This document shows, piece by piece, positions 1-64,000 of a stretch of 64,000 nucleotides of DNA (position 1 is the first letter of the stretch; the number at the start of each line of letters is the position of its first letter). The DNA is taken from positions 24,279,707 to 24,343,706 of the forward strand of contig NC_057737.1 of assembly GCF_004010195.1 (NCBI RefSeq). Reading direction: 5' to 3'. Under the pieces are notes generated by a model. That model was not told the origin of the DNA. It worked only from the letters and a program-made list of their open reading frames with translations, and did not search any database. The DNA comes from Chiloscyllium plagiosum. Its lineage: Eukaryota. Position numbers and translations under genes: made by a program.

Positions 1-1261
1 GAAGAGATGTGACCAAAAGCTTAAAGAGATGGGCTACAATAGGACTTGAAGGAGCTAGGAAAAGCAAATAGCTTAATATCGGAAATTCCAGAGTGCAACA
101 GCAGGTTGGCAAAAGCTGCCTTTGCTGCAGCTAAAATTGAAGGAAGCGTGAGGTTGAAGGGAATTGTAGAATTGGAAACATTTACAGAAATCAAGATGCA
201 CAAGGGATCAAGTGGAAGCAAAGTGAATTTTAAATTGGATACATTAATGGACATACATTAAACTAAGTTGAATTTCAATAAGGTCCCATAAGAGATTAGC
301 ATGTAAAGTTAAATCACATAGAATTGGAGGTAGTGTACTTTCACGGTTAGAAAAGTGGTTGGCAGGCAGTAACAAAGAATGGGGAAAAACATGATTTTTT
401 TCAAGTGGCAGGCAATGACTAGTGAGCTACCACAAAGATCTGTGCTCCGACCCCAACTATTCACAATACATATGGATGATTTAGACGTGGGAACTAAAAA
501 CAATATCTCCAGTTTTGTTCTGGACACAAAGCTGAACTGGAGAAATATGAGGAGGATGCACAGGTGCTTCAATGTGATTTGGACAAGTTGAGTGAATGGG
601 CAAGTGTCTAGCAGATGAAGTATAACTTGGATAAATGTAAGATTATTAAGTTAGGTAGCAAAACTAGGAAGGCAGATTGTCATCTGAGTGACAATAAATA
701 GCAAAAAAGGAAGGTGCAATGAGATCTGTATGCCCTTGTAGACTAGTCAATGAAGGTAAGCATGCAGTGAAGAAGGCAAATAGTATATTGGGCTTCATAG
801 CGAGAACATTCGAATACTGGAGCTGGGATGTCTTGCTGCAATTAGGGCCTTGGTAAGACCACACCTGGAGTATTGTGTATAGTTTTGGTCTCTTTATCTG
901 AGGAGGGATGTTTTGTCTGTTTAGGTTTAACCAGACTGATTCCTGTGATGACAGGACTGAGATACGAAGAGAGATTGGATCAGTTAGGACTATAATCACT
1001 GGACTTTAGAAGAATGAAGATGATTCTCGCAGAAACCCATAAAATTCTAATAGGACTGGACAGGATACACTCAAGAAGAATGTGCCCAATGACCAGAGAT
1101 TATAGAACGAGGGGTCACAGTCTAAGGATATGGGTTCGGGTATTTTGTACTGAGAAAGGGAGAAATTTCTTCACCCAGAGATTGTGAGTCTGTGGAATTC
1201 TCTGGCACATAATTAAAAATCACACAATATCAGGTTATAGTCCAACAGGTTTATTTGGAAG

Positions 1262-1296
1262 CACTAGCTTTCGGAGTGCTACTCCTTCATTAGGTG
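1262..1296 (-). ncRNA. Degenerate minimal hammerhead ribozyme (family A)
   Basis: Minus strand reads CAC-CTAATGA-A-GGAGT-AGC-ACTCC-GAAA-GCTA-GTG; core G5 is mutated to A. Confidence 0.55.
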
Positions 1297-1477
1297 GTTG
1301 TGGAATATAAAATCGTAGGACACAAAATTTATAGCAAATGTTTACGGTATGATCTAACTCAAATTATATATTGAAAAAGACCTGGATTGTTTGTTAAGTC
1401 TCCCATCTTTTAGAATGGGCATGTTGGTTTCAGTTCTTTCATATGTAAATCCCAGAACTTTCTTAAAGTTACATTCT

Positions 1478-1712
1478 AAATTGAATTGAATTAAATTTAT
1501 TGTCACATGTATCAAGGCACAGTGAAAAGCTTTGTCTTGCAAGCAGTACAGGCAGATCACATAGTTAAGTAGCATAGATAGTAAATAAGGTAAACAGCGA
1601 CAAAAACAAAAACACAGGTACAGGCGAATGTTAAGAGTTTGTGAGTCCATTCAGTGTTCTAACAACAGTAGGGTAGAAACTGTTATGAAACCGGTTGGTG
1701 TGTGTGTTCAGG
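1478..1712 (-). mobile_element. 3' end of a Rex1/Babar-like LINE nested in the PLE
   Basis: (AATTC)n-like tail; the reverse complement resembles the 3' end of the LINE at 21830-22095. Confidence 0.55.
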
Positions 1713-1919
1713 CATAAGTGAACTTTAACAACAGGTACTATGTTGGCCCAGATAATGCATTGAAGGTGTGAGGTGCCCTGTGTGAGGCTGTCTGTGCCTC
1801 AATGTTCAGACTGATTCTAATCTAAAGAAGGGATTTACAGAATCTTACATGGATTCATGAAGTTTTTGAACAAAATACAATGTAATTCTGCAAGTACAAA
1901 TTTACTTCACAAACTTATA

Positions 1920-2146
1920 TATGTGTGTGTGTGTGTAGGGGGGTATGAGTGTCTGTTAGGGAGTGTGTGTATGTGTGTGAGTGTGAGTGTAAAGGGGTAT
2001 AAGTCTGTGAGAGGGTGCGTGTGTATGTGTGAGTGTGGGAGTGTATGTGTGAGCGTATGAGAGAGAGCTTGTGTATGAGAGAGGGTCTGTGTGAGTGTGT
2101 GGGTCTGCAGGTTTGTGTGTGTGTATGTGTCTATGTGTGTGTGTGT
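1920..2146. repeat. Imperfect (TG)n/(GA)n microsatellite inside the PLE
   Basis: Directly visible. Confidence 0.9.
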
Positions 2147-3169
2147 AGTGCATTGGAGTCACCTGTAGTATAACATGAACCCAAGGTCCCGGTTAAGGCC
2201 ATCCCCTTGGGTAGCGAACTCGGCTATCAGCCTCTGCTTGGCCACTTTGTATTGTTGTCTGTCCCAAAGTCCGCCTTGGAGGATGGTCACCCAAAGGTCT
2301 GAGGTCAACTGACCTGGAACACTGAAGTGTTGTCCAACTGGGAGGGAACACTCCGGTCTGTTGATTGTTGTGCAGTGTCCATTCATCCATTGCCACAGCC
2401 TCTGCTCAGTCTCACCAATGTACTACGCCTCCGGGCATCCTTGCCTGCAGTGTATGAGATAGACAACGTTGACCAAGTCACACGATACCTGCCATGTGCA
2501 TGATGGGAGGTGTCCTCACGTGTAATGGTGTAAACTCTGCCACATAAAACAGTTGAGGCCAAAATATTGAATAATTTCAAGAAGGAGTTAAATTTAATTC
2601 GAAGGGCTAAATGGATCAGAAGGTATGGAGAGAAAACAGGAAGAGGGCACTAAGTTGGATAATCAGCTATGATCATATTGAAGAGCCAAGCAGGTTTAGA
2701 GGCAACTGGCCAAATCCTGCACCTATTTTCTTTGTTTCTGTAGATAGCTGTAGGACAGCTGAGGAAAAACAGCAATCTAGGTTTTTTTTTAATGTTGACG
2801 TTCAGCTTTTATTTGCCAAATAAAGTCCTCTGATATGGCTGAAGATGTTGGTTTCAGTTTCATTTCCAGTGAAATGAAAAGCAAAGACAGGTGCTCGGAG
2901 CTGATCAGAGTTTGTCAGAGGCTAAACAGTATTTCCTTTAAATGTTTGAGTCAATCTTGTAGACCTCTCGCAGCTATGGGATAGGTCACAGGTTAATTGT
3001 GCTGACTATTTGAAAAGTCATAGCAAACTCCTCAGATTGTTGAGGAATATGTCCAGATGATAACTGCAGTATTTAGCTTCTGTGACTGTTTCCAGTTAAA
3101 TGCTTTGAGTTGAAATCAAGGTTAAGTAATGATAAAGTGTGGGGAATGATTTTGATTTGAACTGGAGTT

Positions 3170-3437
3170 ATAGAATTCTTACAGTATGGAAGCAGGCCAT
3201 TCAGCCCATCGACTCCACACTGACCCTCCAAACAGCATCCCACCCAGATCCATCCCCTACCCTATCCCTGCATTTCCATAGCTAATCCACTTTTCCTGCA
3301 CATCTTCAGACTTTAGGAGGAAACCAGAGCACCTGGAGGAAGCAAACTCCACACAGACAGATGCCCAAGGTTTGAATTAAATGCAGGTCCCTGGCACTGT
3401 GACACAGCACTGCTAATCACTGAGCTACTGTGCCACT
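3170..3437 (-). mobile_element. HE1-type tRNA-derived SINE (degraded)
   Basis: The reverse complement matches the copy at 60886-61207. Confidence 0.8.
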
Positions 3438-4072
3438 AATAGGATGAGACAATGTAGAACATGCAGATTCATAATAGCTAGAGTAAATAAAGCTTCAAAA
3501 GATGGCTATTTGCAACAAACACTTCAGCATCTTATTAGTCTGAATCAGCTGTTCCCATAGACCCCACAATGTATAGCATACCTACCTCTGAGCCAGCAGC
3601 TCAGGATTAAAGTACCAGGACTTGATGACCAAGTAAGAATAAGAATATGGCCAAATAGGTTAAATCTTAAGTTGTAAATCCTTACAACATACACCAATGA
3701 CAGATGATAAGAGTGTGATGGAAAGAAATGGGATCCTTAGCAACCATTACTCCAGGCAACAACAGCGATGTAAAACTTCATGTTGCCTTGGCAACTAGCA
3801 CTCCGTAAAGGCTTGACTGGCTGGTCTGGATCAGATTTATGCCATTGCTACGGTGCATTCTGGACCTGCTGCCTTGCTCCACTCAGGGTGGAGATTGCAA
3901 TGCTGTGGACTGGAACTCCCCTCTTGCAGACAACTCAAGAAGAAGATCAACATCTGTTTAATTCCTGTGATTGTGAATAAATGCCCACTTATGAATATCT
4001 ATACCGTAACAGATGGCTTAAAGCCTGCCTCTGCTATTTCGAAGGGATCTATAAAAATACATATGGATAACC

Positions 4073-4391
4073 TTGATTTTGTTCCCATATGTAAGCTCAC
4101 ATCAAAATTACATGTTCACAAGGTAGCACTGAAAATGACTTAAAAGAACAGACAGTGGGATAGATAACATGCTTTAACAAGTGCAGAAAGAAATTTTGCC
4201 TTTAAAAAATAGCATTCTCATTTTCCAAAATAGGTGTCATTAAAAATGTTTTAAAATATAGGTAAGTTAATTAAGAAACATGTTTATAGAGAGTAATCTA
4301 GTATCTTTATCAAAACTTATAACTTTCAGTTCTGCTATTTTAACTTTGTTTTTAGTAATCTCATATAACACAGACATGATAAAATTAAGGA
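4073..4391 (+). repeat. 319-bp direct repeat, copy 1
   Basis: Nearly identical (4 substitutions counted) to 5702-6020. Confidence 0.95.
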
Positions 4392-5145
4392 ATTTACATT
4401 AAAATTATGGACTGCACTCACATAAATACGTATAAACATTTTATCAATATTTCCTAAACTATTGCTGAACATAAACTAAGCTGTTTGGGATGCCTGCTGT
4501 TACTTGACAACACGATTCACATTGTCAGAAGAAACAGATATGCTGCAAGTTTATTAAAAATTAAATTCACAAATTTATTGAAACATTCATGAGAATGCAG
4601 TGTATGAAATGGGAACTCCTGTGAAGCATTGCTTTAACATTTAAATGATAGTTCTTTGGTGCAAATCCAAAAAGAAGTACCAGCTGATCTCCTGTTGCAT
4701 TGCTTATGGTGTGTCTAGATGTCTGTAGCACATTTGTAATGTTTAACTGCTCATGGGGCCAACTCTCCCTTCTCATTTGTAGTGCTACTCAGAACAGGAG
4801 TGATTTCTTCACATGCTGTAGTTTCTGTCTTCTATCCTCTGTCCTTCAAACAATAGCAATTGTCACAAGCCTTCAGTTCAACAGACATATTGTCACAAAA
4901 CATTTGAGACATAGATTGTTGAAGTCCCTTTTAAAGCTTACACAGAGCTTCCACCAAACAAATCTTCCACAAATGCTCTCCTGAGCAGTATTATTTTTCC
5001 TATGTGTATCATTTGATAGCAGCAGCAGAGAAAACTAATCACAGTTTACTGAGAATCCCATTGAATATCTTATAACTATCCAAGTAAGAGTGTCACTATT
5101 AACAACTGGAAACATTGATACATGTGAGACCTTAGTCATTGCTGA

Positions 5146-5436
5146 ATGGGGAATAGTTGCTCATGCACTCATACCACTGTAACTCAAATTCACTTCTTGC
5201 AAGGTGATGGCTCTCCACTCCCTGAAGGAGTATGTAAAGATCAGATGGAGCTGGAAGTGAAAACTGAAAACTACAATGAAGCAGAAGAAGTAACAGGAAA
5301 TTATGAAAAGTGGAATATACTTACTGGAGAGGTCAAGGCTCTACTAGATATTTGTCCAAGAGAGAGGAGTATGGAGCAACTACTGAATCAAGTGAATGAA
5401 ACATTTAGAACTGACGACAGCCTAGTCATGGCATCG
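5146..5436 (+). CDS. Probable first coding exon of the calpain (97 aa, MGNSCSC...LVMAS)
   Basis: ATG-initiated, acidic, non-repeat ORF ending at the phase-0 donor TCG|gtaatc, phase-compatible with downstream exons. It has no calpain homology, so linkage is inferred. Confidence 0.55.
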
Positions 5437-5701
5437 GTAATCAGATTTATGTATTATATATTACATATTCCCAACACCAAGAAGTGCAGATTTGTTGCTT
5501 CTGTCAATTTACTTGTAATGTGTCCAGAAGATTAAATGAAATATTATTAGATGCTAATTATTTTAATTAGATTGTATGCTTTCAATGAGAAATGTTTTAT
5601 TTGTAAAATGCTTCATTCTGTTGTTTGCCATCAAAAAATATGCTGTACCTTCCAAATTTGTCAATATTCACTAAAACTGCAATGAAATTGGACAATAATA
5701 T

Positions 5702-6020
5702 TTGATTTTGTTCCCATATGTAAGCTCACATCAAAATTACATGTTCACAAGGTAGCACTGAAAATGACTTAAAAGAACAGACAGTGGGATAGATAACATG
5801 CTTTAACAAGTGCAGAAAGAAATTTTGCCTTTAAAAAATAGCATTCTCATTTTCCAAAATAGGTATCATTAAAAATGTTTTAAAATATAGGTAAGTTAAT
5901 TAAGAAACATGTTTATAGAGAGTAATCTGGTATCTTTATCAAAACTTTTAACTTTCAGTTCTGCTATTTTAACTTTGTTTTTAGTAATCGCATATAACAC
6001 AGACATGATAAAATTAAGGA
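5702..6020 (+). repeat. 319-bp direct repeat, copy 2
   Basis: Copy of 4073-4391. Confidence 0.95.
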
Positions 6021-7155
6021 TCCCATCTTGTATCCCCAGCATGTATTTGACACACCGAACATCACATTCTTTATCATATCTCTGGCATATATAATGTACG
6101 AAATGTTTTTCAAACTTAAGGAAATTGTGATGGAGAATGTGCTACTTTCTCAGTTGATATTTTGGAATTTCAAAGACTTATCATGGAGTATTTTTATGCC
6201 CTTAATTAGAACATATAATTTAGCAAGCATTTATCTGATCTTTCAGGCACTACTTTATCTGTACACCCGTATTTGCATCTTAAAGCACAGAAAGCAGTTG
6301 GTTGTTGCAAATTAACCATTTCCATTTTGCAATTTCTTTACCTTGTGAAAATGCTGCATCACAATGCTTTTCTGTAAGATCAAAAGAGATTTTTATTTTT
6401 TGTTGGCAGTTTAATGGATTGGATTGGATGAAAATGTTGCAAATGAGTAAAAGAAGGCAATGCTGTTTTAGCACAAAAATAAGATATTAATGGCCATTTT
6501 AGGCTCTGCAAATGAAATAGTTTGTGTGTATTAGTGGAGAAACTGTTCCATTTTATAAGTTAATCTTTCAAATCAGAAGTTATTCACACATAACTGAATC
6601 ATAATCAGAATTCATATGGACCAATATTTCAGCTTAATATATATATCTAAGAGATTTTTCTCTCTGCAGCGCAAAGTTCAATTTAACAACTGGACCACCT
6701 ATTTCGATATCTTAATTTGAAATTGCCACTGGCAAATATAGACATTACACTGCAGTATTATTCTATTACTAGTGCAAAATAATCTTGTGGTGAATTCACA
6801 TGTTGAATGTCACTGTGAAGTGGTCTTAGATTTATATGATGAATGTGTATTTTGGAGGTTATGATCAAACTGATTCTGAACTCAAGAAATATTTACCATA
6901 TACGCTGACTTTACAATTAAAGAAGCATGTACTCTAAAAATGCTGTTTGCCTCTGTATTGAAGCTTAAAACAGATAAACGCATTTCAATGTGCAAACATC
7001 CTTGATCAGTTAAAGTTCAAATGATTTGATAGCACTTCCTACTAAATAATTAGACATTGTGTTTTTATTTAACATAATAATAGTGCATTGTATTTTTTTT
7101 GTTTGAAACACATGGTAGAAATATTATTCTGTTAAACTGAAACATTCCTTTACAG

Positions 7156-7215
7156 ATCCAAAAGCACCCCTTGTACAGTACTCACTCCAGAGAATACTCT
7201 GTTTGCAACATCTCG
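7156..7215 (+). CDS. Possible 60-nt calpain exon (IQKHPLYSTHSREYSVCNIS)
   Basis: Acceptor ttcctttacag and donor TCG|gtgggt; open reading, phase 0/0. Confidence 0.45.
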
Positions 7216-7538
7216 GTGGGTTTATTTAACTTTGACTTCAACTCCCAGTCCAGAACACCTGATAGCCTTTTTCCTGGATCTTCACATATTTAAGATTAAA
7301 CGAACTGGAATTCAAATAATCTATTTAGACTTTTATTCAAACATTTCTGGTCTGAAATTATTACTTATCACCTTGCACTTGTTTTATTTTATTATCTTCT
7401 TTCTTTCTCAGGAGCACAGTTTTGTACATTCGTCTTCATCCAATAGCCTCTGCAGAACTGCCACAAAATAGAAATTAAAAAAAAAACTTTTTTTCCAAGC
7501 TCTGGGTGTTTCATAAATTCTGTGGCACTGCTGCTTCA

Positions 7539-7563
7539 TCTCTCTCTCTCTCTCTCTCTCTCT
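7539..7563. repeat. (TC)n microsatellite
   Basis: Directly visible. Confidence 0.9.
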
Positions 7564-8444
7564 GGCCAGTACGATACAAGTTCTGCTAATTTTATATATA
7601 AAGTTGATGCATTTTACTTAATCTTTCAGATCTTAAAAGCAACATATTGATAATACAGAATAGAATCGGCTATATATGTGCATTGGAGACAACATTTGTC
7701 AACTATGAGAAAAGAAAATTATACTGATTGCAACTAGTGGTCACATAATGCTGGTTGTTATTTAAAGACAGACAGAATTAGTTTACATGATTGTACTAAG
7801 AATTGTGATAGGCGAGAAATTGGTTTTGGTGACATTAAGGAATGCATTTGGGTTTTATATTCTTGGGATAAGGGTATTACTGGCCAAATCAGCATTTGTT
7901 GCCCATTCCTAATTACCCATGAAGAAAGAAGTGGTGGTGACTCTTCTTGACCAATGCAGTCTGTATAGTGTGAAGGAATTCCCAGCATTTGACTCAAGGA
8001 CAATGAAGGAACAATGAGATGTTGTGTGACTTGGAGGATTATCTTCAGCTGGTGGTGTTCCCATGTGGCTGCTGTCCTTTTCTTCCAGATGGTAAAGAAT
8101 ACCAGTCCTTTAAAATAAATGGGTGATAGATGGAGAAACAAAAACAGAAAATGCTGGAAATGCTCAGAAAGCCAGGTAGCATCTGGAGTGAGTACTGTGA
8201 CAAAACAAATAGATTTACAAATTGAGCTCAACAAGAATTTTTTTTTTTTGCTTTTATTTCATCATCCACAGTTTTTTACATTTATAATGGTTGAGGGACT
8301 ATTGTTTGAATGAGTTAGGTATTGTGTCATTAACATTACCAGCAGCAATTTCTAGTTTACAATATTTGTAAGATACATTTTATTTTTAACAGCTATCAAT
8401 AAATTATTCAATTATAAGCACAAGACAATTTTTTTAAAATTCAG

Positions 8445-8576
8445 AACTATCATAGCATTATAGAAGAGCTTCAGCTGACTGGTGAACTCTGGGAGGATCC
8501 TGAATTTCTCCCTAAACCTTCATCACTGACCTATGAGGATGTGCCACCAGAAGGAATCAAATGGATCCGTACCTTG
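8445..8576 (+). CDS. Calpain exon, start of the CysPc domain (NYHSIIEELQLTGELWEDPEFLPKPSSL...KWIRTL)
   Basis: Matches the calpain LFEDPxFP...WxRP motif; acceptor ttcag, donor TTG|gtaact. Confidence 0.88.
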
Positions 8577-9551
8577 GTAACTATATGATGCTTTCATATC
8601 AATTAGCCACTGTTAGTTGCAAATAACAAGTGTAATATTAGAAATTTGTAGCTTCTTCTCCAAGATAAAACAGCTGAGAACATTTGAATTTTCTGCAATG
8701 TGAAACGTGGACTATTTTGAGGTGATGAGTAGATAGAAATTTGTTTTGAACAACGGTGTAAAATATGAATGGTCACAAAGCCTCCCAATATATATCAACC
8801 CCAGGCCAACATATTGGGTGTGAGGATGGAGCAAAAACAGGCGGCCTGTATGATACTGTCTGTTTAGCATAATTCCCAATGACTAAATTCTACATTATTA
8901 TTTCTTACAAATAGTTTAAGGCATTCTGTCCCTTACAGAATTAGCAATGGAAAACAAGTGGCTCATCATAGCAAGAAACACTTGATATAGTTTTATTTTA
9001 GTTTTATCAAACTGGTAGGCAGAAAGCAACAGAAAGCAACATAACTGAATAAGATTAAAAACTGAAACTGCTTCAGTATCACAATCAGCCAGGGCAGAAA
9101 AGAAAGCAGATGGATTGACCTTTTTACCTGTTAATGAGAGTACAATTCAAGAAAAATTTCTTTGGACCAAGATTCATTCAAAATGTAATGCTATCAGCTT
9201 AATATCTGAATGTCAGCTCATTTCATTAAATTCTCAACCTATCAGCTTGTTTCTTTCCAAAGTGAAGTATCTTGAGGATTTTCATTAAATTAAGGATGCT
9301 ATATAATTTGGAGAAACACTTAACAACAAAAAGGTTATAGGATATATGGGGAAAGAGCAAGGATATGGGATTAATTAGGTAGCTTGATCAAACAGCTGGG
9401 GCAGGTTCACTGGGCCAACTAGCCTCTTTTTCTGCTACATTGCTATATGATTTGAAGCAATACAAGTTGTTAATTATTCATTCCTTATGATTGAAATGGT
9501 GAACTGAGAGGTGTGCCATATTATTTAAATTAGTTATTTCTCTGTTACTAG

Positions 9552-9696
9552 GAGCTGCACGAAAATGCCTTCTTTATGACAGATGGAGTTAGCAAAAGTG
9601 ACATTATACAGGGGGAGTTGGGAGACTGCTGGTTCTGGGCCTCCGTGGCTACAATAGCTAATTGCAAAAGGCTGATAGAATGGGTTATTCCAGCAG
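9552..9696 (+). CDS. Calpain exon with the catalytic Cys (DIIQGELGDCWFWAS)
   Basis: QGxLGDCW motif, Cys codon at 9627-9629; acceptor tag, donor G|gtgaga; phase 0/1. Confidence 0.96.
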
Positions 9697-9946
9697 GTGA
9701 GAATTCATATGTTTAAAATTTAGATTTAGAGTTAATAATAATTTTTATGTTTTGTGATCACATTTTAAACAAAAGATCAAAAAAGAGCTAGAAATTTAAG
9801 CTTTATAGAAATATAATGTCTACTGTATTACGAATGTATTACGAATGTAATGTATTACGAATAATTTGACCTGACCAAGAACTGACCAATGGCCATTGAT
9901 TCTTGTTTGAAATGGGACTCCTGACTTTTGAAAAGTGATGCCTAGT

Positions 9947-10175
9947 TTTAGATTCTCTCACAAGTGGAAACGACTCTTCACGTATACCCTGCCAAGACCC
10001 CTCAGGATCATATATGTTTCAATCAAGTCATCTCTTATTCTTCGAAAGTTAAATGGATACAAGCCTAGCCAATCCAACCATTCTTTATAAGACAATCCAT
10101 GCATTTCAGGTATTGGTCTAGTAAACCTTCCCTTAAGTACTTCTAACACATTTATATCTTTCCTTAAATAATGAG
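9947..10175 (-). mobile_element. CR1-type LINE RT C-terminal fragment
   Basis: RFTRPIPEMHGLSYKEWLDWLGLY...RRIRDDLIETY is typical of the CR1 ORF2 end. Confidence 0.75.
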
Positions 10176-11440
10176 ATCATTACTGTCTGCAATAGAGTTT
10201 GGAGGGCACATTCCAACAATTCTAACTGTGTTATTGGTGAAAATCTACAAAACAATGGCTTTGGTTATGGCACTAAGTCCAGTTTGTTTTAAAGACTGGA
10301 TCACCAGTTACCAAATATTAGGATTGGGATGCAGCTGGAGGCTTTTAGCTAATCCTCTGAATTGAATAAGCTTCACAGCACAATCAGTCTCATAATTTAG
10401 TTTATGATATCTCCTAAGTCAGGTTACAGATTTGTTGCTCATCTTAAAATTATTATTGGGACATGTTTACCAACATACATTCAGTCGTGAATCATCTGAC
10501 ACTCGTACTATCTTTAGCTTTGGATTATTTTAATGTAGATATTTAACTATTATTTTTAAGTGATTTAATACTTGTTTAAAAATAGCACAAAAGGGATTTA
10601 ATAGTGGTGCAGTTAGAGCTAAAATTCTGGTTTTCTTAGTGAGTGTGTTTTCCTTTAGTGGGCCAATAATTATGGCTATCCCTAATTGTCCTTGATTGAA
10701 CATCTCCTTAAACCACTGCAGTCCATACATCTGCAAAATGGCAGCAGAAAGTTTTGGAGGGAAGTCTAACATCTTCTGATAGCCATGAAACTTTTCTGAA
10801 GTAACCTCGTTTTTTTCTCATGGGTTCCGAATAATTGAGGCATTCCCTCTCTAGAACTGCAGCCTCTGTTAAACTGGTCCACCAGATTTTGGTGGCTATT
10901 GTCAGTTAATTGGTCGATGCTGGTAATATATAACAGGTTTCTCCCTTTCAGCCCTGGTGAACAGGACTTACCAGCAATAGGCAATTTGGTAACATAGGAA
11001 GGTCTACTTGCATTGGAAAAGGTTATTTGACTGACTGAATTCCACACACACACCCTCCCTCCACACCCCCTCTGTTCCCGCCCAGGCCTCCAATGTAATA
11101 ATCATCTCATTGACCCAACATGGTGTCACTTCAACATTGCAGCAGATCACCTCCATCTATGGATGTATTTTACTATAATTCGCACTGTACTCAGCATGTG
11201 ATAGCACATTTCTACATCTTCTTTCAAGTCTTCATCCACAGTTTACTTATTGAAGACGTGATTCATTATTATTGCATTTTTGGTTCTGTTGCAAGGGCTT
11301 TTGCATATCTTCCTCTCTTCCTGTTAATTGTCTTCTTTTTCTTTTTTTCCTGAAGTGATGGTTACATGAAGGGATACAATTTCACAAAGTTAAAAATCAC
11401 ACAACACCAGGTTATAGTCCAACAAGTTTAATTGGAGGAA

Positions 11441-11475
11441 CACTAGCTTTCGGACCGTCGCTCCTTCATCAGGTG
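11441..11475 (-). ncRNA. Minimal hammerhead ribozyme (family A), core intact
   Basis: Minus strand reads CAC-CTGATGA-A-GGAGC-GAC-GGTCC-GAAA-GCTA-GTG; stem I CAC/GTG, palindromic AGCT stem III, one stem II mismatch. Confidence 0.75.
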
Positions 11476-11700
11476 GTTGTGGAGGGCTCAATCCTAACAC
11501 ACAGAATTTATAGCAAAAGTTTACAGTGTGATGTAACTGAAATTATACATTGAAAAACTGATTGTCTGTTAAGCCTTTCATCTGTTAGAGTACCATGATA
11601 GTTTCACTTCTTTCATGTGTAAATCACAAAACCTTTTTTTAAAAAGTTGCATTCTCAGGTTAGCTGTTAACAATGGTGATAGCTAGACAATATGTTGAAG

Positions 11701-12028
11701 ACAAGGGAGTCGCGGAGGGAGTGGTCTCTACGGAAAGCAGTCGCGGAGGGAGTGGTCTCTACGGAAAGCGTCGCGGAGGGAGTGGTCTCTACGGAAAGCT
11801 TCGCGGAGGGAGTGGTCTCTACGGCTTTCCGTAGAGACCACTCCCTCCGCGACGCTTTCCGTAGAGACCACTCCCTCCGCGACGCTTTCCGTAGAGACCA
11901 CTCCCTCCGCGACGCTTTCCGTAGAGACCACTCCCTCCGCGACGCTTTGCTGCCTGACCTGCTGTGCTGTTCCAGCAATAAAGTTTCAACTTTGATCTCC
12001 AGCATCTGCAGACCTCACTTTCTCCTCG
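11701..12028. mobile_element. Nested PLE-derived insertion: 4+4 fold-back 30-bp tandem array plus a family-B 3' terminus
   Basis: 12-bp TSD aatatgttgaag at 11689-11700 and 12029-12040; the unit gctttccgtagagaccactccctccgcgac encodes AFRRDHSLRD. Confidence 0.9.
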
Positions 12029-12577
12029 AATATGTTGAAGGTGTTAGCCCCCTGTGTTCTCTGTCTATGCCATGTCGTTTAGATTGATTCTAATCTAAAA
12101 AGTGAGATAACGGAGTTTTACATGAATTCATGCAGTTTTTGAGCTCAGAGTTCTACATGAATGCATGCAGTTTTTGAGCAAAGTACAATGTAACCCTGCA
12201 AGTACAAATTTATAACTATAACCTGGTGTTGTGTGATTTTTAACTGTGGATAAATATGGACTGAGATATGGCAGAGCAGTTTATAAGTACTCTGCTGCTA
12301 CTCTAGCTGGTCCCAATTCGAAATCTCCTGTTCAGAGCAATGGGCTAACACCTACAACATATTGTCTAGCTATCACCATTGTTAACAGATAACCTGAGAA
12401 TGCAACGTTTTAAAAAAAAGGTTTTGTGATTTACACATGAAAGAAGTGAAACCGTCATGGTATTCTAACAGATGAAAGGCTTAACAGACAATCAATTTTT
12501 CAATGTATAATTTCAGTTACATCACACTGTAAATTTTTCCTATAAATTCTGTGTGTTAGGATTGAGCCCTCCACTAC

Positions 12578-12612
12578 CACCAGATGAAGGAGCGACGCTC
12601 CGAAAGCTAGTG
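12578..12612 (+). ncRNA. Hammerhead ribozyme (family A), core U4>A
   Basis: CAC-CAGATGA-A-GGAGC-GAC-GCTCC-GAAA-GCTA-GTG. Confidence 0.65.
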
Positions 12613-13070
12613 TGCTTCCAATTAAACCTGTTGGACAATAACCGGTTTTGTGTGATTTTTAACGTTGTACACCTCAGTCCAACACTGGCATCTCCAAATC
12701 ATGACAACAATTCCACAAACATAATTTGGTATCCTAACTGAGTGAGTATCACTCATATGTTGATCTTGGCAGTGCATATTGGCAAAACGTTTCTCTCACT
12801 ATCATTCAAAATCCTACAATATTACCAGGGATCACTGTTATAATAGTGCTAAACCTGGTGGATTTGTTTTCCTCCCTAAGCCAGATGCTGTAAGGACAGC
12901 ACTTACAGTAAATTAATTAACATGACATTGACCAAGGAGATCAGGTGACTGTGGCAACCATGCAGATTAAAGAGGTATCCTAACTTTCCTGAAGTCTAGT
13001 TCTGGCTGTGCAAAATCTGGATATAGAAATCCATTACCATGTATAAATTATCTTGACTTCCATTTGCTCC

Positions 13071-13274
13071 GGTTTTCTCATACAATCCAAAAATTTGCAG
13101 GTCAGGTGAAGTCGTCATGCTAAAGTGCCCATAGTGTTAAGTGCATTAGTCACAGGGTAAATATAGGGTAGGGGAATGGATCTGGGTGGGTTATTCTTTG
13201 GAGGGTTGGTGTAGACTTGTTGGGGCGAAGGGCCCTGTTTCCATACTGCAGGGAATCTAGTCTAATCTAATCTA
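13071..13274 (+). mobile_element. HE1-type SINE, 3' part
   Basis: Matches 61025-61207, including the (TCTAA)n tail. Confidence 0.75.
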
Positions 13275-15974
13275 ATTTTTATTAATGTACAGTTTTCCAG
13301 AAGTGTCATAATAAAGCAAATTTCTTTCTGTAAAGGTCATGCCTCATCAAACCTGGATTGAGACTTTTGTTAAGTACCGCATTACCTCTCGAGCTCCCAC
13401 AGTAAATCAATTAAGTACCTGATTGCCAGAAAAGTATGTTGTTAACATGTTTCTTTGCTACATTTGGGCATTAATAGCACCAAACTTCACAACAGTGCTG
13501 AGACGGATTGGTGCCAGCACCATAACAAGAAGATTGTCATCTCATTTCACTGAGTATATACCTGATAAAATATTCATACTGTTTAATTTAGTGCAACAGC
13601 AGATAGTATGGTTATCCATGCCGATTTATCATGCTGTTTGAATAGGGCAAATAAAATAAGAAATAGAAGGAAGACACTAACTCGAATTTTGTCAACAAAC
13701 ATTTCAAATCAAATTATATAAGTAAATCTGTAACTGGCAGATGTTGACTAAAATGCAATGTTACCAGTTAAAAACAAATAAAAGTGCAATTTATTAATCA
13801 TAAGAAGTGAAGGCAAATATTAATACCGTGGTAATATAATGGAACCACTAAGGGAGGCCATGCGTGCCAGCTGTCAGAAAAATCTATTTGCTCAGTACCT
13901 TTCCTCTCCCCTTTCCCAGACTCTTTAAAATATTTATTTTTTGAAATATTCATTCTCCACCCTCATAAAATCTTGTTCAGATTCTACTTCCACTGTGGTT
14001 TCTGATATGGCATTACTGTGGATTTTTTCTTTTCAAATTTACTTTACTTAGAAGCCTTCATAACTTCACAGCATCATAGAACTGTGATGGTGTAAGAAGA
14101 AACCATTTGGCCCACTGTCTCTGTATTGGCTGACCAAATGAGCAGTTTACTTGGTGTCACTCTCCTACTTTCTTTCTGTAACCCTGTATATTCTCCCTTA
14201 TTAGATAAAGCCTACCTCCCTTTTGAATGCTTCAATCAAACCTGCCTCCATCACACTTTCAGACAATGGAGTCCAGATCTTAACCACTTGCAGTGTTTCC
14301 TCATGTCGCTTTTGTTTCTCGATCATTTCGCAAATTGGAACAGTTTCTTCCTGTTTACTCTGTCCCACCCCTTCATGATTTTGAATACCTCCATCAATCC
14401 TCTTTCAGTCTTCGTTTTTCCAAGGAACTCAGTCCCATCTTCTGGAATCTACCTTAATAATTGAATTTCCTCATCTCAGGAACCATTCTCATGAATAATG
14501 AATTTTTCAGTGTCTGAGTCACTTTATCTGAAACCCTTATGATTTTGAACACCTCAATCAGACTGTATTGAAATTTTAATTTGGAAAAAGTGCTTGAGTT
14601 TCCATAGCCTCTTTGCTTGTCTGAAGTCTTTCACAAAATATCTTTCATGTTTGACATCTTTCATGAAGCAAGAGATGTAAGATTAAACATGATAACCCAA
14701 CTAAGTGCAAGTTTAGTGATCCCTACCTTTTACTTTTGTACTCTTTGTGCTTTTGTTTAATGTTACTGTATTGCTTAGCACAGAAATGTTTACAATGTAT
14801 TCAGCATTTCATTTGAAAGAAATATCATTTAATGTACAAGTTGTCCCCTTTGTGAAATTAGAATGTACAAATGCGCTTGTTTAAGAATCTTGGCAATTTC
14901 CGTTTTTCCGAGGTGCTTGGCTTCATCTTCAGGAATGCATGCAGAGAGTCAGTGGACTGAATATTCTGGGGTCATTGGGACCCCTAGGCTCGGATCATGT
15001 ATAGGTCCTGACCCTTGTGATGTCGAGTCCTGCTGACTGCATGAGGTTCCTGGAGACAGCCAATTAACAGGCTGTTGGAATGCCAAGCAATTAGAAATGG
15101 TGGGGCAGGCTGCAGGTACAGGTTTGGGATAGTCATCAGCCCAACTGGGAGAAATACATGCTGCAGATGTAGGTGGACAAATGCAAGGGCAACTCAAGGT
15201 GGTAGCCTACAGCCCGGCCAGTGGCCACTGATTTATGTAGGTCCAAGAATGGTATTTTTAGAGGAGAAACCAATGATGCACAGAATTGCTGCTAAAAGGC
15301 TGCCTCAGAGAGTTGGTGGGCCCCATATTCAGGGTGCAGCTTTGAAAGCAGGAAAATCACATCAGAAAATGGTCTCTATTTACGCCCTGCAGTGACATAA
15401 TTTACTGCATTATTGGAGCTGGCTGCCAATTTTGTTCCATACCTCAGACAAGGTGGAAATATATTGGAGAGAAGTTCTCATGCAGATGCTTACTTTTTAT
15501 CAAACTCTCCTGCTTCCAGCACGAATTCCCTGGTGTCAGGAAAATTTTGCCCGGTGCGTGCAAATTGTCATTTTTATTTGTTTGCATTTCTTCTTTTCAT
15601 AATACAGGTCTTTCTGCTATAATGCAACAGTTGCATTCCTCTGCAACCTCTCTCTATAGAAATTCGCGCTGTAGAAGCTTGCTATAAAAAATTGCTTCAC
15701 CCGTTCAGCAGAAAGCTCCACAAATTGTCATCTGTTATTGCCAATTCGCATTGACGAAATGCGTGCTATGCCAGAACGACCTGTATAATCAACACTTCAG
15801 AAAGAAATAACTTAAGATCTGGCCCAACCTCAAGATGACCAAAAGTGTTTTAAAGTCAAAATACTTTTGAATTGGAGTTACTGAAGGCAATACCATTGTT
15901 TCGCATTCCTGTTTATTTACAATGCTACTGCTAATTAATTCTCATATTTTTCTAAAAGACCTGTTGCTAAAAAT

Positions 15975-16177
15975 GGAGTTGAAAAGTGTGGCACTAGAAA
16001 AGCACAGCAGGTCGGGCAGCATCCAAGGAGCAGGAGAGTTGACATTTCCCTGATAAAGGGCTTATGCCCAAAACATCGACTCTCCTGCTCCTTGGATGCT
16101 GCCTGACCTGTTGTGCTTTTCCAGCGCCACACTTTTCAACTCTGACTCTCCAGCATCTACAATCCTTGCTTTCTTCT
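15975..16177. mobile_element. Miniature palindromic PLE-derived element (family B)
   Basis: 13-bp TSD tgttgctaaaaat at 15962-15974 and 16178-16190; about 70-bp inverted arms around a decayed hammerhead (CTGATAA-A-GGGC-TTAT-GCCC-AAAA). Confidence 0.85.
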
Positions 16178-17439
16178 TGTTGCTAAAAATAGATTTGGTA
16201 CATTTTATAAGTCATGCTGATCCAACACTGGGGTATTGAGTTTGAAATTGGTTCTGTCCAGTTTTTTTATAATCCCCACTGTGTTTGATAAGCTGCAATA
16301 GCAATAATTGCTGCTGTTAATCCATTAAGGTTACAATAGAATAAACTCTAGAAATCCAAGCATGACTTGAAATATGCCCATTTGGGTGTCTTTTGGCAGT
16401 GTCCCTGTATCAGGGTCAGAAGTGTCCCACCTCACACAAGTGTGTTGTAACATGTCGAAACAGATTGATAAAAATAAATGTCTTTAAAGATGATTTGTAA
16501 GGGAAAAAGATATGTCCACTTTGAAATGTTAGGGCAAGTGAAAGAACTATCCTGATACTTTCTCATCCTCCCTCTAATTGGCATCATATATAACCACAAC
16601 ATGGTTGTGCCTTGATTTGTCAAACATATTTAGTTAATACTTTAATGCATCACAAAATCCTGTTCACCTATTACTCTTGTGGAGCCTTGTAAGTATGCTT
16701 TGACTGAACAAAGATCTTGTGGCTGTATTAGGAATACATCTGAATAGATGATAACATAAAAGTAGAAGATATTTGAAGATAATTAGTTGGACCTGTTATT
16801 TGCTTGAAAACAAGAAAATGTATTCAAATTTCTGTATCTAATTCTCTATTACTATGACTACCCAGTACAATATTCATATTCCTTGGTGGTTAAGAAAAAA
16901 TGTTCAAAAATCCAAGAAGTGTTTACTGACGATGAGTTACAGAAGGCAGTTCTAAAAATTTGTTTTTTGGCAAGCATTTATAACAGGCATAATCACAGAA
17001 GCCATACTGTCATATTATGCATTAAGTACTTTCTTCCAATTCATGTTACTGGATTATTCTGCCAACATTTCTAGGAAAATGAATACCTTCTGCATAATAC
17101 AAGTAAATACAATAGCTGTCAAACTGATTGTTAGTATGTTTCAAGTGAATAATGTGTACATTGCAAGCTCATCCATCAATTCAACATGTTCTGAATGAGG
17201 GACAATTGCTTTGGATGGCATAACATTGGTTTGAGGAATGAACCAGAGAATTGCTGACACCTCTTTTGTTCAGTAGAAATAGAAGCAGTATGTATCCATT
17301 CTTCCTGTCTGCAAAGAGCAAGCTTGTGTATTAGCATATGATGCTTCCTGTCCACACCAGTATACTATACAACAAGTTTGACTGACAATTTTAAATGGTT
17401 GTCAGCGTAAATCTTGGCACTCTCAGGAATGTTTAGTAC

Positions 17440-18375
17440 AGCATGCGTTCTAAACAGACCTTTTGGTCCAATTCATCGACACTGATCAGATATGCTAAAC
17501 TGATCTAGTCCTATTTGCCAGCATTTGGCCTATATCCTTCCAAACCCTTCCTATTCATGTAACCACACAGGTGCTTTAAAATGTTGCAATTGTACCCACC
17601 TCCTCTGGCAGCTCATTCCATACATGCACCACCCTCTGCGTGAAAATGTTGCCCCTCAGCTCCCCTTTAAATCTTTACCCTCTCATCTTAAACCTATGAG
17701 GTCCAATCATAGAACCATAAAATGCTTACGGTGTGGAAACAGGCCATTTGGCTCAACACGACCACACCAACCCTCTGAACAGTATCCCACACAGAATCAT
17801 TCCCCCACCCTCTTACTCTACATTTCCCCTGACTAATGCACCCACCCTACACATCCCTGAACACAATGGGCAATTTAATATGGCCAATTCACCTAATCTG
17901 GATTAGTGGTGCTGGAAAAGCACAGCAGTTCAGGCAGCATCCGAGGAGAAATAAAATCCACGTTTCGGGCAAAAGCCCTTCTTAGATTTTACCCAATTCA
18001 CCTAATCTGCACATCTTTGGACTGTGGGAGGAAACCAGAACACCTAGAGGAAACCCACGCAGACATGGAGAGAATGTGCAAACTCCACACAGACAGTCGC
18101 CCGAGGCTGGAATCAAACCCAAGTTCCTGGCGCTGTGAGGCAGCAGTGCTGACCACTAAGCCACAGTGCAGTTTTGGACACCCTGATCCTGGGTAAAATA
18201 TGTTAACTATTCATCCTATCTGTGCTCCTCATGATTTTAGGAACCTCTATAAGGTCACCCCTCAGCTGCAGCTCAAGCTCTCCAACCCTGGTCACAGCCT
18301 TGTAAATCTTTTCTGAACCCTCTCAAGTTTCACATCTTTTCTATAGCTGGGAGACCAGAATTGAATGCAGTATTG
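17440..18375 (-). mobile_element. Nested cluster: CR1/HER1 3' end containing an HE1 SINE (about 17708-18170), which contains a PLE terminus (17901-17992)
   Basis: Matches other in-window CR1 and SINE copies; 17-bp TSD ccaattcacctaatctg at 17884-17900 and 17993-18009. Confidence 0.8.
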
Positions 18376-19767
18376 AACATGAGCGCTAAATCACATCTAA
18401 TGCTGGATATTTTGTTTCAAGTTTTGCATGTGCAGGATGGTTGTGTCCAGTCAGAACCTTGCCTGTTGTGAGCAGCCAAGGGACATGTTAAATGCAATGT
18501 ACCAGCAGTGTCTTGGATGTACTGCCTAGCATCATGAAGTAAATTGCAAAGATAAAAGTAGCTATAATGCATTTTGACACTGTGTAATACAATAATACCG
18601 ACTTCATTAGTAAGTGTGTAGAAGAATGCGTGCCGAAGAAGTTAATCCAAGTATTCCCCCACCCAAAATCATAGATCTACTGAAGTCCAGGTCTGAGGTG
18701 TTCTAGTCGGGTGACCCTGACCTGTACAGGAAATCCAGGCATGACCTTCGCAAAGCCATCAGAAACTCCAAAAGGCAATACCAAACTAAACTTGAGACTG
18801 AGACTAACCACACAGACACTCGTCTTTTGTGGTAAGGCTTACACTACATAACGGGCTATAAAGCAAAGTTGAACAGAGTTGCAGGCAACAATGCTGCCCT
18901 ACCTGATGATGTAGTGGATTCTACACTAGCTTCAAACAGAAGATCAGTGAAACAATGTCACCTGTCTCAACAGACTCAAATGCACTTGTACTCACGGTCA
19001 CCACCACAGATGTTAGATCGACCTTTTTAAAAGTAAACCCACAAAAATGACTCACCCAAATGGAGTGCCCAGCCATGCACTCAGATCCTGTGCAGACCAG
19101 ATGGCAGGCGTATTCACAGACATCTTTAACATTTCCTTACTACGATCTGAAGTCTTCACCTGCTTCTGGAAGACCACGAACATCCTTGGTGCCAAAGATA
19201 ATTCATGGAGCGTACCTCAATGACTTCCACCCAGTGGCTTTGACCTCGATAATGATGAAATGCTTCAATAGGTTAGTTGTAGTTCACATCAGCTCTAGCT
19301 TCCCAGATTGCCTGGATCCTTTGCAATTAGCCTTCCACTGCAACAGGCCCACAACAGATGCCAGCTCCATGGCCTTGCACTCATGCCTGGAACATCTGGA
19401 TACCTACATCAGGCTCCTACCTATTGACTACAGCTCCGCCTTCACGCCATAATTCCAAACAAATTCGTCTTCAAACTATGCAACATAGGTCTCAGCTACC
19501 CTATCTGTAAGTGGATCCTTGACTTCCTGACCCTTGGAGTGCAGTCAGTAAGAAAATTTGAGAGAAAGTGAGAACTGCAGATGCTGGAGATCAGAGCTGA
19601 AAATGTGTTGCTGGAAAAGCGCAGCAGGTCAGGCAGCATCCAGGTGGTGGTGAATGGTGAAGGATTTTGGTGGGGTGCCAATCAAGCCTGGACTGTGTCA
19701 AGATTCTGAGCTGAAAATGTGTTGCTGGAAAAGCGCAGCAGGTCAGGCAGCATCCAAGGAACAGGAG

Positions 19768-19803
19768 AATCCATGTTTCAGGCATAGGCCCTTCTTCAGG
19801 AAT
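19768..19803 (-). ncRNA. Hammerhead ribozyme-like motif (family B), partly decayed
   Basis: Minus strand reads ATTC-CTGAAGA-A-GGGC-CTAT-GCCT-GAAA-CATG-GATT; the cleavage triplet is altered. Confidence 0.55.
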
Positions 19804-19958
19804 GAGGAAAGTATGTCCAGCAGGCTAAGATGAAAGGTAGGGAGGAGGGACTTGGGGGAGGGGCGTTGGAAATGCGATAGGTGGAAGGTGATCAAGGTGA
19901 GGGTGATAGGCCGGAGTGGGGTGGGGGCGGAGAGGTCAGGAAGAAGATTGCAGGTTAG

Positions 19959-20920
19959 NNNNNNNNNNNNNNNNNNNNNNNNNNNNNNNNNNNNNNNNNN
20001 NNNNNNNNNNNNNNNNNNNNNNNNNNNNNNNNNNNNNNNNNNNNNNNNNNNNNNNNNNNNNNNNNNNNNNNNNNNNNNNNNNNNNNNNNNNNNNNNNNNN
20101 NNNNNNNNNNNNNNNNNNNNNNNNNNNNNNNNNNNNNNNNNNNNNNNNNNNNNNNNNNNNNNNNNNNNNNNNNNNNNNNNNNNNNNNNNNNNNNNNNNNN
20201 NNNNNNNNNNNNNNNNNNNNNNNNNNNNNNNNNNNNNNNNNNNNNNNNNNNNNNNNNNNNNNNNNNNNNNNNNNNNNNNNNNNNNNNNNNNNNNNNNNNN
20301 NNNNNNNNNNNNNNNNNNNNNNNNNNNNNNNNNNNNNNNNNNNNNNNNNNNNNNNNNNNNNNNNNNNNNNNNNNNNNNNNNNNNNNNNNNNNNNNNNNNN
20401 NNNNNNNNNNNNNNNNNNNNNNNNNNNNNNNNNNNNNNNNNNNNNNNNNNNNNNNNNNNNNNNNNNNNNNNNNNNNNNNNNNNNNNNNNNNNNNNNNNNN
20501 NNNNNNNNNNNNNNNNNNNNNNNNNNNNNNNNNNNNNNNNNNNNNNNNNNNNNNNNNNNNNNNNNNNNNNNNNNNNNNNNNNNNNNNNNNNNNNNNNNNN
20601 NNNNNNNNNNNNNNNNNNNNNNNNNNNNNNNNNNNNNNNNNNNNNNNNNNNNNNNNNNNNNNNNNNNNNNNNNNNNNNNNNNNNNNNNNNNNNNNNNNNN
20701 NNNNNNNNNNNNNNNNNNNNNNNNNNNNNNNNNNNNNNNNNNNNNNNNNNNNNNNNNNNNNNNNNNNNNNNNNNNNNNNNNNNNNNNNNNNNNNNNNNNN
20801 NNNNNNNNNNNNNNNNNNNNNNNNNNNNNNNNNNNNNNNNNNNNNNNNNNNNNNNNNNNNNNNNNNNNNNNNNNNNNNNNNNNNNNNNNNNNNNNNNNNN
20901 NNNNNNNNNNNNNNNNNNNN
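19959..20920. other. Assembly gap (962 N)
   Basis: Run of N. Confidence 1.
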
Positions 20921-21020
20921 CCCTCACCTTGACCTCCCTCCACCTATCGCATTTCCAAAGCCCCTCCCCCAAGTCCCTCCTCCCTACCTTTCATCTTAGC
21001 CTGCTGGACACACTTTCCTC

Positions 21021-21056
21021 ATTCCTGAAGAAGGGCTTATGCCCGAAACGTTGATT
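21021..21056 (+). ncRNA. Minimal hammerhead ribozyme (family B)
   Basis: ATTC-CTGAAGA-A-GGGC-TTAT-GCCC-GAAA-CGTT-GATT; palindromic ACGT stem III. Confidence 0.72.
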
Positions 21057-21708
21057 CTCCTGTTCCTTGGATGCTGCCTGACCTGCTGCGCTTTTCCAGC
21101 AACACATTTTCAGTCAGTAAGAATAGGCAACAACACCTCCTCCACGATAATCCTCAACACGAGTGTCCCAGAGGCTGGGAACTCAGACCCCAACGATACC
21201 CCTTACAGACTCATGACTGTGTGGCCAAATTCCCACCCAACTCCATTTACAAGTTTGCTGACAACACTACCATTGTATGTTGGATCTCAAACAATGATAA
21301 GATAGACAACAGGAAAGAGATTGTGTCCTTAGTGTCATGGTCGAAAGGTAATAATCTCTCCATCAAAGTCAGCAAAATGGAGGAGCTGGTCATTGACTTC
21401 AGGAAGTGGAGTGGAGGATATACCCATTTCTGTATCAATGGTGCTGAGGTAGAGATGGTTGACATTATCAATGTCTTGGGAGAGATGATCACCAACAATG
21501 TGTCCTGGTCCACCTAAGCTGACGCGACAATCGAGAAAGCACAACAATGTCTCGACTTCGTTAGGAGGCTAAGGAGATTCGGCATGTCCACAAGGACTAT
21601 TACCAATTTTTACAGATGCATCACAGAAAGCATCCTATCTGGGTACATCACAGCATGGTATAGCAACTACTCTTCCCAAGACAGCAAGAAACTACAAAGC
21701 CCAGTTCT

Positions 21709-21904
21709 TCACACAAACCAGCCTTCTATCCATTGACTCCATTTATAATTCCCACTGTCTCCAGAAAGCAACCAATGTAATCAAAGACCCTTCCCATCCT
21801 AGTTATTCTCACTCTACCCTCTTTCTTCGGGGCAGAAGATAAAAAAAGTTTGAAAATACATACAAGCAGATTTAAGAAGAGCTTCTTCCCTGCTGTCATC
21901 GAAC
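21709..21904 (+). repeat. 196-bp inverted repeat, arm 1 (inside the LINE)
   Basis: Reverse complement of 22861-23056 with about 5 mismatches. Confidence 0.92.
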
Positions 21905-22192
21905 CTTTGAATGGACCTCTCAAATGTTAATATCAATCTCTCTCTCTCTCTGCAACTTCTCTGTGGTTGGAATGCTGTATTCAGCTTTCTGTTCTGCTAC
22001 CCTGATGCACTTTGTAGATAAGATCTGTCTATACAGCACGCAAAACAATTCTTACCACTACATCTTGGTACATGTGATAACAATAAATCAAATCATTTTA
22101 ATCTCACAGATGACCTAATGTATTATGAAACATTGCTTTAGTTTCTAAAACAGCAGGGGGATTGTCTAACAAATATATTCTAATCCTTACAG

Positions 22193-22376
22193 GCCAGTAT
22201 ATTACTGGGAAATGTCCATATTATGGAATCTTTCGATTCCGATTCTGGCAATTTGGGAAATGGGTAGAAATTTTGGTGGATGATTATTTGCCAACAAGAA
22301 ATGGACGACTTATTTATGCCAGATCAGAAGCTGAGAATGAATTCTGGCCGTCGCTTTTTGAAAAGGCATTTGCAAA
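22193..22376 (+). CDS. Calpain exon (YGIFRFRFWQFGKWVEILVDDYLP...EFWPSLFEKAFAK)
   Basis: Hallmark calpain motifs; acceptor cag, donor AA|gtaagt; phase 1/2. Confidence 0.97.
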
Positions 22377-22860
22377 GTAAGTGCATTTAAACAATTCATT
22401 GTAAATAATGTGTTTCGCTGTTTTTAAATATACCTATTCCAAATGCACTATGATGTAGTGATGTACAGCATAAATCACTATTCTGGAAACTCTGTCCCCC
22501 GAAGACTAGAATTTTCTGCTGTGTGGTCTAGGCAACAGAAATGCATCTTCAGAAAACCAATTGTGTATTCAATGATGATCGTGGTGGATCAGTGGGCAGC
22601 ATTGTAACACTGTTTAACGTCTAGCTGAAGATTGTACACTGGTGGCATTAGTTATGCCTTCTGGGGCTAACTCTTGTTACCCATGAGGCAGCTCTGGAGA
22701 TAATGGGGTGGACTACAAGTATTTGCCAAACCTGGGACTTGTGCAGTATGTAAGCGTTGTGACAGCTCCCTGGATAGGGTGCTCACACACACAGAATTTG
22801 CTGTCTGTGGTCACTAACAACGTGAACATTGAGGGAATGAAATTGCTTCCTGTTGAGAAA

Positions 22861-23056
22861 GTTCGATGACAGCAGGGAAGAAGCTCTTCTTAAATCTGCT
22901 TGTATGTATTTTCAAACTTTTTTTATCTTCTGCCCCGAAGATAGAGGGTAGAGTGAGAATAACTAGGATGGGAAGGGTCTTTGATTATGTTGGTTGCTTT
23001 CCGGAGACAGTGGGAATTATAAATGGAGTCAATGGATAGAAGGCTGATTTGTGTGA
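22861..23056 (-). repeat. 196-bp inverted repeat, arm 2
   Basis: Inverse of 21709-21904. Confidence 0.92.
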
Positions 23057-24446
23057 GCTCTAAGTGCCACATGTCAGTAGTTGAGGCCTCATGCTCCAAG
23101 AGTCTGCTGTCTTTGGTACCCTGGCTCTCTGTGTCCATGGTGAACTGGAAAATGTGCATTGTTTTCCTGCCAAGGGCATTTGTAAAGGCTTGAAATGAGA
23201 GGGTAAACAGACAGAAATCATTGTCCATATTGGCACAAATGACACAGGAAGGAAAAGTGACAAGGTCCTGCAATGTCAAACAGAGAGTTAGGTAGTAAAC
23301 CAAAAAGCTGGACCTCTAGAATAGTCATCTCAGGGTCTCTCCCTGTGCTACATGTTACTGAGGCTAGGAACAGAGACATAGTACAATTGAGCATGTGGCT
23401 AAAGAGCTGGTGTAGTGGGGAGGCTTCAAATATTTGGATCATTGAGAAGGTTTCCATGGAAGGTTCGACCTGTTCAATAAGGACGACTTGCACCTAAACT
23501 GGAGGGGCACCAGTATCCCGGCAGAAAGGTTTAGCACTGCTACTCAGGAGGGTTTAGACTAATGTGGCAGGGGTGTGAGAATCAGAACAGCAGGTCAGTA
23601 ACTATAGAGACGGGAGAAGAGCTTGAATCTAAGGCAAAATAGCGAGGAGGAATAGAAGTCAGAGAGAGGTTGCTGAGATCAGCGGAATAGGAAGCTTGGA
23701 TTGTATTTGCTTCCATGCAAGAAGTGTAACAGGTAAGATGGATGAAATTAGAGCTGGATAAATGAATGCAATTTTGATATTGATGCTATCACAGACACAT
23801 GCTTGAAAGACGCTCAGGATTGTTAGGTTAATGTTCTGGGATATTGATGTTTCAGACAAGACAGAGAAGGAAACAAAAGAGGTGGAAGAGTTGCATTACT
23901 GGTTAGATAGCATATCACAGAGGTGTTGACGGAGGACAACCTGGAGGGATCTTGCAGCAAGGCATTATGGATAGAGCTCAGGATTAGGAAGGGCGCAACC
24001 ACAGTGCTGGGATTGGGCTAAACACCTCCCAGCTACCAGCAGGAGATAGAGGAAGAGATATATAATCAGATTCTGGAAAGATGTGAAAGTAACAGAGTTG
24101 TTGTGTTGAGTGATTTTACCTTTGACTGGGATTCCTTTAATGCCAGGGTTTGGATAGGAAGCAATTTGTAAAGCATGCCCTTGAGGATTTTTTGAAACAG
24201 TATGTGGCTAGTCCAACGAGGGAGGGGGCTATACTGGACCTGGTATTGGGAGATGAGACCGACCAAGTGATCAAAAATTGAGTGGGGTAACATTTGTGAA
24301 TAATGAGCATAATTCTATATGCTTCCAGATACTTATGGATAAGGACAAGAGTAGATCTTGGATAAAGTGGTTAAATTGAGTAAGGCCAACTATAACCGAA
24401 ATAGAATCGGAGAATGTGGATTGGGGAATGGCTGGTTAAGAGTGAC

Positions 24447-24795
24447 ATAGAATCCATACAGTGTGGATGCAGGCCATTTGGCCCACTGAGTCCACACTCA
24501 CTCTCTCAACAGCATCCCACCCAGACCCTACACCTCCACCCTATCCCTGTAACCTTACATTTCCCATGGCTATTCCACCTAGCCTACATCCCATATGGGC
24601 AATTTATCATGGCCAATCCACCTAACCTGCACATCTTTGGACTGTGGGAGGAATTTGGAGTGCCCAGACGAAACCCACATAGACACAGGGAGAATGGTCA
24701 AACTCCACAAAAACAATTGCCCGCTGGTGGAATCGAATCAGGGTGCTTGGTTCAATGAGGCAGCAGTGCTAACCACTGGGCCACTGTACCACCAC
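24447..24795 (-). mobile_element. HE1-type SINE inserted in the CR1
   Basis: Homologous to the other in-window copies. Confidence 0.85.
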
Positions 24796-24955
24796 TAATG
24801 GGGGAGTCTTTTAAAAGACCAATTGACACAGTGCAGGACAGACATGTTCCTGTGAAAATGAAGGACAGGAATGGCAGAATTTAGGATTCTCGAATGACAG
24901 GGGAGATTTTCAGCTTAGTCAGAAAAATGGAAGTATACCTAAGGTCTAGGCAACT

Positions 24956-25019
24956 AGATTTGTAGCTCGGGTGCTCGTTGTTGTGGTTCTGTTCGCCGAG
25001 CTGGAAGTTTTTGTTGCAA
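24956..25019 (-). mobile_element. 64-bp PLE (family C) terminal fragment
   Basis: Identical to 26214-26277. Confidence 0.9.
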
Positions 25020-25791
25020 CAAATGAAGTCCTTGAAAAATATAGAGAAAATATGAAGGAGCACAAACAGAGAGTTAGGCGGGCTAAAAAGTGCTATGAAA
25101 CATCCTTGGTCCATAGGAATAAGGAGAATACTAAGGCATTTTATACATTTTTTTAGTACATTTTATATAGCAAGAAGGTAGCTCGGTAAAGAGTGGACCC
25201 ACTCAAGAATAATGGAGGGAGGTTATGTGTGGAGCCAGAGGAACTGGGTGAGATCTGTAATGAGTATTTTACATCTGTATTCACTTAAGAAAGGGACAAG
25301 AGGGATGTTGAGGTTAGGGAAAGGCATGTGAATGCTCTTGTGCATGTCAATATAATGAAAGAGAAAGTGTTGGGTGTCTTGAAACACATTCAGGTAGAAA
25401 ATTCCCCAGTGTCAAATGGGATCTATCCTGGGAGACTGTGGGAGGCAAATGAGAAATAGCTGGAGCCTGAACAGCTATCTTTATATCCTCTTTGACCTCA
25501 GGTCAGGTTCCAGACGACCAGAGAATGGCCAATGCTGTTCCTTTGTGTAAGAAGGGAAATGGAGACAATCCAGGTCATTACAGGCCTGTTAGACTGACGT
25601 CAGTGGTGGGGAAGCTGTTGGAGAAGATACTGAAAGACAGGATATTCACATTTGGAAGTGAATGGACTTGTTAGTGATAGGTAGCACGGGTTTGTGTGTG
25701 GAAGGTTATATCTCACCAACTTGATTAAGTTGTTTGAAGAGGTCTCTTATGTGTCTATATTTCTTGCTTTCCTATTGTGTTTTACCTGCAG

Positions 25792-25972
25792 ATTGCATGG
25801 CTCCTACAAGGCGATTGAAGGAGGGTATACATTGGATGCTTTGACCGATCTTACTGGGGGTGTTGGTGAAATCTACAGATTTTCAGAATTTGCAGATAGG
25901 TATGAGGAGCTGTACAACCATCTCTCTGCTGCTTCCAGGAAGAATGCTCTAATGGCCTGTGGAACAGGAAAG
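25792..25972 (+). CDS. Calpain exon (LHGSYKAIEGGYTLDALTDLTGGVGE...LMACGTGK)
   Basis: GSY..L.GG...DxTGG motif; acceptor cag, donor AAG|gtcaga; phase 2/0. Confidence 0.97.
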
Positions 25973-26273
25973 GTCAGACATGTGGTATTGAATCAGTTTC
26001 AACCTCGATGATTAATTTAGGCGGTTTAATGTAATTGTTGTGCATCAGTTATGTCCTTGTCATTTTACTGCAGCACAAGTCCAACAGATTCATGTCCTCC
26101 ACATTTAATCATTACATCATGTGGCTGTAAGAAACAGACGAAATTCAACTGAGGAGGATACCAGTATTAATTTCTCATTTTCTAAATAATCTCAACCTTC
26201 AAAGTTTGTGCGAAGATTTGTAGCTCGGGTGCTCGTTGTTGTGGTTCTGTTCGCCGAGCTGGAAGTTTTTGTT

Positions 26274-26313
26274 GCAAACGTTTCGTCCCCTGGCTAGGCG
26301 ACATCATCAGTGC
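26274..26313 (-). ncRNA. Minimal hammerhead ribozyme (family C), core intact
   Basis: Minus strand reads GCA-CTGATGA-T-GTCGCC-TAGCCA-GGGGAC-GAAA-CGTT-TGC; stem I GCA/TGC, palindromic ACGT. Confidence 0.78.
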
Positions 26314-26881
26314 TTGGGAACCTCCTGCGAAGCGCTTCTTTGATGTTTCCTCCGGTGTTTATAGTGGTCGGTCCCTGCTGCTTCCGGTTGTCAGTTTCAG
26401 CTGTCCGTTTTAGTGGTTGGTATATTGCCAACAGCTACGCTCAGACAACAACTCACCAGAACGAAGGACCCGATACCCAACATGAGCAAAACTAATGTAG
26501 TGTACAAAATACCATGCAAGGACTGCACAAAACACTATATAGGACAAACAGGAAGACAGCTAACAATCCACATACATGAACATCAACTAGCCACGAAACG
26601 ACACGACCAGCTATCCTTAGTAGCCACACACGCAGACAACAAGCAACATGAATTCGACTGGGACAACACTACTATCATAGGGCAAGCCAGACAGAGAACA
26701 GCCAGGGAATTCCTAGAGGCATGGCATTCATCCACAAACTCCATCAACAAACACATCGACCTGGACCCAATATACCAACCACTACAGCGGACAGCTGAAA
26801 CTGACAACCGGAAGCGGCAGGGACAGACCACTATAAACACTGGAGGAAACATCAAAGAAGCGCTTCGCAGGAGGCTCCCAA

Positions 26882-26921
26882 GCACTGATGATGTCGCCTA
26901 GCCAGGGGACGAAATATTTGC
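26882..26921 (+). ncRNA. Minimal hammerhead ribozyme (family C)
   Basis: GCA-CTGATGA-T-GTCGCC-TAGCCA-GGGGAC-GAAA-TATT-TGC; ACGT changed to ATAT, still palindromic. Confidence 0.72.
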
Positions 26922-28452
26922 AACAAAAACTTCCAGCTCGGCGAACAGAACCACAACAATCTCAACCTTGTAAATAGGATAATAAAAGCAACAACTGACT
27001 TTTGGATGTATTGGTAACTAATGCTGAAATATTTTTCAAATTATCTTTATTTGCCTCCAATGACTGTTGTGTTAAAAAAATCACAATAATAAAACTTCAG
27101 GTTTCCTGTTATCTTCATCATCGATGACAGACTTGCTGATAGCAGCTTCTTCTTTCAATAATAAGAAAATATTAAATACAGGAACACCAATGTTTATAAA
27201 ATAAAAATGTAAGTTTTAAAGATGAAAGGAGTTGAAATTGATATTCCCCTTAATATTGTTAATTAGTTCTTTGGAGAGCACCTACTGCTGGTGAAGCCAT
27301 TTTCCTGTGAAAATAAAATGTTTTTAAGGTAACATGAAATGGTTGCATTTTTCACTCATTAAACATCTTGTCAGTTGCAATATCATCCCCTTCATTGACT
27401 TTAATGGAATGACAATTGGGCATGTTGTGTAGTGGGCAGATCGTTAAATATTGTCCATTTCACTGTTTTGTCCAAACCTTACTTTCTCCTCTGCCATTGT
27501 TTTCTTGGTCAGTTAACCCCAAGATACTCTGCTCCATTTTCACTTTTTCTTTTGTATTTATGGAATCTGATCCAGAATTTTAAGATCAGCTTGTTCATAG
27601 ATTCTATGTGTAATTTTTTTTAAGTGCTGTGCCCAGCGCTTTTGTCTCTAGCTCTTTTTTCTTGAGGATTTTTCCCTGTTCACTTTAGTTTTCTCTCCTC
27701 CTATCCTGACTGTCAATAGTCTTTCCACACAGCAATTTGAGGTGCGTGATCTGGAAGTGAGCATCTTACTCAATTGGAAGACTATTATAGCCAAACTAAT
27801 TTGTTGATATATGCTTATTTTGGTGCAGGTAGTGATCAGGATTAAAGAATGCTCGCGCTAACTTTAGTCAAGGACTGACTTGGCTAATCACAAGTTTCAA
27901 ACATTTACACTGTCTGAGATCAACTAGTTCAGCCTAGATTCAGAGAGGAATCTGAATCCTCCCCAATGCCTGGCTTAATTCCAAGTTGCTAAACTAATTG
28001 GAGACATCTATGTTTTTGATTCATAAAGACGAATTTAAATTACATACAATTACACTACCATGAAGAGACACATTCTTATATCCAATCTACCTGAATTAAA
28101 CAATAACATGAAATTATTGCATTTATGTTTGCATTTAATTCCAACTTCAACATTTCTATTAAAACATTGTGTTGTGATAATGCTTGTAATTTAAGAAGTT
28201 CCTACTGCTGGCAAGGTTCCATTAAGCTTAATGACAAATTGTCTGCACACTCTCTGAGACTTTTACTTGTTGTTTTCGTGAACGGAGTAGCTACTGGGTG
28301 AAGCTCCTTGATAGCAGTACAAACCTGGAATATTTAACTGTCAGGATCAAAGCTAAGTATTTGATCATAACACCACAAGCAATAGATGAATTCCTATAAT
28401 TTCTTTTGCAGTATTTGTGACTTACCACTGTCTCTATTTAAATGTTATACAG

Positions 28453-28524
28453 GAAGTTGAAAGATGTGGAAAGCAAGATGGCTTAGTAGCTGGGCATGCT
28501 TATAGCGTCACAGCAGTAAGAAAG
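28453..28524 (+). CDS. Calpain exon with the catalytic His (DGLVAGHAYSVTAVRK)
   Basis: GLVxGHAYSVT motif, His codon at 28495-28497; phase 0/0; donor AAG|gtaaac. Confidence 0.96.
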
Positions 28525-31203
28525 GTAAACTATTAGAATAGAAAGTATTTTCTTAGTGCAAAATTCTCCCGTTTCATTATGTCCCCCTGAAATCCTCAAC
28601 CATCACAGTCTATTTTAAAGGATGTGTTGACCTTTTTACTGACAATGTAGACCTGCATATATTAGACAAATATTAATAATTAATTTATGATGTTGCTATT
28701 TAGTCCATTCATCCTGTCATTTTTTAAAATCTGTCTCTCACTTGGTGCTTCCAAATTCTGAGAGTCTCGATTATGTCCTTTGTGAGAGCACGAAGCTTTT
28801 GAGATATCACTACTGAGACATCCTGGTAATCTATTTGTCACTTTCTCCTGCCACATTGGACCATTGAATTTTGTCCGTCTCTGATCCACAGATTCTTATC
28901 CTCTCTTGCCCTTCTCAGTTTATCTCTTTTTCATTTCATACCCAAAATTTACCTCTTCTGATATGTACCAATTTCCTTTCTGCACTGATATTTGACTTTG
29001 TCTGCACCTAGCTCTCTGTCTCTTTGTTTTATTTCTCTCTACCTATCCCCATGATCCCACGATGTTTTTGTTTCTGACTCTCCTGCTTCCCCACCTACCT
29101 CAAACATTTTGTTTTTCTCTTCAGCTTGGCTTCATTTTATTCACACGCTCTCAGTACCACCCAAAAGAAGACATCAAACACTGGTGAAGCAATATAGAGA
29201 TGGGGAAAGCCACAAACAGCTGCTCAAAAATTATTTGCTCTCAATAGAGAAAGAGAGAGAGAGCAGCAGGCACAATGGGCTAAGTCCCCTGAGTTTTATA
29301 GCTATTCAAAGACTTAGCTTGAACTAGAATGTAGGGAGGTGCACAGTGGGGCACATGTTGGGTGAAGGAATGAAAACTGCAGAAGGATCTGTGGAGACAG
29401 AGAAGGTTGTAAATTGCTGAACAAAAAAATTACCTGGTGAATTGGAAAGGAAGAGGTCAAGGAGGACAAGGGCTTATAGGGGAGTTGGATGGAGGTAGGG
29501 AGGCTATATTGCAGCTAGAACATTGGGAATAGCAAACCTGGGTACAATGGGAATAGGATGATGGTTACAATATAATTTATTAAATAACCATTAATTGTCA
29601 CAATAACAACAAACTTCATTTATTGTTGACAGTTGCAGCAAGCTTTGAGTTTGCAGGAATTATAGATGGAAGAATCAAGTCAAGATATCTAAGCACACTA
29701 TAGAATTTAAAGTACTTATAAGCAGGAGTTATAGTATTGTCAGATCAAATTAATATTGGTATTTATTATTCATCTATTACAGAATAACAGAGTACTATTA
29801 AATCATGACAAAGCAAAATAGGTGCTAGCATAAATTGTTTAAATGCATTAATCTTTTATTTTAAAGAATTAAGGTTCTGATAATTTTCAAGAAGGCTAGA
29901 AGAATGGGTTTGTGGGTTGCATTTGGTAGTAAATATTCAATTCCAAATATCATTTCTGCTCACTGTAAATAATAAACACAGAAGAGACCTTCTTCGTCAT
30001 TGCAAGATTAACTTCTATTTATATAGAAACTGATCCCTTCTTCAGGAATTTCTAAAGCATTTCTTCATCAGTGAATTATTTTTTGAAATGCAGTCACTTT
30101 CATTAGATTAGCAAATGTGGTAATAAATTGAACACAAACTTACATTTCTATAAAAGTATATTATGGAACATGGCAAGATCAGAAACAAATGAGATGGTGA
30201 TATTAATTGGCTTGGTTTATTCTGGGAGATATTTAACATTTGTGTCATTAGTTCAGCATTCATAATGGATCGCCATAGCATATTGATCATATCAATTACC
30301 AATGGAGCTGTATTGAATCTTCAATACAATGACATTTTTCACTCATATTTTCTTAAGTTCAGTGCATGAAGAACAAAATAGCCCTCAGTTCCCTGTGCTT
30401 GAAAACATGGCGTTTCAGTGGCTGAAACTTCATCATCATATAAAATATAACCCTCAGTTATCTGAGTATTGTGTCTTACATGACTTAACGTCTCCTTCCC
30501 AAATACAATAGCAAGCATTTGGCTTGTGTTCTGTAAAGTTTATATGAGGAACTTGTCTGATGATGGTAGTCAGAAGCTGATCCCTTGTGTTTACATTACA
30601 ATGTGTTATATGGTATTGGAGCATTGTGCTGTTACACATCATCCAGTTTGGATTATTTTGGATCAGTCCACTGTTCTTTTATTCTGTATAATCTATTAAT
30701 CATCCACTATTGCTGGAAAAGTTTCTAGCTAGTTGTTACACTATGTTAAAAACAAATTGATCAGGCCATATAACTCAGGCCCATGTATCAGCCTTGCTAC
30801 TTAATTGTGTGATTGTATCTTTCTCTTTCCCACCTTTCTGTTTTTGCATTAGAGTATTTACACTGAATGATGGACTCTGTTTCTTAACTTGTAGTGTTAA
30901 CACAGCTGAGGCAATTACAATCACAACCTTGCAAAACACAAAGCAATTTTCAAGTGAGCTATATTTCATACACACTTCCGGTGACCCCTCCCCCCCAGAT
31001 GATTCTCTTGGCCAAAATAAATGCGAAACAATTTTTGAAACACTGAAGTTTGTTTTGATCATGTATATTTCTGCAGCTAAATGCTAGATGAGTATTTCCC
31101 CTTTTTTGTGCTTTAGTGTCTTCCCAGCTCTAACTGATGTTGATATAAATGATTTGCATTGTAAAATACCAATTATACTTCTTAAAATATTTTTTTGTTT
31201 TAG

Positions 31204-31298
31204 CTAACCACTCCAAAAGGGAGGGTGCCCCTTGTTCGGATTCTTAATCCTTGGGGATCAGGCCACAATATGGAATGGACAGGTGACTGGAGCGATGA
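31204..31298 (+). CDS. Calpain exon with the catalytic Asn (LVRILNPWGSGHNMEWTGDWSD)
   Basis: NPWG...EWxGxWSD motif, Asn codon at 31246-31248; phase 0/2; donor GA|gtaagt. Confidence 0.96.
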
Positions 31299-32849
31299 GT
31301 AAGTGTCATCAATACTGCACTGCTGTAACCATATTGAGCTATAACAGGGGACAGCTGGCCAAGTCGTGTTTTCACAGTGGAATAGGTAGTCTGACAATTA
31401 AATGGGGATTAGGGTGCTGAGTGGAGAGTAAGGTGTGGGGTTGTTGAAGGAAGGAACAGCTGGGTGGGAGTGGTAGGGTGAACAGAAGTGGTTGGTAGGG
31501 CGCCAGGTAAGTGGATGGGGGCTCTGGTTAGGATAGGAGTATTTGGGGGTTTTCTGATGTGTCCAGTTGTGGAGGTAAGGATCATGGGATTGGGGGTGAT
31601 TGGAGTCAATCAGTTCATGGATGAGTGTCGGTGAGGGTGGGTGTCAGAACCTGCGAATGTGCTCGAGAGTCAGGTGTGGAGAGTCAAGGGGACGGGAATC
31701 CATGCAGGATAGTCACAAGGCATTGTGCGTCAGGCTGGTTGCGATGTCAGGTCCATAGGGAGTAGCCGGGTTAAATTCAAGGATCAGGTTTTTGGGTTGG
31801 GTGCTGGATCCAGGGAGGTGTGGGTTGGCTGTTTGCCGGGGTTAGTTTTATACTTATCCAGGAATTACAGCAAGTTTTAATCCCTCTAATTTTACCCTGG
31901 CAAACTATTTATGTAAATAAGTCAGAACTCTTCAAAAGTTCCAAATTTAACTCAACATTTGAGACTACTTCAATGGGGTCCAGGCACAGAGTAATAGCCC
32001 ATCGAAAATTTCAACTTCCTGGGTAGCATTTTGGAAGATCTGGGCCTGTTAGATTCATGTTGTACATTTGTTATTTTTTTTTTCGAAAACATAAGAACCT
32101 CATATTTCCAGTACTGATCTCACAATGTGTACAAACATTTAGAGAAACAAATGAGCAGTATTGCATCGGAATGTTGTGCAACACCAAACCCACGTTCCTT
32201 TAAGTCACCTGGCTGTCCAGTTTGAAAAGCAATAATTTGTATTTATGTACCATGCTTAATATATAAAAATGCCACAAAACATAAGTTAAAGGTGACAGAA
32301 TGTGCTAAGGAGTTGTAGAAGGATCAGAGAAGCAGAGTTGAAAAGATGGAAAAGAAGGTAAAAGATCCAATAGGACTTTGACAGGTGACAAGCTCTGCTG
32401 TAAATTAAGGATTTTCTGGTGTCAATTTAAACAGCTCTCAAGCTTAATGTCAGCATCCTTGTTTAAGCACATGCTGAGTTGAATGTTTAATGTGACTCAG
32501 GATCCCAATACTCCAGTGCATTCGCACCTGATGCTCAGTTTTTGATGACCGTTGGTTAGGACAATAGGAGATCCTCCAGAACTATAAGATCTGCAGATTT
32601 ACTGTTGTGAGTGAGAGCTGCTGATGTCGGGTGGAGAACAACAGACCATCTCCATCTCTTGACTGTATTTTAATTTTGTCAATGGGAGTTGGTGTCTGCA
32701 TGCCATTTCACAAATGCTGAAAACCTTTATAGACCCCTTAAGTGGCCCAGTAGTCCACCTGTTCTTTGCAGACAGGTAGTCACCCTGAACTAAAATGGCC
32801 CAGAGTTTGGAAAGGGGTGCAGTGGATACAAAGCAGTGGGCCTAGCATA

Positions 32850-33130
32850 TTTTAAGGGTAAGAGGAGAAAGATTTAAAAAAGACATGAGGGCAATTTTTT
32901 TTTACACAGACAGTGATTCATGTGTGGAATGCACTTTCAGAGTAAGTGGTGGATGCGGGTACAGTTACAATGTTTAAAAGACATTTAGGTAAGTACATGA
33001 AAAAAAAATGTTTGGAAGGACATGGGCCAAACACAGACAGGTAGGCTAGTTTAGTTTGGAATTATGGTCAGGGTGGACTAGTTGACTGAAAGGTCTGTTT
33101 CCGTGCTGTATGTGTTTATGATTCTATCTA
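32850..33130 (+). mobile_element. CR1/HER1 3' end fragment
   Basis: Homologous to 48835-49115. Confidence 0.8.
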
Positions 33131-35276
33131 TCTCCAGTACTGCTTCCAAAGCCATCTGAAAATTTGGCCCGTTTTAAAATATTTTTCAGTTTTATTTCAG
33201 TCCACTAGATGGCTTTATCGACCTTAACATTGGCTAGTTATAAGATTAGTAGTGGCACATCAGCTTTGCTTTATGAAATCAATTTATAACTAACTTGAGT
33301 CCATCAGCTATGATTTAGTTCATGTTTTATGCTTGATCATATTCAGCTTTGTATTATTTTACCTTAACATTATTTTACAATTGTTGGCCATTTTTCTGTT
33401 TTGTTTTCTTTTGCTAAGTCAAGTGACCATGTATTATAGCAGCTGCTCCTTCACTGTGATTTAACATGCAATGTTATACATTGGAACATTTCTGGAATTC
33501 AGGAAATTCCAAGTGACTTTCTGCTGCACATATATCTACCAATAGGCATAACTTCTCATATCACACTTTGAAATGAGGACAGGACTTTTGAAATTCAGAA
33601 AACATGAACCAGGAAGACTATTCAACATTTCTCAGCTCACTAACTCTTCAACTTCGGAACTCGACTGCATCACTCCTCATATTGCCTCCAGTATTTTTGC
33701 TTCCATCGTTCCCAATATCACATGTAATTACTACATTTTTGTGCGATAAAAAGTTATACACTCTAAAATTTACATTTTATCATTGTAACCAGCTCCATCT
33801 CATCCTAATATCAAGCTTGATTTGATGGAGTCTTAGGAAACCAATTGTTCTAAAGTTTTTATGTGTATCTCAACATCAGGCCTGTCTTTGTTGGCCCATT
33901 TCGAGAAATAAGAACCCATATTCTCCAATATATATCTTTCATCCAAACTCAATCATGTGGAACAATTCCAGAGACTGGATATCACTTCTGTGTGTTGGTG
34001 ACAAAAGTTGATCATATCTTCAACCCTTCCGTAGCATCAGATTGGATTGTCAACTTTCCTTTGTGTAATTCTGACTGAGAGGACATTAATAATTATAGAA
34101 CTTGAATGAGAATTGAATCACCCTTATTGCACAGGAACATTGCCACTTTTAAATACTCATTTTCCCTAGATTCAATAGTTGATTGAATGGTGCAGCAAAC
34201 TCAATGGGCTGAATGGACTGGTTCTGCTGCTATGTCTTATAGCCTATTATCAACACCCACACAGGGAAAATAAGATTTGGGTTGTAGGAAGAAGTTCAGG
34301 AGGCATCAGCATTGGTATCATGCCCAATTTTGGTGTCTTTGCTATTTGAATTGGATCTCAATTAGCTTTGTAAATGTGGGCTCCATCTGTGTTCGACAGA
34401 TAATACTTGTTATTGTTGATTTAAATAATAAAAGGCACTTACGTTGTCCTTTTTGTGAAATATTGCATTGGAGGAAAGTGACAGTATTGCATTTTTACTG
34501 TTTGTTTTGCAAACCTATCAGATCTGTTTGATAGTTTCAGCACTTTGCTAATACATATCTGGAATAAATCATTTTAGTTCATCTGGTTGGGCCCACAGGT
34601 TAAAAAAAAAGCATATACCATTTCTTACCAGGAAGCTAAAATTGTGAGAAATTAAGTTGTAGGACAAAGTGGTACCGAGGTTTGTTGATGCTATAGAAGG
34701 CACAGCAGCATTGCATGATTGGAGTAGGGGTGTTCCTCATAGGTGAGGCTTAATAGCATGTTGGAGGAGAATGCAGAGCAGTTTTTATGTTTCCTTTAGG
34801 CTACCTCATTGAATGTTTTAAGTTAAAGACAGATAGAGTTTTGAACAGGAAGAGAATCAAGGGTTATCGTGAGAGGGTGGGTAAGTGGATATTTGTGGAT
34901 GTGGTGCCAATCAAGCGAGCTGCAGCAATGTACTGGAGCTGAGATGACTGAGATGTCAATTGCAACCTGATGCCAAGGACAGTCACTCTCACCTCATCTC
35001 TGGAGTTCAACGCTGTGATTTATATCCGTTCTTGCATTTCATATTTTGATGAGTTTGAATAAATGTTTAATCCACAGAAAATAACTATCCTCATCTGAAA
35101 TTAACATTTCCTCAAGTATCCATATTTTTGAGAGCTCTGTGTTGCCATGTTTGTGTTAGAAAGTCTGCAACCCTGAAATTCTGAATAACTGTGCCTTTAT
35201 GAAAAGAGGGCTATGATAGCCAGCATGCTTGTTAAAAGAAATGAATGTCAACATGATGTTTCTTCCTTTTGCAAAG

Positions 35277-35354
35277 TTCTCCTCTGTGGAACCAAATTCC
35301 AATCTGGACCAGAGAAGCATTTGGATTCACCAAAAAGGATGATGGGGAATTCTG
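35277..35354 (+). CDS. Calpain exon (SPLWNQIPIWTREAFGFTKKDDGEFW)
   Basis: DDGEFW motif; 78 nt; phase 2/2. Confidence 0.93.
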
Positions 35355-35466
35355 GTAGGATGGGTCATTCCATCAGTTTTGTGTTATTTAATAACTGTAG
35401 TTTTGCTGGATATTTTCTTGGTCGATCTTCTAGCCACCACAGTCAAAGTGCTATCTTATTTCACAG

Positions 35467-35552
35467 GATGAAGTTTGATGACTTCTGTAAAAGGTTTACA
35501 ACTGTTACAGTATTGACTCTGGGGCCTGACTTTGATGGTGATGGAGGTGCAG
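35467..35552 (+). CDS. Calpain exon, end of CysPc (MKFDDFCKRFTTVTVLTLGPDFDGDGGA)
   Basis: WMxFxDFxxxF motif; phase 2/1; 112-nt upstream intron. Confidence 0.93.
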
Positions 35553-36059
35553 GTAATGACAAGAGTTGTATTAAGGAATATTACTACTTTTTTTTGCATG
35601 GAGGGAACTGCTATTCTTATTTAAAAAGGACAGAAAATAACAAAAAAAGAACTTTTTGGCTGCTAAGTCCAATCAAGATATTCACCAAGATGGTGGAAGG
35701 GAGGCTGAGGGGTGGGGAGGTGTTGCGAGGGGAGGGGAATTGAGCAAAACCTGAGGTCAAGGCCAGATCACACATTATTTGAGCAGGGATCAAAAATCAC
35801 TACAATGTTGACAGAAATGAATACTTCAGAAGAATCTTTTGCTGCCCATAATCTGTACAGTTCCCTTTGCCAGGTATATCAATGCATCAGGAGAAAGGGA
35901 AGGCAGCAACCTACTGCAGAGAGGTTTGTAATCGACAGAACAAGCCAGATAGCAGATCAGTCATGAAAGCACATCTGTAATCTGGGTATGGTTCAAAAGC
36001 AGGGCATGGTGAGCATGGCATTATTATCCTCAATGTAGACACCCCAGTACTTCACCTTC

Positions 36060-36420
36060 ATACCAGACTGTGCTTCCAGGCATCCATGGGGACATCGGGG
36101 AATTGAACACTTTTCTGTGTGCCACTTAATTAGAAAAGTACCTGGCACTTTGTTTATCCAGACAGCACATGCACACATATCTGTTTAAATCAAACACTGG
36201 CAATTGTAGCAGTACAAATAGTTTCACCGAGTTGTTGTTTTGCCAAGATTTAGAAATTATTGACCACTACATTTGCACGTGATCATTCATGCACCTATTG
36301 GCAAACCTGAAATCTACCGAAATGGCAAAGGCTATTATTCCAAACCCTTGCTTTATGACTGTACACACAGACCTAAATGTTCTAAACACATAACATTGAA
36401 CAGGAACTGTAGCCCAAACC
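36060..36420 (+). mobile_element. Possible ancient PIF/Harbinger transposase remnant
   Basis: HVIIHAPIGKPEIYRNGKGYYS resembles the HARBI1-type IDGTHVxIxAP...YxNRKGxHS motif; frameshifted. Confidence 0.5.
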
Positions 36421-37037
36421 AGGACATATTGGAAAATCAAGAGGAATGTGCTAAGTGAAGCAAATAAGATTTTTTATTAATCATCTGTACTTGATGATGT
36501 ACTCCCTGGGTAGTGTACATGGGATGATGCATGACCATGTGTGTAAGTGATATCTTAAACAAGGAAATAATGTCGAGTGAGTTACTATGTAACATAAAGC
36601 TTATTTAGTACTATAGATACATTTGAAACTTGAAACATTTACTTTCAGGAAATTTAATGGCAAATTAATAAAGTACAAACTGAATTTTTGCTTATCCATC
36701 ATTTGATAAAAGGTCAGCTTATTGTTCACGCTTAAACGCTAGCGAGGCCTCTCTTGTAGCCTCATAATTCAAATTTGCAAGGGCACAACCTCCGTCATCA
36801 CCCCTGCAGCCATTTACCACAGTACTAGTCAAGTATTTTAAAAATTATTACACCCACGTGCCTTTCGAAAATGACTGCACTTGGTGCTGTTTTGTGCCGG
36901 AGAACTTTCCCTTTCGCCAAATCTCTTATGTTGAGAGTTAATTCAATAGAATACCATTTTTTAAAAATGATGCTGTCAGAGCCAAAAATGCTATAATGAA
37001 AGACCTGTTATCATTTTTCCTTCTCTTGTCTTCACAG

Positions 37038-37166
37038 ATGCTGGCAGCTTGCAAGAGGTAAAGGGTCAGTGGGTGACTGGAATTAATGCAGGTGGATGCA
37101 GAAATAATATAAAGAAGTATAGCTGCAACCCTCAGTATCCCATCACTATCACAGCCCCAGGAGCAG
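37038..37166 (+). CDS. Calpain exon, start of domain III/CBSW (VKGQWVTGINAGGCRNN...NPQY)
   Basis: GxW..G..AGGCRN...NPQY motif; phase 1/1. Confidence 0.95.
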
Positions 37167-37587
37167 GTAATAAAGCATCTCCTGTGCAAATACCTCACTT
37201 CCCAAAATTGGGACATATCTCTTGGACGTTGTGCTAATTGTGTTTGCCTTTGAGTTCTTCAACTAAGGTGAAGAAATCTTTACAGAATTAATGTTGTAGA
37301 TGAAATTAGTTAGAGACAAGTATAAAAAATGAATTGGGGTGGGGTGAAAACAGGTTGTTGGTCCCAGGATGTACTAGAGCTTGGCCTCTCTTGTGCTATG
37401 ATTACATATAAAGGATATGTAGCAGTCTATTAGAACAGAAGCCATAGAGAGCAAATTAGAGACTGGGAGCTAATAATATCTATAAAGTGAAAGCTACATA
37501 AGTGCCTGAAGACTATGTTGATAGTGTGAGGGAAAGAGGGTGGAAAAAGTATGAAATCGAACATAAGTATGATACAGATTAATAGAG

Positions 37588-37613
37588 GAGAAAGTGAGGT
37601 CTGCAGATGCTGG
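37588..37613 (-). mobile_element. 26-bp PLE 3'-terminal micro-insertion
   Basis: 15-bp TSD tacagattaatagag at 37573-37587 and 37614-37628; the insert is the inverse of about 11999-12024. Confidence 0.8.
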
Positions 37614-39464
37614 TACAGATTAATAGAGCCAAGTGATCTGTTTCTATGTTGTAAATTCACTGTAAAGGTAAATGCAGTGTAAAGGTGAATTATCTTTTGC
37701 AAGGGCCAGATGTTGGAGTGAGTTGCAATCAAAGGTCTAGGCCCAGGTGTTTTCAGCACTGGTTTTTAACTCCTTGCTTTCTTTTTGTTTCCCATAAGCT
37801 TAACTGGTTTCTGTACATCTGGCAGTTTCTGTATATCCTGGGACCAACAATGACCTCAGCTGCAGTAATCTGCACACCAGAAATTACATACATCTACCCG
37901 ATGTTTTCAGTTTCCTTAACTTACCCCGATCAAAACAAAATGTTTATTTTAAATGAAAAAGGGTAAGCATCAGAGTTAGGTGGTGTGAAAACATTTGAGT
38001 AATATATTGCACTTCTCCTTTGCAAAGTAAAGAATTACTTCCCTTTTTGAGTTGTGAAGGAAATGGGGGATGAATGACTTTGGTGATGTGAAGAAACTAG
38101 AGAAGCTGGGATTGTTCTCCTTGCAGCAGAGAAGGTTATGGAGATAGTTAATTGAGATGTTCAAACTCATGATGGGTTTTTATTGCGTAAACAAATAAAA
38201 ACTGTTTCGGTACCAGAGAGTTAGTAACCAGAGATTTGGGTTATTGGCAAATAAACAGTATGCAATATTAAAACTTTTTTAAATGAGTTGTGATGGTTAG
38301 GAATGAAGATTCAATGTGAAATTTCAAAAGTGAATTGGATAAAATGTTGATGGGAATAACTTTTGTAGGATTCTGGGGAAGAAACGTCGGAATGGGACTA
38401 ATTGCAAAACTCTTTCATAAAGCTTGAGCACGTATGACAGGAGAATAGTCTCTTTCTATGCCGTTTGATTCTCCATGTCCAATCTGCCACTCAAGGGTCA
38501 GACTGCTGCTTCAGATTGGCCACACATTACAAATATGACTGCATTTTCCTTAAGTGAACAAGGTTTGATCCAAAATTAACATTAGGTTATGTCATGACTA
38601 AAGACTCCACTGAGTCACATTAGTTTTGCAGAGATTTGTCAACAATGATTAAATCTATTCCTTAAGGTTTCAACACATGAACTTCTCCCAAGCCATTAGT
38701 CAGCCAATACGTTCATCCTTATGACACACTGTCTTCTAATGGCAATTGGAAAACAAAAAAGATTTATTACCTGATTGGATGATGCTTGACTCTCAATCAG
38801 CCTTTTTCAATATTTTTAAATCTGGAAAAGAAAAACTGTTTTTAACGCTGTTCTGATTTTTCTTCTGGGTTGCACATAGCAGTGCTCTGGAGATTGATCT
38901 TATGTCTTGTTTTATCCACTGCATGGGGAATTCATATGATCTGATTATCATTCAAATCAAAACATTTCAAATACTTATCTAACATTTGTGGTGATAAGAA
39001 CAATCCTAGATATGAGGACAATGAATTATGTAATGATTACATCTGTTTGAAAGCCTCTTATAGAGATGTAATAGAATGACAGCTCCCTTCTACCACCCTT
39101 TCATAATCACCTGATGGGACATATGCTAGTGCAGGAGGTTGCAGCTTTATTTCATCTGATATCTCATTTGAAATTTGGATTATGCCAAGTTTGTATAAAA
39201 GGAAAACTGGGTATGAATCATGACCTTCAACTCTGCCATGATAGTAAAGCTGTCTATTTACAAATAGCAGGCTACCTTCAATGTGGCCAGGTGTTTGAGA
39301 AATTTCTTTGCAAGTAATGATTTTATTTTTCATCATACTGAAACATTTTGTTTAACTTTTTGTTCTGTTTGTGTGGTTACTCAGAAATTTCACTTGTTCC
39401 AACTGCATCTGTTCCATCAAATAAACAGCATGTTTCCGAACATGTTATCTCTGTCACTCTATAG

Positions 39465-39598
39465 ATACTCCTTCAAGCAATGATGAAGACAATGTAGATG
39501 AGACATGCTCTGTTCTGATATCTTTAATTCAGAATTATCGGAGGATGGACAGGAAGCTGGGCATCTCAATGCTTCCTATTGGGATCCAGATCTACAAG
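39465..39598 (+). CDS. Calpain exon, domain III acidic loop (DEDNVDETCSVLISLIQNYRR...IGIQIYK)
   Basis: C..L..L.Q..RR...IG..IY motif; phase 1/0. Confidence 0.93.
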
Positions 39599-40280
39599 GT
39601 AAATTGAGATTTCTTTGATGGTCAAGGAAGCCACATTTCTTTGCTAGCAAATCTATTCAACAATGACATTTAGTTCAGATGAGTTAGATGATTGAGGGGA
39701 AATAAATGTTTGTAACGTAGTCTTCTTTCTAAATCCTCCGCCAAAGGGAAACAAATGATCTGTATAGCATCTTAGTGTCTCACAGGAAACAGTAGCCTCC
39801 TTCAATCCAACTACTTACAGTGAATAATTATTATCATGGTATTGCATGCAGATCAGTTGTGTCTATAGAATGGTCTGTGGACTGCGAATTCACACAGTTC
39901 ATTTACGCCCATTTTTAGGTTTGAGTGTTCCAATTTAAAACTAACCTGCAATAATGCTTTAGTTTTAAACAAAATAAAGGTTACTGTATTACAAACTACA
40001 GCTGAAAGTTACTAAGTCAAACATGGTATAGTTATTAGCTAAGAATTCATCAGATGTGATGGCTCCTGTAATGGAATAGTTGGAGGTGTGACCCACATGG
40101 ACTGAGCATAACAGATTTTGGAAGGGAGGTAATGTTCCTTTATTTCACATTTACGGTACTACAGGTTGTGCTACTAGGAGTCTGGTTAAGTGCAGCAATC
40201 CTGTAGCAGGATCCTTTGTCGCTTTGTTGAGAAAACTCTACCTCTGGTGATACCTCTTGGAGCTCTTCTTGGAGTTCTGC

Positions 40281-40340
40281 CTGTGGTGATATCCCACAGC
40301 CTATTTAACACTGTGGTGATATCCCACAGCCTATTTAACA
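40281..40340. repeat. Perfect 30-bp tandem duplication
   Basis: ctgtggtgatatcccacagcctatttaaca twice. Confidence 0.95.
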
Positions 40341-41041
40341 CTGATCAAAATCTTAAGATGACTATTGTGGTAACTTTGACAAATCATTGATCCACAAAGC
40401 AAAATCAATAACTCTGGAATTTCCTGTAGTGTCCTTTTAGTTGTTCTCAGAAGCTTTGAATTCTCTCACCTTTAGGCAAACCCATTTAGTTGTCAAAGGG
40501 TTAATTAAATCCCAATTGTATTCACTTATTGGTGATGGCAAGATAATATAACAGTCTTTTGGCTGACATTAAAACAAGGACAGCCATATGACTTATGGGA
40601 GCTATTTTTCAAGATGTTGTGTCCGTTTTAAAAAGTCAGATTAGTTTTCTCTACAAAATAGGCTTACTTTTGTCAGGCCTATGTAATTATAAATTTGGTA
40701 TCGATTCTGCTGCAAGGCTAAGCTTTCTTTATTCAAGCACAAGGGAATGTAAATTAGTAAATGGCACAATATTATTCATCTTGTAGAAGGGGATCACAAT
40801 CTATTAGCTGTCAATAATCAAGCCAGGCATACTCCAATCTTCACACCATCTAAAGAATATATTAATTTTGTTTCAATCTACTTGCTAAGAAAAGATGTAC
40901 TGTGGATTAGACAGATGCTGTCACAGTCAGATGTTATCACGTCCAAAATGGACGTTCATTTTGTAATCTTCACAAGAACATCTATTACAAAGAAGCAAAT
41001 TATGTTGATCTCAAATTTTTATTTCTTTTTCATTCCAATAG

Positions 41042-41287
41042 TCCTTTGACCCACAACTGGTTCTAACCACAGAGCATTTTACACATCATAAAACGATTTT
41101 GGATTCAGGAGCCTATGTGGCCCAGAGAAGCATAAACCTCCGCAGTAAACTTGCACTGGGACACTATGTAATCATTCCAAGTACCTTTTCACCAGATGCT
41201 GATGGAGCGTTTATGCTACGTATATTCACTGACATTCCAATTCAGTTTCATCAGGGATTCAACCTTGTAACAGAAGGAATGGACTGA
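41042..41287 (+). CDS. Calpain last coding exon (…LGHYVIIPSTFSPDADGAFMLRIFTD…EGMD*)
   Basis: GxYVIIPSTFxP...FxLRIF closes domain III; strong polypyrimidine acceptor; TGA at 41285-41287. Confidence 0.93.
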   Translation, partial: SFDPQLVLTTEHFTHHKTILDSGAYVAQRSINLRSKLALGHYVIIPSTFSPDADGAFMLRIFTDIPIQFHQGFNLVTEGMD

Positions 41288-41388
41288 ACTTCTGTTCGAC
41301 CTATGTGTTTTGACCAGCACACTTGTGACTGGAAGAGGAAGAAAAGATTCTGCTGATTAGTGATAAAATCAACTAGGAGTTCAAAGAG

Positions 41389-41565
41389 GTAAAAACAATG
41401 ACTGCAGATGCTGGAAACCAGATTCTGGATCAGTGGTGCTGGAAGAGCACAGCAATTCAGGCAGCATCCGAGGAGCTTCGAAATTGACGTTTCGGGCAAA
41501 AGCCCTCGAAGCTCCTCGGATGCTGCCTGAACTGCTGTGCTCTTCCAGCACCACTGATCCAGAAC
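41389..41565. mobile_element. Miniature palindromic PLE-derived element in the calpain 3' UTR
   Basis: 16-bp TSD ctaggagttcaaagag at 41373-41388 and 41566-41581; 59-bp inverted arms at 41423-41481 and 41506-41564. Confidence 0.9.
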
Positions 41566-41766
41566 CTAGGAGTTCAAAGAGTCTCATACATACATGTGAT
41601 ACAAGTAAGTACAGGTGTATACAGGAGGTACAAATAACAAGATGATACAAGAAAGTACCTTTTTCACTAAGATTTCAGCCATCTCACAGGCCATTTATTT
41701 ACAAGGGTTCAATGTGATTGTTGTATTACAGTTGAATACAAGCTGTCTGTAGATCAATTCTGCCTA

Positions 41767-41772
41767 AATAAA
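41767..41772 (+). terminator. Candidate polyadenylation signal of the calpain
   Basis: AATAAA about 480 nt after the stop, followed by T-rich sequence. Confidence 0.45.
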
Positions 41773-43549
41773 ACGCTAATTGAATTATAATTTCCTATTC
41801 GGTTCTCTTATATAGACCATGTCTTTTTATTTTTTGCAGTTTTGATTGTGGTCTGAAATGAGAAACTGTTTAAAAAAGCCAAGGATTACTGGGGGATTAT
41901 ATTTTTTAAATGGCACATGGGATGTAGGCATTACTGACAGGGACAGCGTATATTGCCCAACCCTGTTGCATTTGAACTGAGTGGCTTGCAAGGCCATTTC
42001 AGAGGGCACTTAAGTGTCAACTATATCACTGTGGGTCTGGCATCATATGTAGGCCAGATCAGGTAAGGATGGCAGATTCCCTTCCCTCTCGGATATTACT
42101 AAAAAGACAGCATTCTATGTAACACAATTCAGTGACATTGGGATTCTTTATACATTGCAAACTATTTATTTTTTCCTTCTCCTACTTTAATTTCAGCCTT
42201 ACAATGTGCAAAGATACCACAAATAGATAAATAGATAGGTTTCAATCCTATTGATAAAATAACTTAATATCAGCTGCTAGTTCAAGCATGCAATGGGAAA
42301 TTTAATTGAAATTTAAAAGCTCAAATAAATGTAAATTTGAAAATTTCAATTTGAAACGAGAGTCAATGAAAACAGCTGAGGTGGTTTTAATTTGCCTTGA
42401 AAATTAGGAAAGATTGTCTGGGAAGAAATCAGTTGACCAGTAATTAAATTTGTCAGGCCAAGAACACTGCCGAGGCTATCGACAAAAGAAACCCTGAAGT
42501 CAATTGGTGCCATGTTTGAATTTGGATTAACATTGAAAGAAGGAAAATTCAACCATAATCTAGCCAATTATTCTGGAAAAGAAAGTTGCACTTTTTGTCA
42601 GAAAGAACATCAAAGAAGAATTTGGTCATGCCTGGAATCTTTCAGTCATGTTTTATTTCTGTTTTAAAGATATGATGAAAACACCTTTTGAAAATGGAAA
42701 GCAAGGCTTCTTGAGAGCTCCTGAATCAGAGAGATTGGTAATTAATAGGAATGCCTACTTAGAATAAAAGAATAGTGACAGGGGAAAAAAATAACACAGA
42801 ATCAAATGGGAATAGGAATATCTCATCTTAATTGGAGTCAAATGGAATCTATCAAGTAAAAGTGAAGTGACAGTGAAACAAATTAATTAATAGCTTTCTC
42901 TTGGGAAATATTTGTTCCTTTGCCTATGAACTTTTATTTGAAGATAACTAAATTGAATGATTTTGCCACCAACCAAAACACTGGGACAAGGCAAAAAGGA
43001 TACACAGGCCCCAAACCAACTTTTAATTTTTTGAAAAGATACCTGAAAATGAAAATTGCATGGCACGATCTTGGGACACTGGTGTAAGCATGCAGAAGTG
43101 ATTGTTACATTTAAAGTACCTATCTTAAAGAATACATTAGAAGAATGCACTGAAGAATAGGTCTCAGACATATACACCAGTTAAAAGATTAGTTACTGTG
43201 ACCTGAAGAGGAAGAAAACAGTTTAAATGAGAAGGCATTCATACATAATCCAAAGCGAACCTGACTTTAAACAAACAATGTGGTACTGGTGAGAGAGGGT
43301 AAGAATTAAAGTAAAAATAACTTTGAGTTAGGATGATTGAAGGCTAAGGGGGGGGAGATGTTGTAATAAGAAAAATCCTAAGGATGGATACAGGTGAAGG
43401 CAGAGCTGAATTGTTTATAATTGCACGCATAATCAATTCCTGCAATCTAATACACAATAATCAGCTAAGAATGAACCTAAATTCTCATAATATGATAGCA
43501 TAGATTCAGCACAGAATAAGGGAGAAGGGGAGGATATATCTAACATTTT

Positions 43550-44391
43550 TGTATTCTCTTGAGGGATGTGGAATTGCGGGTGGGGCGGCATTTGTTGCGT
43601 GTCTCTGGTTGTCCTTGGGAGGTTGGTGATGAAACACTGCAGTCTGTTTGCTGTGGGTGAGTGGGCCCGCGGTGTAGGTGGGGATTCCAGAATTTTGACC
43701 GAGTGTCAGATGAGATATAGTTGGGATGGTGGGTGGTTAGATGGTGGGTGGTTTGAAGGTGGACTTGCGGGTGTGTCTGCTGCCCTTGTCCTTCTGGATT
43801 GGGGGGGAGAGGAGTTCTGGGTTTGGAGTGTGATGTCTGGCGATATTTGGTAAGTTTTTGCTGTGTGTCTTGTGGATGGTGCGCGGTGCTGCTGTTGTGT
43901 GTCAGTGTGTCAGGATGCTGTGCTAGTCAGCAGGCTGCTTTGTCCTGGATGGTGTCGGGTTTCTTGGGTGTTGTTGGGGCTGCATCCTTCCAGGCAGGTG
44001 GGGAATATTCCATCGTCCTCCTGACTTGTGCGGTCTTTAGGGGATCTGGAGGTGAGTTATTTGCTGCAGTATTCCTAGCATCTGACCTGATCTTGTACCC
44101 AATGTGTTTATGTGGCTTGTCCATTTCAGTTCCTCATCTATGATAACCGCCTCCCCACCCCCACCCAAAGTTGATGGTGGGGTGTTCAGTGATGGTAATG
44201 ACATTGAGTCTCAAGGAGGAATGGTTAGGTCATTAGAGATGGTCATTGACTGAAATTTGTGTCATACAAATGTTACTTTCCACTTGTCAGCACAAGCCTG
44301 GATATCATCCAGGTCTTGTATTTGAGTATGGACGGTTCAGTATTTGAGGAGTTGCAAATGGTGCTGATAATTGTGCAATCATCAGTGAACA
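43550..44391 (-). mobile_element. Non-LTR LINE 3' part (CR1/L2 group, family uncertain), A>G hypermutated over about 43560-44010
   Basis: TAQVRRTMEYSPPAW..AAPTTPKKPDTIQDKAAC is an RT C-terminal motif; homologous to 52355-52540 and the inverse of 51690-52090. Confidence 0.8.
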
Positions 44392-45547
44392 TCTGGAAAG
44401 CGAAAGCAACAGGGAGTATGGAGTCAAGTAGAAAGATAGTCAGCAGGTTAGCATGTGTGCAGTGTTTAAGTTCAAGGCAGACTCGGAATAAAGCAAAAAG
44501 AAGGATACCTTAGGACGTATTACTAGAGGTGATGGAAATCATGTGGATAAGAAAATTAGCATTAAGGTGCTTTACCTGAATGCTTATAGTAATTGTAAAG
44601 TAGATGAATTAACAGCACAAATCATTGTAAATGATTATGATGTGGGAGGCATCACAGAGACGTGGTTGCAGGGGGTTCAGGACTGGCAGTTAAACATGCA
44701 AGGATTTACAATTTATCAAAAAGGCAGGGAGGTGGGCAGAGGGGGCGGGGTTGCCTTGTTAGTTAAGAATGAAATTAAATCTATGGCACTGAATGACGTA
44801 GGGTCAGATGATGTGGAGTCTGTGTGGGTGGAGTTGAGGAACCATAAAGGCAAAAAAAAGCCATAATGGGAGTCATGTACAAACCTCCCAGCAGTGGTCA
44901 GGACAAGGTGCGCAAGATGCACCAGGAAATAGATACGGCATGTCAGAAAGGCAAGGTCATGGTGATCACGGGGTCTTCAATATGCAAATGGACTGGGTGA
45001 ATCATGTTGCTGGTAGATCCAAAGAAAGGGAATTCATGGAATGCTTACAGGATGGCTTTTTGGAACAGCTTGTGATGGAGCCCACAAGGGAGCAGGCTAT
45101 TCTGGACTTAGTGCAATGTAATGAGCCAGACTTTATAAAAGATCTTAAAGTCAAGGAACACTTAGGAGATAGCAATCATAATATGGTAGAGTTCAGTCTC
45201 TAGTTTGAAAGAGAAAAGGCAAAATCGGATGTAATGGTGTTACAGTTAAATAAAGGTAATTACAGGGGCATGAGAGAGGAACTGACTAAGATTGACTGGA
45301 AGCAGAACCAAGTGGGGAAGACAGTAGAGCAACAATGGCAGGAGTTTCTGGGTGTAATTGAGGACACAGGTTCATTCCAAAGAAAAGAAAGATTACCCGG
45401 GTGGAATTAGACAGCCATGGCTGACAAAGGAAGTCAGGAAATGTATCATAAAAAAGAGAGAGCCTATAAAGTGGCCAAGAGCACTGGGAAATCAGAAGAT
45501 TGGGAAGACTGCAAAAACAAGCAGCGGATAACAAAGAGAGAAATAAG
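44392..45547 (+). mobile_element. CR1 LINE AP-endonuclease region
   Basis: KVLYLNAYS...GITETWL...GRGGGVALLVK...ESVWVEL...EPTREQAILDLV...LGDSNHN. Confidence 0.9.
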
Positions 45548-46099
45548 GTCGTGTTCCAGGTATCGGATGAAGAGGCACTTACAAATGGCACCCTTGCAGG
45601 TGCCCATATCTAGCCCTTTGGTCTGAAGGAAGTGGGAGAATTCGAAGAAGAAATTGTTGAGGATGATGATCAGTTCAGCCAATCGAATGAGAGTGTCATT
45701 GGAAGGATACTGGTTGGGTTGGCGGGAGAGGTAGGAACAGAGGACCTAGAGGCCTTTGTCATGGAGGATGGATGTGTACAGGGACTGGATGTCCATGGTG
45801 AAGATGAGGCTTTGGGGGCCGGGGAACTTAAAGTCATGGAGGAGGTGGATGGTGTGGGTGGTATTCCGGATATATGTGGGGAGTTCCTGGACCAAGGGCG
45901 ACAGGCTGGTGTCAAGGTATACAGAGATAAGTTCGGTTGGGTAGGAGCAGGCTGAGACAATGGGTCCACTGGGGCAGTCAGGTTTATGAATCTTGGGGTA
46001 GGAGGTAGAACCGGGTGGTGCAAGGTTCCCAGACTATGAGATTGGAGGCTGTTGGTTGGAGATCTCCTGAGGTGAAGAGGTTGTGGATGGTCTGGGAGT
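45548..46099 (-). mobile_element. PLE reverse-transcriptase fragment
   Basis: Minus strand reads FYLLPKIHKPD...TMDIQSLYTSI...LNNFFF..SHFLQTKGLDMGT, typical PLE RT motifs. Confidence 0.85.
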
Positions 46100-46315
46100 T
46101 CCGCTCTATGCCACTCCCCACCCTGAATTGAAATATATCACCGTTCCTTCACTATCGCTGGGTCAGGATCCTGGAATTCCCTGTGGATCGGCCTGCACCA
46201 TATCGACTGCAACAGTTTAAGAAGGCAGCTCGCCACCACATTCTCAGATGGCCCATGAGCAAATGGACGCTGGTGGGCCAGCAATGCCAATCTCCCACAA
46301 GTGACTAAAAAAAAT
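46100..46315 (+). mobile_element. Short 3' fragment of the 43550-44391 LINE family, moderately A>G mutated
   Basis: Aligns to 51875-52090 (ggtcAGGatcc versus ggtcAAAatcc). Confidence 0.75.
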
Positions 46316-46480
46316 TCACCACTCTGAAGTTGGTTAAGACATCTTGCGCCAGAAACCTATCTGAAACGTTGTCTGTTAACTCATCTGCCAGGATACCTTT
46401 GCCAGGCTGATTCGCCAATCTATATGGAGAGTTAAATCACTTCTGATTATCAAACTCAGTTATTGGTAAAATGTTAGAGT

Positions 46481-46695
46481 GTTTGGCAAGTTTTGAGAAG
46501 ATTTGTACCTCAGGTTGATGTGGGTTTTCTCACTGTGCCGGAGGGTTCGTTTTCGGATGTCTCGTCGCCATGTTGGGTGGTGTCGTCGTGAGCCTCCAGT
46601 GGAGGCTTTGCAGGGGCTCACTGGTGCTGTTGCCTGGTGTGGTGGTGGGGCATCTGGGGGGCAGGCCTTTCAGCTCAGCGAGCAAACTTACATCC
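46481..46695. mobile_element. Miniature palindromic PLE (related to family C), A>G hypermutated
   Basis: 10-bp TSD atgttagagt at 46471-46480 and 46696-46705; gaagatttgta start as at 26212; self-complementary ends. Confidence 0.7.
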
Positions 46696-46879
46696 ATGTT
46701 AGAGTCTGTTCCAAATAATGTAATAGCAGAGTATTTAGAAATATTTAAGCAGAGTCAGCATGGAGTAAGTGTGCCTGACAAATTTATTAGAATTCTTTGA
46801 GGATGTAGCAAAAAAGGACAGATAAAGGGCAAGCAGCAGTTGGAATCCATTGGATTTTAAGAAGGTATTTGTTAAGATG

Positions 46880-47434
46880 GCAGGGGCTCTCTGCAGCCTG
46901 TTCATTTTCTGCTGGGCGCAGATTGGGAATGTGATGCTCCCGACTTGCCTTGATGGATGCGGCTGCAGTGCCACTCGGGAGGTTTGGCATCACCGGGACG
47001 GAGCGACCTGTTTGATTGGCGGCACATTCACAACAATCCACTTCCTCCACTTTCCTGGCCCTCAGTGGCGGCATGTGTGTGCTGCCTATGGGACGTGGTG
47101 TGGGAATTCACTGGGGATCCTCGGACAGTACCTTCTGGGCCCATGGCCGCTTCCGTCTGGAAGGACGGGAGTTGGAGGATGTGTGACAGCACCGTCACTT
47201 GCAGGTTCCTCTCCAGGTCACTGATCATCACAGCTGGGAAATGTATTGCCGTTCCTTTGGTGTTGCTGGGTTGGAATCCTGGAATTCCTTCCCTGGTGGC
47301 ATTGTGGGTTGGCCTACAAAAGTGGATGCAGAGGTTCAAGAAGGCAGCTGACTGCCACCTTCTCGCAGGAACTCGGGATGGGCAATGAATGCTGGCCTGT
47401 CTGTGATGCCCACATTCAATGAATGAATGAAAAC
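46880..47434 (+). mobile_element. LINE 3' part (same family, forward orientation), heavily A>G hypermutated
   Basis: Aligns to 51690-52090; (ATGA)n tail. Confidence 0.85.
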
Positions 47435-47559
47435 ATATGTAATACTTGTTTAAATTCGAGCCACTGACTGTTCAATTTCAGGTTTTTAAATGTATTTTGT
47501 TAATCTATCATAGGCAATTTGCTATTCAAACTTTATTTTGTTCAACTTTAAGACTCCAG

Positions 47560-47900
47560 TTTCAGAACAAACCGTCTCAATTGCAAAAGAATTTAAAACG
47601 GTACAATGTTAATGTCACTATTTCCCAACACTCCATCACAAGAATTTTAATTATTTCTTTCTTGCTACTTACTACGTTTAAAATATCCCAATTTTTGGCT
47701 GATTCCTCAACATACCATTCCAGGAATTTATGTTTCACAGTATTAGTGCTAATTAGGTTTACCCAGTCTACATGCAAATTGAACTTGCCCATTATTACTA
47801 TGCTACTAATGTTACATACAATCCCAATTTCCTCAATGATACCATGCCCAACATTACCACTCCTGCTTGCTGGCCTATAAACAACTCCCCTTGCTATTTA
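47560..47900 (-). mobile_element. Old CR1 endonuclease fragment
   Basis: MGKFNLHVDWVN resembles CR1 EN MGDFNxxxDW. Confidence 0.6.
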
Positions 47901-47974
47901 TTATCTCTACAAATCTGGTTCAATGTCTTGATCATTTGACTGAAGGTACTGCCTTAGTATTATATTGATTGTGT

Positions 47975-49117
47975 GTGGGAAATATCGTGTCTCACAAACT
48001 TGATTGAGTCTTTTTGAAGAAATCACAAAGAGGATTGATGAGGGGAGAATGGTAGACATGATCTATTTGGACTTCAGTAAGGCATCCGACAAGGTTGTTT
48101 CTCAGACTGGAGGTCTGTGACCAGTGGAGTACCACACGGATCAGTGCTGGGACCACTACTTTTAGTCATTTATATAAATGATTTGGATACAAGCATAAGA
48201 GGTACAGTTATTAAGTTTGCAGATGACACCAAAATTGGAAGTGTAGTGGACAGTGAAGGAGGTTACCTTGGAGTACAATGGGATCTTGATCAGATGGGCC
48301 AATGGGCTGAGGAGTGGCAGATGGAGCTTATTTTAGATAAACGCGAGGTGCTGCATTTTGGGAAAGCAAATCTTAGCAGGACTTATACACTTTTAATGGT
48401 AAGGTCCTCGGGAGTGTTGCTGAACAAAGAGACCTTGGAGTGCAGGTTTATAAGCTCCTTGAAAGTAGAATCGCAAGTAGACAGGATAGTGAAGGCATTT
48501 GGCATGCTTTCCTTTATTGGTCAGAGTACTGAGTATAGAAGTTGGGAGGTCATGCTGTGGCTATACAGGGCATTGGTTAGGCCACCTTTGGAATACTGTG
48601 TGCAGTTCTGGTCTCCTTCCTATTGGAAAGATGTTGTTAAACCTTATAAAGATGATGCCAGGGTTGGAGGATTTGAGATCTATGGAGAGGCTGAACAGGC
48701 TGAGGTTGTTTTGCCTGGAGTGTCAGAGGCTGAGGGGTGCCTTTATAGGAGTTTATAAAATCATGAGGGGCATGGATAGGGTAAACAGACAAAGTATTTT
48801 CCCTGGGGTGGGAGAGTCCAGAACTAGAGGGCATAGGTTTAGGGTGAGAGGAGAAAGATATAAAAGAAACCTAAGGGACAACGTTTTCACGCAGAGGGTG
48901 ATACGTGTATGGAATGAGCTGCCAGAGGAAGTGGTAGAAGTTAGTACAATTGCAACAGTTAAAAGGCACCTGGATTGGTATATGAATAGTAAGGGTTTGG
49001 AGGGATATGGGCCGGGTGCTGGCAGGTGGGACTATATTGGGTTGGGATATCTGGTTGGCATGGACGGGTTGGACCGAAGGGTCTGTTTCTGTGCTGTACA
49101 TCTCTATGACTCTATGA
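47975..49117 (+). mobile_element. CR1/HER1-type LINE, RT to 3' end
   Basis: VTSGVPHGSVLGPLL..YINDLD...KFADDTKIG...LVRPPLEYCVQFWSP; (TCTATGAC)n tail. Confidence 0.95.
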
Positions 49118-50587
49118 CACAATTTAGACTAATTCTCAACATTTAGATTATCATATTACAGGAGACAGATTTCAGTTACATTGATAATTTTTTCTGCTAT
49201 ATTTCTTCATCAAAGGACAGGATCTATTAATTAAGAAGAGGTGGATCTAAGTAAGAAATCATCTTTGTCAGGTGAAGTAAGATGACTTCATCTTATGAAG
49301 CAGCATTGTTCCAAATGCCTGTGATTTCAAATAAATTTGTTGAACTACAATGTGGTGTTGGATAACGTCTGACTTTGTCCACCCCAGTCCAACTCTGACA
49401 CCTCCACATGCAGATTAATAGGCATAAGTTTGACTAAATAAATAGTTCAGATTTAATATTCTTTTGATTACATTCTACAGATTGTAAATTTAGAAAACAT
49501 TTTTAAAAATAGCTCACAGATTGATCTCAAAACTAGTGGTTCACATTTTAGTCCTGTAAGAAATATATGAATGTTGTGCACAACAAAATTATTTCACATT
49601 AAAGTAAAAAAATGACTATTTTCTGTAAAATTATGTCATTACTCTCAGCTCTATTTTACTATTTTAAAACCAAACAAATAATACAAAGGCAGTCAAGAAA
49701 GTGTAGGTGGTTATTGATATGTTACAAATATATACGTATATATCAGTTAAAAAATTGATATATTATAAATATATTACAGCTTTTGAGGCTGTGTACATTC
49801 AAGATGAAATTATATTTTCATTTGTATCCTACACCACTCACTCAAGATTTCTGTATAGCTATTTGAAACATGCTATTTCTATGTATAAAATTAAGTAACA
49901 CTCAGCAAACATTTATATAAAATGAAGACGTTTAGTAAACAAATTTCGCACTTTGCGTGAGTAATCAAATCATTCATTATTATCAGCATACTTTTGATGG
50001 GCTACTGTCTCACTTCCCAGTTCATTAATCTGACATGCTTATGTTTAAATTGATACATTTGAAAGGCCAGCTGAGCAACTGACAATTACGGGCATTTGTG
50101 TATAATTTACCGAGTTTTCAGCATCAAAACCAGCATGGAATTATTTAGAATGATTAGAATGAATCCTTTTGGGAGTGGTAACAATAATTGCAAAAATTAA
50201 ACAACAAACACTGCAAGAGTTAAACATTGCCCGATAGTCTAACACTTGCCCAATGTAGTTTGAAGTGAGGTACTGTAAGATTATGGTATTTAATTTTGTC
50301 ACATATTTAACTGCATTTGTTTAAAATGTTTAGAAAAGAAAGCATTAAAAATTTTGTATCATTTTCATTTTTTTAATAAAACTTGTAACATCATTATATT
50401 AAAAACACCACCTTTCAAAATATTAGAGATAAATTTTAAAAATATATTTACAATTAAGCCCATCAGGTTATCCAGAATTACACTGAACTGAATGGGACTA
50501 TTTACATTCGAAGGAGCTAAAGGTCCCTTTTCAGCTCTTCCTTCAGAAATTAAGCACTAGTTTTGGGGAGGAAACACCACTTCAATT

Positions 50588-50965
50588 TTACTTCTCCTTT
50601 TCCTTCTTCCCTTCCCAGCTAGATTTCAGAAAGTCACTTCTTAGTAGTCGATAGAAAAGCACAATATTCATTAAAGTCATGATGGCCATTCCTACACTCC
50701 CGATGCTGTAATTTATTAAAGGGATGTTGTCACGGTTTAGGACCAGCCAGCGTGTCATCCAGGCCAGCGTGCTAATACGGAAGATAACATAGGTTCCCAG
50801 ATTGATGATGCTGTTAATGCGGAAGCAAGTGGTTTTGTTCATGTTGGCCATCAGAAGAATTTGCCTCAGGTGCAGGAAGATGGAGTTGATTTCAACCAGT
50901 AAAGCTACGACAGCAAACCCAACGTAGCTGAAGAGGCTCACAGAAATTCCAAAACAAGTGATTAC
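50588..50965 (-). CDS. TLCD2: Last coding exon of TLC domain-containing protein 2 (TLCD2-like), 125 aa VITCFGISV...KKEKEK*
   Basis: Multi-TM TLC-domain C-terminus (YVGFAVVALLVEINSIFLHLR, FRI..LAWMTRWL, RLLRSDF); acceptor ttgtttatttccctag, phase 0. Upstream exons were not found and probably lie beyond 64000. Paralog assignment is from memory. Confidence 0.85.
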   Translation of the reverse strand, partial: VITCFGISVSLFSYVGFAVVALLVEINSIFLHLRQILLMANMNKTTCFRINSIINLGTYVIFRISTLAWMTRWLVLNRDNIPLINYSIGSVGMAIMTLMNIVLFYRLLRSDFLKSSWEGKKEKEK

Positions 50966-51689
50966 CTAGGGAAATAAACAACATTTCGGTATTTTGGACT
51001 TCACAGAGATCAGAATCCCTTAAAGACTTCAGGAAATCCAATAGCATAGACAATTCAACTAATAGGTTTTGTGGCCAATCATACAATCATTTAGCCTTTC
51101 CATTTTTTTGCTGCTTTATCCGTGAGAAAGATTAGATAAGCACCAATTCTGTAGTTGAGAATGGTAAGTAAATGGAAGGCCTTGAGATGAAGAAATTATT
51201 TAAAATTATTAATCACTTAAATTATTTTCTTACAGAAGAGGCACTGAAATAATCCATGAATGCAGGTCAGCTGGATGAAATTAGATGTCAGAAATTAAAA
51301 ATTTACACCAGAACAGCTATTAGGAAGGAATTCTTGAAACAGTTGATCAGACTGATTAATAGGTTAAAATCAGTGATGTACAAAAAAGGCCAAAGGTTAC
51401 AGTGGGAAAGCTATGAGAGAAACAAACTTGATGAGGATTGACAATTTTATGAGAGTTATTTAAGGCCATAACAAGCAGAGTGGAAGAAGGAGAACAAGTT
51501 GATATATTGTATTCTGAATTTCCAAAAAGCATTCAGTAAGGTCCCACATAAACAGTTACTATACAAGTATAACAGCTCATGGTATTGGAGATATTAGCCA
51601 GTGATATTAGCCTGGATAAAGATCAGCTAGTTAACATGAAACAGAAAGTCAGAATAATTGGGTAATTTTCAGTTAGGCACATTGTAGCC

Positions 51690-52092
51690 ATCACAAGCAT
51701 CCACCCTCTTCACCACGGACGCTCAGTAGCAGCAATGTGTACTATCTACAAGATGCACCTGCAGAAAATTCACCAAAGCTCATTAGATAGCACTTTTCAA
51801 ACCCATGACCACCTCCATCTAGATGGACAATGGCAGCATATACATGGGAACACCATTGCCTGCAAGTTCCCCTCCAAGCAACTCACCATCCTGATTTGGA
51901 AATACATTGCCATTTCTTCACTGTCACTGGGTCAAAATCCTGGAATTCTCTCCCTAAGGGCATGTGGGTCAACCTACAGCATGTGGAATACAGCAGTTCA
52001 AGAAGGCAACTCACCACCACATGCTCAAGGACAACTTGGGACGGGCAATAAAAGCTGGCCAGCCAGCAATGCACACAAATTAATGAAAAAAA
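51690..52092 (+). mobile_element. LINE 3' fragment; non-hypermutated reference copy of the 46880-47434 family
   Basis: Collinear with 47030-47434 but retains A at the mutated positions. Confidence 0.85.
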
Positions 52093-52556
52093 AGGGTGTC
52101 ACAGGGATCAATGCAGGGACCTCAACCACTTCCAAACTATATAAATGTTTGGATGAAGAAAGTGCATTGTAGCCAAATGTGTTTATGATACAAAGGTAAA
52201 ATAGGAAACCAAGTTCTGTGGAGGATGCAGAGTCTGCAAAGGGACGTAGTTTAATTGACAAAAGAAATTAGATGGAGTATAATGTGGGAAAATGTGAGGT
52301 GGTCCATTTTGGTAGGAAAATTAGAGAAGCAGAATATTATTGATTTTTTTATTTGTTCACAGCATATGGGCACTGATGGCTAAGTCAGCTTTTAATGCCC
52401 ATCTCTAATTACCCTTGAGAAGATGGAAGTGAGCCATCTTCTTGAACCACTGCATTCAATGAAAGGTTGATATACTCACATTGCTGTTAGGAAGGGAAGT
52501 TCAGGGTTTCGGTTCAGCAACAGTGAAAAAAATGACAATATGGTATCAGATGGCAG

Positions 52557-53430
52557 AGAGAGTCATGGAGATGTACAGCACAGAAACAGATCGTTCAGTC
52601 CAACTCATCCACGCCAACCAGATATCCTAACCTAATATAGTCCCATTTGCCAGCATTTGGCCCATATCCCTCTAAACCCTTCCTATTCATAGACCCATCC
52701 AGATGCCTCTTAAATGTTGCAATTGTACCAGCTTCCACCACTTCCTCTGGCAGCTCATTCCATACACGTACCACCCTCTGCGTGAAAAAGTTGCCCCTTA
52801 GGTCTCTTTTATATCTTTCCCTTCTCATCCTTATCCTATGCCCTCTCGTTCTGGACTCCCCCACCCCAGGGAAAAGACTTTGTCTACTTACCCTATCCAT
52901 GTCCCTCATGATTTTTATAAACCTCTATAAGGTCACCCCTCAGCCTCCGATGCTCCAGGGAAAAGAACCACAGCCTATTCAGCCTCTCCCTGTAGCTCAA
53001 ATCCTCCAATCCTAGCAACATCCTTGTAAATCTTTTCTGAATCCTTTCAAGTCTCACAACATCCTTCCGATAGGAAGGAGACCAGAGTTCCACACAATAT
53101 TCCAAAAGCGGGGTGGGAGAGACCAGAACGAGAGGGCATAGGTTTAGAGTGAAGAGGGGGAAAAATTTAAACGGGACCTAAGGGGAAATTTTTTTCATGC
53201 AGAGGGTGGTGCATGTATGGAATGGGCTGCCAGAGGATGTGGTGCAGGCTGGTACAATTATAATTCTGTACAGTTGCAACATGACCTCCCAAATCCTATA
53301 TTCAATGGTGGGACCAATAAAGGAATGCATACCAAATGCCATCTTCACTATCCTATCTAACTGCAATTCCACTTTCAAGGAGCTATGAACCCGCACTCCA
53401 AGGTCTCTTTGTTCAGCAACACTCCACAGG
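52557..53430 (-). mobile_element. CR1/HER1 LINE 3' part with a forward fragment at about 53109-53261
   Basis: EYCVELWSPSYRKDVVRLERIQKRFTRML...RRLRGDLIEVYK; inverse of 48410-49115. Confidence 0.92.
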
Positions 53431-54795
53431 AGATCGAGACTCTCCAGAATTTTGTGGTTTAGAGGGATCTGAATGTCTTTGCACAGGAATCACAAGAAGT
53501 TAACACACTTGCCAGTAATTAGGAACACAAATAAAATATCGGCCTTTATTATATGAGGAGTTCAACACAAAAGCAGGGAAATCTTTTTAGACCTGTACAA
53601 GCAATGTGTGGGAGTACTGCTTACAGTTCAGGTCTCCAAATTGAAAGGGGGATATACTTACATTGCTGACAATTTAGAAAAGGTTCATGAGATTGATTCA
53701 TGACATTAACGGATTGTTTTAAAGTTGAGCAGATCCAGAGGGAGCTTTCTCTCATGGGGAATCTAGAATGATGAGCAGAGCTTCATAATAAGGGGTCTCC
53801 CAATTTAGATTTGAATGAGGAATTTCTTCTCTTCGTGAATTGCTTGTGTTTGGAATTCTCTTCCACAGAGTGCAGTGGAGTGGCGTCATTGAACATATTC
53901 AAAGATGAATGAAATTTTTGACTTAGAGGGGAATTGAACCAAATAGGGAATAGATAGTTACGTGGAATTAAAGCCATTATTGGATAAGCCATGGTCTTAC
54001 TGAATTAGGGGGAAGGCTCAAAGGATCAAATGGGCCACCTCTGCCCCTATTTTTATGTACTTTTGACTTTTCATATATTAGTAAATTAACAAAATAACTT
54101 GAAGGGAAGAATGAAAGCAACAATGCTGGAGAAACAAGTAAAATCTACAATGCTGGAGATAAAATAAAATGGACAATGCTGAAATAAAACAGTAAATGCT
54201 AGAAAGATGCAGTTATTAACTTCAAAAGAATGCAGTCCAACATTTGAATAAAAATCTTCACCCCAAATTTTAAACATTTTTTTCATATTTCCATTTGTTC
54301 CATTACTTACCTGGTTAGACTCTGCTTGGAATACTGTGAACAGACGTGGGCACCATACCTTAGGAACATATACTGGCCTTGGAGCAAGTACAATGTCAAC
54401 TTAGAAGAATGATGCCAGATGTTAGATATTATGATGAAAAATTATACAAATTAGGCCTGTTGAAGGTTGACAGGTAACCTGATTGAAGTTTGTAAGATAT
54501 TAACAAAAGACAAGGCAGATAAAAATAAACTATTTCCACTGGTTGGGGAATTCTAGAACTAGAGGACATAGTTTGAGACTTAAATCCAAACCATTCAGGA
54601 GAGATGTTAGGAAGCATTTCTACACACAAAGAGGCTAGATGTTTGGAATTATCTTCCACAAATGGCAATGGATGGTGGTTCAGTTGTTAATTTTGAATCT
54701 GATGCATATAAATCTTTGTTAAGCAAACACATTCAGGGATATGGGCCAAAGACAGGTATATGGAGTTAAGCCATTGGTCAGCCAGAATCTTTTTT

Positions 54796-55101
54796 TTTAG
54801 ATTACAGTGTGGAAACAGGCCCTTCGGCCCAACAAGTCCACACCGACCCGCCGAAGCGAAACCCACCCATACCCCTACATTTACCCCTTACCTTACACTA
54901 CAGGCAATTTAGCATGGCCAATTCACCTGACCCTGCACATCTTTGGATGGTGGGAGGAAACCAGAGCACACGGAGGAAACCCACGCAGACACGAGGAGAA
55001 CGTGCAAACTCCACACAGTCGGGCGCCTGGGGCGGGAATTGAACCCAGGTCTCTGGCGCTGTGCAGCAGCAGTGCTAACCACTGTGCCACCGTGCCGCCC
55101 C
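54796..55101 (-). mobile_element. Young full-length HE1-type SINE
   Basis: Minus strand starts GGGCGGCACGGTGGCACAGTGGTTAGC (A box) and has GGTTCAATTCC (B box); CpGs retained; short A tail. Confidence 0.93.
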
Positions 55102-58100
55102 ATTGAATGCTGGAACAAACTTGAGGGGCTGAATGGCCTACACTTGTTCCAATGCTTTTCTAACTCCGATTCTGTTTTTTTCAATATAATTTGCATCATA
55201 TTTATTCCCTCGTGCAGTCTAGTCACCCATATGTTGTAAAATAAAGCCATTCATGTAGAACAGGCTCAGCTGTTGAATGCTAGTTGTGCAGCAATCAAGC
55301 TTAAGTATTCAATTAATTACAGTATTGCATTGGATTTCACAGCACTTGCTGTGGATTAGACTCTAACCTTAAAATAATCCACAATCTTTCCTTGCAGCAG
55401 CTGTGCAATACAATTAATTGCTAGTTTTCATCAAGAGTGTGTTTTGCATGAGAAATAAAACTAGTAATTTTAAACAGCAGCACTGCACTGTGATACAGCA
55501 GCGATGTTTTGAAAAATGAATTAACAAGCATCATGTTATTAATAAGAAAGTAACAGCTGACTCTTGACATTAAGCAGTTCATCTTCATCATAAAGAGGCT
55601 CAAGTAAGTAAATCTCAGCCACTTCAAAAGGAATTCTACTTCAGTTTAAAACAAAATGATTATGAGAACAGGAAATTTTCTAGAATGTGTAAGTTAGAGC
55701 TGAAAGAATTGGTTTATTTATTCACTAAGGATGGAAGTTAGCAATAAGGGCATTCTTCAGATCAAATCTCATTTTACTACATACGCCCAGACCAGATGTC
55801 ATTGTTTGATGAGAGGGGGCGAGTACTGAATCAGGGAATAAATGAGGAAAGATTTGTCTGGTTCCACACCTCTGTGCGATGGTTCATCGGGGGAAGCAAA
55901 TGTCAGGGCAAATACAACTGGACAGGTCAGAACAGAAATCTTAAAAAAAACTATCCGATTCTTCTTCTAGTAATTTCCTTCCCTGTGTTTCAGAAATAAA
56001 CATTGCTAAAAAGAGACATGAGCAAAATTTTCATCTTGTATTCAAGGTACATAAGGTACTACTAGGGTTACTTAGAAAGTAAAAACTAATTAATGTATAC
56101 AGCTTGAGATAAAGTGCTGATCAGTTCAGTTATTGTCAGCATGGAGGTGGTGTAGGAACAATTAACTGGCTTAAGTAGCTGCTCAACCAGCATCTAATGA
56201 GGATACTGAGGTCCCCAAAGTGCACCTCACAATCTAGCATGTGAATAATATGGGATATCCACAACTTGGCAGATTTTCATATGCAATGCAAATGTCTCAT
56301 AATATTGCAGGAGTTCAAGGCCAACCACAATACATATAATTGCATTCCCCGGGACTGGAGTAGTCATACATGCAAATGCAACTATGTTAACAAATTCTAG
56401 ATATTATCTGTATCAACCTGTTCAGAGATGTTATAACACTTCTAGACCAGGTGGCACTTGAACCCAGGGTCTCTGACTCAGAGGTAGGGTCACTAACTAC
56501 TGTGCCACATGAATTATAGATATTTTTTGTGATACTCTTTGTCTCCAAAGAGGATAGATCAGAGGCTGTTCACTCTAAAGTCTAGAAACTGACTATGTTG
56601 CTTGTTGCATGCCTGTGTTATTTGAAGATTGAACCAAGGGCAATATGTATAAGGTCTAGCTGCACTGGATGGGTGCTAAAGGGCTGAGTTCTGCTCCAGA
56701 AACTTTGGCACATACACAAATTATACCAGAAAATGTTAAGATAAGTATGGGCCCATGAAGAATGTAACTGATTGTTCAGCAATTAAGGTATTTCCCTGAA
56801 AATGACTGAATTGCAAAGCACGCAGGAATAATTACATCTTGTAATTCAACACCTTTTCATTTGTTGTTTTGCTTTACTTAAATAACCTTTACAGAATCTG
56901 AAGTTGAGTACACAGTGACCTCAACAATAACATCCTAAATATTCCATCGTACTTTTCATGATGTAGAGCAAAGAGTAATAAGTGAAGATGGATCATAACA
57001 CAAAGCACAGTCAAACAAAACTTACATGAGGTTCAATCTGATGTAAACAGTAGTCACTCTAAGGGCAGAATTTTCCCTTCCCTGTGTGATGTAAACAATG
57101 GTGAAAAAGATGGAGAAATACCGAGAGACTGAAAAGAATTTAGAATCTTAACATTGAGGAAAATATTAATGATTGTCCCCTTGAGCCTTAAATGGCAACT
57201 TCCAAATGACAGTGACTAACTTACTTCCATGTATTTACATACCTCTACTCACCTTACTTGTACACCACTTCCAATTCTCCTCTCTTTCTCATTGTGTCAA
57301 TCAAAGCAGGTACCTGGCAACTACAGCTCACTGAATACTTGTCCTTGCAATCATTTAACTGCTTCTTCAGGGCAATATGCTCCATGGTGACCAACTTCCT
57401 TAATGCTTCAATAACTCAAGTCAGCACCAGTAAACCACCAGCCTCAGCACATCGTCAATCTGACTGTTAGACCAACTCACACATCACTTCCACCTTGAAC
57501 ACTTTATTCTGGTGCTCAGGGACAGCTATAACTTGCATGCTTCTACCAAGTTGCTTTGCACGCAGGGTTATGTGCATATCTTATGCATCTGATCAGGGTC
57601 CTTTGTACTATTCTTAGCTTGCTTTCTTCATGGTCACTCTGTTTGTACTTACTTAAATGTTGCCAGCCTTTATTTACTTCATGCTGCTTTTTTAGCTGTC
57701 ACTCACTGATTTCTGTGCTAACTGATGGGGTCCTAGTCTCTGTGTAGCTCACATTGCTTTCTTCGAGCACAGGGTCTTCAGTTTTCAGTGACAGGCTACC
57801 AGCCTCTGTGTGTTGCATTGCTTTACAGGCTGGCAGTCTGTAACGGGGAGCATTGAATAGTCTGGGAGGAAGACATGTTGCTGTGTGGCACCATGTTATG
57901 TTAATGTCACACCCTGCAGCATGTGCCAGCACTTACATAGCAAACACATTACATTTGCTTCAAACAAATGGCCATATGTGAACGTCAAAAGGAAGTGATT
58001 CTTAATGGGTGAAAAGCGACAATGGTCAGGTATGAGATATCACCAGAGTCAGTCAAGAAGTGTGTCTGATACCAGTCTGGTGAATGGGATGGTTTTTCCT

Positions 58101-58389
58101 GAATTTAAACAAAGTGAAGGATTGAGTATTGTGTAAGGAGATGAAAAAGCTTTAGTGGTGATTCCAGAGCAGGAGTGGTGATGAGATATCCTCACTGAGT
58201 GAATGGGAAGTGCAGAGAGCAGAGAAGAGTTAGTCATGTAGGAGGATGATGTGGACGAGGGCTATTGAGTGGACATGATGCATGCTGTAGTGAGAGGTGT
58301 AGTCCATGAGCCTTGATGAGATGTGTGTGCAGTGGCAAAGTTAAGATGAGCGGTGGCGCTGTGAGTGTGCAATATAGCAGAGACAAGAT

Positions 58390-58680
58390 GGTGGCACTTA
58401 GCCTTGCAGAGTGCAGAAAATCACTGGCCTTTCTTCTGCACTGCTGGATGTCCTGCTTCACCCAGGACACAGCATTGACCTGGCTTGGTCTGGTAGCAAG
58501 GCCATATGTGGCTGTCTGCAGGAAATAGGTCCAGCTTCCTCTCTCCCACCAATGCCCCCTGTCCATAAAGCTGGGAGAGAGTTCTCCTTTATTCTGGGCC
58601 AGGTCCTTGAACAGCAGAATATGTGGGCCAGTTTTCAGCTTGCAGCATTTGAAGTGATGTGCAGTTGGTCCTTAAATAGG
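58390..58680 (-). mobile_element. Possible Harbinger-associated Myb/SANT-like ORF remnant
   Basis: QVNAVSWVKQDIQQCRRKASDFLHSAR resembles the MSANTD-type VNA...RT..QCRKKWxDL helix. Confidence 0.4.
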
Positions 58681-59092
58681 AACGTTGGAAGGTCACAGCA
58701 GTGGTGAGCAAGTCTGGCTCTTCTGCCACGCAATTCCTCAAGAAAGGCACCCAAGAGCCTCGCTGTATTATTAATGAGGCAGAAGACGTCTATGAGAAAT
58801 ATTACTCCTCAGCATGGTGGACCAACACCATGAATCTCACTCAACAAAATACTTCAACTGAAAACTGGAAAATTCCATCCAATGTTTTTGATTATTGATT
58901 AGAAATATTGGACCTATGATGATTAACTAAACCAAATACCAGGGGACAGAACATTGTAATATTGCAATTTCCTCAAGTCATTCACCAACACCAATGTGAA
59001 TTTTGCAATGTTTTTGATTGATACCTCATTTGACAAATGTGCTGAAGTATTAATACAATCTATTTCATCAAATTGTACAAACTGTACAATTG

Positions 59093-59300
59093 AGCTGAAA
59101 ATGTGTTGCTGGAAAAGCACAGCAGGTCAGGCAGCATCCAAGGAGCAGGGGAATCGACGTTTCGAGCTTGAGCCCTTCTTCAGGAATCATGCCCGAAAAA
59201 CGATTCTCCTGCTCCTTGGATGCTGCCTGACCTGCTGCGCTTTTCCAGCAACACATTTTCAGCTCTGATCTCCAGCATCTGCAGTCCTCATTTTCTCCTC
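59093..59300. mobile_element. Miniature palindromic PLE-derived element (family B)
   Basis: 15-bp TSD caaactgtacaattg at 59078-59092 and 59301-59315; about 65-bp inverted arms. Confidence 0.92.
59152..59187 (-). ncRNA. Minimal hammerhead ribozyme (family B), core intact, GUC triplet
   Basis: Minus strand reads ATTC-CTGAAGA-A-GGGC-TCAA-GCTC-GAAA-CGTC-GATT. Confidence 0.72.
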
Positions 59301-59578
59301 CAAACTGTACAATTGCCAATCTGCAAGTCCTTTCAAATATATGAAGAAGTGTTCTGTTCCACCTAAGCTCTAATTGAATTTTGCAATACCAACTTCAACT
59401 AAACTGTAATCTTGCCCTGAGAAAAACAATGTTATATTTGAAAACATGAGAATTCAAAATGGCAAAAGGCAGTTCTGAATACTGTTGTGGCTTTACAACA
59501 TATCCATCTAACAGCGAAGCTAGGAACTAATAGGGATGTACAATGTCACAATGTAATCCGCTGCCCAACTGTTTGTTT

Positions 59579-59605
59579 GCATCTGCAGTCCTCACTTTCT
59601 CCTCC
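59579..59605 (+). mobile_element. 27-bp PLE 3'-terminal micro-insertion
   Basis: 10-bp TSD ctgtttgttt at 59569-59578 and 59606-59615. Confidence 0.7.
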
Positions 59606-59737
59606 CTGTTTGTTTAATAAGACCAGTTCATTTATTTGGTTAATTTACTCCCATTTTCTTGTATTAAGAAAAATTGTAGAGTTAAATTAAATCCACAGTT
59701 AGAATGCTGACACATACACGGGCAGCTAGGCACGTGC

Positions 59738-59926
59738 ATAGTTGGAACTGATAGTAACCTCTGAGTCCTTATCAGCAACCTGAAGGCTTAATGATCTCTG
59801 CAGCTGAAACTTTATTGCTGGAACAGCACAGCAGGTCAGGCAGCATCTAGGGAACAGGTGGATAGTTGGAACTGATAGTAACCTCTGAGTCCTTATCAGC
59901 AACCTGAAGGCTTAATGATCTCTGCA
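59738..59926. repeat. 65-bp direct duplication flanking a roughly 55-bp PLE terminal fragment
   Basis: 59738-59802 equals 59862-59926; the insert matches the inverse of about 11949-11987. Confidence 0.92.
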
Positions 59927-60885
59927 CCATTCTGAGCTACTCAACAACTTACTGATGCCTCACAAGGCTACAAGATTAATAACAACAATAACATGCAGGT
60001 TCTGGAGGAGAGATAAGGGCAGCATCTGAAAAGTAGGGGTGATAAATAAGATCAGAGTTACCAGACAACCTGCTTCCTAGGATTTTTGATTAAGTCAAAT
60101 GTCAGAAATGTCATGTTGGAATTCAAGAAATGTACTACGACATTTTTCTCAATGTTTCAGATCCTTTCTGTACCTGAGATTGCTGAGATTATTTTGTACA
60201 ATAATCTACTACACCATTATTATGATCAATAGCATGCTTGAAATTTGAAAACCTGCCAATTCTAACTATGGTATGTTTCAAACAAGAGTCTTTAACAGCT
60301 CAGGAGAGGAAACAGCTAATGCATAAAATACACTGAATATGTATACAGTTCCTCAAACACCTGCACAATAAAAATATTTACTGAAGTATTATTCTGTTTC
60401 ATGTGCCATTACTTTATCAAGTAACTGATAAAAATTCAGGTTTAATCTCACTATAGTGTTTTTTAAACAAGGACTAGTTTATGTTCTGCAATAAAAATTT
60501 AATTTCCTTTTACTTATATAACCTCTCCACCCTTTTCTAAAAGAAGTGCATTAAATAATAAACTGTCCCTCCTGATTCTAGTGCTTTCAAATTTGCCAAA
60601 CTCTGAAACTATAATCTGGAAAATGAATATTTATGGTGAAAAATGGATAACTAACAGTGTCACCATTTGACCTACGTCTCTGAGATTGAAGAGTGTGGGA
60701 CAGAAGCCAAGATTTAATCCAGCAGTATTATAAAATCAGTAAAGTTAGATGTTAGAAGTCTTGAAAGACTGAAAGAGGATTTCCAGAGTATTGAGGTACT
60801 AGAAAGAAGGATGGACTGCACAAGGAGACAATCAAATAAACTAAATAATTCTGCCCCTGGCTTTCCTCACTGTTTTAAAAAAATG

Positions 60886-61207
60886 GGTGGCATGGTGGCT
60901 CAGTGGTTAGCACTGCTGCCTCACAGTGCCAGGGACACATTTTCAATTCCTGCCTCGGGCTACTGTCTGTGTGGAATTTGCACAATCTCTCTGTGTGGAG
61001 TTTGTACATTCTCCCTGTGTCTGCATGGGTTTCCTCCCACAATCCAAAAATGTGCAGGCCAGGTGAATTGGCCATGCTAAATTGCCTGTAGTATTAGGTG
61101 CATTAGTCAGGGGTAAATGTAGGGGAATGGGTCTGGGTGGGTTACTCATCGGAGGGTCGGTGTGGACTTGGTGGGCCACATGGCCAAAAGGGAATCTAAT
61201 CTAATCA
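60886..61207 (+). mobile_element. Full-length HE1-type SINE
   Basis: tRNA-like head TGGCTCAGTGGTTAGC, decayed B box, (TCTAA)n tail. Confidence 0.9.
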
Positions 61208-62685
61208 AAGAGTCTTAATTTCCATCAGTGAAGACTTGTGGAGCTGCTAATTCTGTAATTGCATCACATCACTGCATCTGAAGTCAAAATGAATGGGATT
61301 ATTGAACAGCTCTCCTCGTGACCTTCAGCACACAGGATACATCATAACTGATCTATGTGCTACCATAAGTCAGATCTTTGCAAAACACATGACGAATTAA
61401 TCAATATTATACAATTAAAGACGGAAATGGCAAATGCTACTTAAATCTTAGTACACAATCTTCACATCAGTAACTGGATATAAATTCAAATTCTCAATTA
61501 TTTAGAATAAATCTTTGTGCAATGTGAACATCACTACATCACATAAACTTTAATATAAAGAAAATTAGAACCATTAAAACATTCTGAGAGCTTTGCCACT
61601 TTTTCTCTCTTTCCATCATTGTTTCCATTCTGCGTAGGGATAAAGGGTTCAAAATACACGGAGGCACCAGCATGGGAGCCAGAATTTGAGAGTTGTTGTC
61701 ATTTCAATACAGATTCTGGCTCTCCCAAGTTACTGCTTCAGCATCTCTAATCACACATTCACTCTTCCCTGTCCTTTTCTTTTGATTGTTTCATTTTGCC
61801 TTTCTGGGGCAACAACACAGCTTGGATGTTGGCAGAATCAAATGCAACCTGAACTATGTGATATCTTCCCAACAGCTTTCTGACCCTGAATGGTGAGCTG
61901 GAGATAGAAGTGGATGATGTAGATCTCCTCCTTGGCCTGGGTCACATTGCTGACCAACTTCAGAATCTTGTAACTCATGGTAACTCTTGTGTACCATGGA
62001 GTGGATGCAGCAAATGGGGAACTGGAGAATTAACCCTTGGTTTTGGGCTGAATAGGCATCATTGTCTTTCAAAGAGGAGTCAAAGAAGGTGCTGCACTCC
62101 CTGTCCTATGCTTGATTCTCTGTTCATGGGTGCTTGTTAGGCTCTGATTCTGAACCCTGGGATCCGTCTATCACCGTGTCTAAGTCAAGTGTTAACAGCA
62201 GCGCTGTGAGCAGCAGCACAGTTTCTGTGTACACATGTTGTGCTCACTTCTGTGGAGTGTACAGAAAGATGGCAGATTGTTATCTCATAGTTCTGTGTTA
62301 TTAAATTATTCTCAATGACTTCGTACATTGTATTAATATTTCCAACAATGTGTCATGAAACAGAATTCAGTAGAAACTATTTTATATATCCTGAACAGTG
62401 AGGAAACACTGTGATAAGCTGTCAATGAACCTTAACTGGTTTACTATTGAAATGCTTGATGAGATTACAACATGGAATCTCAATCATTACATTAAACGTT
62501 TACTCTAGATTCACACTCATGCTCTTTCTCAAAAGCCCTGTGATTTGAACCATGTAGCGGTTTCAGTATAAATCTGACCAAGATTAGTTATCAGCACTGA
62601 AACTCAAAACTTCCTGAATAATAGAACTCAACAGCTCGCTAGGTAAGTTTTCTCACTATCCCAACTGATGGTATTACTGAACAAG

Positions 62686-62801
62686 TGGGGATATGGGCCA
62701 AATGCTAGTAAATGGGACTAGATTAATTTAGGATATCTGGTCGGCATGGACAAGTTGGACCAAAAGGTTTGTTTCTGCGCTGTATATCTCTATGACTCTA
62801 T
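62686..62801 (+). mobile_element. CR1/HER1 extreme 3' fragment
   Basis: Matches 49001-49115, including the TCTATGACTCTAT tail. Confidence 0.8.
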
Positions 62802-64000
62802 AAGTCATTTCACAGAATGAAATCTGGCTTGATAGATTGCACGCATTTTTCTGATTGGTTAACATAGGATGGTTAACCTCTGAAAGATATTCACATGAAA
62901 CTGCAGAAGTTCTTTAACAAAACACTGAAGAGCAAAAATAAAAATAAATCTACACAATATAGAGGTCAGTCATGTAGATCTTAACTCAAACTTTAAAACA
63001 AAAGGTTCAACCTGTTTTCTAACATCATCTAACAAAGGGACTCAATCCCAGAGAATTATCAGTCCTATTTCAGTTTTTAAAGATTTTTACTGATGCTTTC
63101 AAGTTCCTTTCCTTTGGACTGTATAGACAGCTTTAGGACTCCTTTCCGAGTACACTTGCATGAATCTCCCACAATTCTACTGGGCTAAACTTCTACAGTT
63201 CTAACAACTTGAATATTTCTACTCAAATTCAGCTGGCTTGGAAACTCCACTGAAGTGAAATCACTTCTGCTGAGATAACTGGCTTTCCTGAATAGACTGG
63301 ATTCTCCTGCTCAGAGAAACAGTTCTACTTACATGTGCTTACTCTGTATGCCAATAAACACAATGGTATATATATTTTATCTATACTACAGGGTTTCTCT
63401 CAGGCACTCTATTGCAAACACATGCTTTCTTGGAACTAATGTACTTAAGTCACTGTTCCAAATTGACTTTCTGACCATGTTAAATAAAAACCCTCAGAGT
63501 TCATCCAAATCCATCTGCCTCTATTTTGAAATCCAATATAGTATATAATATACATGTTTCATGCTCACGTGCTTAATCATCAGAGGAGTTCCTGAACAAG
63601 GTTGTACTTGAAATCAAAAACAAACATCTCATAGGACTGTCAAATGTAATTATCCAGTATAAAAAAAAAGTCAACAAAGAGTGATTAGATTATAGCTGTT
63701 TATTAAACTGTGACATTAAAAAAGTTCAATAAAAATGTATTGATTGTGGAAGTGCATGCATACACACATATACATTTTGGGGCAGTCTGAATTATTGTTT
63801 AGTAAAAACAAAAGTGGAGGAGATTTATCTTGTGAACCTAGGTTCAGAGCATAACAAGAGTATTAGACACTTAACTCAGTAGTTCACTGAACATTTAGAA
63901 AATCATGATATACTAGGCAGAGTCAATGTGGTTTTGTGAAAGGGAGATAATGTCTGATAAATGCATTAAAGTTCTCTGAGGACGTTACAAGCAAGATGGA

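Follow-up and report, generated by a model that had tools for sequence, protein, structure and literature searches.

The bamboo shark window analysed here (the whole stretch of DNA, 64,000 nucleotides) carries an intact 12-exon open reading frame for a calpain of 590 amino acids, comprising a protease core (CysPc) and one CBSW domain but no penta-EF-hand (PEF). The reading that we consider probable is that this protein belongs to the Truncated family of calpains, is activated by calcium, as its core residues predict, and is likely held at the membrane by myristate plus palmitate.

The gene and its surroundings

The initial annotation recognised 11 exons between positions 8445 and 41287, in phase and encoding 493 amino acids. 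These exons are real, but the model was incomplete, as the first coding exon had been missed (Table 1). In the 12-exon model all 11 introns are GT-AG and the sole stop is the final codon. An in-frame TGA lies directly 5' of the exon 1 ATG, and the N-terminus that exon 1 encodes is the same as in the database model of the bamboo shark protein and in orthologues from skate, sturgeon, paddlefish and bichir (matches in P0001, the bamboo shark model, and in P0006, P0012, P0013, P0014 and P0033). A match of exon 1 to PET117 (Pfam, E=0.002, below the cut-off) was judged to be due to chance. A gap of Ns at 19959-20920 falls within intron 3; it seems to hide no coding exon, because the orthologues are continuous across the corresponding exon junction. 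At the other end of the gene, one DNA run, possibly not independent of the assembly, spans 40634-41337 as a single contig, with three differing letters, none of them in the stop codon. Three RNA or possible-RNA runs aligned to 28300-48200, one of which had no reads there, yielded repeat-derived reads only, without an exon joint, and are uninformative either way.

Table 1. Coding exons of the calpain gene and the adjoining exon of its convergent neighbour (positions in the window)
Feature	Position	Strand	Support
Exon 1, missed by the initial annotation; ATG, MGNSCSC, 97-aa N-terminal extension	5146..5436	+	Phase-0 GT donor to exon 2; orthologue N-termini
Exon 2, CysPc start	8445..8576	+	
Exon 3, calcium site 1 loop and QGELGDCW; catalytic Cys codon 9627-9629	9552..9696	+	
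Exon 4, CysPc; contains Glu equivalent to CAPN1 E185	22193..22376	+	
Exon 5, CysPc	25792..25972	+	
Exon 6, GHAYS; catalytic His codon 28495-28497	28453..28524	+	
Exon 7, NPWG, catalytic Asn 31246-31248; calcium site 2 equivalents of E302, D309	31204..31298	+	
Exon 8, DDGEFW; calcium site 2 equivalents of D331, E333	35277..35354	+	
Exon 9, CysPc end and linker	35467..35552	+	
Exon 10, CBSW (domain III) start	37038..37166	+	
Exon 11, acidic and basic loops of CBSW	39465..39598	+	
Exon 12, CBSW end, LRIF, stop 19 aa later	41042..41287	+	Pfam Calpain_III E=8.7e-14
Last exon of convergent TLC-domain gene; limits room for more calpain exons	50587..50965	-	Pfam PF03798 E=2.2e-8

The convergent TLC-domain gene is, by gene order, TLCD2-like. 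Synteny had been proposed as a check on the initial annotation, and the calpain gene indeed adjoins this neighbour, with PRPF8 on its other side; rat and human gene listings give PRPF8 and TLCD2 as direct neighbours. A search for ULK2 synteny, prompted by a fused sterlet model (P0015), gave no match within 80 kb on each side.

Protease core and early stop

The motifs QGELGDCW (9609), GHAY (28492) and NPWG (31246), initially described as intact, are so and stand at their expected positions. The protein thus has the CysPc domain with a Cys-His-Asn triad that is the trait of the calpain superfamily (peptidase C2). At each of the 12 catalytic and calcium-ligand positions checked the protein agrees with CAPN1/2, the list of sites being that in Table 3 of PMC4057710, and the same positions are intact in 14 of 16 invertebrate members, the exceptions being one D331N and one partial case. 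From these residues the enzyme is predicted to be a calcium-activated protease. A structure model of the skate orthologue, built on an 87-sequence alignment, has a pLDDT of 83.8, with residues 1-53 below 50, and its best structural match is m-calpain (3bow, rmsd 2.9 over 492 columns).

The stop codon (41285-41287) was initially placed about 20 residues beyond LRIF (41216); the distance is 19, and the first AATAAA 3' of exon 12 is at 41767. The orthologue records agree, since all 17 that include the last exon (database gene models from 10 species) end 16-21 residues past LRIF, and a Pfam scan of 17 whole proteins found Peptidase_C2 and Calpain_III only in every one. The reported lack of EF-hand or C2 exons ahead of the convergent gene also stood. 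Between 41288 and 50586 a C2 profile found nothing above 4.6 bits, compared with 23-65 bits for exons of the CAPN5/6-type control loci (C6 and C15), and a profile of the second CBSW domain scored at most 3.8 bits there as against 134 bits at the genome's own CAPN10 locus. A genome-wide PEF query gave 21 matches, none of them on contig C28. The shared stop, together with the separate clade described below, argues that the protein is not a recently truncated form of a named calpain, and the early stop itself appears to be old.

Family placement and alternative origins

A bilaterian 'Truncated' family, with members from mollusc, horseshoe crab, sea urchin and amphioxus, has been described by Hastings et al. 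(2017; PMC5650170), who called their own support for it weak and left its activity and function as an open question. Among vertebrates they covered only human, Xenopus, zebrafish and Fugu, and the words myristoyl, palmitoyl, shark, Latimeria and Callorhinchus do not appear in their text. In three tree analyses the bamboo shark gene groups with AplTRUNC1 of Aplysia (P0057, XP_005105403.1) plus deuterostome and arthropod calpains that have no PEF. FastTree with 175 rows recovers a 36-row clade with AplTRUNC1 at 99 (SH-like); IQ-TREE with 63 rows gives a 25-row clade at 93/100, where the ultrafast bootstrap of 93 is below the threshold of 95; and a mixture-model tree of 43 rows, without long outgroups, separates Truncated sequences and CAPN10 from TRA and classical calpains (100/99). 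These trees are without CAPN7, and CAPN13/14 and CAPN17 are not identified by name among their rows. The phylogeny with invertebrate calpains that had been suggested thus sets the gene outside the classical and CAPN5/6 clades, as the initial annotation expected, but the supposedly unnamed lineage already has a name. By these comparisons the gene is a jawed-vertebrate member of the known Truncated family, previously described without such vertebrates.

Nor is the lineage confined to cartilaginous fish, as had first been thought. Orthologues, automatically named 'calpain-A-like' in databases, are present in rays (skate), sturgeons, paddlefish, bichirs, lungfish and coelacanth, and protein (not genome) searches found none in teleosts, gar, tetrapods or jawless fish. 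A literature search on the crustacean calpain name CalpM returned no relevant paper.

Some automatically placed junctions were wrong (the first donor of C13, two in C41a and one in C15) and the model of C10 lacks part of the gene; these served as intron positions only where checked against the DNA. The contrast initially drawn with CAPN1/2-type genes, that QGxLGDCW is not split by an intron, is true with respect to all four classical loci examined in the genome, where an acceptor directly precedes the DCW codons. However, it is not diagnostic, because the motif is also unsplit at the CAPN5/6-type loci (C6, C15 and C48) and in CAPN10 (C13).

Could the gene nonetheless be a classical or CAPN5/6-type calpain whose tail was lost in vertebrates, or one spliced to PEF or C2 exons that escaped recognition? 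The intron after HAYSxxxxxx is common to the gene and classical calpains only, a phase-0 GT after 41266 scores 5/9 against the donor consensus, which equals the gene's weakest real donor, and independent loss of the tail is known, P0149 and other calpains without PEF nesting among the classical ones. Against this, AU tests reject a clade with the nine vertebrate classical calpain rows (p=0.0012) and one with CAPN5/6 (TRA; p=0.0038), two classical-only introns are missing from the gene, as is an intron of CAPN5/6 and CAPN10, one of its introns is unique among the loci compared, the downstream searches gave no C2 exon or PEF match, and all 17 orthologue records stop at the same place. Such an origin is largely refuted already, and we regard it as highly improbable.

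A closer call concerns CAPN10, for which a link to the Truncated family was suggested by Hastings et al. (2017; PMC5650170). The gene might be an ancestral-type sister of CAPN10. On this view CAPN10 would have branched off inside the Truncated family, duplicated its CBSW domain and given up the core calcium sites, and the gene would have retained the older form. In the tree without long outgroups CAPN10 lies on the Truncated side beside a second amphioxus member (P0152; 88/85), a clade of the gene with CAPN10 is not rejected by the AU test (p=0.124), and the equivalents of D106, E185 and E302 are missing from CAPN10 in five of five rows. Yet CAPN10 falls outside the clade in trees with outgroups, no free tree pairs it directly with the gene, and the K|VIP intron occurs in CAPN10 and CAPN5/6 but not in the gene. 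The position of CAPN10 is unsure because it has the longest inner branch (1.29), and this sister relationship is at present a tentative proposition. The assignment of the gene to the Truncated family is the reading that we carry forward.

The N-terminus and comparison with known calpains

The MGNSCSC start fits MGXXXS/T, given as the N-myristoylation consensus in PMC4736023, plus a nearby Cys, the pattern of dually acylated proteins. The predicted signal is N-myristoylation at Gly2 (with Ser6) and palmitoylation at Cys5 and Cys7. An N-terminal MG is present in 37 of 49 clade records (some redundant) as against 16 of 127 other calpains, and MG with a nearby Cys in 31 of the 49 as against two of the 127. 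One may object that, even with the family correctly assigned, the protein is soluble, for instance through a downstream start, or is not an active calcium-dependent protease and serves, say, as a scaffold. It is true that MG is absent from 12 of the 49 records, among them the full-length Heptranchias and Narcine X2 models, and that in skate and sterlet the X2 isoforms have a start further downstream. However, the first 16 residues are near-identical from shark to sturgeon, paddlefish and bichir, whereas the remainder of the extension is divergent, and every catalytic and calcium-ligand residue is kept, so that a soluble or inactive protein seems unlikely.

For the Truncated family protease a mechanism can be proposed in which Met1 is cleaved off and myristate is attached to Gly2 and palmitate to Cys5/Cys7, which would place the enzyme on the cytosolic face of a membrane, tethered by a flexible stretch of some 50 residues. 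A local rise in calcium would fill the two core sites and align the Cys-His-Asn triad, and limited cuts would be made in membrane-proximal substrates. Without a penta-EF-hand there would be no pairing with the small subunit CAPNS1 and no PEF docking sites for calpastatin, so that the enzyme would be governed by where it sits and not by a subunit and an inhibitor. On a wider scale, jawed vertebrates may have inherited a further calpain family, lipid-anchored, calcium-activated and free of a small subunit. Sharks, rays, chimaera, sturgeons, bichirs, coelacanth and lungfish would have kept it, and at least two losses would have occurred, one in teleosts and one in tetrapods, there from the PRPF8-TLCD2 interval. 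It would also be the surviving ancestral form of the family that gave rise to the poorly understood CAPN10; this whole scenario is speculative, and we would not yet favour it.

So far the vertebrate calpain list has rested largely on mammals, teleosts and classical calpains. The gene gives the jawed-vertebrate ancestor one more calpain family, implying repeated loss in the best-studied groups, and offers the Truncated family a testable mechanism, that is, lipid anchors instead of PEF or C2. As a natural minimal calpain of core plus CBSW, it bears on how calcium activation works without a regulatory tail, and, if CAPN10 derives from the Truncated family, it would serve as an ancestral point of comparison for a human calpain that no longer has the core calcium ligands.

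Among known systems, AplTRUNC1 of the Truncated family shares the CysPc and single CBSW with nothing after them, and starts with MGCSSS. CAPN10 (Atypical V), possibly the nearest named vertebrate calpain, likewise has no PEF or C2 and carries QGxLGDCW in one exon, but it is a separate gene in the bamboo shark genome (contig C13) with two CBSW domains, no core calcium ligands, no MG-Cys start and other introns. Classical CAPN1/2 share the fold of domains II-III, the triad, the calcium sites and the acidic and basic CBSW loops, but differ in having a penta-EF-hand and two introns of their own, with about 35-40% identity to the gene. CAPN5 and CAPN6 (TRA-3) resemble it in the lack of PEF, intact calcium sites and unsplit QGxLGxCW, but have a C-terminal C2 domain (present at C6 and C15), form a separate clade and have other introns. 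The best functional analogy is nevertheless CAPN5, which is S-acylated and membrane-bound, S-acylation being required for its membrane binding and activation according to a preprint (bioRxiv 2022.01.25.477766).

Gene model and downstream exons

The calpain gene is real and intact, and it is a new vertebrate member of the described yet unstudied Truncated family, whose members lack the penta-EF-hand domain (PEF). Splicing of the window DNA confirmed the 11 exons and 493 aa of the initial annotation, together with all of its motif positions, and a further coding exon was found upstream. In the resulting 12-exon model the 11 introns are all GT-AG and the 590-aa protein, with the N-terminus MGNSCSCTHTTVTQIH, has a single, terminal stop, which lies 19 aa past LRIF, at the early position originally proposed. 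The direct duplication around the first coding exon is either recent and local or an assembly artefact, and intron 5 holds a 178-codon open stretch with a possible resemblance to a retroelement GIY-YIG endonuclease.

Features of the calpain gene, its neighbours and related loci (window coordinates unless prefixed by another sequence)
Feature	Position	Strand	Remark
Additional coding exon	5146-5436		+97 aa, phase 0
Next six exons	8445-8576, 9552-9696, 22193-22376, 25792-25972, 28453-28524, 31204-31298
Last five exons	35277-35354, 35467-35552, 37038-37166, 39465-39598, 41042-41287
Direct duplication, 319 bp	4073-4391 + 5702-6020		98.7% identical
N gap, 962 bases	19959-20920		within intron 3
Open stretch	26365-26898
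CWFWAS	9627-9644		unusual Trp
Insertion past NPWG	within 31246-31275		3 residues
PRPF8	L001:5786-5938 and L002-L005	- (L001)	head to head with calpain
TLC gene exons	50587-50965, L011:2882-3031, L013:949-1137	-	L013 exon by eye, without Pfam match
CAPN5/6-type loci	C6:112.80-112.82 Mb, C15:56.71-56.76 Mb, C48:2.787 Mb

As in the initial annotation, no EF-hand or C2 exon was recognised ahead of the convergent TLC gene. In the 9.3-kb gap between the calpain stop and the end of the TLC gene at 50587, the C2 profile reached at most 4.6 bits and the CAPN10 second-CBSW profile at most 3.8 bits; as controls, the former detected exons at both CAPN5/6-type loci (23-65 bits) and the latter's score at the CAPN10 locus was 134 bits. 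A PEF protein query of the whole genome yielded 21 matches; several adjoin loci of classical calpains, and contig C28 contains none. The candidate donor after 41266 has a consensus score of 5/9, equal to the weakest real donor of the gene, and may on strength alone be functional. Among orthologue records that include the last exon, partial records without it being set aside, the C-terminus falls 16-21 aa past LRIF in 17/17 (gene models from 10 species).

Orthologues and family placement

Databases carry the gene under automatic names, most often 'calpain-A-like' in the orthologue records retrieved with exon 4. This query gave 32 proteins out of 37 candidates, with best matches in Chiloscyllium, Hemitrygon, Narcine, Scyliorhinus, Heptranchias, Amblyraja, Callorhinchus, Latimeria, Protopterus, Acipenser and Polyodon. 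A profile search (7995 candidates scored, 318 passed) added Polypterus and Erpetoichthys; among the best 120 of these 318 protein matches no teleost or tetrapod was named, and those following the vertebrate orthologues were from invertebrates. The lineage is not limited to cartilaginous fish, the group for which it had been suggested: Acipenser, Polyodon, Polypterus and Erpetoichthys also have it, as do Latimeria and Protopterus. Identity to the window protein is 60-82% across seven longer orthologues aligned and 95.7% over 323 aligned residues of a partial C. punctatum model. The sterlet model P0015 joins ULK2 to the calpain orthologue, probably through annotation fusion; the shark gene has no ULK2 match in the 80 kb to either side.

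The closest invertebrate matches, among those listed, are calpains without a PEF from amphioxus, tunicate, hemichordates, echinoderms, molluscs, annelids, a bryozoan, crustaceans and a tick. They include P0057 (XP_005105403.1), the Aplysia protein named AplTRUNC1 by Hastings et al. (2017; PMC5650170), who assigned the weakly supported Truncated family to the bilaterian ancestor. With FastTree (393 sequences past the coverage filter, 175 rows once redundancy was removed), the window protein falls in a 9-row vertebrate clade (support 100) nested in a 36-row clade with AplTRUNC1 (99). IQ-TREE under LG+G4 (63 rows) recovered the vertebrate clade at 100/100 and a 25-row Truncated clade at 93/100, with the teleost row P0247 near the root, and a mixture model (43 rows, two outgroups and 18 others having been removed) separated Truncated plus CAPN10 from TRA (the C2-tailed CAPN5/6 family) plus classical calpains at 100/99. 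The trees omit CAPN7 and the partial chimaera and catshark records, and CAPN13/14 and CAPN17 were not identified among the rows.

Nesting within a named vertebrate clade was assessed by AU tests on the 63-row set, performed after the free tree had been seen. Grouping of the vertebrate clade with nine classical vertebrate calpains (P0247 omitted) was rejected (p=0.0012), as was grouping with TRA (p=0.0038); grouping with CAPN10 was not (p=0.124). The proposal of an unnamed calpain lineage therefore holds as regards separation from classical and TRA calpains, but the gene groups with a family already named, that of AplTRUNC1.

In the mixture-model tree CAPN10 is joined, at 88/85, by a second amphioxus Truncated-family gene (P0152, start MGCGAS). 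The Truncated clade also contains orthopteran models without an MG start (P0237, P0277). Five short calpains ending soon past CBSW (P0149, P0106, P0158, P0098, P0103) are nested among classical arthropod calpains, where tail loss or isoform choice has produced the CysPc+CBSW layout anew.

No account of this vertebrate gene came to light in the literature searched, from which most subscription papers are absent; as far as their accessible text goes, Macqueen and Wilcox (2014; PMC4043111) treat classical calpains only and Rawlings (2015; PMC4631099) does not mention shark or coelacanth.

Introns and neighbouring genes

Compared with seven paralogous loci of the same genome, the calpain gene has an intron pattern that matches none of the named groups. 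Its AK and WSD introns are common to six loci, and an intron ten residues past the catalytic His is common to it and three classical loci only. The classical-only introns QGxLG|DCW and F|FWQ (4/4 classical loci) are both missing, in keeping with the earlier remark that QGxLGDCW is unsplit, unlike in CAPN1/2-type genes; K|VIP of CAPN5/6 and CAPN10 (3/3) is likewise missing, while a phase-1 intron past VIPA is confined to this gene within the compared set. QGxLGNCW is intact at all three CAPN5/6-type loci, the C48 locus being viewed in part.

Upstream, the PRPF8 ATG lies about 9 kb before that of the calpain, and the two genes possibly share a promoter region. The adjoining downstream TLC gene appears to extend over more than 50 kb. 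The name TLCD2-like, also used in the initial annotation, is given here by position: Tlcd2 (62.79 Mb) and Prpf8 (62.81 Mb) stand next to each other in a rat list of 19 genes (PMC4501283), as do TLCD2 and PRPF8 in a human 17p13.3 table (PMC5876250). This gene order fits loss of the calpain from the PRPF8-TLCD2 interval in mammals.

Active site, N-terminus and proposed mode of action

In CAPN1 numbering (PMC4057710), the window protein retains Q109, C115, H272, N296 and W298 as well as the calcium ligands G101, D106, E185, E302, D309, D331 and E333, whereas CAPN10 is missing several of these positions. The insertion relative to CAPN1 and the unusual Trp seen in the vertebrate clade both lie near the active site. 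The predicted structure of the skate orthologue has the fold of m-calpain domains II-III (pLDDT 83.8; 3bow, rmsd 2.9), with two helices ahead of the core and residues 1-53 at low confidence.

The start of the window protein fits the consensus MGXXXS/T (PMC4736023), with Cys5 and Cys7. An MG start is present in 37/49 clade records (some redundant) versus 16/127 other calpains, and MG with a Cys at positions 3-10 in 31/49 versus 2/127; its absence from 12/49, including two full-length shark or ray models, counts against an acyl anchor. Dual acylation of the N-terminus is predicted to hold the enzyme at a membrane, where local calcium would activate the protease core. PEF is the dimerisation and calpastatin contact module of calpains (PMC7001764), and the window protein would therefore be a monomer without CAPNS1. 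By analogy, such an acyl-anchored calpain might resemble CAPN5, whose activity is favoured by S-acylation (bioRxiv 2022.01.25.477766).

What the first reader, a model, noticed from the sequence alone, without database searches (positions are those of the whole stretch)
43560..47434. Strand-specific A>G hypermutation confined to mutually complementary repeats: a possible germline fossil of ADAR hyper-editing
Seen: four repeat pieces carry dense A>G changes on the + strand relative to in-window relatives, whichever way the element points. Forward copy: ccttctGGGcccatgGccGcttccGtctGg (47131) versus cttttcAAAcccatgAccAcctccAtctAg (51793), and ctcagtGgcGgca (47061) versus ctcagtAgcAgca (51722). Reverse copy: ctctGGttGtccttgGgaGg (43603) versus ctctAAttAcccttgAgaAg (52403). 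Self-hairpin PLE: gttGggtgGtGtcGtc (46572) versus gctAggcgAcAtcAtc (26293). A residues preceded by G are mostly spared. Intervening repeats without a close inverted partner (44392-45547, 46706-46875) stay A-rich. In the reverse copy the signal fades near 44010-44045, about where the forward partner's homology ends. Known: ADAR hyper-edits both arms of intramolecular dsRNA and disfavours a 5' G. Inference: a + strand RNA (same sense as the calpain, 2-6 kb past its stop) folded, was hyper-edited and was copied into DNA, either as a retro-transduced block or by cDNA-templated overwrite in place. APOBEC-type editing (G>A/C>T) or GC-biased conversion (A>G plus T>C) would not give this pattern.
Basis: partly seen in the sequence, partly recalled or inferred. 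Interest (0 to 1): 0.88.

Follow-up and report, generated by a model that had tools for sequence, protein, structure and literature searches.

The report
RNA-edited retrocopy with surviving source
A 6.9-kb stretch here is a copy of a locus elsewhere in the same genome, and about half of its adenines became guanines only in the segments predicted to pair with each other as RNA; most likely a transcript edited by the enzyme ADAR was copied back into inherited DNA by a jumping gene, making normally temporary RNA edits permanent.

Summary
Observation confirmed, and the event is larger than reported. Window 42250-49117 is a collinear copy of an unedited locus, G000:C12:83116975-83125683. In stems predicted from the donor alone (a roughly 330-bp duplex closing a 3-kb loop, and an 82-bp hairpin), 149 of 291 donor A read G, against 117 of 1321 elsewhere. 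T>C is flat and 5'-G sites are spared. Family copies put the changes on the window's branch. Read-derived contigs from four samples of two species carry the G alleles in both long arms. C12 is the donor: the copy is cut at its 5' end inside an old repeat and ends exactly at the tail of a then-fresh CR1-type LINE. Best reading (0.88): an ADAR-hyper-edited transcript was reverse-transcribed by the LINE machinery (5' transduction) and fixed in the germ line. Calpain read-through is not needed, and the A-rich 44395-45548 piece is absent from the donor. Not shown: target-site duplication, donor transcription, empty site. This scan has noted similar fossils on other DNA, including this genome. My literature searches found only viral ADAR cases and APOBEC fossils.

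The parts
42250..49117 (+). Whole duplicated block, inferred retrocopy of G000:C12:83116975-83125683
   Evidence: Collinear alignment with abrupt ends; the only close paralog in own-genome searches
42250..43559 (+). Old dispersed repeat, cut at its 5' side at 42250; unedited
   Evidence: Family homology starts at 42250 in the window for 8 of 10 family loci; in C12 it runs 30-250 nt further upstream for 9 of 10; A>G 24 of 482
43560..44065 (+). Edited arm 1: reverse-oriented LINE-type 3' region, predicted to pair with arm 2
   Evidence: A>G 51 of 95; donor fold pairs 43564-44065 with 46879-47418
44066..44394 (+). Rest of the same reverse element, beyond the end of arm 2's homology; background level
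   Evidence: A>G 9 of 80, G>A 8 in 44051-44394; 1 of 55 on the window branch
44395..45548 (+). 5' part (endonuclease region) of a different LINE family; not in the donor, stands where the donor has 1.8 kb of other sequence; unedited
   Evidence: Pfam Exo_endo_phos; 86-90% identical to dispersed siblings; 49 differences at 1124 sites from the sibling majority, A>G 8
45549..46096 (-). Reverse retroelement fragment (Penelope-like by recalled motifs; no Pfam hit); at most weakly edited
   Evidence: A>G 26 of 136 against T>C 15 of 130, p=0.09
46097..46310 (+). Second forward copy of the same tail as arm 2; lightly edited, alternative partner of arm 1
   Evidence: 10 of 52 family-A sites A>G on the window branch; duplex with arm 1 -168.5 kcal/mol against a shuffled mean of -109.6
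46517..46696 (+). Edited fold-back hairpin (82 bp in the donor); both arms changed on the same strand
   Evidence: 12 of 20 and 16 of 26; 25 of 46 on the window branch, 0 on the donor branch
46701..46880 (+). Unpaired LINE fragment, present in the donor, unedited
   Evidence: A>G 2 of 63
46879..47418 (+). Edited arm 2: forward LINE-type 3' region
   Evidence: A>G 70 of 150; 54 of 140 on the window branch, 1 on the donor branch
47435..47968 (.). Old repeat fragment, unedited
   Evidence: A>G 5 of 159 in 47435-48009
47969..49117 (+). 5'-truncated CR1-type LINE ending in two copies of an 8-base unit; the block ends with it
   Evidence: Pfam RVT_1; same 5' truncation in donor and copy; only 6 shared derived sites of 1074; flanks differ right after the tail
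41042..41287 (+). Context, not part of the block: reading frame with the end of calpain domain III and a stop
   Evidence: Pfam Calpain_III
50588..50965 (-). Context, not part of the block: last exon of a convergent TLC-domain gene
   Evidence: Pfam TRAM_LAG1_CLN8

Best explanation
Window 42250-49117 is a copy of a C12 locus with same-strand A>G changes at about half of the adenines in its mutually complementary repeats, most likely because a transcript of that locus was hyper-edited by ADAR and then reverse-transcribed into the germ line by a CR1-type LINE. Steps: (1) shown: donor and copy exist, C12 is the source, and the changes arose on the copy's branch. (2) Inferred: a + strand RNA of at least 7 kb ran through the C12 locus into a freshly inserted CR1-type element. 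(3) Predicted: its inverted repeats folded into a long stem closing a 3-kb loop, plus a local hairpin. (4) Inferred: ADAR deaminated about half of the A in both arms. (5) Inferred: the active LINE reverse transcriptase started at the 8-base-repeat tail (on this RNA, or on its own RNA with a switch inside the shared CR1 part), read inosine as G, copied about 7 kb and stopped inside an old repeat. (6) Shown: the copy is present with its G alleles in two species. The unedited piece 44395-45548 probably came later, by insertion plus deletion. No function is proposed; it is probably a neutral fossil.
For: Spectrum: in the donor-predicted stems A>G 149, G>A 17, T>C 23, C>T 33, A>C 7, A>T 7; 149 of 291 against 117 of 1321 outside, p=3e-56, while T>C is 23 of 310 against 90 of 1224, p=1.0. 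With all predicted duplex regions of 40 bp or more, unselected: 129 of 296 against 76 of 410, p=9e-13. Arm duplex -449.9 kcal/mol against a mean of -206.9 for 15 shuffles. 5' context T>A>C>G, matching the 5'-G depletion in PMC4365171 (passages). Polarity of change. No other hyper-edited copy among 315 aligned family pieces (highest A>G fraction 0.21, median 0.044). Donor polarity: 5' end (C12 is continuous across that point in organism B too) and 3' end (a second C12 locus, L107, shares the donor's 426-nt downstream flank at 87%). Tail element fresh at the time: 6 shared derived sites against 64 window-only and 68 donor-only of 1074. Not an assembly artefact: a contig of run X2 spans 42058-43958 with 7 other letters, another 46778-47288 with 2; organism B contigs span 42710-44148 (50 other letters) and 46778-47307 (22).
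Against: No target-site duplication: the longest match between the two 40-nt flanks is 5 nt and not at the junctions. No intron loss: the donor-only segments of 620 and 401 nt are insertions in the donor, and the 113-nt gap does not fall on exact GT-AG ends. 3'-G enrichment is not significant (45/76 against 104/215, p=0.11) and A:C mismatches are not favoured (4 of 7 against 104 of 212 for A:U). Three shorter predicted donor duplexes (58, 85 and 62 bp, at window 44107-44165, 46291-46415, 45912-46095) show little or no excess. Part of the pairwise A>G count is G>A on the donor branch (10 and 12 sites in the two arms). No listed contig covers the hairpin 46517-46696 or bridges the 3' junction by 31 letters. 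The enzyme is inferred from its footprint only.
Confidence: 0.88

Rival explanations
1. The block was first duplicated (as DNA or as unedited RNA); later a local transcript, for example calpain read-through, was edited and its cDNA overwrote the locus in place.
For: Same strand as the calpain gene, whose frame ends 960 nt before the block. No target-site duplication. No outgroup with an empty or unedited site could be examined.
Against: Needs two rare events where one suffices. The block ends exactly at a LINE tail that was fresh at the time and is cut at its 5' end. Background divergence at non-A sites is similar in arms and flanks (0.109 and 0.141 against 0.105-0.156), so there is no sign of separate patches.
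Confidence: 0.07
2. A DNA-level, strand-biased A>G process (error-prone gap filling of the polymerase-eta kind, or adenine deamination in an RNA:DNA hybrid or folded single strand) acted during or after duplication.
For: The 5' preference for T and A overlaps the WA motif of polymerase eta (recalled, not from a call).
Against: Changes track the intramolecular pairing of two arms 3 kb apart and stop where pairing stops. A>C and A>T are not raised (7 and 7 against 149). Deamination of the first-strand cDNA would read T>C on +, which is flat.
Confidence: 0.04
3. Artefact, or an ordinary G-rich subfamily, GC-biased conversion or APOBEC editing.
For: The best read holders may include the source sample.
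Against: G alleles in contigs from four samples, four studies and two species. Family copies carry A. T>C and G>A are not raised.
Confidence: 0.01

Closest known systems
ADAR hyper-editing of inverted repeats in RNA (Porath et al. 2014, PMC4365171; passages)
   Same: Clusters of A>G in both arms of nearby inverted repeats, with G depleted one base upstream.
   Different: There the marks are in RNA only; here they are in genomic DNA shared by two species. The downstream-G enrichment reported there is not significant here.
[quoted passage not shown]
   Same: Nearly 50% of adenosines changed in an inverted-repeat region and recorded by reverse transcription.
   Different: Those are infectious retroviruses editing-marked in their own genomes. 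Here the template is a composite host transcript, the copying enzyme is a non-LTR element's, and the product is fixed in the germ line with its unedited source preserved.
APOBEC-edited retroelements fixed in vertebrate genomes (PMC4866542, PMC3880073, PMC12548423; passages)
   Same: A burst of one substitution type in one retro-inserted copy, fixed in the genome.
   Different: G>A from cytidine deamination of cDNA, independent of RNA pairing. PMC12548423 mentions one endogenous virus half with excess A>G but without the ADAR context.
5' transduction and chimeric insertions by LINEs (PMC8232201, PMC13174262; passages); CR1-tail dependence of mobilisation (PMC5470649, PMC5729268; passages)
   Same: Upstream host sequence copied together with a LINE 3' end; an RNA that carries the CR1 tail with its 8-base repeat can be mobilised.
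   Different: Described as very rare and mainly for L1, with target-site duplications; CR1 is said to be generally unable to make retrocopies. Here about 6 kb of upstream sequence moved with a truncated CR1-type element, without a visible duplication, and edited.

Membership tests
ADAR hyper-editing footprint | A>G only, on one strand | tested here: met
   149 A>G against 17 G>A, 23 T>C, 33 C>T in stems; polarised by family copies
ADAR hyper-editing footprint | Confined to long double-stranded regions, both arms | tested here: met
   three shorter predicted duplexes are not clearly edited
ADAR hyper-editing footprint | G depleted 5' of the edited A | tested here: met
   25/75 against 124/216, p=4e-4; flat in controls
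ADAR hyper-editing footprint | G enriched 3' of the edited A | tested here: inconclusive
   45/76 against 104/215, p=0.11
ADAR hyper-editing footprint | Preference for A opposite C (recalled feature) | tested here: inconclusive
   4 of 7 against 104 of 212 for A:U; too few sites
ADAR hyper-editing footprint | The template is transcribed and edited as RNA | tested here: inconclusive
   RNA runs laid on the donor gave cover only in repeats
ADAR hyper-editing footprint | Dependence on an ADAR enzyme | not testable with these tools
   Past event; footprint only
LINE-mediated retrocopy (5' transduction) | Source locus elsewhere; copy cut at its 5' end | tested here: met
LINE-mediated retrocopy (5' transduction) | 3' end at the LINE tail | tested here: met
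   Homology ends at 49117 after two 8-base units; siblings end in the same unit
LINE-mediated retrocopy (5' transduction) | LINE family active at the time | tested here: met
   6 shared derived sites of 1074 against 64 and 68 branch-specific
LINE-mediated retrocopy (5' transduction) | Target-site duplication (defining for L1; 'if present' for CR1 markers in PMC5729268) | tested here: not met
   No match over 5 nt between the 40-nt flanks
LINE-mediated retrocopy (5' transduction) | Intron loss (processed copies only) | tested here: not met
   Donor-only segments are donor insertions or a non-canonical gap; the copy looks unspliced
LINE-mediated retrocopy (5' transduction) | Empty site in an outgroup | not testable with these tools
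   No relatives' genomes are held; both species examined carry the block
CR1 clade (tail element 47969-49117) | Reverse transcriptase domain and 8-base terminal repeat | tested here: met
   Pfam RVT_1; tail; CR1 8-bp microsatellite per PMC5729268
CR1 clade (tail element 47969-49117) | Phylogenetic placement in the CR1 clade | not tested
   The label rests on the tail and on recalled likeness of the C-terminal translation
APOBEC-edited retroelement | G>A clusters on the element's sense strand | tested here: not met
   G>A 17 of 263 in stems

The most novel reading that the evidence does not exclude
CR1-driven 5' transduction of ADAR-edited host transcripts is a recurring route by which RNA editing becomes heritable DNA in this lineage. 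Each donor-copy pair is then a single-molecule record of an ancient germline RNA: its strand, its long-range fold and the sequence preference of the ADAR that acted on it.
Probability: 0.55. Interest if true: 0.87.

Novelty: new variant of a known kind. Interest (0 to 1): 0.76.

Why it matters
A-to-I editing is normally lost with the RNA. This locus shows, with source and copy side by side, about 150 such changes entering the germ line in what was probably one event and persisting in two species. It gives a direct test of germline ADAR activity and specificity in a lineage where this is hard to assay, and a fossil structure probe of a 7-kb RNA with pairing across 3 kb. It also shows a CR1-type element moving about 6 kb of upstream sequence, although CR1 is thought to make few retrocopies. 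Practically, such copies look twice as old as they are (21-24% against 9-14% divergence) and can confuse repeat dating and RNA-editing calls. There is no evidence of a function.

Tried and rejected
RNA evidence: no RNA holder was listed for the window stretch. Two raw-read RNA runs and one guessed-RNA contig run laid on the donor gave cover only in repeated parts (one gave no reads at all), so transcription of the donor is untested. Host gene around the donor: 57 of the 81 frames of 85 aa or more in 50 kb were scanned with Pfam, giving one reverse transcriptase hit and no host gene; short exons would be missed. Splicing in the copy: not found. Target-site duplication: not found. A repeat spanning the joined flanks of the insertion site: no hit among the loci held. 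An apparent A>G excess in the last 270 nt of the tail vanished on polarising (2 of 57; 4 A>G over the whole element). G-rich subfamily: rejected. Calpain read-through as the source: unnecessary once the donor was found. Whether 44395-45548 entered by a template switch at the time of insertion or by later insertion plus deletion is not resolved; its lower divergence from its family (49 of 1124, against 68 of 1074 for the tail on the window branch) leans to later. Suh 2015 on CR1 requirements is not held and was seen only as cited.
Full report
Observation. The quoted motifs are at the stated places, and the region is the most A-poor of the window. In-window relatives already show A>G far above G>A, for example 65 against 7 for the forward copy, but they are distant. 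Searching the genome with the two long arms returned the same best hit for both, 4 kb apart and in the same orientation on contig C12.

The block has an unedited twin. No other close paralog appeared in searches with the flanks or the hairpin (these score only the 40 best candidates). Against this twin, donor A reads G at 51 of 97, 29 of 55 and 70 of 165 sites in the three main pieces, and at 3-10% of sites in five control parts of the same block; T>C stays at 3-10% in the edited pieces.

Direction of change. With 93 other loci as outgroups, sites where donor and family majority agree on A changed to G on the window's branch at 24 of 44 (arm 1), 54 of 140 (arm 2) and 10 of 52 (46097-46310); the donor's branch shows 0, 1 and 2. 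Flanks give 4 of 223, 1 of 55, 0 of 45 and 6 of 206. For the hairpin, with 18 family loci, it is 25 of 46 against 0. Some pairwise A>G are G>A on the donor branch (10 and 12 in the arms), so pairwise counts overstate the editing a little. None of 315 aligned family pieces exceeds an A>G fraction of 0.21.

The changes follow RNA pairing. Folding 4.6 kb of the donor alone gives four nested duplexes (53, 55, 38 and 188 bp) that pair 43564-44065 with 46879-47418, and an 82-bp hairpin at 46517-46696. In these three stretches 149 of 291 A are G, against 117 of 1321 in the rest of the block, and T>C does not differ. I chose these stretches from the fold knowing where the changes lie; the unselected test over all predicted duplex regions of 40 bp or more gives 129 of 296 against 76 of 410 (p=9e-13). 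Three shorter predicted duplexes show little excess. Both arms are changed on the same strand, and the signal in arm 1 ends at 44052, near the duplex end. The 5' neighbour ranks T 0.69, A 0.61, C 0.47, G 0.33; the 3'-G and A:C preferences are not significant. Leaving out 5'-C sites, which could reflect CpG decay in the donor, 108 of 204 remain.

Not an artefact. Contigs assembled from reads of four samples in four studies were laid on the block. Organism A run X2 has one piece over 42058-43958 with 7 other letters and one over 46778-47288 with 2. Organism B runs X9 and X14 have pieces over 42710-43971 (45 other letters), 42710-44148 (50) and 46778-47307 (21 and 22). With 51 and 70 changed sites in the arms, these pieces must carry most G alleles. 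X2 and X14 are guessed DNA; the kind of X8 and X9 is not on record; one holder may be the source sample. No listed piece covers the hairpin or bridges the 3' junction by 31 letters. Organism B also holds the donor. B differs by about 3.5%, donor and copy by 9-14% in unedited parts, so the event predates the split of the two species.

C12 is the source. The block begins inside an old repeat. In the window, homology to 8 of 10 family loci starts at 42250; in C12 it runs further upstream for 9 of 10, by up to 250 nt, and an organism B contig spans that point in the donor. The block ends at 49117, right after two copies of the 8-base terminal unit of a 5'-truncated LINE with a Pfam reverse transcriptase hit. 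The donor's downstream flank is shared by a second C12 locus, so the window's end is the derived one. Against 19 close siblings, donor and copy share only 6 derived sites of 1074 in this LINE, with 68 and 64 branch-specific ones: the element had just inserted at C12 and its family was active when the block was copied. A 5' cut, a 3' end at an active LINE tail and A>G on the LINE-sense strand all point to reverse transcription of a + strand RNA. These data cannot tell copying from the donor RNA's own tail from a switch out of an active element's RNA. No target-site duplication and no intron loss were found.

The A-rich middle. 44395-45548 is the 5' part of another LINE family (Pfam endonuclease; 86-90% to siblings; 57-70% to the tail element's family). 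It stands where the donor has 1.8 kb of other sequence and is unedited. It most likely arrived after the retrocopy, with a deletion; a template switch is possible.

Comparison with what is known. ADAR hyper-edits inverted repeats with a 5'-G depletion (PMC4365171, passages; PMC2873906, passages, which finds the A-to-G excess in RNA traces and not in DNA traces). Such marks were recorded through reverse transcription in two avian retroviruses (review PMC12925331, passage; originals not seen). Germline fossils of editing are documented for APOBEC G>A (PMC4866542, PMC3880073, PMC12548423; passages). 5' transduction is called very rare and CR1 generally unable to make retrocopies (PMC8232201, PMC5470649; passages), which fits a host RNA being moved only because it carried the tail (PMC5729268, passages). 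Six searches (listings and abstract starts only, open-licence library) showed no paper describing an ADAR-edited host transcript fixed as a retrocopy. Subscription journals are missing and no supplements were read, so this is not proof of absence. Earlier notes of this scan report similar fossils in this and other genomes, one with a surviving source that may or may not be this locus; I did not test them and they are not counted as support. Two of them named the avian retrovirus and APOBEC papers that I then checked.

Verdict. A real feature. It works like ADAR hyper-editing captured by reverse transcription, and meets the strand, pairing and 5'-context tests; it meets the source, 5'-cut, tail and timing tests for a LINE retrocopy but not the target-site duplication. 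New variant of a known kind; confidence in the mechanism 0.88; interest 0.76, raised by the preserved donor, the long-range stem and fixation in two species, and limited by the lack of any function and of direct RNA evidence.

Noticed in passing
L107 (G000:C12:83241481-83244770), positions 1367-2706: Inverted second copy of the donor's CR1-type tail plus about 460 nt of its downstream flank, 117 kb from the donor, about as old as the window's copy: a local duplication or a 3' transduction from the same locus.
   Followed up: partly
window 44394/44395 and 45548/45549: The 5' part of a second LINE family replaces 1.8 kb of donor sequence; its 3' junction shows a possible short microhomology with the following element.
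   Followed up: partly
L068-L072 (C17, C10 twice, C3, C1): Five loci give the same score, identity and length (306 bits, 70%, 836 nt) against 42250-43106, so a piece of this old repeat seems to ride inside a much younger, near-identical duplicated unit or element.
   Followed up: no
L062:2405-2456 (C12:83118405-83118456): A near-perfect 52-nt palindrome in the donor; 21 nt of one arm are missing both in the window copy and in organism B's donor contig, so it arose later in this species.
   Followed up: partly
window 43711-43740: A 15-nt tandem duplication inside edited arm 1 that organism B lacks; it arose after the editing.
   Followed up: partly
window 41042-41287: The calpain frame ends shortly after domain III; I saw no obvious further domain in the short + strand frames of 41200-42300 and 49100-50700, read by eye and not scanned.
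   Followed up: partly
window 41367-41645: A palindromic element whose two strands translate alike; related to dispersed short repeats.
   Followed up: no
window about 20000-21000: An assembly gap; the window holds 962 N.
   Followed up: no
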